A stretch of DNA of 50,892 nt, taken from an uncultured archaeon. GTDB taxonomy: Archaea; Aenigmatarchaeota; Aenigmatarchaeia; GW2011-AR5. Below are positions 1 through 50,892 of this stretch, piece after piece (the first letter of the stretch is position 1; every line of letters begins with the position of its first letter). The stretch spans positions 1 to 50,892 of the forward strand of contig CAYJUT010000001.1 in assembly GCA_964373415.1 (NCBI GenBank). The letters run 5' to 3'. The notes under the pieces were generated by a model that had not been told where the DNA came from, did no database searches, and saw only the letters and a list, made by a program, of their open reading frames with translations. A program made the translations under genes and the position numbers.

Positions 1-1707
1 TTATTTCAGCATCTTCCTCATTTTTTCCAGCGGTCGCGTGTTTATTACTGAGCCTTTTGTCGCCCAGCCGCGGCGCGCTGTTGCTATTCCTATGCGCATA
101 TGCCTCAGCTGGTCAGCACTGTGCGCATCTGTATCTATCGATAGCCTGCATCCTGCTTCAACTGCCGCTTTGACATTGACATCATTTAAGTCAAGTCTAT
201 TGGGCTGCGCATCTATCTCTAAAACTGTGCCAGTTTCCTTTGCCCTCTCCATTATTTTTTCCATGTCGAGATCTGCACCCTCACGGCTATCGATGAGCCG
301 GGCTGTTGGGTGCGCAAATATATCGACATGCGGATTTTCCATTGCTTTTAGCACGCGTTCCGTAATCTTTTCTCGTGGTTGTTTCAGCGCCGAATGCAGC
401 GAAGCAAGTACTATGTCAAGACTTTTTAGCGCGCCATTATCGATACCAAACCCACCATTAAGGTCTATCGTAACCTCGGCACCCTGCAGTATCGTTATAC
501 CTGCCATCTTGCCATTGAGCCTGTCTATTTCCTTTCTCTGCTGCGCCAGCCTTTTTGCATTAAGCGGGTTGGCAATAGAAGGCTGTACAGCGTGATCCGT
601 TATACAGATATATTCATACCCAAGCTGCTTGGCGGCGCGTGCCATCTCCTCCACGGTGTTGACCCCGTCGCTCCATTTTGTATGCATCTGAAGATCGCCC
701 CTGATATCGTCATAGCCTATTAGATGCGGCAGTTTGCTCTTCTTTGCCAGCTCTATCTCGCCCCTGTTCTCGCGCATCTCCGGTTCAATGTATTGCATAC
801 CAAGTTTCTTGTAAACCCCCTCCTCAGTATGACCTGCAACAAACGTCTTGCCGCTCAAGAGACCATATTCGCTTAGCTTCATGCGCTTGGTTATTGCTAT
901 CTTCCTTAGCTCCACGTTGTGCTCCTTTGAGCCTGTAAAATACATAAGTGCAGACCCGTATTCCTTGTCCGGCAGAACCCTAAGATCAATCTGCATTCCA
1001 TTCGACAGGTTAACAGAGGCCTTCGTCGGCCCAGTCGCTATAATCCTTGAAACGTCCCTCATCTTTGTAAAGTAACTTATGACATCAGAGGGTTTGCTTG
1101 ATGTCACGAGTATGTCTATATCACCTATTGTTTCTCTCATCCGTCTGAGCGAGCCCGCAACATTTATCCTGCTTACATTCTTGTTTTTCTTCATCTCATT
1201 CAAAATTTCATCTGCCAGAATAAGTGCCTGACCAAGCGACATCCTTCCGCCTCTCTTCTTCGCAGACTCTATGGATTTCAATATATTCTCCTCGGTTTTT
1301 GCTCCGAGGGTTGGTATATTCCTTAATCGACCTTCCTTTGCGGCCTTCTCTAGTTCCTTGACGCTCTTTATCTGAAGCTTTTCGTAGAATAACTTGACTT
1401 TCTTGGGTCCTATACCTTCTATTTCGAGAAGGTCGTATAAACCGGGTGGCAAACCTTTCTTTAATGTTTCAAGGTACTTCAATTTGCCTTTATCGAGATA
1501 TTCTTCTATTCTTTCGGCTATTCCTTGGCCAACGCCTGGTATATCATCAAGACTCCCGTCCCTGTATACGTCTTCGATATCTTTTGGAAGTGATTCTATA
1601 GCCTGCGCGGCACGTCTGTAAGCGCGCACCTTGAATACCATCTCGCCCTTTATCTCAAGTAGGTCGGCTATCTCATACAGTAGTTTAGCGATTTCCTGAT
1701 TCTTCAT
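1..1707 (-). CDS. polX: Family X DNA polymerase with C-terminal PHP phosphoesterase domain
   Basis: 568-aa ORF. It has helix-hairpin-helix motifs (GIGPKK), the nucleotidyltransferase core (GDIDILV) and C-terminal PHP His/Asp motifs (HTKWSDG, ITDH, DTDAH). Confidence 0.9.
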   Translation of the reverse strand: MKNQEIAKLLYEIADLLEIKGEMVFKVRAYRRAAQAIESLPKDIEDVYRDGSLDDIPGVGQGIAERIEEYLDKGKLKYLETLKKGLPPGLYDLLEIEGIGPKKVKLFYEKLQIKSVKELEKAAKEGRLRNIPTLGAKTEENILKSIESAKKRGGRMSLGQALILADEILNEMKKNKNVSRINVAGSLRRMRETIGDIDILVTSSKPSDVISYFTKMRDVSRIIATGPTKASVNLSNGMQIDLRVLPDKEYGSALMYFTGSKEHNVELRKIAITKRMKLSEYGLLSGKTFVAGHTEEGVYKKLGMQYIEPEMRENRGEIELAKKSKLPHLIGYDDIRGDLQMHTKWSDGVNTVEEMARAAKQLGYEYICITDHAVQPSIANPLNAKRLAQQRKEIDRLNGKMAGITILQGAEVTIDLNGGFGIDNGALKSLDIVLASLHSALKQPREKITERVLKAMENPHVDIFAHPTARLIDSREGADLDMEKIMERAKETGTVLEIDAQPNRLDLNDVNVKAAVEAGCRLSIDTDAHSADQLRHMRIGIATARRGWATKGSVINTRPLEKMRKMLK

Positions 1708-1768
1708 AATTATCTATATCTATGAAGAGAATAAATCTATATATTGGCAGTCTGATAATTATCAATCT

Positions 1769-2365
1769 ATGATCATAGCGAAAAACTTTACACATGATGA
1801 TAGAACTCAGCTGGTTTCTGATGTGTTCGATAAGTTCCTAAGAAGTCGGGAACTTCACTTGCCGTTCGAAAAGATAGAACTAAACATACGCGACACGACA
1901 ACTTCGATAGTAGAAGATGATAATGCATTAGTTTGCATAGACTATAACAGCCCAGTTGTCGCAGAAAAAGATAAAAAAGGCGTAAGTATGCTCGTATACC
2001 GCGAGCTTTTCCGTCTCATGTTCAAGTTCGATTTGCCGAGATCCGTAGAAGACGTCATAATAGACAAGGAGCTTGTCAAGAGGGGTTTTGGAGACGGTTT
2101 GTTTTATCTTTATTACGTGAGTATGATGAACAAGAATCACGTCACTATAGAAGATTACATAAATCTCAATATTCCATGGATAGTATTCAATAAGCAAGAT
2201 CCGTACAATTCAGATTTCATGAAGAAACTCGCCAAGAAACTATCAAAGAGCAGACCGGAATGTCAGCGCCTTTTTAATTTGCTTCTCAATGTGCCAAAAA
2301 AGGATGTAGAAAAAGCGGCTGCTGAATACAAGAGACTGATGAAGGTGGAAGAATGCAGCTCATAA
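1769..2365 (+). CDS. Hypothetical protein
   Basis: 198-aa ORF with no recognisable motif. It overlaps the next ORF by 13 nt, which suggests an operon. Confidence 0.5.
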   Translation: MIIAKNFTHDDRTQLVSDVFDKFLRSRELHLPFEKIELNIRDTTTSIVEDDNALVCIDYNSPVVAEKDKKGVSMLVYRELFRLMFKFDLPRSVEDVIIDKELVKRGFGDGLFYLYYVSMMNKNHVTIEDYINLNIPWIVFNKQDPYNSDFMKKLAKKLSKSRPECQRLFNLLLNVPKKDVEKAAAEYKRLMKVEECSS

Positions 2366-3165
2366 AATATAAGTGGGATGTCCGTGGCCTGGCTGGCGAG
2401 CCATTCCTAATGGCCAGAGACGGCAGGGAAATAGTTAAGATAAAGCTATTTGACGAGCCAATAAAAATGAAGTTGGGAAAGAGGACATGCATAGGGTACA
2501 CAAAAAATGGTGTGTATTTCGGATGCCCTTCAAAAAGGGTTGTAGAAAACGAGCGTGTTTGCCGTGAGTGTGGGCTTAATGATGATTTTTTCCTTTGCAT
2601 GAAATGCACTGGTGAGGAATGCATAAACGAGCCGCAGCGCCCAGCATGTGTTGAAAACAAGTATTTTTTGTATCTTGCAGCATTCAATTCTATACTAAAG
2701 GTCGGCATCTCTTACGAATTCCGCATAATGGAGAGGTTGATAGAACAGGGTGCTGATATGGGGGCGAAAATAGGTGTGATAAAGGATGGCAAGTTAGCAA
2801 GGACTATCGAACAGAAAGTAAGACGTGAGCTAAATATATGCGATAGGGTTAGTGGATCGGATAAACAAAAGATGCTTTTTGGTAGTCTTAACGTGGCATC
2901 AATAAACATATCCAATGCTTACAACAAACTAAAATGTAATGGTTTATCACCTTACCTGATAAATCCCGAGGTATACAATCTACAAAATATTTACAGGCTT
3001 TCTTCAGTTTCTAATATGCCATCATTTTTCGAAGTGAAAGAAGGTGCAGTTGTATCGGGTAATGTGATAGCAGCAAAGGGTAATATACTCGTAATCAATA
3101 ACAGCTCCGGATTGTTTTCTGTAAATGCAAGCAAGTTAGTATGTTGTGATATAGAACTGAATTAG
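2353..3165 (+). CDS. Cys-rich zinc-ribbon protein, DUF2797-like
   Basis: 270-aa ORF with the cysteine cluster CRECG..CMKCTGEEC followed by LKVGIS..R..EQGA. The DUF2797 assignment comes from memory of the family pattern and was not searched. Confidence 0.5.
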   Translation: MQLIKYKWDVRGLAGEPFLMARDGREIVKIKLFDEPIKMKLGKRTCIGYTKNGVYFGCPSKRVVENERVCRECGLNDDFFLCMKCTGEECINEPQRPACVENKYFLYLAAFNSILKVGISYEFRIMERLIEQGADMGAKIGVIKDGKLARTIEQKVRRELNICDRVSGSDKQKMLFGSLNVASINISNAYNKLKCNGLSPYLINPEVYNLQNIYRLSSVSNMPSFFEVKEGAVVSGNVIAAKGNILVINNSSGLFSVNASKLVCCDIELN

Positions 3166-3174
3166 TTGGTCGCC

Positions 3175-3540
3175 ATGTGGAAAGGTGTAATAATAGAGGA
3201 GAGTCTGGACGATATAACACTGCTCGACATGGTAACAGAAGTTGGTTACCTGGAAAGTCTGCTTGAGGGGGATGGCAGAGAAATGCACTTCCATCAGTTT
3301 GAGATAGCCAACGATAAGAAGGACCAATTTGTCACAGCAGCAAAAAAATCCATCAAGGAAGGCTGGTATATTCACATCTGCAGAGATGGGAAGATGATGA
3401 TTATATTCAAGGACATGGCATTTGAATTTACAGAAGACGAAAAGGAAGAAATACAAAAGGCAAAAGAATACGGTATGTCAGTTGGGGTCTTAAAAGATCA
3501 GCTAGAGATTGAAAATCTGATACGTAATCCTTTTGATTAA
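3175..3540 (+). CDS. Hypothetical protein
   Basis: The ORF directly follows the previous stop. The tracker start at 3166 is TTG, and the first ATG is at 3175. Confidence 0.45.
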   Translation: MWKGVIIEESLDDITLLDMVTEVGYLESLLEGDGREMHFHQFEIANDKKDQFVTAAKKSIKEGWYIHICRDGKMMIIFKDMAFEFTEDEKEEIQKAKEYGMSVGVLKDQLEIENLIRNPFD

Positions 3541-4190
3541 ATTCGCTTGTTTTCTGAGAGAAAATTCATCATCTGCTTGATGAGAAAATCGATGCCGTTC
3601 TTCTTTGGCGATCCATGGCCTGGCAAAAGGTACTCCACATTAAGCTTCGAAAGTCCTCTGAGCGATTCAACCAACTGCTCGTGATCGCCGCCAGGCAGGT
3701 CTGTCCTGCCAACCGCGCTGTCAAAAAGCGTGTCGCCGGATATAAGTATTTTCTTCTCTTTTTCATAAAGAGATATGGACCCAGGCGTATGACCCGGCGT
3801 GTGCATCACTTCGAAATTAAAATTTGTTGTATTTACAGTGCTGCCTGTGCGCAGGACTTTTTCAAGTGTCGTTATCCTTGCCTGTTGTCCAAACAGCTCA
3901 GCCATAGTTCCGTTACCCGTCTCAAGTGCTTTCTTATCAGCAGAATGTATTGTAATCTGGAGCTTCAGCCAGTCGCGGAATTTCTTGTTGCCGCCGGTAT
4001 GGTCAAAATGACAGTGAGTATTAACCAGTAATTTTATGTTCTTTGGATCGCATAAGCCTTCTATCTGACTTTTCATCTCAGCAAAATGAAATCCTGTGCC
4101 TGCATCAATGAGCAACTCACCGTCTATAAGATAAACGTTGCAGTCAGGCTCTACGCCGCTAAGAAGCTCTATCCACTTATAGACCTGCAT
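3537..4190 (-). CDS. MBL-fold metallo-hydrolase (glyoxalase II-like)
   Basis: It carries the HxHxDH motif (HCHFDHTGG) and downstream HTPGHTPG. The tracker start at 4223 is TTG, so the ATG at 4190 (MQVYKW..) is preferred. Confidence 0.85.
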   Translation of the reverse strand: MQVYKWIELLSGVEPDCNVYLIDGELLIDAGTGFHFAEMKSQIEGLCDPKNIKLLVNTHCHFDHTGGNKKFRDWLKLQITIHSADKKALETGNGTMAELFGQQARITTLEKVLRTGSTVNTTNFNFEVMHTPGHTPGSISLYEKEKKILISGDTLFDSAVGRTDLPGGDHEQLVESLRGLSKLNVEYLLPGHGSPKKNGIDFLIKQMMNFLSENKRI

Positions 4191-4250
4191 GAAAAGAGTA
4201 TCACGCAAATTCTTAAGAAGCAATAAGATAAGTAAAATCTGGCTTCCAGA

Positions 4251-5105
4251 TCAGTTTTTCCATTCTTTGAGAGCCTGTTCGTAGCCCTTCGATGTACCAA
4301 CGTCAAACGTGACGCCATCATGCAAGAATCCGACAAGCTGTTCTTCTTTGCTTAATTTACTGAAAAGTTCTTCTATCATCATTTTCCTTTTAGGAACCAT
4401 ACTGGTAGTTTGCTGGTCGAATACACAAAGTCCGGCATTTATCAGCCTTGAAGGAGCATTTTTTATAGTCGGTTTTTCAACGAATTTTAGTATCTGGTTA
4501 CCCCTCATCTTAACAACGCCGAAATGACTCGGATCGGAAACGGTTGTGAGCATGACAGTAGCCAGTTTTTTGTTTTTTTTGTGAAACTCATACATGTCGT
4601 ATATATTTGGGTCCATAAGAGTGTCTACATTAAGAAATAGAAATGGCTTTTTAATGTACTCTCTGGCGAGACTTATGGAGCCTGCTGTCCCCATTGGTTT
4701 CTCCTCGACCAGATACGTTATATCAACACCAAACCTTCTGCCGTTGCCAAAATATTCTATTATCTTGTCATTCATGTAATTGACGGAAAGAAGTATATTT
4801 GTTATATCGTGTCTCTTGAGAAGGTTTATCTGATGCTCAAGTATAGGTTTGCCTCTTATAGGTATTAACGGTTTAGGTATTTCATATGTTATAGGCCTGA
4901 GATTTACACCTTCGCCGCCGGCCATTATAAGAGCTGTGTCCAGACCTGTCTTTACGAGAGATTTTACAAGCATGTTCTCTATCGCATGGGAGCGGTTTCT
5001 CACATCCCGTCCGTCTATCATGCTGTCTATGCGACGAAGTATGTCTTTCTTTATTGTTATAGTTACTCTGTCTACCATAAAACCACATTTTAATTTTCGT
5101 ACCAT
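4251..5105 (-). CDS. Ribbon-helix-helix (CopG-like) domain fused to a sugar-phosphate nucleotidyltransferase
   Basis: The N-terminus VTITIKKDILRRIDSMIDG..RNRSHAIENMLVKSL fits a ribbon-helix-helix (RHH) pattern. It is followed by the NTP-transferase signature IMAGGEGVNLRPITYEIPKPLIPIRGKPILEH. Confidence 0.8.
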   Translation of the reverse strand: MVRKLKCGFMVDRVTITIKKDILRRIDSMIDGRDVRNRSHAIENMLVKSLVKTGLDTALIMAGGEGVNLRPITYEIPKPLIPIRGKPILEHQINLLKRHDITNILLSVNYMNDKIIEYFGNGRRFGVDITYLVEEKPMGTAGSISLAREYIKKPFLFLNVDTLMDPNIYDMYEFHKKNKKLATVMLTTVSDPSHFGVVKMRGNQILKFVEKPTIKNAPSRLINAGLCVFDQQTTSMVPKRKMMIEELFSKLSKEEQLVGFLHDGVTFDVGTSKGYEQALKEWKN

Positions 5106-5187
5106 TATAGCTTTAATAAAAGTATGAAGAAGTATGAAGATGAAGATATTTAAACCATTTAGCTAATTATATCGAAGGGTTTTTAGA
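5106..5187. promoter_or_regulatory. Divergent intergenic promoter region with a TATA-like box
   Basis: AT-rich spacer between divergent genes. ATATTTAAA at 5146-5154 lies about 35-40 nt upstream of the ATG at 5188. A 10-bp tandem duplication AGTATGAAGA x2 sits at 5121-5140. Confidence 0.3.
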
Positions 5188-6210
5188 ATGATAGTAAGAA
5201 GCCGTTCGCCATTAAGAATCTCGTTTGCAGGAGGCGGAACGGATATACCACCATACTGCAATGAACGTGGCGGGGCGGTAATTTCGGCCGCTATAAACAA
5301 GTATTCATACGCGGCACTAGAAACGCGTCAGGACAAGGAAATTCATATAGAATCAGTAGATTTTCTGAAAAGCTTGCACTTCAGAAACATGGCAGAAATA
5401 ACGTACGACAATGAGTTAGATGTTCTAAAGGCTGTAATAAAACACCTAAACACGTCAGGCCGGGGGGCAAATATATGGATGAGAAGTGATGTCCCACCAC
5501 GTGCAGGTTTAGGTGCGTCTGCTGCAGCATTTGCAGCCATGATAGGCCTGTTCAACCATATGCGTGCTGAGAGAAGTTTAACCAATTATGACATAGCCGA
5601 ACTTGCGTACAAACTGGAACGTGAGGAACTGAAGATAGGTGGTGGCTATCAAGATCAATATGCAACTGTTTTCGGCGGGATAAATTTTATTGAATTCGGA
5701 CCAAGAGGCGCTCGAGTAAACCAGCTAAAAATGAAAAAGGATCATGTACTTGAATTGGAAAAGCATTTAGTTCTTGTCTATACGAGAGACAGAACAGTGA
5801 GTGGCGACATAATCGAAACTGAAAAGAAGGGTTGGAAAGAGAATAAAGTTCTGTCAGACGCGCTTGACAAAACAAAGGAACTATCAATAGAAATAAGGTA
5901 TGCACTTATGCGTGGAGATTTTTTGAGGTTTGGAGAACTGCTCAACGAGGCATGGGAAGCCAAGAAGAAACACTCCTCTATGATAACAAATAATTACATA
6001 AACGATATTTACGATCTTGCCATGAAGAATGGCGCTCTTGGCGGCAAAATATCAGGCGCGGGGGCAGGAGGCTTCATGTTTTTCTACTGCGAACCCAACA
6101 AGGAGCATAAAGTAATATCCGCGCTGCAGACTGTCGGCATAGTTCCAGTATCATTCACCTTCGATTTTGAAGGATTACAGACATGGGAACCAAACAACAA
6201 AGTGATTTGA
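5188..6210 (+). CDS. hddA: GHMP-family sugar kinase, D-glycero-alpha-D-manno-heptose 7-phosphate kinase-like
   Basis: The N-terminus RSPLRISFAGGGTDIPPY and the GHMP motif PPRAGLGASAA are present. Genomic context is gmhA and gmhB-hddC. Confidence 0.8.
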   Translation: MIVRSRSPLRISFAGGGTDIPPYCNERGGAVISAAINKYSYAALETRQDKEIHIESVDFLKSLHFRNMAEITYDNELDVLKAVIKHLNTSGRGANIWMRSDVPPRAGLGASAAAFAAMIGLFNHMRAERSLTNYDIAELAYKLEREELKIGGGYQDQYATVFGGINFIEFGPRGARVNQLKMKKDHVLELEKHLVLVYTRDRTVSGDIIETEKKGWKENKVLSDALDKTKELSIEIRYALMRGDFLRFGELLNEAWEAKKKHSSMITNNYINDIYDLAMKNGALGGKISGAGAGGFMFFYCEPNKEHKVISALQTVGIVPVSFTFDFEGLQTWEPNNKVI

Positions 6211-6788
6211 TGACTTATTTAGAAGAAAAAATTAGCCTTCACAGGGAAATGGTAGATAAAATTAATTTAAGCGAAATAGAAGCGGTAGCCATTGCCATAA
6301 TAAATTGTTACAAGAACGGTAATAAGTTGCTGATATTCGGCAATGGTGGCTCTGCGGCCGATGCGATGCATTTTGCCGCTGAATTCGAGGGCCAGTTGTC
6401 TTCTATTGATAATGGAAGGAAACCATTGAGCGCCATAACACCATTTAACATTTCAGCCCTGACCGCGATAAGCAACGACTACAGTTACGACAATAGCTTT
6501 GAGAGATTTGTGCGTGCAAATGCAACAAAAGGTGATATTGTTATAGGCATAAGCACAAGCGGCAACTCAAAAAATGTTATAGCGGCAATAAAGGCTGCAA
6601 AGGATATAGGTGCAACCACAATAGGATTCACAGGTAACGACGGCGGTACCTTGGGATCTATTTCAGACGTTTTGCTTAACGTCCCTGTTTCCAACGTCTC
6701 AATAATACAAGAGGGCCATATAATCGCCTATCACAGGGTTTGCGCACTGGTAGTGAAAGAACTGTTCGGCTATGACGCGCTAAGGTGA
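6210..6788 (+). CDS. gmhA: Phosphoheptose (sedoheptulose-7-phosphate) isomerase, SIS domain
   Basis: It carries the motifs LIFGNGGSAADAMHFAAEF and GISTSGNSKNV. The ATG at 6210 overlaps the hddA stop as TGATG. Confidence 0.85.
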   Translation: MTYLEEKISLHREMVDKINLSEIEAVAIAIINCYKNGNKLLIFGNGGSAADAMHFAAEFEGQLSSIDNGRKPLSAITPFNISALTAISNDYSYDNSFERFVRANATKGDIVIGISTSGNSKNVIAAIKAAKDIGATTIGFTGNDGGTLGSISDVLLNVPVSNVSIIQEGHIIAYHRVCALVVKELFGYDALR

Positions 6789-6792
6789 TTAT

Positions 6793-8049
6793 ATGAGAAG
6801 AGCTGTTTTTCTGGATAGAGACGGGACCATAACAAAATCTGATGGTTATTTCTACAAGCATGAGCAGCTCGAATTTATTGACAATCTTGCCGCCTCAATA
6901 AAAATTCTCAACAAAAACTTTCTGGTAATATTAATCACAAACCAGCCAGTTGTAGCACGCGGCCTTTGCACCGAAGAAGATGTCAAAAGGCTACACGACG
7001 AGCTCGTAGAAGATATGAGAAAGAAGGGCGCTAAAATAGACGCAATTTATTTTTGTCCACATCATCCAGAACAACATTCGGACGTGCCGGAGCATGCAAA
7101 AAAATATAGGGTCAAATGTGACTGTCGTAAACCAGGAACGGCCCTGATAGAACATGCCATAAAAGATTTTGACATAGAAATAAGTAAAAGTTTTTTCATA
7201 GGTGACACGACACGAGATGTTCAGACGGCAAAAAATATTGACTGTGTTTCAATACTAGTAAGAACTGGACAAGCTGGAAAGGATGGCAAATATGATGCTG
7301 TGCCTGAATATGAATGTCATGACTTTCACGAAGCTGCAAAGCTCGTAGATGACTTATCAAATATAGGCTCCGTTGTACTTGTCGGTGGCATTGGTGAGAG
7401 GCTAAGACCTTTAACTTATGAAATGCCAAAGCCCATGTTGCCAATAAGAGGGCTGCCAATTTTAGAGCATCAAGTACGTCTTTTGAAAAAATATGGAATA
7501 ACAAAAATTGTTGTGTGCGGATATTATCTTTTTGACAGGATACGTGAGTATTTTGGAGATGGGTCTAAATTTGGCGTAGATATACAGTACGTAGAGGAAC
7601 CAAGTCCACTCGGAACAGGCGGAGCGCTAAAGAATGCGAAAAACAGGATAAAATGGGATAATTTTATTTTACTTAATGGAGACATCGCAACAAACCTGAA
7701 ACTGTCAAATCTAGTTACGTTTCACATGAAGAAAAAATCACTAGCAACACAAGTACTTCGCGTAAGCGACCATCCAATGGATAGCGACGCAGTAGAAATA
7801 GACGAGGAATCAAGAATAGTTAAGTTCTTGGGTAAGGGACAGGAAGGTATTAAAACATGCAATACTGGAATAGCGATGTTATCAAGAGATTTCTTAGATC
7901 TTATACCAGACGGTGTTAGCAATCTTGAAAAAGACACACTGTCAAGGGTCATCTCATACAAGAACGTATATGGTTACGTCAGCGATGACTATTTTAAAGA
8001 TGTTGGAACAATAGAAAGGTACGAAAAGGCGCAGAGGGAGTTTCCATGA
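6793..8049 (+). CDS. gmhB/hddC: Fusion of D,D-heptose 1,7-bisphosphate phosphatase (HAD-IIIA) and heptose-1-phosphate guanylyltransferase-like NTP transferase
   Basis: The N-terminal half has FLDRDGTI and the zinc motif CPHHPE..C.CRKPG. The C-terminal half has VGGIGERLRPLTYEMPKPMLPIRGLPILEH. An SD-like AAGGTGAT lies upstream. Confidence 0.85.
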   Translation: MRRAVFLDRDGTITKSDGYFYKHEQLEFIDNLAASIKILNKNFLVILITNQPVVARGLCTEEDVKRLHDELVEDMRKKGAKIDAIYFCPHHPEQHSDVPEHAKKYRVKCDCRKPGTALIEHAIKDFDIEISKSFFIGDTTRDVQTAKNIDCVSILVRTGQAGKDGKYDAVPEYECHDFHEAAKLVDDLSNIGSVVLVGGIGERLRPLTYEMPKPMLPIRGLPILEHQVRLLKKYGITKIVVCGYYLFDRIREYFGDGSKFGVDIQYVEEPSPLGTGGALKNAKNRIKWDNFILLNGDIATNLKLSNLVTFHMKKKSLATQVLRVSDHPMDSDAVEIDEESRIVKFLGKGQEGIKTCNTGIAMLSRDFLDLIPDGVSNLEKDTLSRVISYKNVYGYVSDDYFKDVGTIERYEKAQREFP

Positions 8050-8969
8050 AAATTTTAGTAACAGGCGGGGCTGGGTTCATAGGTAGCAATCTAGTTGAAA
8101 AGCTGGTCGCGGATGGGCATTCTGTTGCTGTTCTTGATAATTTCTCTATGGGCAAAATTGGCAACCTGAATTCAGTAAAGAATAAGGTAAATGTCATAAA
8201 AGGTGATATAAGAGACTTTGAAACCGTGAAGAACGCCACAAAAGGCGTTGATATTGTCTTTAATCAGGCAGCTGCATCATCTTCTCCAATGTTTATTAGT
8301 GATCTAAGAAATGCTGTATCTGTGAACATAGATGGTTTTATAAACATACTTAATGCATGCAGGATAAACGATGTCAAAAAACTGATTTACGCTTCCACAT
8401 CATCCCTTTATGGGAATATAAAACCGCCACTAAAAGAAGATGCAAAATTGGAGCCTGTTAATTTTTATGCCTCAACCAAGCTGCTAAATGAGCATCTGGC
8501 AATAATTTTTTCTCGGCAATATGGTTTGGAGTCAGTTGGATTCAGATACCTAAGCATATACGGGCCTAATGAAAAATCGAAAGGCATATATGCCAATCTT
8601 GCTTCGCAGTTTTTATGGGCGATGCAAAAAGGCGAACAGCCAGTTGTTTATGGAGACGGCAATCAAACAAGAGAATTTACATTTGTTAAAGATATTGTGA
8701 ATGCCAACGTTCTCGCAATGACCTCAAAGAAAAAATTCGGTAGTACGGTATTTAATGCAGGGACAGGAAAATCCAATTCTCTCAACGAACTAATAGATTC
8801 CATAAACAAACTGCTCGGGAAGTCAATAAAGCCCAAATATGTCAAGAATACAGTAAAAGGTTACATAGATTCACAATTATCTGACATAAGTAAAATAAGA
8901 AAAGAGCTTGGATACGAGCCAAAATACTCGCTGGAACAGGGCTTAAGAGAAATTATAACGTCCCGATAA
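8046..8969 (+). CDS. NAD-dependent sugar 4-epimerase family (SDR)
   Basis: It has GGAGFIGSNL and the YxxxK motif (YASTKLLNE). Its start overlaps the upstream stop as ATGA. Confidence 0.85.
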   Translation: MKILVTGGAGFIGSNLVEKLVADGHSVAVLDNFSMGKIGNLNSVKNKVNVIKGDIRDFETVKNATKGVDIVFNQAAASSSPMFISDLRNAVSVNIDGFINILNACRINDVKKLIYASTSSLYGNIKPPLKEDAKLEPVNFYASTKLLNEHLAIIFSRQYGLESVGFRYLSIYGPNEKSKGIYANLASQFLWAMQKGEQPVVYGDGNQTREFTFVKDIVNANVLAMTSKKKFGSTVFNAGTGKSNSLNELIDSINKLLGKSIKPKYVKNTVKGYIDSQLSDISKIRKELGYEPKYSLEQGLREIITSR

Positions 8970-10012
8970 TAGACATTATTTTTGATGTGAATACTTTCAC
9001 ATCGTACTTCCTTGCAGTATTTTTTATATAAGTATGATTCCACTTGGTCCTTTCTAATTTTCTTACAGCAGCTTGTATTTCATTGTGATTTCTAAAAAAT
9101 ATACCAGTTTTGCCTTCTTTAACAGTCTCCAGAAACCCTCCCTCCATTATAGCTATTATAGGCTTGCCACTCGCATGACTTTCTATGGCTATGAGACCAA
9201 GATCTTCGTCCATATTAGCGGCTATCGTAGCCTTGCATGTCGAATAAAGATTTAATAATTCTTTATCAGAAACGTGCCCAAGAAATTTTATATTCTTACA
9301 ATTCTTAGCTAGTTTATTGAGTCTTTTCTCGTCGGGACCTGTACCAGCTATTATTAATTCCTTGTCTGGCATTTGCTTGAATGCTTCTATAAGCATGTCT
9401 ATACGCTTTAATGGGTCAAGGCGGGCTGCTGATAAATAAAAATTACCAAATCTTCTAAATTTGTATTTTTTTGTCTCTATACCAGTGTAAACAACTCTAG
9501 TTTTTTTGTAAAGTCGCGTACCGTAATATTTCCTTACGCGTTTTTTAACATTTTCAGAATTAGCGGCAATAATGTCAATGTCGTCCATGTAGGCCTTGTC
9601 TCTTGGTGTCCAATATTTTATAAATTTTTTCATTGCTGTTCTTGTAATCGTATTTGCGTTCTCTAAAAAATACTGTTTAAGGTCATATAAAATTCTCATT
9701 GGAGTATGCAAATATAATACGTTTGGATGGTGATTTTTTGCTGCAGAGATGCACCACACACCAGAGAAAATGTAGCCATCATATCCATCAAGTTTTAATT
9801 TTTCAAATTTCTTTGCTATTTGGATATTTCTATAAAGTTGTGGACCTTTGACACCCAAACTTGTGATCCTAATCCCTTTCGTATCGAATGTTTTTTCCCT
9901 GTCTATGAAGCCTGTATAAATGTCTGCATTAAGTTGCCTAGCCAAATTTATTATTAACCTTTCGCCGCCGCCTCTCTTATCGAAAGTAGTCGTGCATTAT
10001 TGCTATTTTCAC
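8953..10012 (-). pseudogene. GT4 glycosyltransferase interrupted by a 1-nt frameshift near codon 10 (or a sequencing error)
   Basis: The tracker ORF 8953-9945 starts at TTG with no N-terminal beta1/Gly loop. A second frame upstream reads (GTG at 10012) VKIAIMHDYF and then hits a stop. Skipping one nucleotide at 9982-9985 (TTTC) continues as DKRGGGERLIINLARQL.., the canonical GT4 N-terminus. An SD-like GGAGTGAT precedes the GTG. Confidence 0.7.
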
Positions 10013-10045
10013 ACTATCACTCCCTATGACCTTGCAAAATTGATC

Positions 10046-11581
10046 TCATTTTCTTCGCCTGAAGACCGCTTTGGCCGTTTTCTTGATTAAATTAGGTACA
10101 TGAAAATTCTTGGACTCTATGAATTCGATATCTTCCCTAGTAACAGATTTCGAAATTGCCGCTATGAATATAAAAATTGCCCAGCCAGCCACCAAACCTA
10201 TAAAAAATTCTTCGTACATGGACATATAAAAATAAATCTTAACCGCATACATTGTTATAGCAGATATGACAGCGCCAAAAAATACCTTTGCCATTCTGGG
10301 ATACGACAAAGATATCCTGACATATTTTTTAACGTATTTTAATCCAAGAATTGTGCCGAGAAAGAATGAAAACGTGAATGCCACAGCTGATCCCATTATA
10401 CCCGAAATTGGAACCAATATGAGATTAAGTACAAGGTTTGTAATGGCCATTGAAAACATTATCTTTGTATTAACGAATGGCTTGCCTATTCCATCAAGCG
10501 TTGTTTGGAATACAACAAACAAAGAATAGAATACCACACCTACTGAGAGTATCTTCATTGTATTAGCAGCAGGTAGAAATTCCTGGCTAAAAAGTATTTG
10601 TATTACTACCTCTGGGAATGAAAACAATAATACAGCGAATGGTATCAGCGCAAAAAGAAGCATGGATGTTATGACACGTATGCCTTTTTCTATATCTGCA
10701 AATTTCCTGCTCGAATAAAGATGGGATACAAGAGGGAACACAACAGCCGCGACGGCGCTGGAGAAAACAAGGAGAAGCTGCGTGGTAGGTAGCGCAACCT
10801 GATATAGTGCAACCTCCTCAAGTGTTCTAAAAAATGTTATAACAAGCGTATCGGTAAAGTTTATGATAATAAGTGCTATACTGCCCATGAAAACTGGTAT
10901 ACCAAACCTGAAGAGTTTTTTTGTCAGGTCAAGTGACAAATTAGACTTTGTTCTTATCATGTCTAGTTTGAAAAAACTAAAACCGAATACAATACTAGTG
11001 AATGTGGCAGCGCATAAATAAGCCCACGCAACGCCAGAAACTCCAAGCTGCGCAAATAATACAAAAAAAACTGACAAAGCAAAAGTTGATGATATTCTTA
11101 CAGGTTCTATAAGTGCGAATGTCTGTAGCTTCTGATACCCTTGAAAAACTGACTGGAAGACGGTAAAAAACATGCTTGGAATAAAACTCAGCACCATAAG
11201 TGTCAAAACAACCCCGGCATTATCAGACTTGAAAAGAATTGTTATATCATTTTGGAATAAAAGTATAATAAGGGTGAATGTCGCTATCGTAATAAGCTGG
11301 ACTACAATCGTAATTAAAACAGAAGATTTTATCTCGGTGTTTTGTTTCTTTATGATAAATTCAGGTATAAATTTTGTCAATGCCTGATTGAGACCGAGAT
11401 ATCTTACAATTGTAAAAAGCCCTACGAATGCGCTAACTGCGTAGAAAAGTCCAAAATCTTCTATTGAAAGAGATTTTGAAAGAAAAATACGTAGGGCATA
11501 CCCTATGAATATCCCAAAAATAGATAGGAAAAGCACAAAATAACTATTCTTAACCGCGTCCTTCACATATTTATTTTTCAT
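10046..11581 (-). CDS. Wzx-like oligosaccharide/polysaccharide flippase (MOP superfamily)
   Basis: Polytopic membrane protein of about 511 aa with the usual polysaccharide-biosynthesis-protein architecture. The ATG at 11581 avoids overlap with the upstream gene. Confidence 0.75.
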   Translation of the reverse strand: MKNKYVKDAVKNSYFVLFLSIFGIFIGYALRIFLSKSLSIEDFGLFYAVSAFVGLFTIVRYLGLNQALTKFIPEFIIKKQNTEIKSSVLITIVVQLITIATFTLIILLFQNDITILFKSDNAGVVLTLMVLSFIPSMFFTVFQSVFQGYQKLQTFALIEPVRISSTFALSVFFVLFAQLGVSGVAWAYLCAATFTSIVFGFSFFKLDMIRTKSNLSLDLTKKLFRFGIPVFMGSIALIIINFTDTLVITFFRTLEEVALYQVALPTTQLLLVFSSAVAAVVFPLVSHLYSSRKFADIEKGIRVITSMLLFALIPFAVLLFSFPEVVIQILFSQEFLPAANTMKILSVGVVFYSLFVVFQTTLDGIGKPFVNTKIMFSMAITNLVLNLILVPISGIMGSAVAFTFSFFLGTILGLKYVKKYVRISLSYPRMAKVFFGAVISAITMYAVKIYFYMSMYEEFFIGLVAGWAIFIFIAAISKSVTREDIEFIESKNFHVPNLIKKTAKAVFRRRK

Positions 11582-11607
11582 ACAATCGCCAGTCAAAAAG
11601 TTCGCAA

Positions 11608-12504
11608 TTAAGCCGACTTTCTCCAATAATCAAGGAGGTCCTTCATCGTCTGCCCAAAGTGTATCTGCGGTTTCCAGCCCGTCTTGTTCATGAATTTTGT
11701 ACAATCGCCTAGAAGTACCTGTACATCGCTGGGCCTCATGCGTTCTGGGTCTTTCTTAATTTCTATTTTTTTGTCCGTCATTGACAAAAGTAGTTGAAGC
11801 ATGTCACCTATTTTCCAAGTCTTGCCACTGCAGATATCATACACCTCACCGTAGTCGCATTTCTCCACGGCCAAAGCGTACGCACGAACTACGTCACGCA
11901 CGTCTGTGAAGTCCCTATTCGCATCCAAGTTTCCTACAGAAATTACGGGGTCTTTAAGTCCTTTTTCTGTCTCTGCTACCTGCTTGGCGAAATTTGAAGT
12001 TGAAAAAACATCACCACGTCGAGGTCCTTCATGATTAAATGCACGTGTTATTATTGTCTTGATTCCATAGCTCTTATGATATTGGTATGCAAGCATATCC
12101 TCTGCAACTTTGCTTACACCGTAAGGACTTAGCGGCCTTAGCTGGTTTGTTTCTTTTATTGGTGTTTCTCCGGGTAATACTAGGCCATACTCCTCGCTGC
12201 TGCCAGCTATTATATTTGTTGATAAAGTTTCCTGTGGTGCATGAAAAGAGGTATGTACAAAAGACTGCGTCGCGAGATGAAATATAGCATCTGGCTCTAC
12301 AGAACTTATTGTCTTTTCAATGCTGTAAGAATCCCTTATGTTAGTCTCTATTAACTTGATTTTATTCTTAATTTGGCCTATGTTATCTAACCGACTTCGC
12401 CAGCGCATAGTCCAATAGACTTCATCGCCCCGATCCACGAGATGTCCTGCCAAGTGCGATCCGACAAATCCTGTTACGCCAGTTATAAGAACTCTCATAT
12501 TCAC
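11608..12504 (-). CDS. GDP-mannose/heptose 4,6-dehydratase-like SDR carrying an internal 20-aa deletion
   Basis: It has TGVTGFVGSH and the SPYGVSK (YxxxK) motif. It is a paralog of 30563-31519 but lacks GTLNLLESIRRSKIDTVIQI. Confidence 0.75.
   Translation of the reverse strand: MNMRVLITGVTGFVGSHLAGHLVDRGDEVYWTMRWRSRLDNIGQIKNKIKLIETNIRDSYSIEKTISSVEPDAIFHLATQSFVHTSFHAPQETLSTNIIAGSSEEYGLVLPGETPIKETNQLRPLSPYGVSKVAEDMLAYQYHKSYGIKTIITRAFNHEGPRRGDVFSTSNFAKQVAETEKGLKDPVISVGNLDANRDFTDVRDVVRAYALAVEKCDYGEVYDICSGKTWKIGDMLQLLLSMTDKKIEIKKDPERMRPSDVQVLLGDCTKFMNKTGWKPQIHFGQTMKDLLDYWRKSA
12137..12210. repeat. 74-nt tract identical to 31095-31168 (gene-conversion patch)
   Basis: I compared the two tracts base by base and they match exactly, while the flanking sequence of the two paralogs is much more diverged. 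Confidence 0.9.
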
Positions 12505-13586
12505 AAACCTACTTTGTCAAGATATTTATAAGACTTATAAACTCTTATGGCTACCTTTTCTTTTTTGTAATTTGTAGATTGTCTGATGGCTTTTTTTGAC
12601 ATTTTTCTTCTCAAATTGGTGTCTTCAATCAATCTAATTATCGAGGTTTTCATGGCAGACCAGTCCCCATAATCGACCAATATACCTCCTTTACCAACCG
12701 TCTCGGGTACGGCTCCAACTTTTGTTGACACAACTGGAGTACCGCACATAGCCGCCTCCGCAAGAACGCATCCGAATGATTCGTAGTATGTAGGGGAAAC
12801 CACTATGTCAGCCATATTGTATAATTTTGCAAGAGTTGTAGAAGATTGTTCTACAAAAAATTTGAAATTCTTGCCGCTCTTAGACTTGAGTTCTTTGTAC
12901 ATTGTGCCACCGCCTATGAAAAAGAATTCCAGATTATTATATTCCTTTTCCAGCTGTTTGAATATATCGAAAGCCACGCCGGCACCTTTCCAAGGCAGGA
13001 AAGAGCCAACATAAGCTATGGTAATTTTTGGTCGTTGGTGCCTTTCTGGATAAAAAATATCATTATTAACAGGTGGTGGTATGACCTCAACTTTACGCGG
13101 TTTATATTTTTGCATCTGAACTTTTTCATTTTTATTGAAAACCATAAGCTTGTCGGAATTACTTATAAGTTTTTTACCATACGTCATGTCATAGAAATAA
13201 AAGAGGGATTTTTTTATTATAGAATATATTGGAGGGTGATAGGCTGGCGTGAGGACATGTGGCGAAGATACAGTTTTCGCTGCATTCAATCCGGCAATGG
13301 CAGGATAAAATCCGTAATGAAATGAGTGAACCAAGTCTGGCTTGGAATTTACAATCATATTGCTTGCCTCAGAAGAATAAGCAAAATGGTTATTAGAATA
13401 ATTAAATCTTTCCACCCTTATACCATTTTTAGTTTCTGTTTTTTGGAGGCCCTTATAGTGAGGTGAAAATACTGTCACATCAGAATCATATTTCAGAAGC
13501 TCTTTACCAAGTAAATAAACAACATTTGATATGCCTGACCGCCACTCGTAGGGTCTGAAAGAAGTTGTTACGAATACTATTTTCAT
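12501..13586 (-). CDS. GT4 glycosyltransferase
   Basis: It has the C-terminal E-x7-E region ESFGCVLAEAAMCGTPVV. Both gene junctions overlap as ATGA. Confidence 0.85.
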   Translation of the reverse strand: MKIVFVTTSFRPYEWRSGISNVVYLLGKELLKYDSDVTVFSPHYKGLQKTETKNGIRVERFNYSNNHFAYSSEASNMIVNSKPDLVHSFHYGFYPAIAGLNAAKTVSSPHVLTPAYHPPIYSIIKKSLFYFYDMTYGKKLISNSDKLMVFNKNEKVQMQKYKPRKVEVIPPPVNNDIFYPERHQRPKITIAYVGSFLPWKGAGVAFDIFKQLEKEYNNLEFFFIGGGTMYKELKSKSGKNFKFFVEQSSTTLAKLYNMADIVVSPTYYESFGCVLAEAAMCGTPVVSTKVGAVPETVGKGGILVDYGDWSAMKTSIIRLIEDTNLRRKMSKKAIRQSTNYKKEKVAIRVYKSYKYLDKVGL

Positions 13587-14488
13587 TTTCTCATCATTTC
13601 CATGTAAATTTTATTGTAGTTTTCTATGACCTTCTTCCAGTCATATTTAGATGCTATCCTAACGGCTCTTTTACCGGATAAGTAGAACAGACCACCATGC
13701 TCAGAAAGAACTATATCATCCATTTCCTTTTTGTTACTAATTACATCCAAACCGCATGCCATTGCCTCTAGAACAACAAGAGGACAACCATTATAATTAC
13801 TGAAATAAATGATGCCTTTTGATTTGTTGTAAAAACTCGGCATGAGTTTGTTCGGAACTCTTCCGGCGTACGTCACATTCGCTGTGTTTTTCCCTTCCAG
13901 TCCTATGACAAGAAGCTTTTTCTTATATTTATGTACATAATTTATTGCGTTGTCAAGTCCCCTGAGACTTGGATTGGTACCTACCCATATCAGATCGTAT
14001 ATTTTTTTAGTTTTCATGGGATGGAATTTCTTCGTGTCAACGCCAAGTATTATAACAGTAGAATCTATTCCGTAGAGTCTTTTGAACTCGTTTCTTATCC
14101 AATTAGACATCGTTACGACTCTGTCAGCCCTTTTTAGTGTATACGCTTGGAGATGTAGATATATTTTTGCCGTAATTTTCTCGTAAAGAGTTTTTGGTGG
14201 CAAAACCTTATAATAGTGATTTGTTACGCCATAATAACATGCCAATAATTTTTTCTTCCTGAGGAATTTTGGTAATCTTGCATACATATAGCATGCGTTG
14301 TCATGAGAGCAAATAAGATCGTAATTTGAAAATATAAGGCGTAAAGCCATAATAATACCGCTAATTAGGGAAAACCCCCCGGAACCCTTCAAATGCTTGA
14401 CATCATAGTGTCCCTTTACATTATTCACTATTGTTTCCACACCGCCCTCTGTATCCGGATTGCTAGTTAATACATGGCATATTTTCAT
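13583..14488 (-). CDS. GT4-like glycosyltransferase
   Basis: The sequences GCPLVVLEAMACGLDVIS and the N-terminus MKICHVLT..GGVE are present. Confidence 0.7.
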   Translation of the reverse strand: MKICHVLTSNPDTEGGVETIVNNVKGHYDVKHLKGSGGFSLISGIIMALRLIFSNYDLICSHDNACYMYARLPKFLRKKKLLACYYGVTNHYYKVLPPKTLYEKITAKIYLHLQAYTLKRADRVVTMSNWIRNEFKRLYGIDSTVIILGVDTKKFHPMKTKKIYDLIWVGTNPSLRGLDNAINYVHKYKKKLLVIGLEGKNTANVTYAGRVPNKLMPSFYNKSKGIIYFSNYNGCPLVVLEAMACGLDVISNKKEMDDIVLSEHGGLFYLSGKRAVRIASKYDWKKVIENYNKIYMEMMRK

Positions 14489-14609
14489 ACAATCACCAGA
14501 AAATCGTCAATTAGAGGACTAGTTATTCTACGTATTTAAATGTTTTTACTAAGTTGTATTAAAAATTTTGTACCATAATGGATTAACCATTAACTATTGG
14601 GGTGTTAGA

Positions 14610-15551
14610 ATGGATATCATAGTAACTGGTGGATGTGGATTCGTAGGCAGCCATGTGGTAGAGCAATTAATAGAAAAAGGGTATAAGGTAGGTGTTATAG
14701 GGTTCTCTTGTCATTTAGAAAATCTAGAAGATATAAAGAACGAAGTAAAATTTGTACGTGCCGACATAAACGACAAGGAAAAGGTAGGGTCGATTATTAA
14801 AGATGTTGAGGGAGTCCTTCATCTTGCAGGATTGGTAAATGTTGATCAGTCATTAAGCGATCCGGAATCATTTATCCGCACAAATGTAATAGGTACATTC
14901 AATGTAATGGAAGCTGTTAGGAAAAATTCTATAGAAAAACTGCTTTACATGAGTACTTGTGAAGTTTATGGCAACATACCAAAAGGTAAGGCTGATGAGA
15001 ACCATCCAACAAATCCATGCTCGCCTTATGCGGCTAGCAAATTTTCTGCAGAAAGATACCTATTATCTTATTCGTACAGCTATCCTGAACAGAATATAGT
15101 TATAGTAAGGGGGTTCAACCAATATGGACCAAGACAAAGTGCGGGGACTGGTGGTGCAGTTATACCTAAATTTATTACAAAAATCCTTTCCAATCAAAAA
15201 ATAAAGGTATTCGGAGATGGTAAGCAGATGAGGGATTATGTTTTTGTTAAGGACACTGTAAGAGGGATCGTATCAGCTTTTGAAAAGAATTTACCTACAG
15301 GTGAAGTTATTAATCTTGGCACGGGTATCGAGACGTCCATTATAGATATAGCAAACAAACTGTGTGAGATCTCTGGCAAAAATAAAGAAGACTATATAGA
15401 ATTTGTGTCGTCAAGACCCGGTGAGCTAATAAGAAGCTGTGGCGATTCTTCAAAGGCAAAAAATTTACTTAACTGGGAACCGAAAGTAAAATTCAATGAT
15501 GGTTTAAAAACGACTTTTGAATTTTATGAACATAAGACAAAAACAAAATGA
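14610..15551 (+). CDS. NDP-sugar 4,6-dehydratase/decarboxylase-like SDR
   Basis: It carries GGCGFVGSH, STCEVYG and YAASK. A GGGGTG SD lies 6 nt upstream of the ATG at 14610. Confidence 0.85.
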   Translation: MDIIVTGGCGFVGSHVVEQLIEKGYKVGVIGFSCHLENLEDIKNEVKFVRADINDKEKVGSIIKDVEGVLHLAGLVNVDQSLSDPESFIRTNVIGTFNVMEAVRKNSIEKLLYMSTCEVYGNIPKGKADENHPTNPCSPYAASKFSAERYLLSYSYSYPEQNIVIVRGFNQYGPRQSAGTGGAVIPKFITKILSNQKIKVFGDGKQMRDYVFVKDTVRGIVSAFEKNLPTGEVINLGTGIETSIIDIANKLCEISGKNKEDYIEFVSSRPGELIRSCGDSSKAKNLLNWEPKVKFNDGLKTTFEFYEHKTKTK

Positions 15552-15561
15552 AATGCCCTTA

Positions 15562-15659
15562 AAACCTGCGACTAACTCAAGTTGAGCTCTGCTCAACTTG
15601 AGTCGCCAAAAGACTTCTTTAGAAGTCTTTAGAAGTCTTTTGTACGAAGTCGCAGGTTT
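15562..15659. other. Nested hairpin element in a convergent intergenic region
   Basis: A 12-bp outer stem pairs AAACCTGCGACT (15562-15573) with AGTCGCAGGTTT (15648-15659). It encloses a perfect 13-bp hairpin (15575-15587 / 15591-15603) and the AAAGACTTCT/AGAAGTCTTT hairpin with AGAAGTCTTT duplicated in tandem. Confidence 0.6.
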
Positions 15660-15692
15660 CTTTGAGCATTTCTTTCGAAGTCTTCCCCTCAT

Positions 15693-15718
15693 CCGCTGGC
15701 TAAAGCCAGCGGTTTTCT
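15693..15718 (+). terminator. Possible intrinsic-type terminator hairpin
   Basis: The hairpin CCGCTGGC-TAAA-GCCAGCGG is followed by TTTTCT and lies downstream of the 14610-15551 gene. Confidence 0.35.
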
Positions 15719-15739
15719 GAATACTTCAAAATAAATATC

Positions 15740-17206
15740 CTATATATTCTGTGTGGTTGGTTCTATAACAAGCCTAGATGGTTGTTTTGATGGGTCTCTT
15801 TTTATTTTGTTGAATATGTATCGCCCAGGTCCTGGTGTTAAAACTATTTTTTTGAGTGCTCCCTCAACCTTTTCATTACCCGTCACTTTCCACGCAACAA
15901 AGCCCAATTCCTTCCCTAATTTCATTTCAAGAACTTTCTTTCTGTAAAAATCGTGCGCTACATCATACGCCTTCATGCGCTCTTCTGCTGTGAAGTTTTC
16001 TGTCTCAAAAACAGGTTTGTTCTTCCAGTGGGCAACATTGTACAAAAACGTTTCTTTATCCATAACAAATCTCCCATTCTGCTCGGCCCACTTGTACATT
16101 TCAGTGCCAGGATAAGGTACCATGTTGTAAAATGATACATGATCAACAGGCAGTTCCTGTGCTATCTTTAACGAATCCAGAAAATCCTCATAAGTTTCTT
16201 CCGGTGTGCCTATTATGAAAGTAGCGCCGACACCAAGCCCGACTTCTTTCGCCATTTTGATGGAATTTATTATAACGTCTATCTTTTCGCCTTTTTTCAT
16301 CGCGGCGAGCATCTTGTTGTTTCCGCCCTCGACACCGAATGAAACGTATATGCATCCCGCGTCTTTCATTTTCTGCAGAAGCTCCTTTGTAAGTCTGTCG
16401 GCACGTATTCCGTTGTCGCATTTCCAAGTTATTTTCAGTCCGCGCTCTATTATAAGATCGCATATTTTTTCTGCTCTTTTCATATCAAGAGTAAAGTTAT
16501 CATCATCTACTTCAAAACTCCTCCAACCTTTTTTGTACCAGTGCTCTATTTCATCAACAACATTTTCCGGACTTCTAGCACGAAATTTCAGTCCCATGCT
16601 AAGCCTTATTGAACAGAAAACGCACTGGTAAGGACATCCTCGGGATGTAATAATTGGCAAATGTCTTTCAGGATAACCAAGATATTTCTTCAGTTCAAAT
16701 CCTTCATAGTCCGGCAGCGGCAAATCGTCGAGATTGCTATCAAAAGGTCTTTCTGCATTTACAACTATTTTGTCTTCGTCGCGCCATATAAGGCCGAGTA
16801 TCTCGCTGGATGGCTTGCCCTGACATAACTCAAGCATCGGGAATTCGCCCTCTGCAAGAACGCCGAAATCTGCTAGGGTATCTACAAGCGACTGTTCCTT
16901 CAATGCGGCTACGTGAGGTCCGCCAATAACGACTTTGTAAGAATCGCTGTGCAATTTGATTCTGTTTATTGTCTCTTGTGACCTGTTGAATCCGAAACTG
17001 TAAATTGTTATACCAACGAATTGTGGTTTGAATTCGTCTAGCATCTCAAATACTTCTTCGTGTGAGTATCCTAGTCGCATGTCCATTATTTTCGTCTCTA
17101 TGCCATGCTGCTTCAGTACGGCAGATATGTAGGCTATGCCTGTATGCGGCACCTGAGCGCTGAAATAATCGCCGACACTGGCTGGAATAACAAAAGCTAT
17201 CTTCAT
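15740..17206 (-). CDS. B12-binding-domain radical SAM enzyme (intein-free paralog of 32506-34272)
   Basis: It has an N-terminal Rossmann-like domain (MKIAFVIP..), the motif SRGCPYQCVFC, and GVEGG and IIGTPEET. Its C-terminus is closely similar to the intein-bearing paralog. Confidence 0.9.
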   Translation of the reverse strand: MKIAFVIPASVGDYFSAQVPHTGIAYISAVLKQHGIETKIMDMRLGYSHEEVFEMLDEFKPQFVGITIYSFGFNRSQETINRIKLHSDSYKVVIGGPHVAALKEQSLVDTLADFGVLAEGEFPMLELCQGKPSSEILGLIWRDEDKIVVNAERPFDSNLDDLPLPDYEGFELKKYLGYPERHLPIITSRGCPYQCVFCSIRLSMGLKFRARSPENVVDEIEHWYKKGWRSFEVDDDNFTLDMKRAEKICDLIIERGLKITWKCDNGIRADRLTKELLQKMKDAGCIYVSFGVEGGNNKMLAAMKKGEKIDVIINSIKMAKEVGLGVGATFIIGTPEETYEDFLDSLKIAQELPVDHVSFYNMVPYPGTEMYKWAEQNGRFVMDKETFLYNVAHWKNKPVFETENFTAEERMKAYDVAHDFYRKKVLEMKLGKELGFVAWKVTGNEKVEGALKKIVLTPGPGRYIFNKIKRDPSKQPSRLVIEPTTQNI

Positions 17207-17286
17207 GAGTAACACTGTTACCATGTTACTTTTTCGTTTATTTATGCTTTTAGAAGGCTAGTACAATTTTCGTAATGTTCGTAATT

Positions 17287-17697
17287 TTACCTGTTTAATG
17301 TGTCGTACCACTTGCTTTTCCTGAGGTTTTCCAGTATCCTTTCATCTGCGTTTCTGATTGCGGCTGCCTTTACAGAGTCGTTTTCGTTAGAAAAAGAAGG
17401 TATGAGATGTACGTGAGTGTGATTTATCTTGTGGTTATCATGGCCGTATCGAGTTTCTATCTTCACGCCATCAGAATTTACTGCATCCCTTATTGCCTGA
17501 CACAAATATGAGACCAATGTGAAAAAACGCCTAACATCAGGGACGTCTGTGACAAATTCCGAATGCTCTTTGGGTATTACAACACAATGTCCGTTGTGCA
17601 TAGGTTCTCTGGCCGTAAATGCCATATAATCCTCGTCCTCATATACTATGCGTTGTGGCTCTATATTCGCAGAGTAATTGCAAAATTCGCACGACAT
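17287..17697 (-). CDS. HIT (histidine triad) family protein
   Basis: The histidine triad HTHVHLIP is present. The probable start is MSCEFC at 17697. Confidence 0.8.
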   Translation of the reverse strand: MSCEFCNYSANIEPQRIVYEDEDYMAFTAREPMHNGHCVVIPKEHSEFVTDVPDVRRFFTLVSYLCQAIRDAVNSDGVKIETRYGHDNHKINHTHVHLIPSFSNENDSVKAAAIRNADERILENLRKSKWYDTLNR

Positions 17698-17823
17698 TGT
17701 GTTATATCTTACAATAAAGTTTAAAACATGATCCGTGTGTTCACACCAGATCTTATTTGAATTCTTTTGTATGCTCAGAGACAAGTATAAAAATCTAACC
17801 TACAAGTAAAGAGAGTGATAGCT

Positions 17824-18207
17824 ATGGATGAATTTCATATTAAAAAACCTGAAATAGACAATGCTGAAATCGTAGAATGCCCTAAGGCTGGCGACGAGGT
17901 AATGGATCCTGTTGGTTATTTTCTCATAAGGGTTAACAATAAAGACCTTGAAGCGGGTCTTTGTGATTACGATAAAGTAAATGTAATAAAAAGAGTGTGG
18001 AAAGGGCAAAAACCACAGGATGTTTATCAGAAAATTATCGCTGATATGCCAGAAATTATGAGAGAACATTGCTCTTATCTGGCAAAGGAACTGACAAGAG
18101 CCTGGATTTGCATGAAACTTGGTGTTAAGTATGTTCAGGATGGGAAGATGGACGGGACTTTTCCAGAAATTGAGTGGCTGAATAAGAAAGATAATGTACC
18201 TGTATAG
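17824..18207 (+). CDS. Hypothetical protein (possibly DUF4346-like)
   Basis: 127-aa ORF containing DPVGYFLI..HCSYLAKEL..YVQDG. The family assignment is from memory only. Confidence 0.45.
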   Translation: MDEFHIKKPEIDNAEIVECPKAGDEVMDPVGYFLIRVNNKDLEAGLCDYDKVNVIKRVWKGQKPQDVYQKIIADMPEIMREHCSYLAKELTRAWICMKLGVKYVQDGKMDGTFPEIEWLNKKDNVPV

Positions 18208-18211
18208 AAAT

Positions 18212-19156
18212 CTATTCACTGCTTAGCATTCTCTTTGCAGCTATTCTAACCGCCTCTGCTGAAGTGTAGCGAGGCGACCAACCCAATTTGTGCAACTTTG
18301 TAATATCCAATAAAAATTTGTTTATGTCACCAGCCCATCCACTGGAACTTCCAGTGTAAGAGAATTTCACATTTTTAAGTCCCATCTCTTCTACGACTAT
18401 CTCAGCTATCTTGTCAACTGTTATAGCATCCCTTGTTCCAAGATTGAAAATATTAACACTTTCATTAGAGTTGTCAATCCCGAAAAGCATGCCATCTACG
18501 CACTCGTCCACAAGCATATAAGATTTTGACTGTTTGCCGTCACCAAGTATCTCCAGCCGTGTAGGGTCGTTGTTTAGTTTGAATATAAAATCTGATATGA
18601 CAGTTCTACCTTTTTTCCTGCTTTTGTCGCCAACAATGTTAGCAAACCTGAATATCCAGCCCTGCATGCCGAACATATTGCAATATGCCGATACGAGGCC
18701 TTCGCATGCCAATTTACTAGCACCATAAAGTGATGTAGGCTTGAGAGGCCCGTAGTTTTCAGATGTCGGTATTTTCTCTGCTATTCCATATACAACAGAA
18801 GACGAAGAAAAGACTATTTTTCGTGTACCAGTCTTTCTCATCGCATCGAGAACGTTATACGTTGCTATGGTATTCTGCTTTAGATCTTTGTCTGTCCTGT
18901 CTCCCGGGACAAATTTAATATCTGGATTGGCTGCTAGATGGAATACGACGTCTATATTGTTTAAATAATCTGTTATATCCTCTTCTGTTACATCTGCCTC
19001 TACAAGCTTGAAGTTCTTATTTTCTAGAAACGGTTCGATATGTTCAATTTTACCACTACTTAGATTGTCCAGTATAATTACATTATTTTGTATCAAAAGT
19101 TTCTTTACAACTTCTGAACCTACGCATCCGGCACCGCCCGTGACAAGTACATTCAT
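18212..19156 (-). CDS. NAD-dependent epimerase/dehydratase (SDR)
   Basis: It has MNVLVTGGAGCVGSE and YGASKLACE. An alternative start lies at 19165. Confidence 0.85.
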   Translation of the reverse strand: MNVLVTGGAGCVGSEVVKKLLIQNNVIILDNLSSGKIEHIEPFLENKNFKLVEADVTEEDITDYLNNIDVVFHLAANPDIKFVPGDRTDKDLKQNTIATYNVLDAMRKTGTRKIVFSSSSVVYGIAEKIPTSENYGPLKPTSLYGASKLACEGLVSAYCNMFGMQGWIFRFANIVGDKSRKKGRTVISDFIFKLNNDPTRLEILGDGKQSKSYMLVDECVDGMLFGIDNSNESVNIFNLGTRDAITVDKIAEIVVEEMGLKNVKFSYTGSSSGWAGDINKFLLDITKLHKLGWSPRYTSAEAVRIAAKRMLSSE

Positions 19157-19226
19157 TTGTATCATCCTATAGTATGAAATAAGTGTTTTTAAACTTCTCT
19201 TTTCTAAGTGTCTACAGTGATAAAAA

Positions 19227-20852
19227 GTGAAGAAATACATCATTATACTGATGATTTTTACGGCTCTTACACCCGCATTTTTTTATGCAATGAATGTATT
19301 TCTTACACCAAAGGGATATATATATAATGGCAGCAATCTTGACGACATTAATATATTCGTATCAATGAATTCTGTAAGAAATAATTTTGAAAATCCGTAT
19401 GCAATAGAATATGATCGTACAAAAATTTATGAAAATATATCACTTGGAAGCTTTCCGCTTTTCTTCTTCATGGGATACATAAGCATCCTGACACAACTGT
19501 CAGTTCCGTTAATTTATACAATTTTCATGGTATTGGGTTTTTTGTTTACGTTATACTCAGCTTATCTGCTCTTAGGAAAAATTAACCAAAAGGCGCAGGA
19601 AAAGGCGTTCATAATTTTCATGTTGGCGTGTGGTGTAGGTTGGGTATTATATTTATTTGGAAATGTATACGCGTTAGGATTGGGCGTACTATCTATGATA
19701 TCAATATATCGCATAATACCGTTTGGCTTTTTTATATACTCTATATTGAAATTTGCAGAGAAAAAATATACATTAAGTTCGATGGCACTGGCAATAGGCA
19801 CGTTAGCATATCCTACTTTCCTTCCGGGAACTTTTGCAATTTTATTATCCTATGTTTTTGTAAACAGGAAAATAGACAAATCAATGATCGTATTTATAAT
19901 ACCACTTTTGGGTCTCTTGCCTTACGTAATTATCAGCAATGGTTATCAAACACTTGAATATCTGGCATACGAAAGGGGTTTATACGGTTCTGGTCTGCCA
20001 CTATTAACACTTTTTGTGGCTGGTGGGTTGGTAATGTTACTAACTTTCTGGAAATTGGGTATTAATACGTATAAGAAAGCTTTTTTATTCTCTATAACTT
20101 CAGGAATGTTTTTCCTAGCGCAATTATCTCAATCGTTCTGGATACGTGAATTTAGATTTATAGAAAATTTTATACCGATATTAATTGTGCCATTCGTCAT
20201 TTTCATGATTTATATATTGCATAATACGTTAAAAACTGAAAAAAATGTTACAATAAAGTTTCTCTCATTATCGTTCGTAATACTTTTGTTCATGACCATC
20301 ATGCCATCAAGCCTAAACCCACTAATACCTTACAAGCTTTCATCTATGTTATGGCTTGTAACTGTACTATTATTTTCATTTTTAATTAGTGGGCATAGTG
20401 CAAAAATTCAAAATTTTCTAATAATTATAATAGTAATCACCTCTCTACCATCTATCGTAGTTTGGTTCGGGGAAAATCATCAATTACAAAACTTGGAGAG
20501 AAAAGAACTACTTGTTGCTTATACGCATATGGATGTTGTTAACTTGCTAATATCACTGGATCAAATGCCAAAAGGCGTTGTACTGGCATCCCCAGAAATA
20601 AGTGTATACCTGCCTCTTTATACAAGTCAAAAAATTATGCTATCAATTCATCCAGAAAACGTTATGAATTATACAGAAAAATATGGTGCGTATACAGAAT
20701 ATATTACAAATGGCAATGTTGAAGTATTGAAACCTTATGGCGTCAAATATTTTATAACATGTATTGATAACGCTGGAAAAAAAGACTACACATGTTGCAA
20801 CGGAAAATTAAGTATGTGCAATTCAACCCCAAAAATTATCGTTATAAATTGA
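19227..20852 (+). CDS. Polytopic membrane protein, putative GT-C-type glycosyltransferase
   Basis: 541 aa with more than 10 predicted TM segments, an acidic first loop (NLDDINIF) and a C-terminal soluble domain. No diagnostic motif was recognised. Confidence 0.5.
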   Translation: MKKYIIILMIFTALTPAFFYAMNVFLTPKGYIYNGSNLDDINIFVSMNSVRNNFENPYAIEYDRTKIYENISLGSFPLFFFMGYISILTQLSVPLIYTIFMVLGFLFTLYSAYLLLGKINQKAQEKAFIIFMLACGVGWVLYLFGNVYALGLGVLSMISIYRIIPFGFFIYSILKFAEKKYTLSSMALAIGTLAYPTFLPGTFAILLSYVFVNRKIDKSMIVFIIPLLGLLPYVIISNGYQTLEYLAYERGLYGSGLPLLTLFVAGGLVMLLTFWKLGINTYKKAFLFSITSGMFFLAQLSQSFWIREFRFIENFIPILIVPFVIFMIYILHNTLKTEKNVTIKFLSLSFVILLFMTIMPSSLNPLIPYKLSSMLWLVTVLLFSFLISGHSAKIQNFLIIIIVITSLPSIVVWFGENHQLQNLERKELLVAYTHMDVVNLLISLDQMPKGVVLASPEISVYLPLYTSQKIMLSIHPENVMNYTEKYGAYTEYITNGNVEVLKPYGVKYFITCIDNAGKKDYTCCNGKLSMCNSTPKIIVIN

Positions 20853-20859
20853 AAATATG

Positions 20860-20948
20860 ATATGTTCTTTATAATCCATGGCTTTAGCGTAATGAGAACA
20901 TATGGTGAAACAACGTTTCACTGACGTAGGAAAAGCTTAGCTTTTCCT
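20860..20948. other. Three consecutive hairpins in a convergent intergenic region
   Basis: The pairs are ATATGTTCT/AGAACATAT (20860-20868 / 20895-20903), GTGAAAC/GTTTCAC (20905-20921) and AGGAAAAGC/GCTTTTCCT (20928-20948). Confidence 0.5.
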
Positions 20949-21010
20949 CACAATGCATTCTTATATAATAAACATACTGTTTTAGACGTTCTTGTATTTG
21001 AGAACTAAAT

Positions 21011-21967
21011 TTATTCCAAGACAGCACGCCAGTAATTCAACGTATCGGATAATGTTTTATCTATGCCGATCTCGGGCCTCCACCCAAGTTTTGATATTTT
21101 AGTATTGTCGCCAATGAATATTGGGTCGTCTGCTGGTCTGAATTTTTTTCTATCCACCTCAATAATTATATTTTTTGTTGAAAGCAAAACCATCATATCG
21201 AGAACGTCTTTTATTTTGAGACCGCTGCCTGAACATATGTTGTAAGCTTCCCCGTGTTTGCCCCTAGACGCAAGTGTCCATAAAGCATTTACGGTGTCTC
21301 TGACGTCCGTGAAATCCAGGACTGGTTCGAGATTGCCAACTGTTATACTGTCGCGCAGGCCCTTTTCCACTTCTACGATCATTTGTGCGAAATCCGCTAT
21401 AGCGTTTCCTCTTTTCCTGGCTCCTATAGTGTTGAAAATTCTGGCGCGTATAGTTTTCATACCATACGCCCTCCAATATATGTAACACAGCATGTCGGCA
21501 GATATTTTGCTTACGGCATAAGGAGATGACGGCCTGAATTCCTTGTTTTCTTTTATAGGTATCTCGTCTTCGTTAGTAAGTCCGTAACCTGCGGAGGAAC
21601 TCGCAAAAACTATCACTGGGTCTATACCTATCTTTCTTACAGCATCAAGAAGGTGCATTGTCCCTAGTACATTGACTTTAAAAGTCCCTTCTCTGTCTTC
21701 CCATGATGGTATGACAAAGCTCTGTGCGGCCAAATGAAAAATTATATCGGGTCTGGTACTTTCTATGACGGTTTCTATCTGTTTTTTATCAGACATGTCG
21801 AGTTCTATAAGACTTATGTCATTTATTATATGGTCTATATTTTTTGTGTCTCCAAAAAATGTGCCCGATACGTTAGCGCCTTTGTTAAGCATAAGTTCTG
21901 CTAGATGAGACCCTATGAATCCTTCACAGCCTGTTATCAATACGTTCGTTTTTATCATAAGATGCAT
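21011..21967 (-). CDS. GDP-mannose/heptose 4,6-dehydratase-like SDR (third paralog)
   Basis: It has TGCEGFIGSH and SPYAVSK, and the same overall layout as 30563-31519. Confidence 0.8.
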   Translation of the reverse strand: MHLMIKTNVLITGCEGFIGSHLAELMLNKGANVSGTFFGDTKNIDHIINDISLIELDMSDKKQIETVIESTRPDIIFHLAAQSFVIPSWEDREGTFKVNVLGTMHLLDAVRKIGIDPVIVFASSSAGYGLTNEDEIPIKENKEFRPSSPYAVSKISADMLCYIYWRAYGMKTIRARIFNTIGARKRGNAIADFAQMIVEVEKGLRDSITVGNLEPVLDFTDVRDTVNALWTLASRGKHGEAYNICSGSGLKIKDVLDMMVLLSTKNIIIEVDRKKFRPADDPIFIGDNTKISKLGWRPEIGIDKTLSDTLNYWRAVLE

Positions 21968-22007
21968 TTAAAAGTAACATAATAAATTATTAAAAGTGTG
22001 TTTCTAA

Positions 22008-22748
22008 ATGCTGTCGATAATAGTTCCAGCTTACAATGAACAACGTATTGTAGAGAAAAATACCCTTTTAATTAGAAAAGAAATGGAAAGAATAAAGAAA
22101 AAGACGAAAGAACGCTACGAGATAATACTGATTGAAGAAAGTAGCGACAATACGCCAGAAATATGCCAAAAACTATCAAGACGTTATAAAGAAATAAGGC
22201 ACATTCACAGTAATAATAGACTAGGAAAGGGTGGTGCAATTGAAAAGGCGTTGAAAGTCTCGAAAGGTGAGAAAATAATATTCATGGATGTGGATCTATC
22301 GACAAGTCTTGGGATAACAGAAGATGTTTTAAAAAAAATGAAAGAATATGATATTGTAATAACATCGCGGTATAACCCTTCGGCCACTGTAATTAGGTCT
22401 TTTGCAAGGTCCTTTGCCGGTCAGAGCTTTTCTATAATTTTTAGGCTGATTTTCCGTACTAAAATACGTGATACAAAATGTGGTTACAAGGCTTTCAAAA
22501 AACCATTAGCCGAGAAAATAATAAAATATATCGGCAATAAGGGATGGTTCTGGGACACTGAATTTCTCATCTATGCAGAAAGGATAGGCTACACAATATG
22601 TGAGATTCCGATAGACTGGTATGAAAGGAAAGAAAGCAACGTATTTATAGTTGACAATATCGTGGATATGCTAACTAACCTTGCAAGGCTCTATATAAAA
22701 CTCAGGCTCAAAAAGTACTCGCCTAAGCGCGCAACAAAACACTTATAA
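22008..22748 (+). CDS. GT2 glycosyltransferase, polyprenyl-phosphate hexose synthase-like
   Basis: It carries LSIIVPAYNEQ and the DVD motif (FMDVDLS). Its size is about 245 aa. Confidence 0.8.
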   Translation: MLSIIVPAYNEQRIVEKNTLLIRKEMERIKKKTKERYEIILIEESSDNTPEICQKLSRRYKEIRHIHSNNRLGKGGAIEKALKVSKGEKIIFMDVDLSTSLGITEDVLKKMKEYDIVITSRYNPSATVIRSFARSFAGQSFSIIFRLIFRTKIRDTKCGYKAFKKPLAEKIIKYIGNKGWFWDTEFLIYAERIGYTICEIPIDWYERKESNVFIVDNIVDMLTNLARLYIKLRLKKYSPKRATKHL

Positions 22749-22771
22749 AGGTATACGGCGTACTATAAAAT

Positions 22772-24127
22772 ATGAAAGTTCTACTCATATTCCCGCCGCA
22801 AACGCTCACGGAGAGGTACGCACATAATGTAGAGGGGGTCGGCGGATTTCTGCCGCCGTTAGGTTTGTGCTACATGGCTGCCGTACTAGAAAGAGCCGGT
22901 CATGAAGCTCATATAATTGACTGTCCGGTAAATAACTACGGCACTGGCGACATAATGAGCGAAATATTGAACTTTAAGCCAGAACTTGTTGGCGTAGCAG
23001 CTATAACATCTCTTGCAGACGTTACAAAGGAGCTTTGTGACCTGATTAAGAATCAGTTCCCTGATGTAACTGTACTACTGGGCGGCCCGCATGCAACGAT
23101 AATGGCCAAAGAACTTTCAGAGACAACTCGTGCGGACATAATAGTCCAGGAAGAAGCCGACAACATAATAATCGATATAGTGAACAATATAGAAAAATAC
23201 AAGCAATTAAGAATAGTTAACGCAGGTAAGGTAAAAGACTTAGATTCTCTGCCATTTCCAGCCAGACATCTGCTCGACATGTCCAAATATTCCTCACTGC
23301 CAAACACATACAAAAAAGACCCGCATACATTCCAGATGGTAACAAGTCGTGGGTGTCCATTTACATGTACATTCTGTTTTGATGCAAAGGGACTGTTCAG
23401 GCAGAGAAGTGTAGCTAATGTTATGGCAGAGATACGACAGCTAAAAGATACCTACAAAATAAAGGAAATCGCATTTTGGGATGATATACTAACAATAAAC
23501 AAGAAATGGACGCATGAGTTCTGCAAGGAGATGGAAAAAGAGGGTATAATTTGGTCGTGTTACACAAGGCTCGACCTTATAGATGAACCAATGCTGCATG
23601 CTATGAAAAAAGCAGGTTGCTGGAATATATTCTTCGGCATCGAGTCAGGAGCTCAGGAGTTACTGGATAACATAACAAAGAAAATGACAGTAGAACAGAT
23701 GAAAAATGCTGTTAAGCTCGTCAAAAAAGCCGGGATAGATATAAGAGGTTCGTTCATGGTAGGGCTGCCTGGCGAAACTCCAGAACTGGCAAGAAAAACT
23801 ATCAAGCTTGCCATTGAAATGGACCCTGATTATGCGCAATTTTCAATTACAACACCATATCCAGGCACACAATTGTGGGATGACTATGAAAAATGGGGTA
23901 CATTGGACAAGAACTTTAAGAATTACCATGGCTGGTCGCCTGTCTTTGTTCCGCATGGTTACAAAAATAAGGAAGAGTTGCTTGAGATCCACCGCGAAGC
24001 GTTCAGACGCTTTTACATACGTCCTAAATATATCCTAAGAAGGGTATCAAAGATTCGCTCATTTTCCGAGCTTAAAAAAAATGTAACAGGCTTGAAAGTA
24101 GTCAAGGGCATGGTACTTAGCCAGTGA
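22772..24127 (+). CDS. B12-binding-domain radical SAM enzyme
   Basis: It has MKVLLIFPP.., SRGCPFTCTFC, FGIESG and MVGLPGETPE. Confidence 0.9.
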   Translation: MKVLLIFPPQTLTERYAHNVEGVGGFLPPLGLCYMAAVLERAGHEAHIIDCPVNNYGTGDIMSEILNFKPELVGVAAITSLADVTKELCDLIKNQFPDVTVLLGGPHATIMAKELSETTRADIIVQEEADNIIIDIVNNIEKYKQLRIVNAGKVKDLDSLPFPARHLLDMSKYSSLPNTYKKDPHTFQMVTSRGCPFTCTFCFDAKGLFRQRSVANVMAEIRQLKDTYKIKEIAFWDDILTINKKWTHEFCKEMEKEGIIWSCYTRLDLIDEPMLHAMKKAGCWNIFFGIESGAQELLDNITKKMTVEQMKNAVKLVKKAGIDIRGSFMVGLPGETPELARKTIKLAIEMDPDYAQFSITTPYPGTQLWDDYEKWGTLDKNFKNYHGWSPVFVPHGYKNKEELLEIHREAFRRFYIRPKYILRRVSKIRSFSELKKNVTGLKVVKGMVLSQ

Positions 24128-24132
24128 TATGT

Positions 24133-25605
24133 TCAGCATGAATAAATTTCAATAAGATCTAAGGAATTCTTGGTTATTGTTTTTGAAAGTGTACAGGCAT
24201 GCAATTGAATATAGTTATTGACCACTTCAGTTCCGCTAACGCCTTTGACAGCGCAACTTGCTGTCAACGAGAATTTGTCATAATACGGCTCCATCACGAA
24301 CTTATAATAGTCGCTTGTAAAAACGCTTGAGCAGTTCTGTGCAACATAATCAATTGTATCTCTCATGCCTTCTGAAAACCTGAACTCGGAATCATATATT
24401 CCTAAGGCATTTTTTAGCGGATTGTAAGACAATGCATACGAGGGCCCTGAAAAGGCCGCATACCAGAATAAAATCACAGCAATGACAGCAATCGTAATCA
24501 TCCGTTTTGGATCCTTTAGTTTGTCAACCCATCTGGAGGCTAGTATGGCAAAAAATGGTACCAGAGGTGTTATATGTCTGTAGCTGATAACTGTCCTTTG
24601 GAAAGATAGAAGAGCAAGAAACGTCAAAATAAATATGATAATGAGTTTGTCTTCTTTCAGCGGTTTTTTGGCTACGAAATATACGCCAATAGCAACAAGC
24701 ACTATTAGGAGTAGAGACTCCTTAACGATATAAAGGAAAAAATAATTCAATACAGGTATATTCATCGATAGAGGATGGCTGATGGCAGAATCAACACTGG
24801 AAAAAATACGTCTGCTAAAAGATAGAAGTACTATAGGCACGTTTGCTTCGATATGTTGTTCCCTTATTTCGCCGCCGTAATTAACCGATATGTTAGCTTC
24901 GGTGTGAAGAGTGGAAAAGCCAAATGGCCAGCTGACAAGAAAAACTACCAGCATAATGACAAGCGCCTTTAATAGCCAGTTCTTGATGTTCATAGAAAAA
25001 TTCGGCTTAATAGAAAATTTTATTTGTTTTGTATATAAAATGTAGATAAGTGCTGCAACCAAAACTATCACGGATGTAAATTTTACAGCCAGTGCCAAGC
25101 CCAACGAAACCCCTAAAAATACAAAAGTGTATTTCCTATTATCGTGTACAGCTTCCCAGAGAAAATAAACTATGAGAATATAGAAAAAAGTAAGAATAGT
25201 TTCCAGCTGTGCATACCGGCTGAATTCTATCTGGAGTATGGAAAAGGCTGTTATAATTGACGTAAGAAGTGCGACCCTTTCATTGTACATCTTTCTTACT
25301 GCAAAAAATGCTGCAAATACTGCAAATATGCCGAATAAAAGAGGAATTATCCTCAATGCAAATTCTGTGTTACCTAAAATTAAGATAGAAGCAGCGAACA
25401 TGTACTTGGCAAGTGGTGGCGTATCAAAAATATAGAAATTATTTACGAAATTTCCTTTTATGTATTCGTCAGCAGCCTGCTTTAATTCGATTTCACCGTA
25501 ACCATACGTTTCCCATGAAATGTTATTAAACCGGACGAAAAATGCTGCAATTACAATGAGAATAATGGCCATAAGTCCAAAATTAGCCCATTTAGTCTTG
25601 CTCAT
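24133..25605 (-). CDS. GT-C membrane glycosyltransferase, ArnT/PMT-like
   Basis: Polytopic protein. The first loop carries AADEY...FDTPPLAKY, which matches the family pattern DE..hPPL. Confidence 0.75.
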   Translation of the reverse strand: MSKTKWANFGLMAIILIVIAAFFVRFNNISWETYGYGEIELKQAADEYIKGNFVNNFYIFDTPPLAKYMFAASILILGNTEFALRIIPLLFGIFAVFAAFFAVRKMYNERVALLTSIITAFSILQIEFSRYAQLETILTFFYILIVYFLWEAVHDNRKYTFVFLGVSLGLALAVKFTSVIVLVAALIYILYTKQIKFSIKPNFSMNIKNWLLKALVIMLVVFLVSWPFGFSTLHTEANISVNYGGEIREQHIEANVPIVLLSFSRRIFSSVDSAISHPLSMNIPVLNYFFLYIVKESLLLIVLVAIGVYFVAKKPLKEDKLIIIFILTFLALLSFQRTVISYRHITPLVPFFAILASRWVDKLKDPKRMITIAVIAVILFWYAAFSGPSYALSYNPLKNALGIYDSEFRFSEGMRDTIDYVAQNCSSVFTSDYYKFVMEPYYDKFSLTASCAVKGVSGTEVVNNYIQLHACTLSKTITKNSLDLIEIYSC

Positions 25606-25663
25606 ATACTACCATTGTTTTTAACGTACAAAACCTTAAAAGAATGCGGTATAATAGATAATA

Positions 25664-27154
25664 ATGGCTGACATACTGGGCATTTATCCAAAAACTGGCT
25701 ACGACATTAAAAACTCTTCAGTGGAGCTACCTTTAGGATTATTATCTACAGTAGCCACTGTACACGGTGACCACGAGGTTAAAATACTCGACCAGCGTGT
25801 TGATGAAGATTTTGAAAGTCATTTTTCTAACGAACTATCAAAAGGCCCGCGTGTTGTTCTTATACCATCCATGACGGGGACCCAGCTAAAATACGCTCTT
25901 GATATATCGAGGGCTGTAAAAAACAATTCCAAATCGACCGTATTGTGGGGCGGGGTCCATGCAACCCTTATGCCTGAACAAACAATAGGCCACAAACTAA
26001 TTGACATGATAGTTATAGGGGAAGGTGAATTTGTTTTACAGAATTTAATGAGTGCTCTAGACGGGAAGGCAAAGCTTGACGAAGTAAAAGGTATAGCCTA
26101 CAAAGAAAATGGATCGGTAAAAATGAACCCTCGTGCAGATTCACCAAATCCGAATCTGATACCAGAAGTTCCTTATTATTTAGTAGATATTGAAAATTAT
26201 GTAAAAAGCGGTGGCATAGCCTTTGACGATAAAGAGCGAACATTGCCGTTTATCTCAAGTCGTGGCTGTCCTTACACATGTACGTTTTGCAGCACTGCTG
26301 GCATAAGCAAAGGTAACTGGAGGAGCATGACGGCTGAATTAACTTACGAACGTGTAATGAAAATGGTTAAAAAATACAACATTAATGTCGTCAAATTTTA
26401 TGATGAAAACTTTACATCAAACCCGAAACGTGCAGAGGCTATAGCAGAATTAGTAAATAACCAGTTTGGGTGGTCAATGCAAGCACGAATGGATAATATG
26501 CTCATAACCGACATGAAAAAACTAGAAGAAGGTGGCCTGCGCGTAGTCGAGCCTGGTGTAGAGTCTGGAAGTGATAGAATATTAAAATTTATAAACAAAG
26601 CAGAAACCAAGGCGACAATGATTGCAGCAAACAAAAAACTTGCCAAGACAGGTATAAAGGCGTTCTATAATTTCATGATGGGGTTCCCCGGCGAAAGTTA
26701 TGAGGAACTCATGGAAACAGTCGATTTGGCATTACAGCTTGTCAAAGAGAACCCGAATGCACATATAACGCAATTTTATATTTTCGTCCCTTATCTAGGG
26801 GCGCCTCTATTCGATTATGCGGTACAGCAGGGTTTTGAAGTGCCAAAAACGTTGGAAGAATGGGTTGCCTTCAGCAGGCAGCAAACGTATACACCATGGA
26901 TACAGGACAAAAAAGAGATGTTGGAAACTATAATGTACACGTCAAAGTTTGTTGATGGAAAACGTCTCTGTCAAGTTCTAAGAAATACCAAAGTACCAAA
27001 ATTCTTTATACGTGCGTTATCTTCAAACTACAGGAAAAGCTGGGAGAAGCATAAATTCAAGAAAACGACTAGCGTGAAGGTGTTAGACATGATGGTAAAG
27101 AGAAACTTTGGATGGGAGTCGGGAACTACTTTTGAAATGGCGCAGAATGAATAG
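25664..27154 (+). CDS. B12-binding-domain radical SAM enzyme
   Basis: It has SRGCPYTCTFC, PGVESGS and MMGFPGESYEE. Confidence 0.9.
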   Translation: MADILGIYPKTGYDIKNSSVELPLGLLSTVATVHGDHEVKILDQRVDEDFESHFSNELSKGPRVVLIPSMTGTQLKYALDISRAVKNNSKSTVLWGGVHATLMPEQTIGHKLIDMIVIGEGEFVLQNLMSALDGKAKLDEVKGIAYKENGSVKMNPRADSPNPNLIPEVPYYLVDIENYVKSGGIAFDDKERTLPFISSRGCPYTCTFCSTAGISKGNWRSMTAELTYERVMKMVKKYNINVVKFYDENFTSNPKRAEAIAELVNNQFGWSMQARMDNMLITDMKKLEEGGLRVVEPGVESGSDRILKFINKAETKATMIAANKKLAKTGIKAFYNFMMGFPGESYEELMETVDLALQLVKENPNAHITQFYIFVPYLGAPLFDYAVQQGFEVPKTLEEWVAFSRQQTYTPWIQDKKEMLETIMYTSKFVDGKRLCQVLRNTKVPKFFIRALSSNYRKSWEKHKFKKTTSVKVLDMMVKRNFGWESGTTFEMAQNE

Positions 27155-27162
27155 TATATTGG

Positions 27163-28698
27163 CTATAGTGTCGACATGTTTAATTTGCATGAAAAACCCA
27201 TTGTATATCCACGTAAAACCAAAATATTTCCCTGTGAGCAGTATTGAAATATAGATTCTATGTCATTTTGCCTAGGGACTGTAGAATAAAATGCCACATA
27301 CTTTATGTTATTTTCTTTTATATAATCCCTAACTATGTACCACAAATTGCAGTTTCTTACAGTTTCGTTAAATGGTGTTATGTAGTATGATACATCCTTA
27401 GTCGTCCAAACTTCTTTATATGGATATGAAGAAGTATCATGTGAAAGTTGTCCAATAGCTTGGGAACCTATTTGCATAACACCGCCAGAAAATGCAAAAA
27501 ATATACTTAGCCCTACAAATCCAGCCACAAGTAATTGGAGTCTTTTTCTATGCACTAAAAGAATAAGTGCAATAGTATAGAATAGAGCAAGATAAATTGG
27601 CTGATAATACCCCATAAGATCGTTCAGGCCGATTACCGTTGCCAATACAATTATAGCTGCACAAATAGAGTATGACATTCCAGAAAACTTTATGCCCTCT
27701 ATATATTTGGCTGCGATGATGAAAGCTGGAGCCAACAACATAAGGAAGTATCTTTGGATATCCTGACCATATGGCATAAAAATTATAAGAAAACCAAGTG
27801 TCAACCACGAGGCCATCATGATGAAGTTCTTATTCATTTTATTTAAGGATTTGAGTGACAAGAGTAGCAATACTGCAAAGAATGGTGTCATCTGCCAGCT
27901 TATAGTTGCTATTTTGAATATCTTGTTGTACACATAATCATTCAGTGAGGGTGACGTGCCAGAAGCCTGCGTGTAATCAAAAAATGCCTTTATTGGCTCA
28001 TCAAATAGTCTGCTATCGCCAAATATGGTTGCTATTCCAAGCATAACAACTGCCGATATTAAAATTGTAGCTGCTATGTGCACAAAGGTAGCACGCTTTC
28101 TTCTATAAAGATAACCACCAACAACTATCGGTATAAAAATTATAATCGAGCTGAATTTAGTCATCATGCTTATTATTGAAAAGGCTAATGATGTAGCAAA
28201 ATATTTTTTACTATTTTTCTTAAGGTACATAACGAAGAAAAGCACCGTAACGGACGTTGTAAACATGAAATGTCCTGTATCAGTGCTGACAAGATTAGAA
28301 CCATATATGTGATATCGTGATATAGCTGCAAGAAACGCAGCTATAATACCAACTCTTTCAGAATAAAGTTCCTTTCCTAATATATAAATTATTATAATTG
28401 ACGTTATGCCGAATAATGTCGACAATAGACGTAAGGCTATATTTGAAAATCCGAAAACTGACGCCCATGCCGAATACAGTAAAATCCTTACAGGTGGATG
28501 TGTATAATTATAATAAGGATTGCCGTTGCATTCGTTTAATTCTCTGAAGTCACCAGAAATTGCAAAGCTTCTGGCAGGTCCTACAGTATCTATCTCATCT
28601 CCGGTGAAATTTGCATTTATGTTGGGCAGTCTCAAAACGATTGCAAGGAGAAGTATTAAAATGAGCATATGCTTCGTATCTAATTTTTGGATTTTCAT
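27163..28698 (-). CDS. GT-C membrane glycosyltransferase, ArnT/PMT-like
   Basis: Polytopic protein. The first loop carries FTGDEID...YTHPPVRILLY. Confidence 0.75.
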   Translation of the reverse strand: MKIQKLDTKHMLILILLLAIVLRLPNINANFTGDEIDTVGPARSFAISGDFRELNECNGNPYYNYTHPPVRILLYSAWASVFGFSNIALRLLSTLFGITSIIIIYILGKELYSERVGIIAAFLAAISRYHIYGSNLVSTDTGHFMFTTSVTVLFFVMYLKKNSKKYFATSLAFSIISMMTKFSSIIIFIPIVVGGYLYRRKRATFVHIAATILISAVVMLGIATIFGDSRLFDEPIKAFFDYTQASGTSPSLNDYVYNKIFKIATISWQMTPFFAVLLLLSLKSLNKMNKNFIMMASWLTLGFLIIFMPYGQDIQRYFLMLLAPAFIIAAKYIEGIKFSGMSYSICAAIIVLATVIGLNDLMGYYQPIYLALFYTIALILLVHRKRLQLLVAGFVGLSIFFAFSGGVMQIGSQAIGQLSHDTSSYPYKEVWTTKDVSYYITPFNETVRNCNLWYIVRDYIKENNIKYVAFYSTVPRQNDIESIFQYCSQGNILVLRGYTMGFSCKLNMSTL

Positions 28699-29420
28699 TC
28701 AAACCGCCTAACAGCTTTCCATTTTGCTATTTTAGAAAGCATCTTGACATGATTAATAAATTCTTTCTTATTATCAAGTTTGGATTCTCCGTATATGCGT
28801 GTAGTAAGTTTTACAGGTACCTCTTCTATATGGCATTTATTATTTACCATCTTAACGAGTATTTCTGCACATACGTCAAAACTCTTGCTATTTAATTTTA
28901 GTTTTTTTAACTCTTTTGACTTGTAAAGTCTGAAAATAGAACTTATCGTAGATATTTTCTTCCCGAGAAGCATGCTATAAAGTTTGTTGACGCCTCTACT
29001 TAGTATAAGTCTGTGGAACACTACATCAGTATTACCCTTTGGACTGAAGTGCGAGCCTACTACACAGTCGCAGTTTGTTTCAGTATATTTTTTGTAAAGA
29101 CTTGGTATTTCCCTAGGATGAAATGTAAAATCCGAGTCTAGAAAAACTGTTATGTTGCCCTTTACATTCTTTATACCTGTTCGTGTTGCCTCTGCTAAAC
29201 CAATATTTTCCTTATGCTTTACTATTCTGATATTTTTGCATTTTTTTGCAATTATAGATGTCTCATGATAGGTTTTATCAGTAGATCCGTCATCTATAAT
29301 TATAACTTCGTACTTTATTGGCATTCTGTCAAGAACTGTCAATAGCTCTTTTGGTATTCTCTTTATGTTATCCTCTTCGTTATAGGCAGGTATGACTACC
29401 GATATAAAATCTCTTTTCAT
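28695..29420 (-). CDS. GT2 glycosyltransferase, polyprenyl-phosphate hexose synthase-like
   Basis: It has ISVVIPAYNEEDNI and IIIDDGSTD. It overlaps the downstream GT-C gene as ATGA. Confidence 0.8.
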   Translation of the reverse strand: MKRDFISVVIPAYNEEDNIKRIPKELLTVLDRMPIKYEVIIIDDGSTDKTYHETSIIAKKCKNIRIVKHKENIGLAEATRTGIKNVKGNITVFLDSDFTFHPREIPSLYKKYTETNCDCVVGSHFSPKGNTDVVFHRLILSRGVNKLYSMLLGKKISTISSIFRLYKSKELKKLKLNSKSFDVCAEILVKMVNNKCHIEEVPVKLTTRIYGESKLDNKKEFINHVKMLSKIAKWKAVRRFE

Positions 29421-29444
29421 AAAATACCTTCTTCATAATTTCCT

Positions 29445-30566
29445 TCAAGCATTCTTAAGAATGTGAGCAACAATTTTTTCGGCTGCCTTTCCATCTCCAA
29501 ATGGATTCTTCCATGTCCTAGATATTGACAACATTGTTTCAACTGACGATAATATTTTAGCCGGGTCCGCGCCAGCCAGAACGGATGCTCCAACTTCTAA
29601 AGATTCGGGACGATCGCTTCTATCCCTGAGCACTACACAAGGTACTTTCAAACTACATGTCTCTTCTTGTATACCGCCAGAATCTGTCAAAACAAGTTTA
29701 GCATTGGCTTCTAATGCCAGAAGATCAAAAAATCCTAATGGTTCTATGGCATGCAGATTCTTTATGGCATTTAATTTGCCAAGCAGTTTAAATTCTTCCA
29801 GGCGTTTCTTCGTGCGTGGATGTATAGGATAGACAATTGGAAGTTTATAATGTTCAGCAACATTATCAATTCCCTTTATTATACCTTCCAATCTAGCCAT
29901 GTTGTCCGTATTCTCTTCTCTGTGTGCAGTAACCAAGAAATATTCGCCATTCAAAATGCCTAACTTTGAAAAAATCTGTGACTTGTTAGACTTGTCAAGA
30001 TTTTGCTGTATAGCATCGACAATAGTATTGCCTGTCAAGATTATTTCTGGTGTCCTTATACCATTATAATAAAGAATATTATTTTTTGCTACGCCCTCTT
30101 TGTAAAGATTTCTTTCGGTTAGTTTAGTTGGAGTAAAAAGGTAGTCGGATATGTGATCACATATTATCCTGTTGTATTCTTCTGGCATTCGTCTGTCATA
30201 ACTTCTTAGACCAGCTTCTACGTGACCAAGTGGCACATGCAATTTTGTACTGACTAAAGATGCCGCCAGCACCGTGTTTGTATCGCCCTGCACTAGAACT
30301 ACGTCAGGCTTCTTTTCGATAAATATTTTTTCTACGTCAATCATAATTCTAGAAGTTGTTTCGGTGTGGCTGCCGGATCCGACATCAAGATTTGTAATCG
30401 CCGGCTTCATACCTAATTCGTTAAAAAATATCTTACCCATGTTAAAGTCATAATGTTGGCCCGTGTGCAAGACAAAATAATCTATCTTATCGCGTTCGCA
30501 GATACGTATTATAGGGCTGAACTTTATTATTTCTGGTCTCGTACCCAATACGATAGCTATTTTCAT
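29445..30566 (-). CDS. wecB: UDP-N-acetylglucosamine 2-epimerase (non-hydrolysing)
   Basis: It carries MKIAIVLGTRPEIIKFSPI, HTGQHYD and LTDSGGIQEE. Confidence 0.9.
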   Translation of the reverse strand: MKIAIVLGTRPEIIKFSPIIRICERDKIDYFVLHTGQHYDFNMGKIFFNELGMKPAITNLDVGSGSHTETTSRIMIDVEKIFIEKKPDVVLVQGDTNTVLAASLVSTKLHVPLGHVEAGLRSYDRRMPEEYNRIICDHISDYLFTPTKLTERNLYKEGVAKNNILYYNGIRTPEIILTGNTIVDAIQQNLDKSNKSQIFSKLGILNGEYFLVTAHREENTDNMARLEGIIKGIDNVAEHYKLPIVYPIHPRTKKRLEEFKLLGKLNAIKNLHAIEPLGFFDLLALEANAKLVLTDSGGIQEETCSLKVPCVVLRDRSDRPESLEVGASVLAGADPAKILSSVETMLSISRTWKNPFGDGKAAEKIVAHILKNA

Positions 30567-31519
30567 CTAGCCACCTTCTTTCTCCAGTAATCCATGACAT
30601 CCTTCATACTCTGTTCGAAAGGTATTTCTGGCTCCCATCCAGTTTTATTGCTAAATTTTGTATAATCGCCTAGAAGTATTTGTATGTCACTGGGCCGCAT
30701 CCTTGCCGGATCCTCTTTTATCTCTATTTTCTTCGATGACATTGAAAGAAGCATGTTAAGAACATCTCTTATCTTCCATGTTTTCCCTGAGCATATGTTG
30801 TACGCTTCGCCGTACTCGCACTTGTCTACGGCCATAACGTATGCTCTCACTATGTCACGTACGTCAGTAAAGTCTCTGTAAGAATCTAGATTTCCAACAT
30901 GTATTATCGGGGTAGCGTCATTCTCTATCTCGGCTATCTGCCTAGCGAATGCGGCAGTCACTATCTTTTCCGCGCTCCGTGGGCCTACTATGTTGAATGC
31001 CCTTGTTCTGACGACTTTGATACCATAACTTTTGTTATATTGATAACCAAGCAAATCTTGGGCTACTTTAGAAACAGCATACGGGCTGAGCGGTCTTAGC
31101 TGGTTTGTTTCTTTTATTGGTGTTTCTCCGGGTAATACTAGGCCATACTCCTCGCTGCTGCCAGCTATCTGGATAACAGTATCAATTTTAGATCTTCTGA
31201 TGGATTCAAGGAGGTTTAGTGTCCCTATAACATTTGTGTTTATAGTCTCCTGTGGCGCACGCCAGCTAGTTGGCACAAATGATTGTGCTGCAAGATGAAA
31301 TATCACATCTGGCGCAGCTTCTTCAAGCGTCTGTGAGACTGAATTCGTGTCTGTAAGATCGCATTCCAGAAGTGTTATGTCAGTTTTTATTTTTTCGATG
31401 AATTCTGTCTGCCTACTCCTACCTCTCACAGTCCCAATAACTTCATGGCCACATGCTATCAGGTACTCTGCCATGTGGCTTCCTGTAAAGCCTGTTACAC
31501 CAGTTACTAAGGCTCGCAT
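30563..31519 (-). CDS. GDP-mannose/heptose 4,6-dehydratase-like SDR (full-length paralog)
   Basis: It has TGVTGFTGSH and SPYAVSK, and is 318 aa long. Confidence 0.85.
   Translation of the reverse strand: MRALVTGVTGFTGSHMAEYLIACGHEVIGTVRGRSRQTEFIEKIKTDITLLECDLTDTNSVSQTLEEAAPDVIFHLAAQSFVPTSWRAPQETINTNVIGTLNLLESIRRSKIDTVIQIAGSSEEYGLVLPGETPIKETNQLRPLSPYAVSKVAQDLLGYQYNKSYGIKVVRTRAFNIVGPRSAEKIVTAAFARQIAEIENDATPIIHVGNLDSYRDFTDVRDIVRAYVMAVDKCEYGEAYNICSGKTWKIRDVLNMLLSMSSKKIEIKEDPARMRPSDIQILLGDYTKFSNKTGWEPEIPFEQSMKDVMDYWRKKVAR
31095..31168. repeat. 74-nt tract identical to 12137-12210
   Basis: I compared the two tracts base by base and they match exactly. Confidence 0.9.
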
Positions 31520-31574
31520 TTAGAAAGAAAAGGAAAGAAAGGATTTAAAGTGTGTCTAGTACAGAAATAAAAAC

Positions 31575-32450
31575 TTAGAATCCCCATAAACCCTTATGCC
31601 ACTTGAGTATTGAAAGGTCCATGCGGTAAATTGCCATAAATAGGCATAACCATGTGCATGGCGGGGAAATTGACCAAAATATCCATGAAAATCGCGACTT
31701 CCAGCGTGGGAAGAATTTATCAGCAAAAATTCTGTGGTATTTTCCGCATAAGTAGAAATGTTCGTAATCTTTGTCAGCCCCGCCATTGCGTATCTTTATA
31801 TGCCATACAAATGCTTCTGGCATATACATGAATTTTTTGCCCTTTTTTATTAAGGCCATCTGAGGAAAGTTCTCTTCCCTGAAACCATAACCTTCTCTAT
31901 AAAAATTGTGAAACCTGCCAACCGCTTTCAGTTCCTTGGTAAGGAACGACATATTAGCACCTATCATCGCACTACATTCTGTGGGTTTATTTGGTATCCA
32001 TGCACAGTTAAAGCGCACATCTCCAAAGGAATTAACAAAGTTCTGTTTTCTGTTAGTATATTTGTAAGGTACTATTGGTCTTAGATTTGTATCAGAGTTC
32101 ACAGAAGGTCCTGCGACAGCTACTATATCGCTACTAAAACCGTAGCCTTTTATGATATTTTCAAGCCACCTTTCCTTTGGGACGGCATCGTCATCAAGAA
32201 ATGCCAGTATTTCGGTTTTGGTATTTTTTAGTATTAGATTTCTAGCAGCTGGCTGGCGGACACGTTTTTTAAGATGGAGATATTTTATTGGAAGTTTGTA
32301 TTTTTTAATTACTTCCCGTGTTAAATTATTATCGCTCGTATCTACTATTATAATTCTCTCTGATTTTGTTGTCTGATTCTTTACGCCATCAAGACACTTT
32401 GTTATTATATCCGACCTGTTATGTGTTATGATACCAATCGTGACGTTCAT
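31575..32450 (-). CDS. GT2 glycosyltransferase
   Basis: It has VTIGIITHNR and the FLDDDAVP (DxD) motif. Confidence 0.8.
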   Translation of the reverse strand: MNVTIGIITHNRSDIITKCLDGVKNQTTKSERIIIVDTSDNNLTREVIKKYKLPIKYLHLKKRVRQPAARNLILKNTKTEILAFLDDDAVPKERWLENIIKGYGFSSDIVAVAGPSVNSDTNLRPIVPYKYTNRKQNFVNSFGDVRFNCAWIPNKPTECSAMIGANMSFLTKELKAVGRFHNFYREGYGFREENFPQMALIKKGKKFMYMPEAFVWHIKIRNGGADKDYEHFYLCGKYHRIFADKFFPRWKSRFSWIFWSISPPCTWLCLFMAIYRMDLSILKWHKGLWGF

Positions 32451-32505
32451 AGTATAAAATCACCTGGAGAATCCTAAAGAATATTAACCGGAATTCTGTA
32501 TGTAG

Positions 32506-34272
32506 TTATTTGCCGCTTATTAGACCTTTTATCACCATCTTGGCTGCACGCGGTATGTCCCTTTTCTTTATCGAAGTCATGTTAGCATAATAATAAGCTC
32601 GCACGCGCTCCTCTGCTGTATATTCCGGAGTGTCAAATACCGGTTTTGGTCTTGCACCTATGTGAAATCCGTCTTTCCAGTCCCTATGTATACGTGCTCT
32701 AGAATCATTTTTGACCTGTTCCCAAACCTCTGTGCCAGGGTATGGAACTAGTATGCCCCAAGAAGCTGTTATACCAAGCCTTTTTGCAAACTCCATTGAC
32801 CTCTTATCAGCTTCATAAGTGCTTCCTATTAGCCCTATTATGAAGAATCCGTGAACCTTTATTCCCGCGGCCTGTGCGAGTCTTATTCCTTTCTCAACAT
32901 CCGCTAGTCTCTCACCCTTCTTTATTTTATCGAATACCTCTGGATCGCCGCTCTCGACTCCGATAGACATTGAATAGCAGCCGGCTTGCTTCATGAGTGT
33001 GCAAAGCTCTTCATCCAGCCTATCAGCCCTTATTCCGTTCGGGCACGTCCACTTCATGTCTAATTTTTCATCTACGAAAAGCCTGCATATGTCCTTTGCC
33101 CTGTCCATCTGCAGTGTGAAATTGTCATCGAGAACTTTGAATTCTTTGCTGCCGTATTTTTCGTGAGCGTATCGCAATTCAGCCAGTATGTTCTCGCCGG
33201 ATCGCGTTCTGAATTTCCTGCCTATGACAGTTGGCACATTACAATTTGAGACTGCTATTCCATTCACGGTATAAGTATGATCATTCTGAACTTCAAGATT
33301 ATATACGTAACCGGAAAACTCGATCTCTTCTATAGAACTTATCGAAATAGGATTTTCATATTTGGTACAATGCAATAATAGTTGATTTCCTGAGTATACG
33401 GTCTGTTGAATTGATGGAACTATTTCTACAACCTTATCGCCTATTTTTAATTTATCTGAACTTACCATTTCAAAGTCGTTTCTTGCTACTTTTATTTTGT
33501 GATTTGGCGTAGTTATTATAGGCTCTTTTCCTTCTATATATATTTTTATCATTTTTCCTGAATAATGGCGTTTGAAAGTCCTTACAACATTTTTCCATCT
33601 GCCTTTATCTGTGAGAACTCTCATACCGCTATTAATATCCTTTATTTCAATCATTCCGGAATCTGTAATTACTTTCATATCTTCTCTAAAGCAATATGTG
33701 CATGTATAGGGACATCCGCGCGAAGTTACAAGCGGCCAATTCTCAATAGGTCGAATTTTCCCGTCAACATTTATCGAATCAAAATCATCGTAAACTGGAA
33801 ATGGTAAATCATCAAGACCTGCTATCCATTCACTTGCATGGTTTTGTATAACTTGTCCGTCTTTTCTGTAAATTACACCCTCTATTTCAGAAGGGTCTAC
33901 ACCAGACAGAAGTTGCTTGAAAACATACTCGGCCTCCCCGAAAATACCGAGGTCAAAAATAGAGTTGTCTTTCAATAGATTATAACCGTCAACCATTACG
34001 TGGGGGCCGCCGGCAACTATTTTTGCGTTCGGGTTGATTTTTTTGACCATTTCAGCGACCATTATAGACTCGTCCAACGTAAATGACTTGATAGATATAC
34101 CAACATAATCGGCGTCTTTCGTGACTTGCAGTCTTTTTTCCACATTGCCAGATCTGTTGACAAAATCGACTACATTAACATCGTGATCATTTCTTACATT
34201 GGCTGCTATGGAGGCTATTCCGTTATTCAAGCCTTCCCATACGCCCTTTGGATCGATAAAAACCACTTTCAT
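32506..34272 (-). CDS. B12-binding-domain radical SAM enzyme precursor containing a mini-intein
   Basis: The ATG at 34272 is preceded by AGGTG. The radical-SAM motif is split as GCPYTCTY-[150 aa]-CNVPT. The exteins align with the paralog at 15740-17206. Confidence 0.9.
   Translation of the reverse strand: MKVVFIDPKGVWEGLNNGIASIAANVRNDHDVNVVDFVNRSGNVEKRLQVTKDADYVGISIKSFTLDESIMVAEMVKKINPNAKIVAGGPHVMVDGYNLLKDNSIFDLGIFGEAEYVFKQLLSGVDPSEIEGVIYRKDGQVIQNHASEWIAGLDDLPFPVYDDFDSINVDGKIRPIENWPLVTSRGCPYTCTYCFREDMKVITDSGMIEIKDINSGMRVLTDKGRWKNVVRTFKRHYSGKMIKIYIEGKEPIITTPNHKIKVARNDFEMVSSDKLKIGDKVVEIVPSIQQTVYSGNQLLLHCTKYENPISISSIEEIEFSGYVYNLEVQNDHTYTVNGIAVSNCNVPTVIGRKFRTRSGENILAELRYAHEKYGSKEFKVLDDNFTLQMDRAKDICRLFVDEKLDMKWTCPNGIRADRLDEELCTLMKQAGCYSMSIGVESGDPEVFDKIKKGERLADVEKGIRLAQAAGIKVHGFFIIGLIGSTYEADKRSMEFAKRLGITASWGILVPYPGTEVWEQVKNDSRARIHRDWKDGFHIGARPKPVFDTPEYTAEERVRAYYYANMTSIKKRDIPRAAKMVIKGLISGK
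33244..33693 (-). mobile_element. Mini-intein (150 aa, no homing endonuclease domain)
   Basis: Cys1 lies in CFREDMKVITDSG (block A), TPNH is block B, and YVYNLEVQNDHTYTVNGIAVSN covers blocks F/G with the terminal Asn. A +1 Cys follows. The three paralogs in this window lack the insert. Confidence 0.85.
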
Positions 34273-34292
34273 ATTCACACCTAGATTGTGTC

Positions 34293-34382
34293 TTATAGCT
34301 CTACAAGGAAACAAACAAGATATTATTTCCTTGTGAGCTATATATGAACCCAGTAAATCATGTCAGAAATCTTTACTGGGTT
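34293..34382. repeat. Modular hairpin element, copy 1 (compact)
   Basis: The 25-nt arm TTATAGCTCTACAAGGAAACAAACA (34293-34317) is followed by a 3-nt spacer and the 19-nt arm TATTATTTCCTTGTGAGCT (34321-34339). An 11-bp perfect hairpin follows (34347-34357 / 34372-34382). Both arms recur at 50697-50799. Confidence 0.8.
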
Positions 34383-34510
34383 AACTATAATGTAAGTTAT
34401 TAGAGTATTAGCAAATGACTTAAATATATTAGATTGTGGCGTTACTGTGAGGCTTTTGGTACAAATGTTGAAATTATTGTAGTGTTTAAATTCATTTTAA
34501 AATAGTTGAT

Positions 34511-35635
34511 ATGATGAAAGTTGCGCTTTGTACTGAAATTCTTTATCCGCTTTATGGAGTAGAAAGACGTGTTTACGAACTTGGCAAGAGATTGCCACAT
34601 TATGGTATAGATGTTGATATATACACGTCTACTAGCAGACAGCACTTCAAAAAACTCAATATAATAAAAGTCAGTCACACTACAATAACAAACCCGCCAA
34701 AACGTAATTATGCATTTTGCATAGATTATATGTCAAATTTGTTTAGGCAACTAATAAAATGCGATTATGACTTAATACATGCAGAAGGGCATATGTCATT
34801 GGTGCCATGTTCCACGGCAGCTATACTCAGAAAAAAACCAAGTGTGGCAACGGTTCACGATCTTTATCTCACAGACTGGAGAGAGATGTACAAAAGCGCG
34901 GCATCAATTGGAGGTATACCATTTGAGATGTTATCCTGTAAGATGCCTTTCGACCTTATATTGACAGTTAACGCATCCATCAAGAGTAAGATGATCGACA
35001 TATTAAAAACTAATCCTAAAAAACTACAGATTCTTCACAGTGGCATTGATACAAAATACATAGATTCCATAAAAGGGGCGAAAAAAGATGGTTCAATAAT
35101 TTACGTTGGGCGGCTTGTGCCCCAGAAAAATGTAGGATTACTAATAAAGGCTTACGCAGCCCTCCCAACTGTTATACGCAAAAATAATCCGTTGAAAATA
35201 ATAGGTGAAGGCTCGGAACGTCTCAGACTAGAATACCTTGCAAAAACACTTGGTGTAGATGTTAATTTTGTTGGAAAAATAGAGAGTCATAAAGATGTTT
35301 TGAAGGCGATAAAGGCCGCTTCTTTATTTGTTTTGCCGTCCAAAAGAGAAAGTTTTGGAATAACAATATTGGAAGCTATGCAATCCGGTGTTCCTGTAAT
35401 ATCAACTGCTACAGAAGGTCCTATAGACCATATAAAAAATGGTGAAAATGGATTTCTAGTTGGAATAGATAACTATAAGAATTTGGCAGAAAAAATATCT
35501 GACGTGTTGACAAACAAGAAACTTCATAATAAACTATCTAAAAATGGAATGGCGTATGCAGTAAAACATGACTGGGAAAATATAACAAATAACATAGCGT
35601 CGATTTATAAGATGGTTTATGAGAGTAAAAAATAA
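34511..35635 (+). CDS. GT4 glycosyltransferase
   Basis: It has MKVALCTE..YGVERRV and ESFGITILEAMQSGVPVIS. Confidence 0.85.
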   Translation: MMKVALCTEILYPLYGVERRVYELGKRLPHYGIDVDIYTSTSRQHFKKLNIIKVSHTTITNPPKRNYAFCIDYMSNLFRQLIKCDYDLIHAEGHMSLVPCSTAAILRKKPSVATVHDLYLTDWREMYKSAASIGGIPFEMLSCKMPFDLILTVNASIKSKMIDILKTNPKKLQILHSGIDTKYIDSIKGAKKDGSIIYVGRLVPQKNVGLLIKAYAALPTVIRKNNPLKIIGEGSERLRLEYLAKTLGVDVNFVGKIESHKDVLKAIKAASLFVLPSKRESFGITILEAMQSGVPVISTATEGPIDHIKNGENGFLVGIDNYKNLAEKISDVLTNKKLHNKLSKNGMAYAVKHDWENITNNIASIYKMVYESKK

Positions 35636-35665
35636 TTTATATACTTTTATATACGATGGTAAACT

Positions 35666-35857
35666 ATGGAAGGAGACGAAATACAAAAACCACCAACAAA
35701 AAAAAGGTTTTACCTAATTAGAGAATTCTTTTCGTTTGTGAGAATAAAGAAAAAGTGGTGGATGTTGCCTGTTATAATAATGCTAATAATAGCCGCTGCA
35801 GTGATCATATTTGGACAAAGTTCTGCCTTATCGCCCTTTATTTACACCCTCTTCTAA
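35666..35857 (+). CDS. Small membrane protein, DUF5989/SxtK-like
   Basis: The sequence is ..FFSFVRIKKKWWMLPVIIMLIIAAAVIIFGQSSALSPFIYTLF. It has a single TM segment and the C-terminal FIYTLF that I recall for this family next to carbamoyltransferases. Confidence 0.6.
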   Translation: MEGDEIQKPPTKKRFYLIREFFSFVRIKKKWWMLPVIIMLIIAAAVIIFGQSSALSPFIYTLF

Positions 35858-35890
35858 GATTCTTAAGTTTATAATTTCTAATTTTACTCT

Positions 35891-36103
35891 ATGTTTTCAA
35901 GTGTTAGTAAAAGTTTATCGGAGAAGATCGGAGTAAGACTAGGTTTCTTTTTAGGTCTAATACTCTTTTCTACGTTATTATTTTTTGTCGGGCTGAAATT
36001 TAGAATAATACCATCAGAAACGTCTTATTACATGGTAATTTCTTTAGTTGCCTTATCGCATATAGTTTATTCCGTCATAAAGATGTTGGTAAAAAATGAC
36101 TAG
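35891..36103 (+). CDS. SxtJ-like membrane protein, N-terminal half (split or frameshifted)
   Basis: 70-aa ORF with two TM segments. It overlaps the next ORF by 8 nt at an A6 run. Confidence 0.5.
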   Translation: MFSSVSKSLSEKIGVRLGFFLGLILFSTLLFFVGLKFRIIPSETSYYMVISLVALSHIVYSVIKMLVKND

Positions 36104-36332
36104 TTTTTTAAGAGGCCTGAAAGAGGGCTTCAAGGAGTTTGGTCTATGCATTAATAGTGCAGTAACAGTACTCGTACTGCTATTTGTTTATATCATAGGT
36201 GTGGGATTAACATCTTTGTTTGGGAAATTATCAAAAAAGAAGTTTCTAGATCTTAAACCTGAAAAGAATAGTTATTGGATAGATGTTGAAGATTCTGAAA
36301 ATGTTATTGAAGATTATAGAAGGTCATTCTGA
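36096..36332 (+). CDS. SxtJ-like membrane protein, C-terminal half (split or frameshifted)
   Basis: 78-aa ORF with INSAVTVLVLLFVYIIGVGLTSLFGKL..KNSYW. Removing one A from 36091-36096 fuses it in frame to the previous ORF. Confidence 0.5.
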   Translation: MTSFLRGLKEGFKEFGLCINSAVTVLVLLFVYIIGVGLTSLFGKLSKKKFLDLKPEKNSYWIDVEDSENVIEDYRRSF

Positions 36333-36341
36333 GGTGTTTTA

Positions 36342-38084
36342 ATGTACATATTAGGAATATCATGCTATTACCACGATGCCGCGGCTGCTATAATAAAGGA
36401 CGGTATAGTCATCGCAGCGGCAGAAGAAGAAAGATTCACAAGGAAAAAGCATGATACGAGATTTCCGATAAATGCAATAAATTACTGCCTAAATGAAGCC
36501 AAAATAACGGCTGACAAAATATCTTATATAGGATTCTACGAAAAGCCGATGATAAAATTCGAGAGGTTAATGAGTCAGCACTTCCAAATGTTTCCGAGAT
36601 CTTTTCCCGTATTCGTCAAGTCTGTACCTTCATGGCTAACTGAAAAGTTAAGAGTACCAACAACAATAAGGAAGAAGCTAAATTACAATGGCGAAATACT
36701 TTTTGTAGAGCATCATATGTCACATGCTGCCAGCGCTTATCTTGTATCACCATTCAAAAAATCTGCTATTATGACGATTGACGGCGTCGGGGAATGGGCC
36801 ACGACCACGTTAGGGTTTGGTGAAGGGAACAAAATAAGACTCATGAAGGAGATTCACTTTCCGCATTCATTGGGGCTTCTTTATAGCACCGTAACAGCTT
36901 ACTTAGGATTTAAGGTGAATAATGACGAATACAAAGTCATGGGTCTTTCTGCTTATGGAAATCCAACATATTACGACAAATTCAAAAAAATAATAAAAGT
37001 CGTGGATGATGGTAGTTACAAATTAGATATGTCATATTTTGTTTACCACTATAAAACTAGTATGCCCAGTAATAGATTTATAGAAGAGTTCGGACCTGCG
37101 AGAAAAAATGAAACGTCCATAGATCAGCGTCATAAAGACATAGCAGCATCACTACAAAAAATAACAGAAGAAGTAATAATAAAAATGGCCAATAACTTGT
37201 ATAAAATTACAAAATGTGAAAATCTCTGTATGGCTGGTGGAGTGGCACTTAACAGTGTGGCGAATGGTAAGATACTGAAAAATACATCATTCAGTAATAT
37301 ATACATACAACCTGCAGCAAGTGATGCCGGAAATTCATTGGGTGTTGCATTTTACATTTATAATACAATACTAGGGAAAGAAAGGGTATTTGTACAGGAC
37401 TCAGCATATTTTGGACCGTCGTTCAGCAATGCAGAAATATTAGACTACCTTATAAAAAATAAAATAGAATTCACTGACTTGAAAAATGATGAGAATGTAG
37501 CAAAAAAGGCATCAGAGCTTATCAATAATAACAAAGTAGTTGGTTGGTTCCAGGGAAGGATGGAATGGGGACCAAGAGCCTTGGGCTCAAGAAGCATTCT
37601 ATCGAATCCGTGCAATCCTGAAATGAAGAACATACTAAATGCGAAAGTAAAGCATAGAGAAATGTTCAGACCTTTTGCGCCCGCAATTTTAGAAGAAGAT
37701 GCAAAAAAATATTTCGACTGTGACTATCCGATTCCACTGCCGACAGATTTTATGCTAATGGTATATCCAATAAAGAAAGGGAAGCAAAACCTGTTGCCAT
37801 CTGTTGTACATGTTGATGGATCTGGCAGGTTACAGACTGTAAGAAAAAGCCAAAATCCAAGGTATTATAATGTGATAAAAGAATTTGAAAAACTGAGTGG
37901 AGTTCCAATAATAATAAATACGTCATTCAATATAAGGGGCGAACCGATAGTGTGTACACCGCATGATGCTTACAAATGCATGATGGGAACTGGTATAGAC
38001 TGTCTTATCATGGAAAATTTTCTGATATTTAGAGAAGACAACAGGAAAGATATGTGGGACAGCGAGAAAAACGCTAGGGACTAA
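36342..38084 (+). CDS. Carbamoyltransferase (NodU/CmcH family)
   Basis: It starts MYILGISCYYHDAAAAIIKDG, has the HH motif (VEHHMSHAASAY) and ends with a YrdC/Kae1-like region. Confidence 0.9.
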   Translation: MYILGISCYYHDAAAAIIKDGIVIAAAEEERFTRKKHDTRFPINAINYCLNEAKITADKISYIGFYEKPMIKFERLMSQHFQMFPRSFPVFVKSVPSWLTEKLRVPTTIRKKLNYNGEILFVEHHMSHAASAYLVSPFKKSAIMTIDGVGEWATTTLGFGEGNKIRLMKEIHFPHSLGLLYSTVTAYLGFKVNNDEYKVMGLSAYGNPTYYDKFKKIIKVVDDGSYKLDMSYFVYHYKTSMPSNRFIEEFGPARKNETSIDQRHKDIAASLQKITEEVIIKMANNLYKITKCENLCMAGGVALNSVANGKILKNTSFSNIYIQPAASDAGNSLGVAFYIYNTILGKERVFVQDSAYFGPSFSNAEILDYLIKNKIEFTDLKNDENVAKKASELINNNKVVGWFQGRMEWGPRALGSRSILSNPCNPEMKNILNAKVKHREMFRPFAPAILEEDAKKYFDCDYPIPLPTDFMLMVYPIKKGKQNLLPSVVHVDGSGRLQTVRKSQNPRYYNVIKEFEKLSGVPIIINTSFNIRGEPIVCTPHDAYKCMMGTGIDCLIMENFLIFREDNRKDMWDSEKNARD

Positions 38085-39148
38085 ACTATCCCAATTCTTT
38101 TCAATTCTGAATATATAAAATTACCTACCTTTTCACTGCCTTTTATACTAAAATGACCATCGTATAGAGAAACGTAATCATCAAATTCTGTTACAACAGA
38201 AGACGTGTCTATGTAGGAAATATTTTTATAGTTAAGATATTCTATAAGCATCATTCTAGGTCTGCTCATTTCTTTTTGGGAAATATAATTTTTATGTACG
38301 CCGTTCCAATAGTTGTAAAACTGTTTATTTATTCCCCTAGAATCGTCCACTATAACTATTAAAAATTTTGTCCCGTTTTTTGCAGAGTACTCGTTCAGTT
38401 TATCTAATAAAAATACAGTCCTGCTAAAAATATTTTCAGTAGTTTTAATGTAATTTATTGTTCCGTATGTTGTATAGTTTTCTCTATTTACTATGTTTAC
38501 ATAAAACGGTGCGGTAAATGAGGCAAAAATTCTGTATACACCACTTTTTTGGTTTAGAAATAATTTGATCTGTTCCAATGTGGTAGGCTGCATATATTTT
38601 TCTTTTATAATCATAGTTCCATTCTCAATATACGTCATGTTGTTTTGTGTAGTATCCAAAAAATCGTTAGCTATTGTAAATTGGAGAATAAGTATATCTG
38701 GGTTGTATTTGTAACCCTCCTTAACATAGTACAAATATTCGTTATCAGTTCCCCATGCTTCCACGCCGCGATTTATAACCTCCCATCTTGAAGAAGAATT
38801 ATTGTTAAGATCATTGGAAAGTAATGTAGTATACATTTTATCAGATGGCACCGCATTATTGACAGTCATAGAATCGCCTATTACCATAATACGTTTGGTA
38901 TTATTCTGCTTTGAATAGTTATACTCGGCGCTTCTGAACCCATTAGAATTTATTACAAGATCGCTTGTATAGTTAGAAAAACGGTCGGTTCTGTTAAGGT
39001 GAGGTATGTAAATGTGGTGAAAATTATCATCGAATTGCACACTCGAGTAGTAAACATAAATCAAGGAATGCAACAATAACTCGGCCAAGGCAAAAAAGAA
39101 CGCTACAAAAATGATAAATTTGGCAGCTTGAACAAGTTTAATTCTCAA
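38081..39148 (-). CDS. Membrane-anchored SGNH/GDSL-type hydrolase or acyltransferase-like protein
   Basis: It has an N-terminal TM segment and a GDS block (IMVIGDSMTVNN). The TTG start is preceded by GGGTGAT. It overlaps the carbamoyltransferase gene convergently by 4 nt. Confidence 0.6.
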   Translation of the reverse strand: MRIKLVQAAKFIIFVAFFFALAELLLHSLIYVYYSSVQFDDNFHHIYIPHLNRTDRFSNYTSDLVINSNGFRSAEYNYSKQNNTKRIMVIGDSMTVNNAVPSDKMYTTLLSNDLNNNSSSRWEVINRGVEAWGTDNEYLYYVKEGYKYNPDILILQFTIANDFLDTTQNNMTYIENGTMIIKEKYMQPTTLEQIKLFLNQKSGVYRIFASFTAPFYVNIVNRENYTTYGTINYIKTTENIFSRTVFLLDKLNEYSAKNGTKFLIVIVDDSRGINKQFYNYWNGVHKNYISQKEMSRPRMMLIEYLNYKNISYIDTSSVVTEFDDYVSLYDGHFSIKGSEKVGNFIYSELKRIGIV

Positions 39149-39160
39149 AATATCACCCGA

Positions 39161-40243
39161 TTAAAATGTTACTTTGTACAGTTTGACCTCTCCACCCCAG
39201 TTGTTGACAAATTCGAAATGCTGCAATCCGGCTCCGTTGTACAAGAACATCCTGGTGAACATCGAGTTCTCAAGTTGTGGTGGGATAAACAATACATTGC
39301 TATTGCCAGGTTCCACCCAAAGCGTACCATCTATTATGGCATCGTCCTGCGTATACAGTCTACCAGCACCATTTGAATCGAAATATACAAAGTTCCTTAA
39401 CTTCAGTGGTTGTGCTGTTCCCTGTTGTTGCAAGAATACAATTACAGTGCTATTTGTTACGTAAACAACAAATGATTCCTGCTGGGACAGTGGATAAGTG
39501 TAAATTATTGCATTCTGTCTTACGTCTGGTCTTGCACTGGCAAGCGCCGCTGTGTTATAAACATAAGGCGTACCTCTCTTGTCTACAGGATTCCATGTTG
39601 CAAAATATGTCCACCATGTACTCTTTCCTATTAAATCAGAAGATGCTATATAGTACATTGAATTGCAACCAGGTTTTCTATACTCCTTAAGTATATCCAA
39701 AGCCAGTGTCTCATTAGATGTAAGAAGTGTGGTAGATATGTCCTGTATTCTGGCCGTTGTCTTGTTTCTGTCTTTATATAGAACTATGTGATTGATATTG
39801 CTGTCATATTGTTCAACCTTAACACCATCTTCCGTATAATTGGCAGAACGTGTATAGAGATTACCTTGAGATGCTCCATCAAAAACTACAGCTCTTCTCG
39901 CTATACCGGTTATGAAATGTCCAGGGTCCCAGTAGGTCGCTACAACTGCACACTCTGGTGTGTTTTCCTTGATCCACGTCAAGGCCTGGTACCAGTTATC
40001 AGAAAGTACAGTGCCCTGGTTCTTTCCTATGTAAATAGCTGGCTGTAAATAAAGAAAATATAATTCGGTAAATACAAAAAATACGGCAATTGCCAAGACA
40101 AAATCACGTTTAGTTATATTTTTTGTCAAGAAAAGAAAAATTCCTAGTACCATAAGAACTGAAATACCTATCAGTAAATCAAAAAATACTATCACGATTG
40201 GCAAAATAATTGTCGTGAATTGGAAAATATTTTCTTTCTTCAT
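39161..40243 (-). CDS. aglB: AglB/STT3 oligosaccharyltransferase, C-terminal part (last TM segments, WWDYG-type motif and soluble domain)
   Basis: It reads WYQALTWIKENTPECAVVATYWDPGHFITGIARRAVVFDG, so the WWDYG motif is degenerate as YWDPG. The ATG at 40243 lies one nucleotide after the upstream TAA. Confidence 0.75.
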   Translation of the reverse strand: MKKENIFQFTTIILPIVIVFFDLLIGISVLMVLGIFLFLTKNITKRDFVLAIAVFFVFTELYFLYLQPAIYIGKNQGTVLSDNWYQALTWIKENTPECAVVATYWDPGHFITGIARRAVVFDGASQGNLYTRSANYTEDGVKVEQYDSNINHIVLYKDRNKTTARIQDISTTLLTSNETLALDILKEYRKPGCNSMYYIASSDLIGKSTWWTYFATWNPVDKRGTPYVYNTAALASARPDVRQNAIIYTYPLSQQESFVVYVTNSTVIVFLQQQGTAQPLKLRNFVYFDSNGAGRLYTQDDAIIDGTLWVEPGNSNVLFIPPQLENSMFTRMFLYNGAGLQHFEFVNNWGGEVKLYKVTF

Positions 40244-40244
40244 A

Positions 40245-41651
40245 TTAATCACTTAAAGTCTTGTCCTCGCCAGTTGCCATGCGTATTATTTTTGAAAATA
40301 TTATGGCGGATCCTATTGCCAGCGGTGCTGAAAATAATATGCTGAACCTGACAGCCACTACTGTGGCGAGAAATGGCCCAAGGAACCAAACAAGCAGGAG
40401 CAGGACTGTATCTATGTGCTCCCTCTTTTTGTAATAGGAATAAAGAAGGTATATCAGCGTGTATATCATCAGGAAAAACGACGACAACAAAATAAGCGGG
40501 CCGCCTACGACACTCGTCCGTTCTATTATTTCTCTTGGGCCGCCAGATTGCTGTAGCTCTGCCACAGATACATAAACATTAGGGAATTGTACATCCTCTC
40601 CTTTTATCGATTGGAATTGGATCGGTCCAGCTAGTGCGCTGTCTATTTTGGATAATCCATAAGAGGGAATTGTCAGGACAAACGCCAATATCATATAAAG
40701 CAAGAAGCTCATCACTATGTATTTCGTATCATGCCATGCCATTTTAATATTTCTTCTTTTCAAAATCGTAAAAATTATCTTTAGAATTATAAAGCCAGCA
40801 AACAACCAGAAAATATACCAATAACCAGCCCATGTAGAGTACCAAACCCATAGAACTATACCAGTCAATATTGAGTAAAGTAGAAGTTTTTTATTAAATG
40901 ATTCGGCCAGGCTCGCATATTTGTATGTGAGTATAAGTGCTGCCATGGTTATCATCGACATTAGGATGACGATCGCATCCGAGTCCGGGTCGCCGCCTAA
41001 GGAGCGTGACAAGTTGCTTATATCGAAGACATAGATGAATGCGGCAAACACACCTGCCTTCCTGTCATAAAGCGCTTTACCTATGAAATAAAGCGGTATT
41101 ACGGCCAACGTAGCTAGAAATGGGGGAAAATATATAAGAAACTCCCAAAGAGGCAAGTGAACAAAGTTGTTTACAAGCATGTAGCCATAAGCGCCAATGT
41201 AAAAGTAAGGATATATCCACTGTGGGGGTCTGTAAAATCCATCTGGCGTTAGTTGATAAACGTCTAACGTCGGTAAAACGCCATTGTTTTGTACAATCTC
41301 GTCTATCCATCTGTAAAATACATAAGAATCTATATTGCGTAAGTAGGGCCATCTGTAATCTACAAGACGAACGTACATGGACAATAGTATAATGATTACT
41401 ATTGCAATTATTGTCCATCTGTTTTTTAATAAGTGAATTAATTTCTCTCGTTTATGTGTCTTTTGATGTGTATGAACGTACATGTAATACAAAAGTGCAC
41501 CAACCAATGGCAGAATTAAAGTTAGAGCTATCCATTTTTTAGGTTTTTTAGTTTTTAGGATGTCGGAAACTGTCCATACAAAAGAAGTTATCCATAAGGC
41601 GATTAGAATAATCAAAGATGTTGCGATTACCCCAACAATTTCATGTGTCAT
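40245..41651 (-). CDS. aglB: AglB/STT3 oligosaccharyltransferase, N-terminal transmembrane part
   Basis: Polytopic protein. It has an EL1-like loop (RLVDYRWPYLRNIDSYVFYRW..NG) and the EL5 SVSE/TIXE-type motif (YVSVAELQQSGG). Confidence 0.7.
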   Translation of the reverse strand: MTHEIVGVIATSLIILIALWITSFVWTVSDILKTKKPKKWIALTLILPLVGALLYYMYVHTHQKTHKREKLIHLLKNRWTIIAIVIIILLSMYVRLVDYRWPYLRNIDSYVFYRWIDEIVQNNGVLPTLDVYQLTPDGFYRPPQWIYPYFYIGAYGYMLVNNFVHLPLWEFLIYFPPFLATLAVIPLYFIGKALYDRKAGVFAAFIYVFDISNLSRSLGGDPDSDAIVILMSMITMAALILTYKYASLAESFNKKLLLYSILTGIVLWVWYSTWAGYWYIFWLFAGFIILKIIFTILKRRNIKMAWHDTKYIVMSFLLYMILAFVLTIPSYGLSKIDSALAGPIQFQSIKGEDVQFPNVYVSVAELQQSGGPREIIERTSVVGGPLILLSSFFLMIYTLIYLLYSYYKKREHIDTVLLLLVWFLGPFLATVVAVRFSILFSAPLAIGSAIIFSKIIRMATGEDKTLSD

Positions 41652-41691
41652 TTTTATCTTATAAGAGGTTTAGGCAGAAACTTTAAAAGCC

Positions 41692-42243
41692 CTAATTTTT
41701 CTTCCCTACAGCTATGTAATTCATGCCAAACTCAAATTTTTTGGAGATCAATATTCTAAATCCTGTACTTTTAAGCAGTTTTTCTATTTCCTCCAAGGTA
41801 AAATAACGTTTATGATCTTTTGTTGTTTTCTCTTCTGTAAAACCGAAGTTTACCAGAAGCTCCCAGAAAGGTTTTGCCCGTGACATAGGAGTTGTTATTA
41901 TTATAATTCCGCTTTTTCTCAGAACCCTATTACATTCGTACAATATTTTTACCGGTTTATCTATGTGTTCTATAAAGGCGATCATTGTCACTACATCGAA
42001 AGATCCCGGCCTGAATGGAAGTTTGTCAAAGATAAGTGTTTTTTTTATAGTTATATTGTCTTTTTTTAGATTTTTTACGGCTATATCGATGCCAACTCCT
42101 GATTTAATTTTATCTTTGACTTCGTCGAGGAGATAAAAATCTCTGCCACAGCCAACATCCAGAACTTCTGAATTCTTAGGTATGTAATTCATTACTTTCT
42201 TATTTCGTATAACGCGGAAAATTTTAACAAAAATTTTTGTCAT
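41692..42243 (-). CDS. Class I SAM-dependent methyltransferase
   Basis: Motif I (VLDVGCGRD) is present, as is the acidic loop DVVTMIAFIEH. Confidence 0.8.
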   Translation of the reverse strand: MTKIFVKIFRVIRNKKVMNYIPKNSEVLDVGCGRDFYLLDEVKDKIKSGVGIDIAVKNLKKDNITIKKTLIFDKLPFRPGSFDVVTMIAFIEHIDKPVKILYECNRVLRKSGIIIITTPMSRAKPFWELLVNFGFTEEKTTKDHKRYFTLEEIEKLLKSTGFRILISKKFEFGMNYIAVGKKN

Positions 42244-42310
42244 TCTATCAGTCCCTTGTATCGCAATATTACGAATAATCTTATTTAAGTTGTCTGTTTA
42301 TAGATTTTGT

Positions 42311-42967
42311 ATGTTTTTGTCAGTTATAATACCAACCATAAATGAGGAAAAATCGATAGGCAGTACAATAAAAAGAGTTGGGAAACACCTGAAAAATATC
42401 CGTCACGAAATAATAATAGTTGATACAAATTCTACTGATAAAACAGTAAAAATAGCTAAATCACTTGGTTCAAATGTAATAAACGAACCGAGAAGAGGAT
42501 ATGGACAGGCATATAAAACAGGCTTTAAACATGTAAAAGGTGATATCATCGCGACACTCGATGCGGATTCGACATATCCTGTAGAAAGTATACTTAATCT
42601 AGTAGATACTTTAGAAAAATATAATGTTGATTTCGTGAGCGGTATGCGAAAACGCTCGGAAAATATGAGCCTGTTGCATAAGTTTGGAAATTGGGTTATA
42701 ACAACATGGATAAACATTATGTTCTTTACAAGATTTTCAGATTCGCAGTCTGGTATGTGGGTATTTAGAAAAAGTCTCCTGAAGAGAATGAATTTGACAA
42801 ACAGTCGGTGGCCATTCTCCGGTGAAATAAAAATTGAAGCGTGGAAAAACGGAAAATTTCTAGAAGTTCCAATAGAATATAGAACACGAAGAGGAGAGTC
42901 AAAAGTCAGGAGCTGGAAAGTGGGCTGGGAAAACATAGTATTTTATTTTAAGAAAAGATTTAGATGA
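42311..42967 (+). CDS. GT2 glycosyltransferase, polyprenyl-phosphate sugar synthase-like
   Basis: It has LSVIIPTINEEKSI and ATLDADSTYP. The tracker start at 42290 is TTG, so the ATG at 42311 is preferred. Confidence 0.8.
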   Translation: MFLSVIIPTINEEKSIGSTIKRVGKHLKNIRHEIIIVDTNSTDKTVKIAKSLGSNVINEPRRGYGQAYKTGFKHVKGDIIATLDADSTYPVESILNLVDTLEKYNVDFVSGMRKRSENMSLLHKFGNWVITTWINIMFFTRFSDSQSGMWVFRKSLLKRMNLTNSRWPFSGEIKIEAWKNGKFLEVPIEYRTRRGESKVRSWKVGWENIVFYFKKRFR

Positions 42968-42973
42968 CCTACT

Positions 42974-43620
42974 CCCTGCGGTTGAAACCGCAGGTTTCTG
43001 CTAGGGTCATAGGAACTCAACGCCGTGGTGGGTCTGCTGGCTCAGCACGTACTGAATTGCTTTTTCTTCATCAAGTCCAACAGTTCGCGCCATGTATCCA
43101 CGTGACCAGAAATGTCCCTTTGGATAGCGAAGCCTGAAGTGCTCCTTCACGCGAAAGATTTTCCATGCGGAAAATCCTTTCAGCAGCTTCGCTGCCCTTT
43201 CCTCGTCAGTGCCCTTTGGCAACTCGACGACAACGTGCACATGATCAGGCATGACCTCGATAGCAAGCAGCTTTATGTGATGCCTGCAGGCCGCTTGCCT
43301 TATGCATGCTTCGACAAGCCTGCGATTCTCCTCCTTTCGCATCATGTCGTACCTGTATTTTGTGCACCATTCGATGTGCCATACGCTCCGTCTCGCGCAG
43401 TGATTTTCCATAGCCAAGGCTAATTGCATCCAAACCAACTCCTTTTTATGTCAGAACGAGCAAAGCTACAGCTAGTGAGAACTGCGAGCTATGTGCTCGG
43501 GGCGGCCTTCGGGCTGCTCCTTATAGTCATTTGTAAAACAGATTAGAAAAAGATGGTGGCGGCAATTCATTCACCGCTTGTTGCGAACCTTGTCAAAGCG
43601 GTGGATTTTTTGCCGCAGGG
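42974..43620 (-). mobile_element. IS200/IS605-family (or RAYT-like) element with a Y1 HUH transposase only
   Basis: GC-rich block: I counted 31/60 G+C at 43021-43080 against 20/60 at 42901-42960. It fills the whole convergent intergenic gap. The 8-nt inverted ends are CCCTGCGG (42974-42981) and CCGCAGGG (43613-43620), and both ends carry subterminal hairpins. Confidence 0.75.
43007..43429 (-). CDS. tnpA: IS200-like Y1 (HUH) transposase
   Basis: It has the HUH motif PDHVHVVV and the catalytic Tyr in WSRGYMARTVG. The N-terminus reads HIEWCTKYRY. An AAGGAG SD lies 9-10 nt upstream of the ATG at 43429. Confidence 0.85.
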   Translation of the reverse strand: MQLALAMENHCARRSVWHIEWCTKYRYDMMRKEENRRLVEACIRQAACRHHIKLLAIEVMPDHVHVVVELPKGTDEERAAKLLKGFSAWKIFRVKEHFRLRYPKGHFWSRGYMARTVGLDEEKAIQYVLSQQTHHGVEFL

Positions 43621-43621
43621 T

Positions 43622-44791
43622 TTAAAATAAAGGTGTATATAAAAATGGTATACTAATTCTTTCTGTCACGTGCAGAATGATAGAACCAGCCATTAGTAAT
43701 ACAAAAAACGCATAAAGCATAATAATGAAATATTTTGTTTTCCTATCTTTTTCGATAAATGACAATGCCATAAAGGCTGGAAATGCTATGAGTACGTAAC
43801 GTGTAAATCCGTATAAGTTCGAAGATATTAAGATTATTAACATGTTTAGTGCAAAATAAATAGTATATTCATGTTTCAGCTTCTTGTAAGAAATGTATAA
43901 CAAAACGAAGAACATTGCGACAATTGCCAATGTAAAAATATGATACGCCATGTTGATCAAAGTCGTGTCAACAAATATAGCTCTTATAGAAAAAATTATA
44001 CCTTCCCATGGTAAACTAAGAGATTTCCCAAAATTAACGGCAGATTTGAACTGTATCAGAGCGTTGCCTGTAATCAGATACTCATAAAACATAAAGGTTG
44101 CTACGCCTATCGGCATGCCAAGCAGATAAAGTATATCAGACTTTATCTTATTCAGACTGAATTTTGTGCCTCGTAAGTAAATGTAAAGAACCGGAAATAT
44201 TAATAAAATACCTTGCATCCTTGTTAACACGATAAAAAATCCGAGGATCCCAACAATGAGCCAGTTCTTTTTTTTAGCGAAATAAAAAATAGATACCGAC
44301 AAAAACAAGAAAAGTGATTCTGTATACATCATGGTGAAATAGAAGGCTGTTGGAAAAAATAATATGTAAATTACTGTACTTTTTGCCATTTCTTTTCCGA
44401 GTTCTTCCTTCATAAGCAACCAGAGGACTGTGATTGCAAAGAAAGATGCCATGTTGGATATGAGGAACGCAGCAAGCGGGTACCCGATGAACCCGAAAAT
44501 ATGTATCAGAAGAGGGTAAAGTGGGTACCAGTGATAGTTAGGTGCTACATATTCTCCAAAATTATCTCTGTATCCGTTTTCTGCTATATCCAAGTAAGCC
44601 GTTGCATCGTATTGTGCGAACGGATTCAAAAATAAATTGTCTGTGATTTTTTCGGTATGTGTTATTTCAGCGGGCACAAAAAATTGCGTCCCGACGGCTA
44701 TGAAAATTACAAATATTTTATAAACAACGAATATTAGGAGGATCTTCCTGAATTCTCGGTCGTTTAGCAGGCTTCTAAATTTCGATGCCAT
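43622..44791 (-). CDS. GT-C membrane mannosyltransferase-like protein (PIG-V/DUF2029-type)
   Basis: Polytopic protein. The first loop reads YDATAYLDIAENGY...YHWYPLYPLL, as in PIG-V-like transferases. Confidence 0.6.
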   Translation of the reverse strand: MASKFRSLLNDREFRKILLIFVVYKIFVIFIAVGTQFFVPAEITHTEKITDNLFLNPFAQYDATAYLDIAENGYRDNFGEYVAPNYHWYPLYPLLIHIFGFIGYPLAAFLISNMASFFAITVLWLLMKEELGKEMAKSTVIYILFFPTAFYFTMMYTESLFLFLSVSIFYFAKKKNWLIVGILGFFIVLTRMQGILLIFPVLYIYLRGTKFSLNKIKSDILYLLGMPIGVATFMFYEYLITGNALIQFKSAVNFGKSLSLPWEGIIFSIRAIFVDTTLINMAYHIFTLAIVAMFFVLLYISYKKLKHEYTIYFALNMLIILISSNLYGFTRYVLIAFPAFMALSFIEKDRKTKYFIIMLYAFFVLLMAGSIILHVTERISIPFLYTPLF

Positions 44792-44842
44792 AAGTAGACT
44801 ACCAAATAATGAACATAAAAAGCTTAAAACAAAACTTAGCCA

Positions 44843-45784
44843 ATGCGTAAATACAAAATTTTTATGTTCGGAGTAAGCATAGCTATGTTATTAGCCTTGG
44901 TGGCTTATAACAACCCGTTTGTTCTTGGTAATCTACTAGTAAACAGTAACTATAATTTTATAATTGCTGGATTTTTTGTCGCGTTCTTAACAATGGTATT
45001 GGGCGTCTTGAAATGGAAGTTGCTATTAAAAAAGGTGGGTTTTGTAGTGCTGTTTCCAATACAAATTCTCGGTTTTACAGTAAGTAATTTTACACCGGGA
45101 AAGGTCGCAGAGCCTGCAAAAACAGTTATCTTAAAGATGAGGACAGGCATACCCGTTTCCACCTCTCTTACATCAATAATTTGGGAGAGATTAATAGACG
45201 TCATGGTTCTAGTTTTATTTGCTGCAATAACGATATCCAGTCTTTCACTTTCTTCAGAATTTTTTGTAATAGGTCTGCTAAGCATTTGTATTTTTTCTGC
45301 TATAATTCTTATTTCGGTCGCGGTGCTTTTTAACAAACGGTTTGGAATAAAGATATTCTATATAATTAAAAAATTGCCTGTACTGAAACGCTTGCCAGAA
45401 AATTTTATGGATTTGTTTTATAAAGTACGAATAGATAAAATAGCATTGTCGAAATGTTTCATAACAACGCTAATAGCATGGACCGGGGAGGGATTAGTGC
45501 TTTACTTCACTTTATTGGCATTCGGTGTGCAAATTAATCCTGTTATATTGGCTGGAATTGTTGCGCTGTCTGTTGTAATAGGCATAGCATCTTCACTGCC
45601 AGGAGGACTTGGAACAACAGAAATTGTCATGGCCGTTTTACTTGGTTTGGTCGGGGTTGAAAATAGCATAGCAGTGACCGCTGCGATAACGTTCAGGTTT
45701 ATGACATTTTGGTTTGTTAACCTAGTTGGTGGACTGTCATTCATTTATCTCAGTAGAAAGTTCGAGCTAAAAAATATAATTTAG
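44843..45784 (+). CDS. Flippase-like membrane protein (UPF0104 / LPG-synthase TM family)
   Basis: 313 aa with about 8 TM segments. The layout is typical of this family, which often sits next to GT2 genes. Confidence 0.6.
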   Translation: MRKYKIFMFGVSIAMLLALVAYNNPFVLGNLLVNSNYNFIIAGFFVAFLTMVLGVLKWKLLLKKVGFVVLFPIQILGFTVSNFTPGKVAEPAKTVILKMRTGIPVSTSLTSIIWERLIDVMVLVLFAAITISSLSLSSEFFVIGLLSICIFSAIILISVAVLFNKRFGIKIFYIIKKLPVLKRLPENFMDLFYKVRIDKIALSKCFITTLIAWTGEGLVLYFTLLAFGVQINPVILAGIVALSVVIGIASSLPGGLGTTEIVMAVLLGLVGVENSIAVTAAITFRFMTFWFVNLVGGLSFIYLSRKFELKNII

Positions 45785-46863
45785 CGTAGCCCGAGTCCAA
45801 GTGAGATTCCAAGTTTCAGCATTTTTAATTTCGGTAATTTTATCAATGCTCTGCTAAATCTGTCGTAGTCGAATGTTTCTAAAGTATCGATATTTGGACC
45901 TATTTCCATGAATAAGTGATCTATATCAGCATTTGTAAGATTTCTGTAAAGCATTCTTAATAGGAATTGTTTATCGATCTCCCACGCGAAATCTTTTTTC
46001 CATGCAGACTCGTATTTTTTAAAAAATCTTTCATCGAATCTGTTATTGCCAAATGCGGCGCTAATAGTTTCTGCCGCATGTGTCGCCGCCATTAAACTAA
46101 ACATTATGCCTCCGCCTGTGAGTGGTTTATTTTGTCCGCATGCATCTCCGACAAGAATAAGGCGGTTTCCGTAGCTCTTTACATAACCAGTTGGTATAAG
46201 ATACGCATAAATTTCCCCGGCCGGAAGGAATTGATCCTTCTTAAAATGTTTCAGGTATATGCGCGGTCTGACAGAGGATATCGTGCCGTATTCGTTGTTT
46301 TGTGGTATTACCCAAGAAAAAAAGTCCGGTGAATAAAATTTATTGAAGAATACATTTATGTTCCCGTCTAGCTTGTTTTTTGTCTTTACCATAACACCAA
46401 GAGAGAGAAATGGCCTTTGTATGCGAGCGTATCTGCGTACTATGGAATTGGCGCCGTCGGCGCCGACCACTATTTTGCCTTCGTATACGCAGTTGACACC
46501 ATGAACACTGACAGAATCCCTGCCGAATTTTACGCCTAACACGTTGTCATAGACAATTGTAGCATTTTTTCGTGCATTAATCCTAAGGAAGTGGGAAAAT
46601 ATTTCACGTCTTATTATGTACGCAAATGGTTTTCGGCTGTTCAGAGTAAACATGTGGCCGGATGGAGAAAATGCACTCATTCTGTTTATTTCATTCTTTA
46701 TGAAATTCTCCCCGAAAAAATCTAGGAAGTCTTTTGATACAATTCCGCTGTCCTTTAGTACTATGTTTTTATTCTTTTCTATAAGCAATACATTAAGTCC
46801 GTCTAGCTTACTGGCTAGGTATGCACCAGCAACGCCGCCGCCGACTATGATGACATCGTACAT
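45781..46863 (-). CDS. Geranylgeranyl reductase family FAD-dependent oxidoreductase
   Basis: It has MYDVIIVGGGVAGAYLA (FAD dinucleotide-binding fold) and GDACGQNKPLTGGGI. Confidence 0.8.
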   Translation of the reverse strand: MYDVIIVGGGVAGAYLASKLDGLNVLLIEKNKNIVLKDSGIVSKDFLDFFGENFIKNEINRMSAFSPSGHMFTLNSRKPFAYIIRREIFSHFLRINARKNATIVYDNVLGVKFGRDSVSVHGVNCVYEGKIVVGADGANSIVRRYARIQRPFLSLGVMVKTKNKLDGNINVFFNKFYSPDFFSWVIPQNNEYGTISSVRPRIYLKHFKKDQFLPAGEIYAYLIPTGYVKSYGNRLILVGDACGQNKPLTGGGIMFSLMAATHAAETISAAFGNNRFDERFFKKYESAWKKDFAWEIDKQFLLRMLYRNLTNADIDHLFMEIGPNIDTLETFDYDRFSRALIKLPKLKMLKLGISLGLGLR

Positions 46864-46920
46864 TTTATCGCATAAAGTAGTATATTTAAAATTTATAAAC
46901 GTCTCAAAAAGGTATTAAAA

Positions 46921-47757
46921 ATGATTTATGAAAAGTTTGAGAGGTATTGGAAAATATGGCTGTGGATACCAGTAATTATGCTCATTATATCAGTTGGCGT
47001 AATCGTTAACAACATAGCCACAACTGGTTCTTTCATGAAAAAGGACATAGAACTCACGGGTGGTAAATCCGTTACATTCCAGATAAATTCCGCGGATCTC
47101 GATTCAATAAAATCGTCATTACCTTACGCCAGTGTACACGTAACCAGTGGCGCAGTGAAAAATTTGATCATTGATTTTCCATTCGAGAAGGACACACAGG
47201 ACGTATTGGACACCGTTAATGAATTTGCTTCTGTAAATGGCCAGCCAACACTACAAGAAATAGGGCCGTCAATAGGCAACATATTTTTTCAACAGACTCA
47301 GCTGGCGCTAATAGTCGCATTCATTCTCATGGCCATAACAGTTTTTATACTGTTCCGGTCGGTTGTGCCATCACTCATAGTCATATTGGCTGCTACTGCC
47401 AACATTACAATAACAATAGCGGTTCTCCACATGACTGGAGTATCGCTTTCGTTGCCTGTAATAGCTGCCCTACTCATGGTAATAGGGTACTCTGTAGATA
47501 CGAATATGGTACTTACTTCGGAGCTTCTGAAGAGTAATAACAGGAATGTCAGCAATGGTATAAAGAAAGCGATGAAAACCGGTCTTACTATGACTGCGAC
47601 AATCTTTGTTGCCCTAATTGCCATGTACTTCCTTGCTGGCTCTGTTGTGATAGAGCAAATAGCTTTTGTGTTAATTATCGCAACGTTGTTCGACGCACCC
47701 ACGACATGGATGACTAATGCAGGGGTACTAAGGTTGTGGCTCGCTAGGAAGAGGTGA
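46921..47757 (+). CDS. secF: Protein-export membrane protein SecF
   Basis: It has one TM segment, a periplasmic domain and a 5-TM C-terminal core (GYSVDTNMVL). Confidence 0.85.
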   Translation: MIYEKFERYWKIWLWIPVIMLIISVGVIVNNIATTGSFMKKDIELTGGKSVTFQINSADLDSIKSSLPYASVHVTSGAVKNLIIDFPFEKDTQDVLDTVNEFASVNGQPTLQEIGPSIGNIFFQQTQLALIVAFILMAITVFILFRSVVPSLIVILAATANITITIAVLHMTGVSLSLPVIAALLMVIGYSVDTNMVLTSELLKSNNRNVSNGIKKAMKTGLTMTATIFVALIAMYFLAGSVVIEQIAFVLIIATLFDAPTTWMTNAGVLRLWLARKR

Positions 47758-49499
47758 AAAGAATGAAATACTCCTTAAGAATAGTTTTGTGGATAGTAAT
47801 TCTAGTATTGGCGTCCATGACAGCATTTTATGTGAATTCTACATTCGTGATAGTGCCTTTTGTGGTGCTATCCTTTGTGTTGCTGATGCCAAGAGACTTG
47901 CTGAGAAGCCCTCGAATCCTCTTGTGGGCATTCTTTATTATAATATCCTTACTGCTGATAGGATTCAATCTTAATGCAAGTGGGTTTGTTGTAACAGGTG
48001 TCAGCAGCCAGGCCACTGGAATTGGAATCAAAGAAGTGATATACAAGATAAATGATTTACCAGCTGATTCTCAGATCAACAATAACTTCTCCGGTACTGT
48101 AAAGATCGATACTAACAGAGGTACAAAATTCGTCCGTGTAAACGGAACGCTAGGAATTGAAATTGAACCGGTATCAGCCACAAACTTGAGGTTCGGTCTT
48201 GATCTAAAGGGTGGTGTGCGCGCGGTTCTGGAGCCTAATGTAAGTGACAATGCTACCATTGAACAAATAATATCGACATTGCAAACCAGGATAAATGTTT
48301 ACGGTCTGAGAGAAGCAGTTTTCAGGCCTTTATACAACGACGGAAAAGGTTTCATAGAAATCAGTATTGCGAGCGGCAACAGAGAAGAACTAAGGACACT
48401 ACTAGAGAACCAGGGAAAATTCGAGGCAAAAATAACCATAGAACCGCGACTTGTTAACAATCTGGGTATGATTAAATTGGGTCATCAGTATAATTTTTCC
48501 GCCAGTGGTGATACGATACTAATAAGCGGCATCGTAGTAAATGAGAAAGAGACGTTCGAACTTAATGACATACTATTTGAATTAGATACTATATCCCAGA
48601 ACAAGGTAAATATGACTGCAACCGTATTCGAGGGCAGTGATATAAAAACTGTTTTCTTTGACCCTCAACGGTCCAGAATAGAGTTAGCAGAAGGAGGGTA
48701 TAGATGGTCGTTTGCAGTGCAATTGAGCCAGGAAGGTGCACAAAGGTTCGCGCTGGTGACAAGTAATCTTGATGTGGTTCCTGGTACTGGTTCGTTAAGT
48801 TCTCCGATAGTGCTTTATCTCGACAATAATCTTGTTGATTCGCTAAGCATCTCATCTACGCTAAAGGGAAGATCAGAAACTGAGATATCTATAAGCGGGT
48901 CTGCCGAAAGCCAGACATCAGCAGCACAGGCACGCGCACAGTTGCAATCAATATTGCGCTCTGGTGCTTTGCCGACAGAAGTTAAAATAGTCCAGCTCGA
49001 CACGGTTTCGGCTGTTCTTGGGATAGGCTTCCTCAAGAATGCGATGTTAGCGGGCTTTGTAGCCATAATAGGAGTTATAATGATTGTTTCGATTAGGTAC
49101 AGAAAAATAAAAATTGTTTTACCGATGTTAGCCATTTCACTGAGTGAAATACTGATAATACTCGGTATCGCATCGTTCATAGGATGGACGATAGATCTGC
49201 CGGCGATTGCAGGAATAATTGCATCCGTAGGGAGTGGCATAAATAGCCAGATAGTAATCATCGACCAGGCATTGAGACGTGAGGCAGAAGCCGCTTCCTT
49301 GCGCGAAAAACTGAAGAATGCGTTCTTTGTAATCTTTGGCGCTGGCGGCACTGTAATAGCTGCTATGTTGCCTCTTATGATAATAGGATTTGGTCTGCTG
49401 AGAGGCTTCGCCATAACAACTATTATAGGCGTGCTTGTTGGCATCTTAGTTGCGCGGCCAGCGTATGGTGCAATAGTACAAAGAATAATCAAGGACTAG
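47754..49499 (+). CDS. secD: Protein-export membrane protein SecD
   Basis: It carries GLDLKGGVRAVLE and a C-terminal TM core (GSGINSQIVIIDQ). The GTG at 47754 overlaps the secF stop, and an alternative ATG lies at 47763. Confidence 0.85.
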   Translation: MKRMKYSLRIVLWIVILVLASMTAFYVNSTFVIVPFVVLSFVLLMPRDLLRSPRILLWAFFIIISLLLIGFNLNASGFVVTGVSSQATGIGIKEVIYKINDLPADSQINNNFSGTVKIDTNRGTKFVRVNGTLGIEIEPVSATNLRFGLDLKGGVRAVLEPNVSDNATIEQIISTLQTRINVYGLREAVFRPLYNDGKGFIEISIASGNREELRTLLENQGKFEAKITIEPRLVNNLGMIKLGHQYNFSASGDTILISGIVVNEKETFELNDILFELDTISQNKVNMTATVFEGSDIKTVFFDPQRSRIELAEGGYRWSFAVQLSQEGAQRFALVTSNLDVVPGTGSLSSPIVLYLDNNLVDSLSISSTLKGRSETEISISGSAESQTSAAQARAQLQSILRSGALPTEVKIVQLDTVSAVLGIGFLKNAMLAGFVAIIGVIMIVSIRYRKIKIVLPMLAISLSEILIILGIASFIGWTIDLPAIAGIIASVGSGINSQIVIIDQALRREAEAASLREKLKNAFFVIFGAGGTVIAAMLPLMIIGFGLLRGFAITTIIGVLVGILVARPAYGAIVQRIIKD

Positions 49500-50683
49500 A
49501 AAGGCAGGTAAAAAATAATAGTTGGCAGTATAAGAATTCCCATCAACACACCTCTTCTTACTCTGCAGAGATTTGCAAAAATGCCAAGTGCGGTGCAGAT
49601 TGCTAAAAGAAGTAGTCCATAAATTCCTGTAAACAAAGCTGTCATAATTATTATTAGAATGATTATTGCCTTGCTTATTACTGCATAATTAATTTTCTCC
49701 ATTACGCCTAATACCCTCTTTGCCGCAACAAGCGTTATGATGGCTGATAATCCTGAGACAAAAAGAGCGACGCCAACTATGAAAATAAATTCGTTGAAAC
49801 CTATGATAGTAAGTTGTCCCAGTACAACTGCTATACCACTTCTGGATTTTTCTATCAGCCACAGAGATAAGATAGAGAGAAGTGTATTAGATATGGTTAT
49901 TGCGCCTATTGTCATTAAGAACGACTTCTCGTTCTTATCAACGCTTGCAAGTGAGGCTATCTCACTCGAGCCGACACCTGGGAGCATTCCTGACGATATT
50001 CCTCCAAAGCTGCCAAAAATTATGGCTCTCCGTTGCAAACGACCGCTGACATGTATTTCTTTTCTCATTTTAGGTATTTTTATTTTCTTGTTGGAGCTGA
50101 AAAGAAGTAAACTTACTCCGAACAATCCGGAAAGTATGGGGAACAAAATAAAAGTTCTTTCTATCGGCAGTTGCTGAGATGTAAGACCAATTATACCTGA
50201 TAGGGCGAAACATGAGAAGGAAATAATTCTCAACTTCGTACCTCTTTCGGATAAAATCATGAAACCTGCGATGAATATCAGTATAGCATAGGTAACTGGT
50301 CTAATAAAATTATAGACGGGTGGCGCGGCAAAAATTATCACTGGTAGCAGAGCCGTTATGATGGTAATAGATCCGAGACCACCAATGACGGCCAGTTTGA
50401 TTGCGTCGTAACCACTACCTTGAAGAAGCATTCTATGGCTTGGTAATACCGACAGCTCCTTGCCGTCGTCTGCGGCCCCAAGAAGCATTGAAGGTATGAA
50501 ATCGACAAACGTGTTCGATATTCCAATCGAAACAATAAATGCTATCAAATGTGGCACAGGTATGTTCAACTGTGTCAATACTGGGACTAGCAGAATTATC
50601 ATGTTGGGATGCAATCCAGGTATTAGTCCGAAACCTACACCAACAAGAAGGCCAAGGAAGATAAAAAGTAAAATATCCAGCAT
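49496..50683 (-). CDS. TctA-family/DUF112 membrane permease
   Basis: 395-aa polytopic protein with GFGLIPGLHPNM and MLPGVGSSE repeats typical of TctA-like proteins. Confidence 0.65.
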   Translation of the reverse strand: MLDILLFIFLGLLVGVGFGLIPGLHPNMIILLVPVLTQLNIPVPHLIAFIVSIGISNTFVDFIPSMLLGAADDGKELSVLPSHRMLLQGSGYDAIKLAVIGGLGSITIITALLPVIIFAAPPVYNFIRPVTYAILIFIAGFMILSERGTKLRIISFSCFALSGIIGLTSQQLPIERTFILFPILSGLFGVSLLLFSSNKKIKIPKMRKEIHVSGRLQRRAIIFGSFGGISSGMLPGVGSSEIASLASVDKNEKSFLMTIGAITISNTLLSILSLWLIEKSRSGIAVVLGQLTIIGFNEFIFIVGVALFVSGLSAIITLVAAKRVLGVMEKINYAVISKAIIILIIIMTALFTGIYGLLLLAICTALGIFANLCRVRRGVLMGILILPTIIFYLPF

Positions 50684-50696
50684 TATAATTTCTAGG

Positions 50697-50849
50697 TTAT
50701 AGCTCTACAAGGAAACAAACAGGGTACAAGGAAGAATTAAAAATTCTTCCTTGTACAAGAAAGAACTTCGTTCTTTCTTGTATTATTTCCTTGTGAGCTT
50801 ATAGTGAAGCAAATGTATAATATCTTGACTATTTATTTGCTTCACTATA
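50697..50849. repeat. Modular hairpin element, copy 2 (expanded)
   Basis: The same 25-nt arm (50697-50721) and 19-nt arm (50781-50799) as copy 1 are present. Here they are separated by 59 nt holding two perfect hairpins (50724-50737 / 50743-50756 and 50756-50766 / 50770-50780). A 15-bp perfect hairpin follows (50800-50814 / 50835-50849). Confidence 0.8.
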
Positions 50850-50892
50850 AGCTTCTTTCTTAAAGAAGCTTACAAGCTTTTAAATCGGCCGC

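What the first reader, a model, noticed from the sequence alone, without database searches (positions are those of the whole stretch)
22008..34272. Repeated GT2 / B12-radical-SAM / GT-C arrangement: candidate pathway for radical modification of lipid-linked sugars
**Seen in sequence.** Three sets lie within 12 kb:
- GT2 22008-22748 and rSAM 22772-24127 converge on GT-C 24133-25605 with a 5-nt gap.
- rSAM 25664-27154 converges on GT-C 27163-28698, which is ATGA-coupled to GT2 28695-29420.
- rSAM with intein 32506-34272 lies directly upstream of GT2 31575-32450.
- Two of the GT2s (22008-22748 and 28695-29420) have polyprenyl-phosphate hexose synthase-like N-termini (IVPAYNE); the third (31575-32450) shows only generic GT2 motifs.
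- The GT-Cs have ArnT/PMT-type first loops (DE...hPP).
- No small precursor-peptide ORFs lie beside the rSAMs, which argues against a RiPP cluster.

**Established precedents.**
- HpnI (GT2) and HpnJ (B12-rSAM) make the hopanoid cyclitol ether by ring contraction.
- The Sulfolobus rSAM Cds makes calditol head groups.
- Class B rSAMs C-methylate sugars.

**Inference.**
- Each set makes a polyprenyl-P sugar, remodels it by radical chemistry (C-methylation, epimerisation or carbocycle formation), and transfers it outside the cell through the paired GT-C.
- I know of no described archaeal system built from this triad.
Basis: partly seen in the sequence, partly recalled or inferred. Interest (0 to 1): 0.75.

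Follow-up and report, generated by a model that had tools for sequence, protein, structure and literature searches.

The report
B12 radical-SAM enzymes in lipid-sugar glycosylation modules
A small uncultured (DPANN-type) archaeon carries a large surface-sugar gene island in which vitamin-B12-dependent radical enzymes sit next to the enzyme pairs that load a sugar onto a lipid carrier and transfer it outside the cell; this pairing recurs in distant archaea and bacteria and points to an undescribed way of chemically remodelling surface sugars, though what the enzymes do is still unproven.

Summary
Every ORF is at the stated coordinates with the stated domains. Within the 37-gene glycan island, rSAM–(GT2 or GT-C) adjacency occurs 5 times against 1.5 expected (p≈0.005).

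The four B12-rSAMs are old paralogs (25–40% identity), not recent duplicates. None reaches any curated family cutoff (HpnJ, BchE, AprD4, PhpK, Tes, RiPP types).

- **Sets 1 and 2 are real, conserved modules.** The block SDR–GT2a–rSAM1–GT-C1–rSAM2–GT-C2–GT2b–WecB recurs in relatives. rSAM1 orthologs keep a GT2 or GT-C-like gene within two genes in 9 of 10 lineages, including an Elusimicrobia bacterium.
- **GT2a and GT2b** match the dolichyl- or undecaprenyl-phosphate sugar synthases DPMS, ArnC and GtrB best.
- **Fusions** of homologs to a polyprenyl-phosphate phosphoglycosyltransferase and to a flippase-like membrane domain place these rSAMs at the lipid-carrier machinery.
- **Set 3 is not supported as a triad.** GT2c is generic and its adjacency is not conserved. 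The conserved partner of rSAM3 is a GT4.

Whether the rSAMs act on the lipid-linked sugar or on its nucleotide-sugar precursor is unresolved, and so is the chemistry. Ten literature searches found no description of this arrangement. Verdict: new variant of a known kind, moderately high interest.

The parts
21011..21967 (-). NAD-dependent sugar epimerase/4,6-dehydratase-type SDR. It is the probable nucleotide-sugar tailoring step of module 1.
   Evidence: Pfam GDP_Man_Dehyd/Epimerase. NCBIfam best hits are LegB and dTDP-Glc/GDP-Man 4,6-dehydratases, all below cutoff. Orthologs stay beside rSAM1 in L086, L087 and L082, with an SDR also nearby in L084.
22008..22748 (+). GT2a: short (246 aa, no TM segment) DPM1/ArnC-like polyprenyl-phosphate sugar synthase candidate.
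   Evidence: Pfam Glycos_transf_2. Best PDB sequence hits are ArnC, PfDPMS and GtrB. NCBIfam best hits are PgfS, Dol-P hexose transferase and ArnC. GT2a-type genes lie beside rSAM1 orthologs in L083, L084 and L082.
22772..24127 (+). rSAM1: B12-binding radical SAM enzyme from a tightly conserved orthogroup.
   Evidence: Pfam B12-binding + Radical_SAM. CxxxCxxC is invariant in the 28-sequence alignment A1. The AF2 model has pLDDT 92.4. Closest folds are AprD4, MgmA, TsrM, CysS and OxsB. Orthologs are 79-92% identical in relatives whose GT-Cs are only 36-70% identical.
24133..25605 (-). GT-C1: PMT_2-family membrane glycosyltransferase that uses a lipid-phosphate-sugar donor.
   Evidence: Pfam PMT_2 76.7 bits and PMT 41 bits. 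It has 9 hydrophobic segments. The first-loop GE(I/V)E...NFYIFDTPPL motif is conserved in orthologs.
25664..27154 (+). rSAM2: a second B12-binding radical SAM enzyme from a different orthogroup.
   Evidence: Pfam. It is 27% identical to rSAM1. Orthologs are 81-89% identical in L086, L087 and L082. Homologs P0176 and P0184 (47% identity) are fused to Bac_transf.
27163..28698 (-). GT-C2: PMT_2-family membrane glycosyltransferase, translationally coupled to GT2b.
   Evidence: Pfam PMT_2 63.9 bits. It has 10 hydrophobic segments. The ATGA overlap with GT2b is shown.
28695..29420 (-). GT2b: short (241 aa) DPM1/AglJ/ArnC-like polyprenyl-phosphate sugar synthase candidate.
   Evidence: The best PDB hit is P. 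furiosus Dol-P-Man synthase 5mlz (E 3.5e-24, residues 6-235), followed by ArnC and GtrB. NCBIfam best hits are AglJ, ArnC, PgfS and PpgS.
29445..30566 (-). WecB-type non-hydrolysing UDP-GlcNAc 2-epimerase, which would supply UDP-ManNAc. It is the probable sugar supplier for module 2.
   Evidence: NCBIfam TIGR00236 at 406 bits, above the 210 cutoff. An Epimerase_2 gene stays with GT2b-type, GT-C2-type and rSAM2 genes in L082, L086 and L087.
30563..31519 (-). Second 4,6-dehydratase/epimerase-type SDR, overlapping the start of WecB.
   Evidence: Pfam GDP_Man_Dehyd 280 bits. NCBIfam LegB/Gmd-like, below cutoff.
31575..32450 (-). GT2c: generic GT2, not the polyprenyl-phosphate synthase type.
   Evidence: Pfam GT2. 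NCBIfam best hits are MftF, EpsD and HpsN. Its adjacency to rSAM3 is not conserved.
32506..34272 (-). rSAM3: B12-binding radical SAM enzyme interrupted by a mini-intein.
   Evidence: Pfam B12-binding, Radical_SAM and Intein_splicing. Intein-free orthologs are exactly 438 aa at 85-89% identity, which equals the predicted extein length.
33244..33693 (-). 150-aa mini-intein inserted in the CxxxCxxC iron-sulfur motif of rSAM3.
   Evidence: The translation reads ...CPYTCTY|C-FREDM...AVSN|C-NVPTV. The +1 Cys restores the third cluster cysteine after splicing. TIGR01445 and TIGR01443 hit the N- and C-terminal splicing regions.
34511..35635 (+). GT4 glycosyltransferase divergent from rSAM3. It is the conserved partner of the rSAM3 orthogroup.
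   Evidence: Pfam Glycos_transf_1/Glyco_transf_4. A divergent GT4 lies next to rSAM3 orthologs in L093, L096 and L097.
15740..17224 (-). rSAM0: fourth B12-binding radical SAM enzyme, in a co-directional gene run with a HIT protein and an SDR.
   Evidence: Pfam. Its closest window paralog is rSAM3 (32-40% identity). The 91% ortholog in L086 has the same HIT and SDR neighbours.
42290..45784 (.). rSAM-less comparison module: GT2 (42290-42967 +), IS200 transposase (43007-43438 -), PMT_2 GT-C (43622-44791 -) and the flippase-like LPG_synthase_TM (44843-45784 +).
   Evidence: Pfam. It matches the archaeal GT2 + GT-C + LPG_synthase_TM neighbourhood predicted in PMC5898192.
4251..8969 (.). Nucleotide-heptose-type activation cassette: NTP-transferase, GHMP kinase, SIS isomerase, a HAD phosphatase-NTP-transferase fusion and an SDR.
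   Evidence: Pfam. The same enzyme set lies directly beside rSAM1- or rSAM2-like genes in L084, L090, L091 and L095.
10046..11626 (-). Wzx/MurJ-type polysaccharide flippase of the island.
   Evidence: Pfam Polysacc_synt, MatE and MurJ. A Polysacc_synt gene directly precedes the rSAM1 ortholog in L084.
39161..41651 (-). Oligosaccharyltransferase AglB/STT3 split into two ORFs. It marks the island as protein-glycosylation related.
   Evidence: Pfam STT3 N-terminal on 40245-41651. A YWDPG (WWDYG-like) motif lies in 39161-40252. The two ORFs overlap by 8 nt.

Best explanation
**What it is.** The region is the core of a surface-glycan island of about 41 kb (about 4.2-45.8 kb) in a DPANN-type archaeon, probably Aenigmatarchaeota. 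It holds two complete lipid-carrier monosaccharide modules of the Arn / Gtr / AglD-AglS kind. Each module has one B12-dependent radical SAM enzyme added.

**Proposed steps.**
1. A cytoplasmic enzyme prepares a nucleotide sugar. This is the SDR 21011 for module 1, and the WecB 2-epimerase 29445 with SDR 30563 for module 2.
2. A short DPM1/ArnC-like GT2 (GT2a or GT2b) loads the sugar onto dolichyl/polyprenyl phosphate.
3. The B12-rSAM (rSAM1 or rSAM2) remodels the sugar by H-atom-abstraction chemistry at the cytoplasmic face of the membrane. Candidates are C-methylation, diol dehydration followed by SDR reduction, ring contraction or epimerisation. The likeliest substrate is the carrier-linked sugar.
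4. The product is flipped. Candidate flippases are LPG_synthase_TM 44843 and the Wzx-like 10046.
5. The PMT_2 GT-C (GT-C1 or GT-C2) transfers it to an extracellular protein or glycan acceptor.

**The other two rSAMs.** rSAM3 (conserved partner GT4) and rSAM0 (partners HIT and SDR) are further glycan-tailoring paralogs. They are not part of GT2/GT-C triads.

**Shown:** domain identities, conserved gene linkage, fusions, and non-membership of known rSAM families.

**Inferred:** the order of steps, the substrate stage, and the chemistry.
For: - **Domains and family tests:**
- **Conserved block.** SDR-GT2a-rSAM1-GT-C1-rSAM2-GT-C2-GT2b-WecB is kept in L086/L089, L087/L088 and L001, and rearranged but still linked in L082.
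- **rSAM1 orthologs (44-92% identity).** A GT2 or GT-C-like gene lies within two genes in 9 of 10 lineages.
  - Elusimicrobia L084 has flippase -> rSAM1 -> PMT_2 (1-nt gap) -> GHMP kinase -> GT2a-like -> SDR -> NTP-transferase.
  - Other co-directional rSAM->GT-C pairs occur in L093 (4-nt overlap) and L094.
- **rSAM2 orthologs.** A GT2 lies within two genes in 7 of 9 lineages.
- **Adjacency enrichment:** p=0.005 in the window; p=0.0015 and p<0.0005 across 91 loci.
- **Fusions.**
  - rSAM2-like + full Bac_transf polyprenyl-P phosphoglycosyltransferase in P0176 and P0184.
  - rSAM1-like + LPG_synthase_TM in P0456.
  - Four fusions to class-I methyltransferases and four tandem rSAM-rSAM fusions.
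- **Conservation.** The rSAMs are far better conserved (79-92%) than the neighbouring GT-Cs (35-70%) and GT2s (30-78%). This fits a fixed chemistry feeding variable acceptors.
- **Membrane proximity.** rSAM1, rSAM2 and rSAM3 have cationic amphipathic C-terminal helices.
- **Profile and fold neighbours.** The best profile match of all four rSAMs is HpnJ, which acts on a lipid-anchored hexosamine. The closest solved fold is the sugar-acting AprD4.
- **Precedents for tailoring a carrier-linked sugar** (established knowledge): ArnD on Und-P-Ara4FN, DprE1/E2 on decaprenyl-P-ribose, and AglP on Dol-P-glycan.
Against: - There is no biochemical evidence; everything rests on genomic context.
- The same rSAM orthogroups also keep SDR, NTP-transferase, GHMP-kinase, SIS and HAD neighbours. 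PGT fusions are known for enzymes that act on the nucleotide sugar as well. The substrate could therefore be the NDP-sugar.
- In the window, rSAM1/GT-C1 and rSAM2/GT-C2 are convergent, so they are not co-transcribed.
- One rSAM1 ortholog (L002, 69% identity) sits among housekeeping genes.
- Partners are swapped in L093, where a GT-C1-type gene is coupled to an rSAM3-like gene.
- An rSAM-less GT2/GT-C/flippase module in the same window (42290-45784) shows the rSAM is dispensable for the basic pathway.
- No dedicated GtrA-type flippase lies next to either module.
- GT2a and GT2b lack the C-terminal TM helices of ArnC, GtrB and PfDPMS.
Confidence: 0.5

Rival explanations
1. The rSAMs tailor nucleotide sugars. 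They modify the NDP-sugar (for example an NDP-heptose/hexose or UDP-ManNAc derivative) in the cytoplasm, before GT2 or GT4 uses it. They sit beside the glycosyltransferase that consumes their product, as is usual in glycan clusters. One concrete version is AprD4/AprD3-like: radical diol dehydration by the rSAM, then reduction by the adjacent SDR, giving a deoxy sugar.
For: - An SDR lies directly beside rSAM1 orthologs (window, L082, L086, L087) and rSAM2-like genes (L090, L091).
- NTP-transferase, GHMP-kinase, SIS and HAD cassettes adjoin the rSAMs in L084, L090, L091 and L095, and one is present in the window at 4251-8969.
- rSAM0 lies in a co-directional gene run with a HIT protein and an SDR.
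- rSAM3 pairs with a cytoplasmic GT4 rather than a GT-C.
- AprD4 is the closest solved structure by sequence (E 9e-42) and by fold (TM 0.73).
- From established knowledge, Fom3 and OxsB show that B12-rSAMs accept nucleotide-linked substrates.
Against: - Fusions to LPG_synthase_TM and to a membrane PGT, and the tight rSAM->GT-C coupling (1-nt gap, 4-nt overlap), place the enzyme at the membrane machinery rather than in the soluble pathway.
- The AprD4 family model scores only 42-108 bits against a 500 cutoff, below the HpnJ and BchE models.
- From established knowledge, AprD4 does not use cobalamin. Here the B12-binding domain scores strongly (46-78 bits).
Confidence: 0.3
2. The rSAMs act on another membrane-bound substrate of the pathway. 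Candidates are a lipid-linked oligosaccharide (tailoring after GT4/GT2 extension), the polyprenyl carrier itself, or a glycolipid head group in the manner of HpnJ or Cds (ring contraction to a cyclitol).
For: - HpnJ is the best-scoring family model for all four rSAMs.
- rSAM3 orthologs pair with a GT4 and a Wzx-type flippase.
- Tandem rSAM-rSAM and rSAM-methyltransferase fusions suggest several successive tailoring steps on one anchored substrate.
- From established knowledge, AglP methylates a Dol-P-linked glycan in Haloferax.
Against: - HpnJ scores of 124-215 bits are far below the 577.6 cutoff, and no hopanoid or tetraether-lipid genes are adjacent.
- The orthogroups occur in bacteria and in DPANN archaea alike, which have unrelated membrane lipids.
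- The specific pairing with DPM1-like GT2s and PMT_2 GT-Cs points to a monosaccharide carrier route.
Confidence: 0.12
3. The co-location is incidental. B12-rSAMs are extremely numerous in anaerobic uncultured lineages and simply accumulate in variable islands. Their substrates (peptides, cofactors, lipids) would have nothing to do with the neighbouring glycosyltransferases.
For: - The superfamily is huge: 28,007 representative clusters at E<=1e-30.
- L002 shows an rSAM1 ortholog outside any glycan context.
- The enrichment over within-locus shuffles is only 1.6- to 1.8-fold.
- ApyD and rSAM_ocin RiPP models give mid-range hits.
Against: - Linkage persists across domains at 44-58% identity, with operonic overlaps.
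- There are domain fusions to PGT and LPG_synthase_TM.
- There is no space for precursor peptides: gaps are 5-58 nt.
- RiPP family scores are far below their cutoffs.
- The adjacency statistics are significant.
Confidence: 0.05

Closest known systems
Arn pathway (ArnA/B-ArnC-ArnD-ArnE/F-ArnT) of Gram-negative bacteria
   Same: The logic is the same. An SDR-type enzyme prepares the nucleotide sugar, a GT2 (ArnC) loads it on polyprenyl phosphate, a tailoring enzyme acts on the carrier-linked sugar (ArnD deformylase), the product is flipped, and a GT-C (ArnT) transfers it outside. GT2a and GT2b hit ArnC structures directly.
   Different: The tailoring enzyme here is a B12-dependent radical SAM protein, not a hydrolase. 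The acceptor is unknown and is not lipid A. The host is an archaeon. The GT2s lack TM helices. No ArnE/F-type flippase is adjacent.
Three-component Gtr / AglD-AglR-AglS / CsbB-GtcA-YfhO-type glycosylation, and the archaeal neighbourhood arCOG00897 (AglD-like GT2) + arCOG00563 (PMT/STT3-like GT-C) + arCOG00899 (LPG_synthase_TM) predicted in PMC5898192
   Same: A DPM1-like GT2 is paired with a PMT_2-type GT-C, and an LPG_synthase_TM gene is in the island. The window holds a plain copy of this module at 42290-45784.
   Different: Modules 1 and 2 each carry a B12-rSAM inserted between or beside the GT2 and the GT-C. None of the descriptions found mentions such a component.
HpnI/HpnK/HpnJ (hopanoid cyclitol ether formation) and Cds (calditol synthase)
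   Same: A GT2 attaches a hexosamine or hexose to a lipid, and a radical SAM enzyme then remodels the lipid-anchored sugar. HpnJ is the top-scoring curated model for all four window rSAMs.
   Different: Scores are 124-215 bits against a cutoff of 577.6, so these are not HpnJ. There are no hopanoid or tetraether genes. The lipid here is inferred to be a transient polyprenyl-phosphate carrier followed by a GT-C, not a membrane lipid end product. Cds could not be compared because no reference sequence was available.
Sugar-acting (B12-)radical SAM tailoring enzymes of secondary metabolism: GenK/GenD1 and Fom3 (C-methylation), AprD4/AprD3 (radical diol dehydration plus reduction), OxsB (ring contraction)
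   Same: The two-domain architecture is the same. AprD4 is the closest solved structure by sequence and fold. An adjacent SDR recalls AprD3.
   Different: The family models score far below cutoff (AprD4 42-108 against 500; PhpK-type 86-152 against 600). The context is primary cell-surface glycan assembly in DPANN archaea and candidate-phylum bacteria, not antibiotic clusters. The substrate class is unknown.
DprE1/DprE2 + GT-C arabinosyltransferases, and PpgS + Rv3779, of mycobacteria
   Same: A sugar is remodelled while on the polyprenyl-phosphate carrier (decaprenyl-P-ribose to -arabinose) and is then used only by GT-C enzymes. PpgS is a short GT2 without TM helices, and GT2b hits the PpgS model (52.6 bits).
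   Different: The chemistry there is flavin/NADH redox epimerisation, not radical SAM. The enzymes are not homologous.

Membership tests
HpnJ (TIGR03471, hopanoid-associated B12 radical SAM) | Whole-protein score at or above the curated equivalog cutoff of 577.6 bits | tested here: not met
   Scores are 215.2 (rSAM1), 123.9 (rSAM2), 190.6 (rSAM3) and 183.4 (rSAM0) bits.
HpnJ (TIGR03471, hopanoid-associated B12 radical SAM) | Hopanoid gene context (shc/hpnF, hpnH, hpnI, hpnK) | tested here: not met
   No squalene-hopene cyclase, HpnH or HpnK was found among the window genes scanned with Pfam.
BchE (TIGR02026) | Score at or above 481 bits | tested here: not met
   Window rSAMs score 81-194 bits. 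Genuine BchE proteins from L064, L068, L074 and L081 score 774-834.
Tetraether lipid synthase Tes (NF045703) | Score at or above 1700 bits over the enzyme core | tested here: not met
   Only rSAM3 hits, at 49.5 bits and through its intein region (residues 217-285).
GDGT ring synthases GrsA/GrsB and calditol synthase Cds | Sequence clustering with Saci_1585, Saci_0240 or Saci_1489 | not tested
   No reference sequence or model was available in the tools. Indirectly, the same orthogroups occur in Elusimicrobia, Brocadiia and candidate-phylum bacteria, which lack such lipids.
AprD4 radical SAM diol dehydratase (NF033070) | Score at or above 500 bits | tested here: not met
   Scores are 108, 42, 88 and 104 bits. 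It is nevertheless the closest solved structure (E 9e-42, TM 0.73).
Class B (cobalamin-dependent) radical SAM enzymes | An N-terminal B12-binding Rossmann domain plus a CxxxCxxC radical SAM core | tested here: met
   PF02310 scores 46-78 bits and PF04055 scores 78-90 bits in all four. C195, C199 and C202 are invariant in A1. The fold matches MgmA, TsrM, CysS, OxsB and TokK.
Class B (cobalamin-dependent) radical SAM enzymes | Actual cobalamin binding and methyl transfer (SAH formation) | not testable with these tools
   This needs cofactor analysis and an activity assay.
RiPP-maturing B12-rSAMs (ApyD NF050148; rSAM_ocin_1 TIGR03975) | Score above cutoff and an adjacent precursor-peptide gene | tested here: not met
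   ApyD scores 111-180 bits against 750. rSAM_ocin_1 scores 72-102 bits against 282. Intergenic gaps beside the rSAMs are 5-58 nt.
Polyprenyl-phosphate glycosyltransferases of GT2 (DPM1 / DPMS / ArnC / GtrB / AglJ / PpgS type) | GT-A domain with a DxD motif, and closest similarity to the characterised polyprenyl-P sugar synthases over the full length | tested here: met
   GT2b hits 5mlz DPMS at E 3.5e-24 over residues 6-235, then ArnC and GtrB. GT2a hits ArnC, DPMS and GtrB. The DVD and DSD motifs are visible. GT2c does not qualify: its best hits are MftF and EpsD.
Polyprenyl-phosphate glycosyltransferases of GT2 (DPM1 / DPMS / ArnC / GtrB / AglJ / PpgS type) | A curated equivalog score (AglJ 325, ArnC 529, Dol-P hexose transferase 375, PpgS 370) | tested here: not met
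   The best scores are 81.5 (AglJ, GT2b) and 62.9 (PgfS, GT2a) bits. This makes them family-level relatives, not equivalogs.
Polyprenyl-phosphate glycosyltransferases of GT2 (DPM1 / DPMS / ArnC / GtrB / AglJ / PpgS type) | C-terminal transmembrane helices (present in ArnC, GtrB and PfDPMS; absent in human DPM1 and PpgS) | tested here: not met
   GT2a and GT2b have 0 hydrophobic segments. They resemble the short DPM1/PpgS form.
GT-C glycosyltransferases, PMT_2 / ArnT-PMT type | Pfam PMT_2 above the gathering score, a polytopic membrane protein, and an acidic motif in the first external loop | tested here: met
   PMT_2 scores 76.7 and 63.9 bits against 26.1. There are 9-10 hydrophobic segments. 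The GEIE and GDEID motifs are conserved. There were no PDB sequence hits, and the fold was not modelled.
Three-component lipid-carrier glycosylation system (GT2 + flippase + GT-C) | A dedicated small flippase (GtrA, ArnE/F, GtcA or AglR) adjacent to the GT2/GT-C pair | tested here: not met
   None lies within 22008-29420. Candidates elsewhere in the island are LPG_synthase_TM 44843-45784 and Polysacc_synt 10046-11626.

The most novel reading that the evidence does not exclude
rSAM1 and rSAM2 would found a widespread, uncharacterised class of cobalamin-dependent radical SAM enzymes whose substrate is a polyprenyl-phosphate-linked monosaccharide. They would carry out radical C-methylation, deoxygenation or carbocycle formation on the lipid carrier, between the DPM1-like GT2 and the GT-C. 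This would give DPANN archaea, Elusimicrobia and candidate-phylum bacteria surface glycans built from sugars that no known pathway makes.
Probability: 0.35. Interest if true: 0.8.

Novelty: new variant of a known kind. Interest (0 to 1): 0.6.

Why it matters
B12-binding radical SAM proteins of the COG1032 type are among the largest pools of enzymes with unknown function in uncultured anaerobes. A profile of one orthogroup alone found 28,007 representative clusters at E<=1e-30.

This analysis ties several well-conserved orthogroups to one defined and testable biochemical setting: the GT2 -> flip -> GT-C lipid-carrier route of surface glycosylation. It also identifies minimal gene sets that could be expressed together, for example SDR + GT2a + rSAM1, or the seven-gene Elusimicrobia module.

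If the rSAMs act on carrier-linked sugars, that would be:
- a new substrate class for radical SAM chemistry;
- a new tailoring step in archaeal and bacterial glycan assembly;
- a source of unusual sugars on the surfaces of host-dependent DPANN and CPR organisms, whose cell-cell contact depends on their envelopes.

If they act on nucleotide sugars instead, they still define new sugar-modifying enzymes.

Tried and rejected
- **Recent tandem duplication of one triad: rejected.** The rSAM paralogs are 25-40% identical, GT-C1/GT-C2 24% and GT2a/GT2b 26%.
- **Membership in HpnJ, BchE, Tes, AprD4, PhpK, HpnR, Mmp10-type or RiPP families: rejected** on curated cutoffs.
- **RiPP cluster: rejected.** There is no room for precursor ORFs and the scores are below cutoff.
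- **Set 3 as a conserved rSAM-GT2 pair: rejected.** The adjacency is absent in L096, L097 and L093.
- **Genome-contig scan with alignment A1.** It returned mostly 28-42% relatives and only one ortholog. It was still useful as a broad background set.
- **Metagenome-contig scan with the single protein.** It returned only four close loci.
- **PDB sequence searches for GT-C1 and GT-C2.** No hits. The GT-C fold was not modelled, because only window sequences could be submitted and no deep alignment was available.
- **Ten literature searches.** No paper linked B12-rSAMs to polyprenyl-P sugars, GT-C enzymes or PGT fusions. This is absence in an open-access corpus only.
- **Rfam and tRNA scans of the window.** Nothing found.
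- **Extra invariant cysteines.** C251, C263 and C283 of rSAM1 are also present in rSAM0 and rSAM3 but absent in rSAM2. They were noted as a possible auxiliary-cluster site, but this was not pursued and carries no weight.
- **Chemistry.** Sequence and fold gave no way to tell methylase from non-methylase chemistry.

Full report
**1. Checking the observation**

Pfam confirms their domains above the gathering thresholds:

| Gene | Coordinates | Domain |
|---|---|---|
| GT2a | 22008-22748 (+) | GT2 |
| rSAM1 | 22772-24127 (+) | B12-binding + Radical_SAM |
| GT-C1 | 24133-25605 (-) | PMT_2 |
| rSAM2 | 25664-27154 (+) | B12-binding + Radical_SAM |
| GT-C2 | 27163-28698 (-) | PMT_2 |
| GT2b | 28695-29420 (-) | GT2 |
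| GT2c | 31575-32450 (-) | GT2 |
| rSAM3 | 32506-34272 (-) | B12-binding + Radical_SAM + intein domains |
| rSAM0 | 15740-17224 (-) | B12-binding + Radical_SAM |

- The 5-nt convergent gap, the ATGA overlap of GT2b and GT-C2, the IVPAYNE N-termini and the acidic first-loop motifs of the GT-Cs are all as described.
- Intergenic gaps next to the rSAMs are 5-58 nt, so there is no room for precursor peptides.
- The arrangement exceeds chance. In the 37-gene island there are five rSAM-(GT2 or GT-C) adjacencies against 1.5±1.1 expected (p=0.005).

**2. Setting**

- The window is a complete 50,892-bp NCBI contig (P0241) from a DPANN-type archaeon. The closest named homologs are Aenigmatarchaeota.
- Nearly the whole stretch from about 4.2 to 45.8 kb is one glycan island. 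It contains:
  - a nucleotide-heptose-type activation cassette (4251-8969);
  - three GT4s;
  - a Wzx-type flippase;
  - seven NAD-dependent SDR genes of the sugar epimerase/dehydratase type;
  - a true WecB equivalog (406 bits against a cutoff of 210);
  - a carbamoyltransferase;
  - a class-I methyltransferase;
  - a split AglB/STT3;
  - a further GT2 + PMT_2 + LPG_synthase_TM module that has no rSAM (42290-45784).
- That last module matches the archaeal GT2/GT-C/flippase neighbourhood predicted by Makarova et al. (PMC5898192). It serves as an internal control: the basic module exists with and without an rSAM.

**3. What the rSAMs are**

- The four proteins are old paralogs, 25-40% identical over BLAST local alignments.
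- Against NCBIfam, every one hits HpnJ best, at 124-215 bits against a cutoff of 577.6. BchE, ApyD, PhpK-type, AprD4, HpnR and others follow, and none comes near its cutoff. The Tes model is hit only through the intein.
- Genuine BchE proteins recovered in the genome scan score 774-834 bits on the BchE model. The test therefore discriminates.
- A 28-sequence alignment of rSAM1 orthologs (47-79% identical to the window protein) gives an AlphaFold model with pLDDT 92.4.
- The closest solved structures, by sequence and by fold, are:
  - the sugar-acting AprD4 (TM 0.73);
  - the B12 methylases MgmA, TsrM, CysS and TokK;
  - the ring-contracting OxsB.
- The proteins are therefore bona fide B12-rSAM-fold enzymes of a clade with no characterised member. 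The kind of chemistry cannot be read from sequence.

**4. What the glycosyltransferases are**

- GT2a and GT2b are short (about 245 aa), have no TM segment, and best match exactly the three structurally known polyprenyl-phosphate sugar synthases:
  - P. furiosus Dol-P-Man synthase (E 3.5e-24 over the whole of GT2b);
  - ArnC;
  - GtrB.
- Their best NCBIfam hits are AglJ, ArnC, PgfS, Dol-P hexose transferase and PpgS.
- GT2c is a generic GT2.
- GT-C1 and GT-C2 are PMT_2 proteins with 9-10 hydrophobic segments and conserved acidic first-loop motifs.

**5. Is the linkage conserved?**

Yes for sets 1 and 2.

- The block SDR-GT2a-rSAM1-GT-C1-rSAM2-GT-C2-GT2b-WecB is intact in L086/L089 (rSAM1 92% identical) and L087/L088 (85%). 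It is rearranged but still linked in L082 (79%).
- Further out:
  - Ca. Iainarchaeum (67%) has GT2a-like -> rSAM1, with a second GT2 and rSAM next to them.
  - An Elusimicrobia bacterium (58%) has flippase -> rSAM1 -> PMT_2 (1-nt gap) -> GHMP kinase -> GT2a-like -> SDR -> NTP-transferase.
  - L094 (55%) has a GT-C-like PTPS_related gene directly upstream.
  - L093 (48%) has a GT2 directly downstream.
- Overall, 9 of 10 non-redundant rSAM1 lineages have a GT2 or GT-C-like gene within two genes. The exception is L002, which lies among housekeeping genes.
- For rSAM2, 7 of 9 lineages have a GT2 within two genes.
- rSAM1, rSAM2 and rSAM3 orthologs repeatedly lie on the same contigs, judged by matching contig lengths.
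- Several loci carry many B12-rSAMs interleaved with short GT2s, PMT_2 and LPG_synthase_TM genes. L094 has seven in 21 kb.
- In 91 non-redundant loci, immediate GT-C/rSAM and GT2/rSAM adjacency exceeds within-locus shuffles: 22 against 12.4±2.8, and 36 against 22.2±3.8.
- The rSAMs are far better conserved than their neighbours, as shown below. This fits a fixed chemistry feeding diversifying transferases.

| Locus | rSAM1 / rSAM2 identity | GT-C1 / GT-C2 identity |
|---|---|---|
| L082 | 79% / 81% | 36% / 35% |
| L086 | 92% / 89% | 70% / 49% |

**6. Set 3 does not hold as a triad**

- rSAM3 orthologs in L096 (77%), L097 (50%) and L093 (53%) are not followed by a GT2c-like gene. The downstream genes are a formyltransferase, a flippase and a PMT respectively.
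- What is conserved in all four cases is a divergently oriented GT4.
- In L093 the rSAM3-like gene overlaps a GT-C1-type PMT gene by 4 nt. rSAM/GT-C partnerships are therefore exchanged between orthogroups.

**7. Fusions**

- Two rSAM2 homologs (P0176 and P0184, 47% identical) are fused to a complete Bac_transf domain, the monotopic polyprenyl-phosphate phosphoglycosyltransferase.
- Among the 150 best representatives of the rSAM1 profile:
  - one protein is fused to the LPG_synthase_TM membrane domain;
  - four are fused to class-I methyltransferases;
  - four are tandem rSAM-rSAM proteins.
- The two membrane-protein fusions tether the rSAM to machinery that handles lipid-linked sugars.
- The methyltransferase and tandem fusions suggest several successive tailoring steps on one substrate.

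**8. Mechanism and its rival**

- The best-supported reading is that modules 1 and 2 are Arn/Gtr/AglD-AglS-like lipid-carrier monosaccharide pathways with an added radical tailoring step at the cytoplasmic membrane face. The steps are set out in the best explanation.
- The main rival is that the rSAMs act one step earlier, on the nucleotide sugar. Supporting this:
  - SDR, NTP-transferase, GHMP-kinase, SIS and HAD genes are equally faithful neighbours (L084, L090, L091, L095).
  - rSAM0 lies in a co-directional gene run with a HIT protein and an SDR.
  - The closest structure, AprD4, works with an SDR reductase on a free sugar substrate.
- PGT fusions are compatible with either stage.
- My estimates:

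| Reading | Probability |
|---|---|
| rSAMs are glycan-tailoring enzymes functionally tied to these modules (whichever substrate) | about 0.9 |
| Best explanation as stated (carrier-linked sugar the likeliest substrate) | about 0.5 |
| Rival: NDP-sugar stage | about 0.3 |
| Rival: another membrane-bound substrate | about 0.12 |
| Rival: incidental co-location | about 0.05 |

The strict claim that the substrate is the polyprenyl-phosphate monosaccharide itself is narrower than the best explanation, and I put it at about 0.35.

**9. Novelty**

- Both ingredients are known kinds: GT2/GT-C lipid-carrier modules, and B12-rSAM sugar tailoring in antibiotic pathways.
- Tailoring of carrier-linked sugars has precedents in ArnD, DprE1/E2 and AglP (established knowledge).
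- The combination was not found in ten full-text searches. A 2026 review of lipid-modifying radical SAM enzymes lists only Tes, Grs, Gms/Gmm, Cds and HpnH/J/P/R (PMC13459092).
- I therefore classify it as a new variant of a known kind. If the substrate proves to be the polyprenyl-phosphate sugar, it would be a new enzyme class.

Noticed in passing
window 33244-33693 (-), within rSAM3 32506-34272: A 150-aa mini-intein sits exactly inside the CxxxCxxC iron-sulfur motif. The intein's Cys1 follows ...CPYTCTY, and the +1 Cys becomes the third cluster ligand only after splicing. Intein-free alleles (438 aa, 85-89% identical) and intein-bearing alleles (583-620 aa) both occur in close relatives, so the intein is sporadic.
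   Followed up: yes
window 39161-41651 (-): The oligosaccharyltransferase AglB/STT3 is split into two ORFs that overlap by 8 nt. One holds the TM domain (468 aa). The other is a 363-aa C-terminal part with a YWDPG (WWDYG-like) motif. A relative (L096 4447-6759) shows a similar 401 + 368 aa pair, so this may be a real split rather than a frameshift error.
   Followed up: partly
window 43007-43438 (-): An IS200/Y1-type transposase gene is inserted between the GT2 (42290-42967) and the PMT_2 GT-C (43622-44791) of the rSAM-less module.
   Followed up: no
L090 10001-12178 (P0184); P0176; P0456; P0405, P0462, P0466, P0473; P0376, P0452, P0434, P0424; P0364: Natural fusions of these B12-rSAMs exist with a polyprenyl-P phosphoglycosyltransferase (Bac_transf), LPG_synthase_TM and class-I methyltransferases. 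There are also tandem rSAM-rSAM proteins, and giant proteins with up to seven rSAM-like stretches (2331 aa). The giant ones were not examined and could be gene-call merges.
   Followed up: partly
L090 12180-18809 and L091 11509-18019; also L095 12904-16706: A conserved cassette lies directly after rSAM2-like genes in two unrelated bacteria: SDR, NTP-transferase, GHMP kinase, adh_short, GFO_IDH, SIS, HAD and transaldolase (TAL_FSA). The enzyme set resembles the GDP-heptose route and, with the transaldolase, the GDP-octose route of lincosamide biosynthesis (LmbR/N/P/K/O, from memory). This hints that the sugar handled may be a higher-carbon sugar.
   Followed up: no
L096 9352-13386 and L097 2415-4777: Folate one-carbon enzymes lie next to rSAM3 orthologs in two distant genomes: formyltransferase, SHMT, FolD and 5-formyl-THF cyclo-ligase. 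This may indicate N-formylated sugars or one-carbon supply. The window copy of rSAM3 has no such neighbours.
   Followed up: no
L094 (GCA_053533215.1, JAIYNM010000007.1), whole 21-kb locus: Seven B12-rSAM genes lie in 21 kb, interleaved with GT2, PMT_2, PTPS_related, LPG_synthase_TM, methyltransferase and SPASM-rSAM genes. This is an extreme case of the arrangement.
   Followed up: partly
window 19227-20852 (+): A 541-aa protein with about 11 hydrophobic segments has no Pfam or NCBIfam hit and no homolog in the fetched loci. Its start overlaps the SDR gene 18212-19243 on the other strand by 17 nt. It may be an undescribed polymerase or GT-C-like protein. The relative L086 lacks it.
   Followed up: partly
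L083 7516-9108 (-) and L095 19468-21111 (+): Two homologous membrane proteins of about 540 aa (E 3e-18 to each other) lie beside LPG_synthase_TM genes in rSAM-rich glycan loci. One has only a weak DUF2079 hit. They may stand in for the PMT_2 GT-C there.
   Followed up: partly
window 35666-36332 (+): Three small ORFs (63, 70 and 78 aa) with hydrophobic stretches fill the gap upstream of the NodU-like carbamoyltransferase (36342-38084). No RNA family matched.
   Followed up: no
rSAM1 residues C251, C263, C283 (window 22772-24127): Three further cysteines are invariant in the rSAM1 orthogroup. They are also present at matching positions in rSAM0 and rSAM3, but absent in rSAM2. They could bind an auxiliary cluster or be structural.
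   Followed up: no

What the first reader, a model, noticed from the sequence alone, without database searches (positions are those of the whole stretch)
33244..33693. Mini-intein inserted at the third cysteine of the CX3CX2C iron-sulfur motif of a glycan-cluster radical SAM enzyme
**Seen in sequence.** The ORF reads ..TSRGCPYTCTY | CFREDMKVITDSG..(150 aa)..YVYNLEVQNDHTYTVNGIAVSN | CNVPTVIGRKFRTRS.
- The three other B12-rSAM paralogs in this window read straight through: RGCPYQCVFCSIRLSMGLKFRARS, RGCPFTCTFCFD and RGCPYTCTFCST.
- The insert has the Hint/intein blocks: Cys1 (block A), TPNH (block B), and blocks F/G ending in Asn, followed by a +1 Cys.
- No endonuclease-sized domain is present.
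- The penultimate residue is Ser rather than the usual His.

**Established knowledge.** Inteins target catalytic sites, but they are mostly found in replication, repair and nucleotide-metabolism proteins.

**Inference.**
- The +1 splice nucleophile is the same Cys that must ligate the 4Fe-4S cluster, so the enzyme cannot bind its cluster until it splices.
- The neighbouring cluster cysteines could trap Cys1 or Cys+1 in disulfides.
- Together these would give a redox- or Fe-S-dependent conditional switch on a glycan or lipid modification step.
Basis: partly seen in the sequence, partly recalled or inferred. Interest (0 to 1): 0.88.

Follow-up and report, generated by a model that had tools for sequence, protein, structure and literature searches.

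The report
Mini-intein in a radical SAM cysteine motif
A real 150-residue self-splicing protein insert (mini-intein) sits exactly at the third iron-sulfur-binding cysteine of a sugar-pathway radical SAM enzyme in a DPANN archaeon. The same spot turns out to hold inteins in many radical SAM enzymes, so this is a new example of a known kind, not a new mechanism.

Summary
Window 33244-33693 (- strand) encodes a 150-aa Hint-fold mini-intein. It passes the curated cut-offs of three intein models, and an AlphaFold2 (AF2) model (pLDDT 89.6) matches solved inteins. It lies between Tyr(-1) and the third Cys of the CX3CX2C motif of a B12-binding radical SAM (rSAM) gene (32506-34272) in an AglB/STT3 glycan cluster.

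Intein-free orthologs from Aenigmatarchaeota, in the same gene neighbourhood, read RGCPYTCTYCNVPTVIGRKFR. That is the predicted splice product. Fifteen intein-bearing orthologs all keep Cys1, TxxH, Ser-Asn and Cys+1. Synonymous sites are saturated and both intein and exteins are under purifying selection, so the intein very probably splices.

The site is not exceptional. Its closest relatives are inteins at the same site in other B12-rSAMs, one with a LAGLIDADG endonuclease. A genome scan found 24 such inteins among 73 related ones, mostly in AmmeMemoRadiSam enzymes of bacteria and archaea. Four genomes carry two inteins, at Cys2 and Cys3.

The proposed Cys(-3)/Cys1 redox trap has a published precedent, the Pyrococcus abyssi MoaA intein. 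An adaptive redox or Fe-S switch here is untested, and intein-free sister alleles argue it is not needed. Verdict: new member of a known kind, moderate interest.

The parts
32506..34272 (-). Host gene: B12-binding radical SAM precursor (588 aa plus stop). The real start is ATG 34272.
   Evidence: PF02310 and PF04055 match on either side of the intein. All orthologs start MKVVF/MKIVF.
33694..34272 (-). N-extein (193 aa): B12-binding domain plus the first two cluster cysteines.
33694..33714 (-). C(-7)PYTC(-3)TY: first two cysteines of CX3CX2C. Cys(-3) is at 33700-33702 and Cys(-7) at 33712-33714.
   Evidence: Read from the sequence. Motif scan.
33244..33693 (-). Mini-intein, 150 aa, Hint fold, no homing endonuclease.
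   Evidence: PF14890, TIGR01445 and TIGR01443 all above cut-off. AF2 model and Foldseek matches. GC 31.6% versus 41-45% in the exteins.
33691..33693 (-). Cys1 (block A nucleophile). It occupies the third-Cys position of the motif in the unspliced precursor.
   Evidence: Invariant in 12 full-length orthologous inteins and in P0146 and P0253.
33499..33510 (-). Block B TPNH (Thr62 = B:7, His65 = B:10).
   Evidence: T and H are invariant. Block nomenclature from PMC4031507.
33367..33408 (-). Residues 96-109: variable, low-confidence loop. I take it (not tested) to be the usual endonuclease insertion point, probably a relic of endonuclease loss.
   Evidence: pLDDT below 50 only here. Gapped and variable in the alignment. 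The related intein P0129 carries a LAGLIDADG domain (protein residues 413-479) between its splicing blocks.
33244..33306 (-). Blocks F and G: VYNLEVQNDHTYTVNGIAVSN. Asn132 is at F:4 (usually Asp), His139 at F:13, Ser149 is penultimate (usually His), Asn150 is terminal.
   Evidence: V130, Y131, N132, H139 and N150 are invariant. Alignment to KlbA places N132 opposite the F:4 Asp.
33241..33243 (-). Cys+1: splice-junction nucleophile and third [4Fe-4S] ligand of the mature enzyme.
   Evidence: Alignment to paralogs and to intein-free orthologs.
32506..33243 (-). C-extein (245 aa plus stop): the remainder of the radical SAM core.
   Evidence: PF04055 matches residues 344-495 of the precursor.
34511..35635 (+). 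Divergently transcribed GT4 glycosyltransferase, a conserved neighbour.
   Evidence: Pfam. Same neighbour in L002, L004, L006 and L007.
31575..32450 (-). Downstream GT2 glycosyltransferase (context).
   Evidence: Same 291-aa GT2 in L002 and L003.
40245..41651 (-). STT3/AglB oligosaccharyltransferase (context: N-glycosylation cluster).
   Evidence: PF02516. STT3 also lies near the orthologs.

Best explanation
This is a splicing-competent mini-intein with the class-1 nucleophiles. It belongs to an intein lineage that specialises in the third cysteine of the radical SAM CX3CX2C motif.

Proposed pathway (inferred, not shown):
1. The gene is translated as a 588-aa precursor in which the Hint domain interrupts the cluster loop.
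2. Cys1 undergoes an N-S acyl shift, and the N-extein is transferred to Cys+1.
3. Asn150 cyclises and an S-N shift follows. This yields a 438-aa enzyme reading ...GCPYTCTY-CNVPTVIGR..., in which Cys+1 becomes the third [4Fe-4S] ligand.

Splicing is therefore obligatory for enzyme activity (inferred).

The element is most likely a selfish relic. It lost its homing endonuclease, is inherited mainly vertically in Aenigmatarchaeota, and has been precisely lost, or exchanged by recombination, in many lineages. It survives because only clean splicing is tolerated at this essential residue.

Four thiols lie close together at or next to the splice junctions: Cys-7, Cys-3, Cys1 and Cys+1. Splicing is therefore probably sensitive to oxidation and thiophilic metals in vitro, as a by-product of the chemistry. 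Nothing indicates that the host uses this as a regulatory switch.
For: Intein identity:
- Three curated HMMs are passed.
- The AF2 model has pLDDT 89.6 and Foldseek gives TM 0.70-0.78 to solved inteins.

Exact insertion:
- The paralog alignment shows a clean 150-residue insertion.
- 438-aa orthologs, up to 89% identical, read RGCPYTCTYCNVPTVIGRKFR.

True presence/absence polymorphism:
- Intein-bearing L006 and intein-free L007 share the order STT3, hypothetical, methyltransferase, GT4, rSAM, UDP-Glc dehydrogenase, NTP-transferase, epimerase, GT2. L004 and L005 show the same.
- Intein-bearing alleles are scattered in the extein tree beside intein-free sisters.

Splicing competence (evolutionary argument):
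- All 15 intein-bearing proteins keep the Ser-Asn|Cys+1 C-terminal junction. The 12 full-length inteins also keep Cys1, T..H and N132/H139; three proteins are truncated at the N-terminus.
- dS is saturated (above 1.6).
- Intein dN is 0.22-0.35, with omega about 0.09-0.2.
- Extein omega in intein-bearing lineages is about 0.02-0.04.

Lineage specialised on this site:
- The best per-domain relatives, among the 150 best representative-library hits plus 24 ORFs from the genome scan, are inteins at the same site in other B12-rSAMs: P0146 (75.5 bits), P0253 (62.3) and P0129 (61.3, with LAGLIDADG).
- 24 of 73 related inteins in species-representative genomes sit at this cysteine, in AmmeMemoRadiSam (TIGR04337, 323 and 271 bits against a cut-off of 220), SPASM-type and B12 rSAMs.

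Missing penultimate His:
- It is a lineage trait. The residue is S, A, R, G or H at this position.
- Splicing without this His is documented: Chen, Benner and Perler 2000, cited in PMC4031507.
Against: - No splicing assay exists for this or any orthologous protein.
- Two assisting residues are non-canonical: F:4 is Asn rather than Asp, and G:6 is Ser rather than His. Kinetics could therefore be slow or condition-dependent.
- The intein and extein trees are only roughly congruent, so horizontal exchange is not excluded.
- Long persistence (saturated dS) of an element that costs the host could also be read as a hint of benefit.
Confidence: 0.75

Rival explanations
1. Adaptive conditional switch. 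The host exploits the intein so that the enzyme matures only under reducing or Fe-S-replete conditions. The gate would be a Cys-3/Cys1 or Cys1/Cys+1 disulfide, or metal or cluster binding to Cys-7, Cys-3 and Cys1.
For: - Cys-3 and Cys1 have the same geometry as the redox trap shown for the P. abyssi MoaA intein. A Cys1/Cys+1 disulfide was shown for the Pab PolII intein (PMC3922620, PMC10663303).
- The precursor still spells CX3CX2C, using Cys1.
- Divalent cations inhibit inteins (PMC4031507).
- The intein has persisted past synonymous saturation.
- The same site is occupied in many oxygen-labile rSAM enzymes.
Against: - About three quarters of close orthologs, including sister alleles in identical gene neighbourhoods, lack the intein.
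- Flanking extein residues do not differ between intein-bearing and intein-free alleles.
- The recurrence is equally explained by homing endonucleases targeting the most conserved DNA of the superfamily.
- There are no experimental data.
Confidence: 0.15
2. Degenerate, non-splicing Hint insert. The gene would be inactivated, or the insert kept as a fixed domain (BIL-like or structural).
For: The penultimate His and the F:4 Asp are absent. No endonuclease is present.
Against: - Cys1, TxxH, the terminal Asn and Cys+1 are invariant across the 12 full-length inteins compared.
- Exteins of intein-bearing alleles are under strong purifying selection, omega about 0.02. That is not expected for a gene split at an essential cluster ligand.
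- Intein dN/dS is well below 1.
Confidence: 0.05
3. Assembly or annotation artefact (a chimeric contig creating an apparent insertion).
For: The source is a metagenome-assembled contig.
Against: The same in-frame insertion occurs at the same codon in at least 15 protein clusters from several independent source collections (NCBI, ENA, JGI, Logan). Their sequences have diverged to 52-79% identity.
Confidence: 0.01

Closest known systems
Pyrococcus abyssi MoaA intein (Callahan et al. 2011 NSMB, as summarised in PMC3922620 and PMC10663303)
   Same: It is an intein in an oxygen-labile radical SAM enzyme, with an N-extein Cys at -3 next to the catalytic Cys1. The Cys-3/Cys1 disulfide reversibly blocks splicing. 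The window has the same C-x-x|C1 arrangement.
   Different: The host is MoaA (molybdenum cofactor synthesis), not a B12-rSAM of a glycan cluster, and the organism is a Thermococcales species, not a DPANN archaeon. I could not obtain the MoaA sequence or the primary paper. Whether it is inserted at the identical motif cysteine is therefore inferred from 'Cys-3' and not verified. Redox control is not tested here.
Inteins at the same cysteine in other radical SAM enzymes (found here): B12-rSAMs P0146, P0253 and P0129; AmmeMemoRadiSam rSAM enzymes (L013, L020 and others); a SPASM-type rSAM (L074)
   Same: Insertion immediately before the third Cys of CX3CX2C. All share Cys1, TxxH, the VYNLEV..DH block F, a terminal Asn and Cys+1. 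The penultimate residue is often not His. These are the closest sequence relatives of the window intein.
   Different: The host families and phyla differ and include Bacteria. Many are 399-454 aa, the size of endonuclease-carrying inteins. The window intein is a 150-aa mini form confined to one Aenigmatarchaeota ortholog group.
Methanocaldococcus jannaschii KlbA mini-intein (PDB 2jmz)
   Same: It is the best sequence match among solved structures (E 2e-7). It is an archaeal mini-intein with a similar block F (IYDLTVEDNHTY).
   Different: KlbA is a class 2 intein with Ala1 (PMC4031507 and the reference list of PMC3922620). The window intein has Cys1 and the class-1 nucleophile set, and it has Asn rather than Asp at F:4.
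NCBIfam NF045703 'tetraether lipid synthase Tes, intein-containing'
   Same: It is a curated model for another radical SAM enzyme that carries an intein. The window intein gives a weak partial hit to it (38-50 bits).
   Different: The score is far below the cut-off of 1700, so the host is not Tes. The insertion site in Tes was not determined here.

Membership tests
Intein (Hint superfamily, class 1 splicing mechanism) | Hint-fold splicing domain recognised by curated models | tested here: met
   PF14890 47.2 bits (cut-off 35.8); TIGR01445 33.2 (24.5); TIGR01443 21.7 (15.6). AF2 pLDDT 89.6 and Foldseek TM 0.70-0.78 to solved inteins.
Intein (Hint superfamily, class 1 splicing mechanism) | Cys or Ser at position 1, and a C-terminal Asn followed by Cys, Ser or Thr at +1 | tested here: met
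   Cys1, Asn150 and Cys+1 are present in the window and invariant in the 12 full-length orthologous inteins. The C-terminal junction is also kept in 3 partial sequences.
Intein (Hint superfamily, class 1 splicing mechanism) | Block B Thr (B:7) and His (B:10) | tested here: met
   T62-P-N-H65. T and H are invariant in 14 aligned inteins.
Intein (Hint superfamily, class 1 splicing mechanism) | Assisting residues: penultimate His (G:6) and Asp at F:4 (common, not obligatory) | tested here: not met
   Ser149 and Asn132 occupy these positions; His139 at F:13 is present. Related same-site inteins have S, A, R, G or H at G:6. Splicing without the G:6 His is documented (reference 74 of PMC4031507).
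Intein (Hint superfamily, class 1 splicing mechanism) | In-frame insertion at a conserved host site, with intein-free homologs contiguous across it | tested here: met
   Three in-window paralogs. More than 40 intein-free orthologs read ...CTYCNVP..., in the same gene neighbourhood.
Intein (Hint superfamily, class 1 splicing mechanism) | Demonstrated protein splicing (ligated exteins plus free intein) | not testable with these tools
   Only evolutionary evidence is available: extein omega about 0.02 in intein-bearing lineages and conserved catalytic residues.
Mini-intein (no homing endonuclease) | About 130-200 aa, with no LAGLIDADG or HNH domain between blocks B and F | tested here: met
   150 aa. 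Only Hint-type Pfam hits at significant E-values. The model is a single all-beta domain with a 14-residue disordered loop.
Redox-trap inteins (Pab MoaA type) | N-extein Cys at -3 positioned to form a disulfide with Cys1 | tested here: met
   The sequence reads C(-3)-T-Y|C1. This is a sequence-level test only.
Redox-trap inteins (Pab MoaA type) | Splicing reversibly blocked by oxidation | not testable with these tools
   It needs in vitro or in vivo splicing assays under defined redox conditions.
Class B (B12-binding) radical SAM enzymes (host) | N-terminal B12-binding domain, a radical SAM core and CX3CX2C | tested here: met
   PF02310 47.7 bits and PF04055 78.3 bits. The motif is restored by in-silico splicing. 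The closest solved chains are AprD4 6fd2 (3e-27), TokK and CysS.
HpnJ, PhpK, BchE and other named B12-rSAM equivalogs (host) | Score above the NCBIfam curated cut-off | tested here: not met
   The best is HpnJ at 190.6 bits against a cut-off of 577.6. The host is an unnamed family.
Bacterial intein-like (BIL) or other non-splicing Hint domains | A Hint domain without the conserved Asn plus +1 nucleophile pair, in variable rather than conserved host sites | tested here: not met
   The Asn150/Cys+1 pair is invariant and the insertion is at an invariant catalytic motif. The PT-HINT and Vint Pfam hits are below their cut-offs.

The most novel reading that the evidence does not exclude
Inteins at the cluster-ligating cysteines of radical SAM enzymes might form a widespread class of Fe-S or redox-gated maturation switches. 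They were seen here in at least four B12-rSAM families, in AmmeMemoRadiSam enzymes of bacteria and archaea and in a SPASM-type enzyme, sometimes as two inteins at Cys2 and Cys3. In the precursor, the intein's own Cys1 completes a CX3CX2C site. Disulfide formation or metal/cluster binding there would hold splicing until the cell is reducing and able to assemble clusters.
Probability: 0.1. Interest if true: 0.75.

Novelty: new member of a known kind. Interest (0 to 1): 0.36.

Why it matters
For this locus, the annotated 588-aa 'radical SAM protein' is a precursor. The working enzyme is 438 aa, and heterologous expression or structure work should use the spliced sequence or an intein-free ortholog.

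More generally, the follow-up shows that the radical SAM CX3CX2C motif is a recurrent intein landing site across phyla. I found only one such case discussed in the searchable literature, and even there only as a Cys-3/Cys1 redox trap (MoaA). That gives a ready set of natural precursors for testing whether thiol or metal chemistry at the splice junction gates maturation of oxygen-labile enzymes. The set includes mini and endonuclease-size forms and double-intein alleles. It also offers small archaeal mini-inteins with Cys at both junctions and no penultimate His as possible protein-engineering tools.

Tried and rejected
1. Word-indexed homolog search with the intein alone found nothing.
2. A profile of same-site inteins with flanks (A3) in the same tool returned only short, unrelated intein fragments. 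It did not even recover the family itself, so it was useless for surveying hosts.
3. The primary MoaA paper (PMC3087850, PMID 21460844) and a JBC review I tried to open under the id PMC4031506 are not held. The MoaA insertion site could not be verified, and no tool gave access to the P. abyssi sequence.
4. Exact look-up of the window protein P0001 in the contig index found no record. The organism is inferred from the names of ortholog sources (Candidatus Aenigmatarchaeota).
5. A viral-contig scan with A3 gave 249 intein relatives, but none of the best 80 sits at a radical SAM motif. There is thus no evidence that viruses carry this site's inteins.
6. Literature searches for intein together with radical SAM, CX3CX2C, AmmeMemoRadiSam or tetraether lipid synthase found nothing on the insertion site.
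7. BIL or pretoxin-Hint identity was rejected. Those hits are below cut-off and the Asn/Cys+1 pair is conserved.
8. I looked for co-adaptation of junction residues between intein-bearing and intein-free alleles and saw none.
Full report
**1. Observation.** The ORF on the minus strand (32506-34272; ATG at 34272 gives MKVVF...) encodes 588 aa. It reads ...TSRGCPYTCTY | CFREDMKV...(150 aa)...NGIAVSN | CNVPTVIGRKFRTRS. The insert is exactly 33244-33693. Cys1 is 33691-33693, Asn150 is 33244-33246 and Cys+1 is 33241-33243. The motif C(-7)PYTC(-3)TY is 33694-33714. The three other B12-binding radical SAM (rSAM) paralogs in the window (15740-17224, 22772-24127, 25664-27154) read straight through the motif. 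A four-way alignment shows a clean 150-residue insertion.

**2. It is an intein.** The insert alone passes three curated models:
- Pfam Intein_splicing: 47.2 bits against a gathering score of 35.8.
- TIGR01445 intein_Nterm: 33.2 against 24.5.
- TIGR01443 intein_Cterm: 21.7 against 15.6.

The best solved relative by sequence is the M. jannaschii KlbA mini-intein (2jmz, E 2e-7). An AlphaFold2 model built from 14 related inteins has mean pLDDT 89.6 and pTM 0.82 and is all-beta. Only residues 96-109 are disordered. Foldseek returns Hedgehog Hint and dozens of inteins at probability 1.00 and TM 0.70-0.78.

The catalytic set is Cys1, Thr62/His65 (block B), His139 (F:13), Asn150 and Cys+1. Two assisting positions are non-canonical. 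F:4 is Asn132, aligned to the Asp of KlbA, and the penultimate residue is Ser149. No endonuclease domain is present. A family profile finds no other intein in the window.

**3. Orthologs: a presence/absence polymorphism.** Searching the in-silico spliced 438-aa protein found 1371 homologs. The close clade is named Candidatus Aenigmatarchaeota (DPANN archaea) where a source gives a name. It contains many 436-442-aa proteins that read RGCPYTCTYCNVPTVIGRKFRTRSG across the junction, which is exactly the predicted ligation product. The best of these is P0002 at 89% identity.

Fifteen clusters carry the intein: 11 full-length, one truncated in the N-extein but with a complete intein, and three that begin inside the intein. 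None of the more distant orthologs (below about 70% identity) has it. Intein-bearing and intein-free genes occupy the same neighbourhood. L006 (with intein) and L007 (without) share the order STT3, hypothetical, methyltransferase, GT4, rSAM, UDP-glucose dehydrogenase, NTP-transferase, epimerase, GT2. L004 and L005 show the same.

In a neighbour-joining tree of spliced exteins, the intein-bearing alleles are scattered and each has intein-free sisters. This is the classic sporadic distribution of an intein. It arises from repeated precise loss, allelic recombination or past homing.

**4. Evidence that it still splices.** This evidence is evolutionary, not biochemical.
- The 12 full-length inteins are 52-79% identical (mean 63%). 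Their exteins are 72-90% identical (mean 80%).
- 36 intein columns are invariant. They include Cys1, T..H, VYN, DHTY and the terminal Ser-Asn.
- Between four intein-bearing genes, synonymous sites are saturated (dS above 1.6 or not computable).
- Intein dN is 0.22-0.35 (omega about 0.09-0.2). Extein dN is 0.08-0.13 (omega about 0.02-0.04).

A gene interrupted at an essential cluster ligand would not stay under such constraint unless the insert was removed from the protein. The intein is more AT-rich than its host in both the window and L002, with GC3 of 0.25 against 0.42 and 0.33 against 0.55. That fits weaker codon selection or a foreign origin.

**5. The site is a recurrent intein niche.** A full HMMER scan of 1.84 billion representative proteins gave 2766 intein hits. 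Only one was a close relative (P0006, the same family).

I ranked the listed hits, plus ORFs from the genome scan below, by single-domain score. The nearest relatives are inteins at the same position in other B12-rSAM families:
- P0146: GCAYKCTY|C...HN|C, 75.5 bits.
- P0253: CWYGKCTF|C...AN|C, 62.3 bits.
- P0129: GCPNSCTY|C...AN|C, a 441-aa intein with a LAGLIDADG domain.

A scan of 185,579 species-representative genomes with a profile of these inteins returned 79 loci. Of 73 with the block-F signature, 24 (plus one probable) are inserted immediately before the third Cys of a radical SAM motif. The hosts are:
- The Aenigmatarchaeota orthologs and Woesearchaeota B12-rSAMs.
- Many AmmeMemoRadiSam-system enzymes. 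In-silico spliced L013 and L020 score 323 and 271 bits on TIGR04337, whose cut-off is 220. They come from Deltaproteobacteria, Acidobacteriota, Omnitrophota, Rokubacteria, Gemmataceae, Thermoflexales, Thermoplasmata and others.
- One SPASM-type, AhbD/MoaA-like enzyme (L074).

The inserts come as mini forms (158-181 aa) and as longer forms of 399-454 aa, the size of endonuclease-carrying inteins. Their penultimate residue is S, A, R, G or H, so the missing His is a lineage trait.

In four Thermoplasmata or Methanobacteriota genomes (L015-L018) the motif carries two inteins: GCNWL|C...HN|CRY|C...SN|CQNAD. One lies before Cys2 and one before Cys3, three residues apart. Pfam finds two splicing-domain stretches there.

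**6. Mechanism.** The nucleophile set of a class 1 intein is present, so I infer the standard four-step pathway. Cys+1 becomes the third [4Fe-4S] ligand after ligation. Until then the insert interrupts the rSAM core, so splicing is a prerequisite for activity (inferred).

In the precursor the intein's Cys1 directly follows C-T-Y, so a CX3CX2C string still exists. Whether it can bind metal is unknown.

Four cysteines lie close together at or next to the splice junctions: -7, -3, 1 and +1. Published cases show that such arrangements can block splicing:
- A Cys-3/Cys1 disulfide in the P. abyssi MoaA intein. MoaA is itself a radical SAM enzyme (established knowledge).
- A Cys1/Cys+1 disulfide in the Pab PolII intein (PMC3922620; PMC10663303).
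- Inhibition of inteins by divalent cations (PMC4031507).

Redox or metal sensitivity in vitro is therefore plausible. An adaptive switch is not supported. Most close orthologs do without the intein in the same pathway, and recurrence at this site is what homing endonucleases that target highly conserved DNA would produce.

**7. Host and context.** The host has a B12-binding domain and a radical SAM core. It reaches no named NCBIfam equivalog; the best, HpnJ, scores 190 bits against a cut-off of 577. Its closest solved relative is the aminoglycoside-sugar diol-dehydratase AprD4 (6fd2, E 3e-27), followed by TokK and CysS. The window is a glycan and N-glycosylation island. It holds STT3/AglB, PMT_2, GT2 and GT4 transferases, epimerases and dehydratases, UDP-GlcNAc 2-epimerase, a carbamoyltransferase, a flippase-like protein and four B12-rSAM paralogs. 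A sugar-modifying role is inferred.

**8. Comparison and novelty.** This is a new member of a known kind. Inteins in radical SAM enzymes are on record: the Pab MoaA intein, and NCBIfam NF045703 for intein-containing Tes. The Cys-3/Cys1 redox-trap idea is published.

What is new here is the host (a DPANN glycan-cluster B12-rSAM) and the documentation that the third, and sometimes the second, cluster cysteine is a populated intein site across many rSAM families. I found no paper in the searchable library describing that pattern. I could not verify that the MoaA intein sits at the identical cysteine.

**9. Verdict.** Interest is moderate (0.36). An intein specialist would not be surprised by the element itself. 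The superfamily-wide hot spot and the double-intein alleles are the more interesting leads.

Noticed in passing
L015:2501-3100 and upstream (also L016, L017, L018): AmmeMemoRadiSam-like radical SAM genes of Thermoplasmata and Methanobacteriota MAGs carry two inteins in the cluster motif, one before Cys2 and one before Cys3: GCNWL|C...VVHN|CRY|CFLPN...AVSN|CQNADISQ. Only a 3-residue extein (C-R-Y) lies between them. The related L013 has only the Cys3 intein and splices in silico to GCNWLCRYCQNADISQ.
   Followed up: partly
L013, L020, L022, L024-L026, L029, L036, L046, L062, L066, L076, L085 (genome-contig loci): The third cysteine of CX3CX2C in AmmeMemoRadiSam-system radical SAM enzymes is a frequent intein site in both Bacteria and Archaea. 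Inserts are mini (158-181 aa) or 399-454 aa, the size of endonuclease-carrying inteins. 24 of 73 related inteins found in species-representative genomes sit at this cysteine. Most of the rest share a C-extein beginning CFVL, which I take to be the class II ribonucleotide reductase site (host not checked).
   Followed up: partly
P0129 (950 aa, residues 207-647): A different B12-rSAM family carries a 441-aa intein with a LAGLIDADG endonuclease and HTH motifs at the same site (GCPNSCTY|C...AVAN|C). It is a candidate mobile ancestor form of the window's mini-intein.
   Followed up: partly
window 33298-33300 and 33247-33249: This intein lineage has Asn, not Asp, at block F position 4 (VYNLEV) and a non-His penultimate residue. 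Both are invariant in the Aenigmatarchaeota family. The VYN signature is shared by every intein recovered with that block-F search pattern, including those with the CFVL-type C-extein.
   Followed up: partly
window 15740-17224, 22772-24127, 25664-27154, 32506-34272: Four B12-binding radical SAM paralogs (25-36% identical) lie in one roughly 30-kb glycan and N-glycosylation island together with STT3/AglB, two PMT_2 proteins and a carbamoyltransferase. Only one paralog carries the intein, although the N-side motif is nearly identical in all four.
   Followed up: partly
window 33244-33693 versus flanks: The intein is markedly more AT-rich than its host gene (GC 31.6% against 41-45%; GC3 0.25 against 0.42). 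The same offset is seen in the ortholog L002 (GC3 0.33 against 0.55).
   Followed up: yes
P0084 (342 aa, ENA contig of 1584 bp): A protein whose N-terminal half is a Na+/H+-exchanger-like membrane segment (PF00999). It joins the rSAM C-extein 13 residues after the splice junction (...RYSSHN|RSGRNIFDEL...). This is possibly a chimeric assembly or a rearrangement near the intein site.
   Followed up: no
window 34273-34314: The mechanical ORF list extends the host gene to a TTG at 34314 (14 extra residues). All orthologs start at the ATG at 34272.
   Followed up: yes
L002:7807-8070 and L003:6043-6306: The closest intein-bearing ortholog loci have a small PQ-loop/MtN3 (SWEET-like) gene between the rSAM and the GT2 gene. 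It is absent from the window, where only 55 bp separate the two genes.
   Followed up: no
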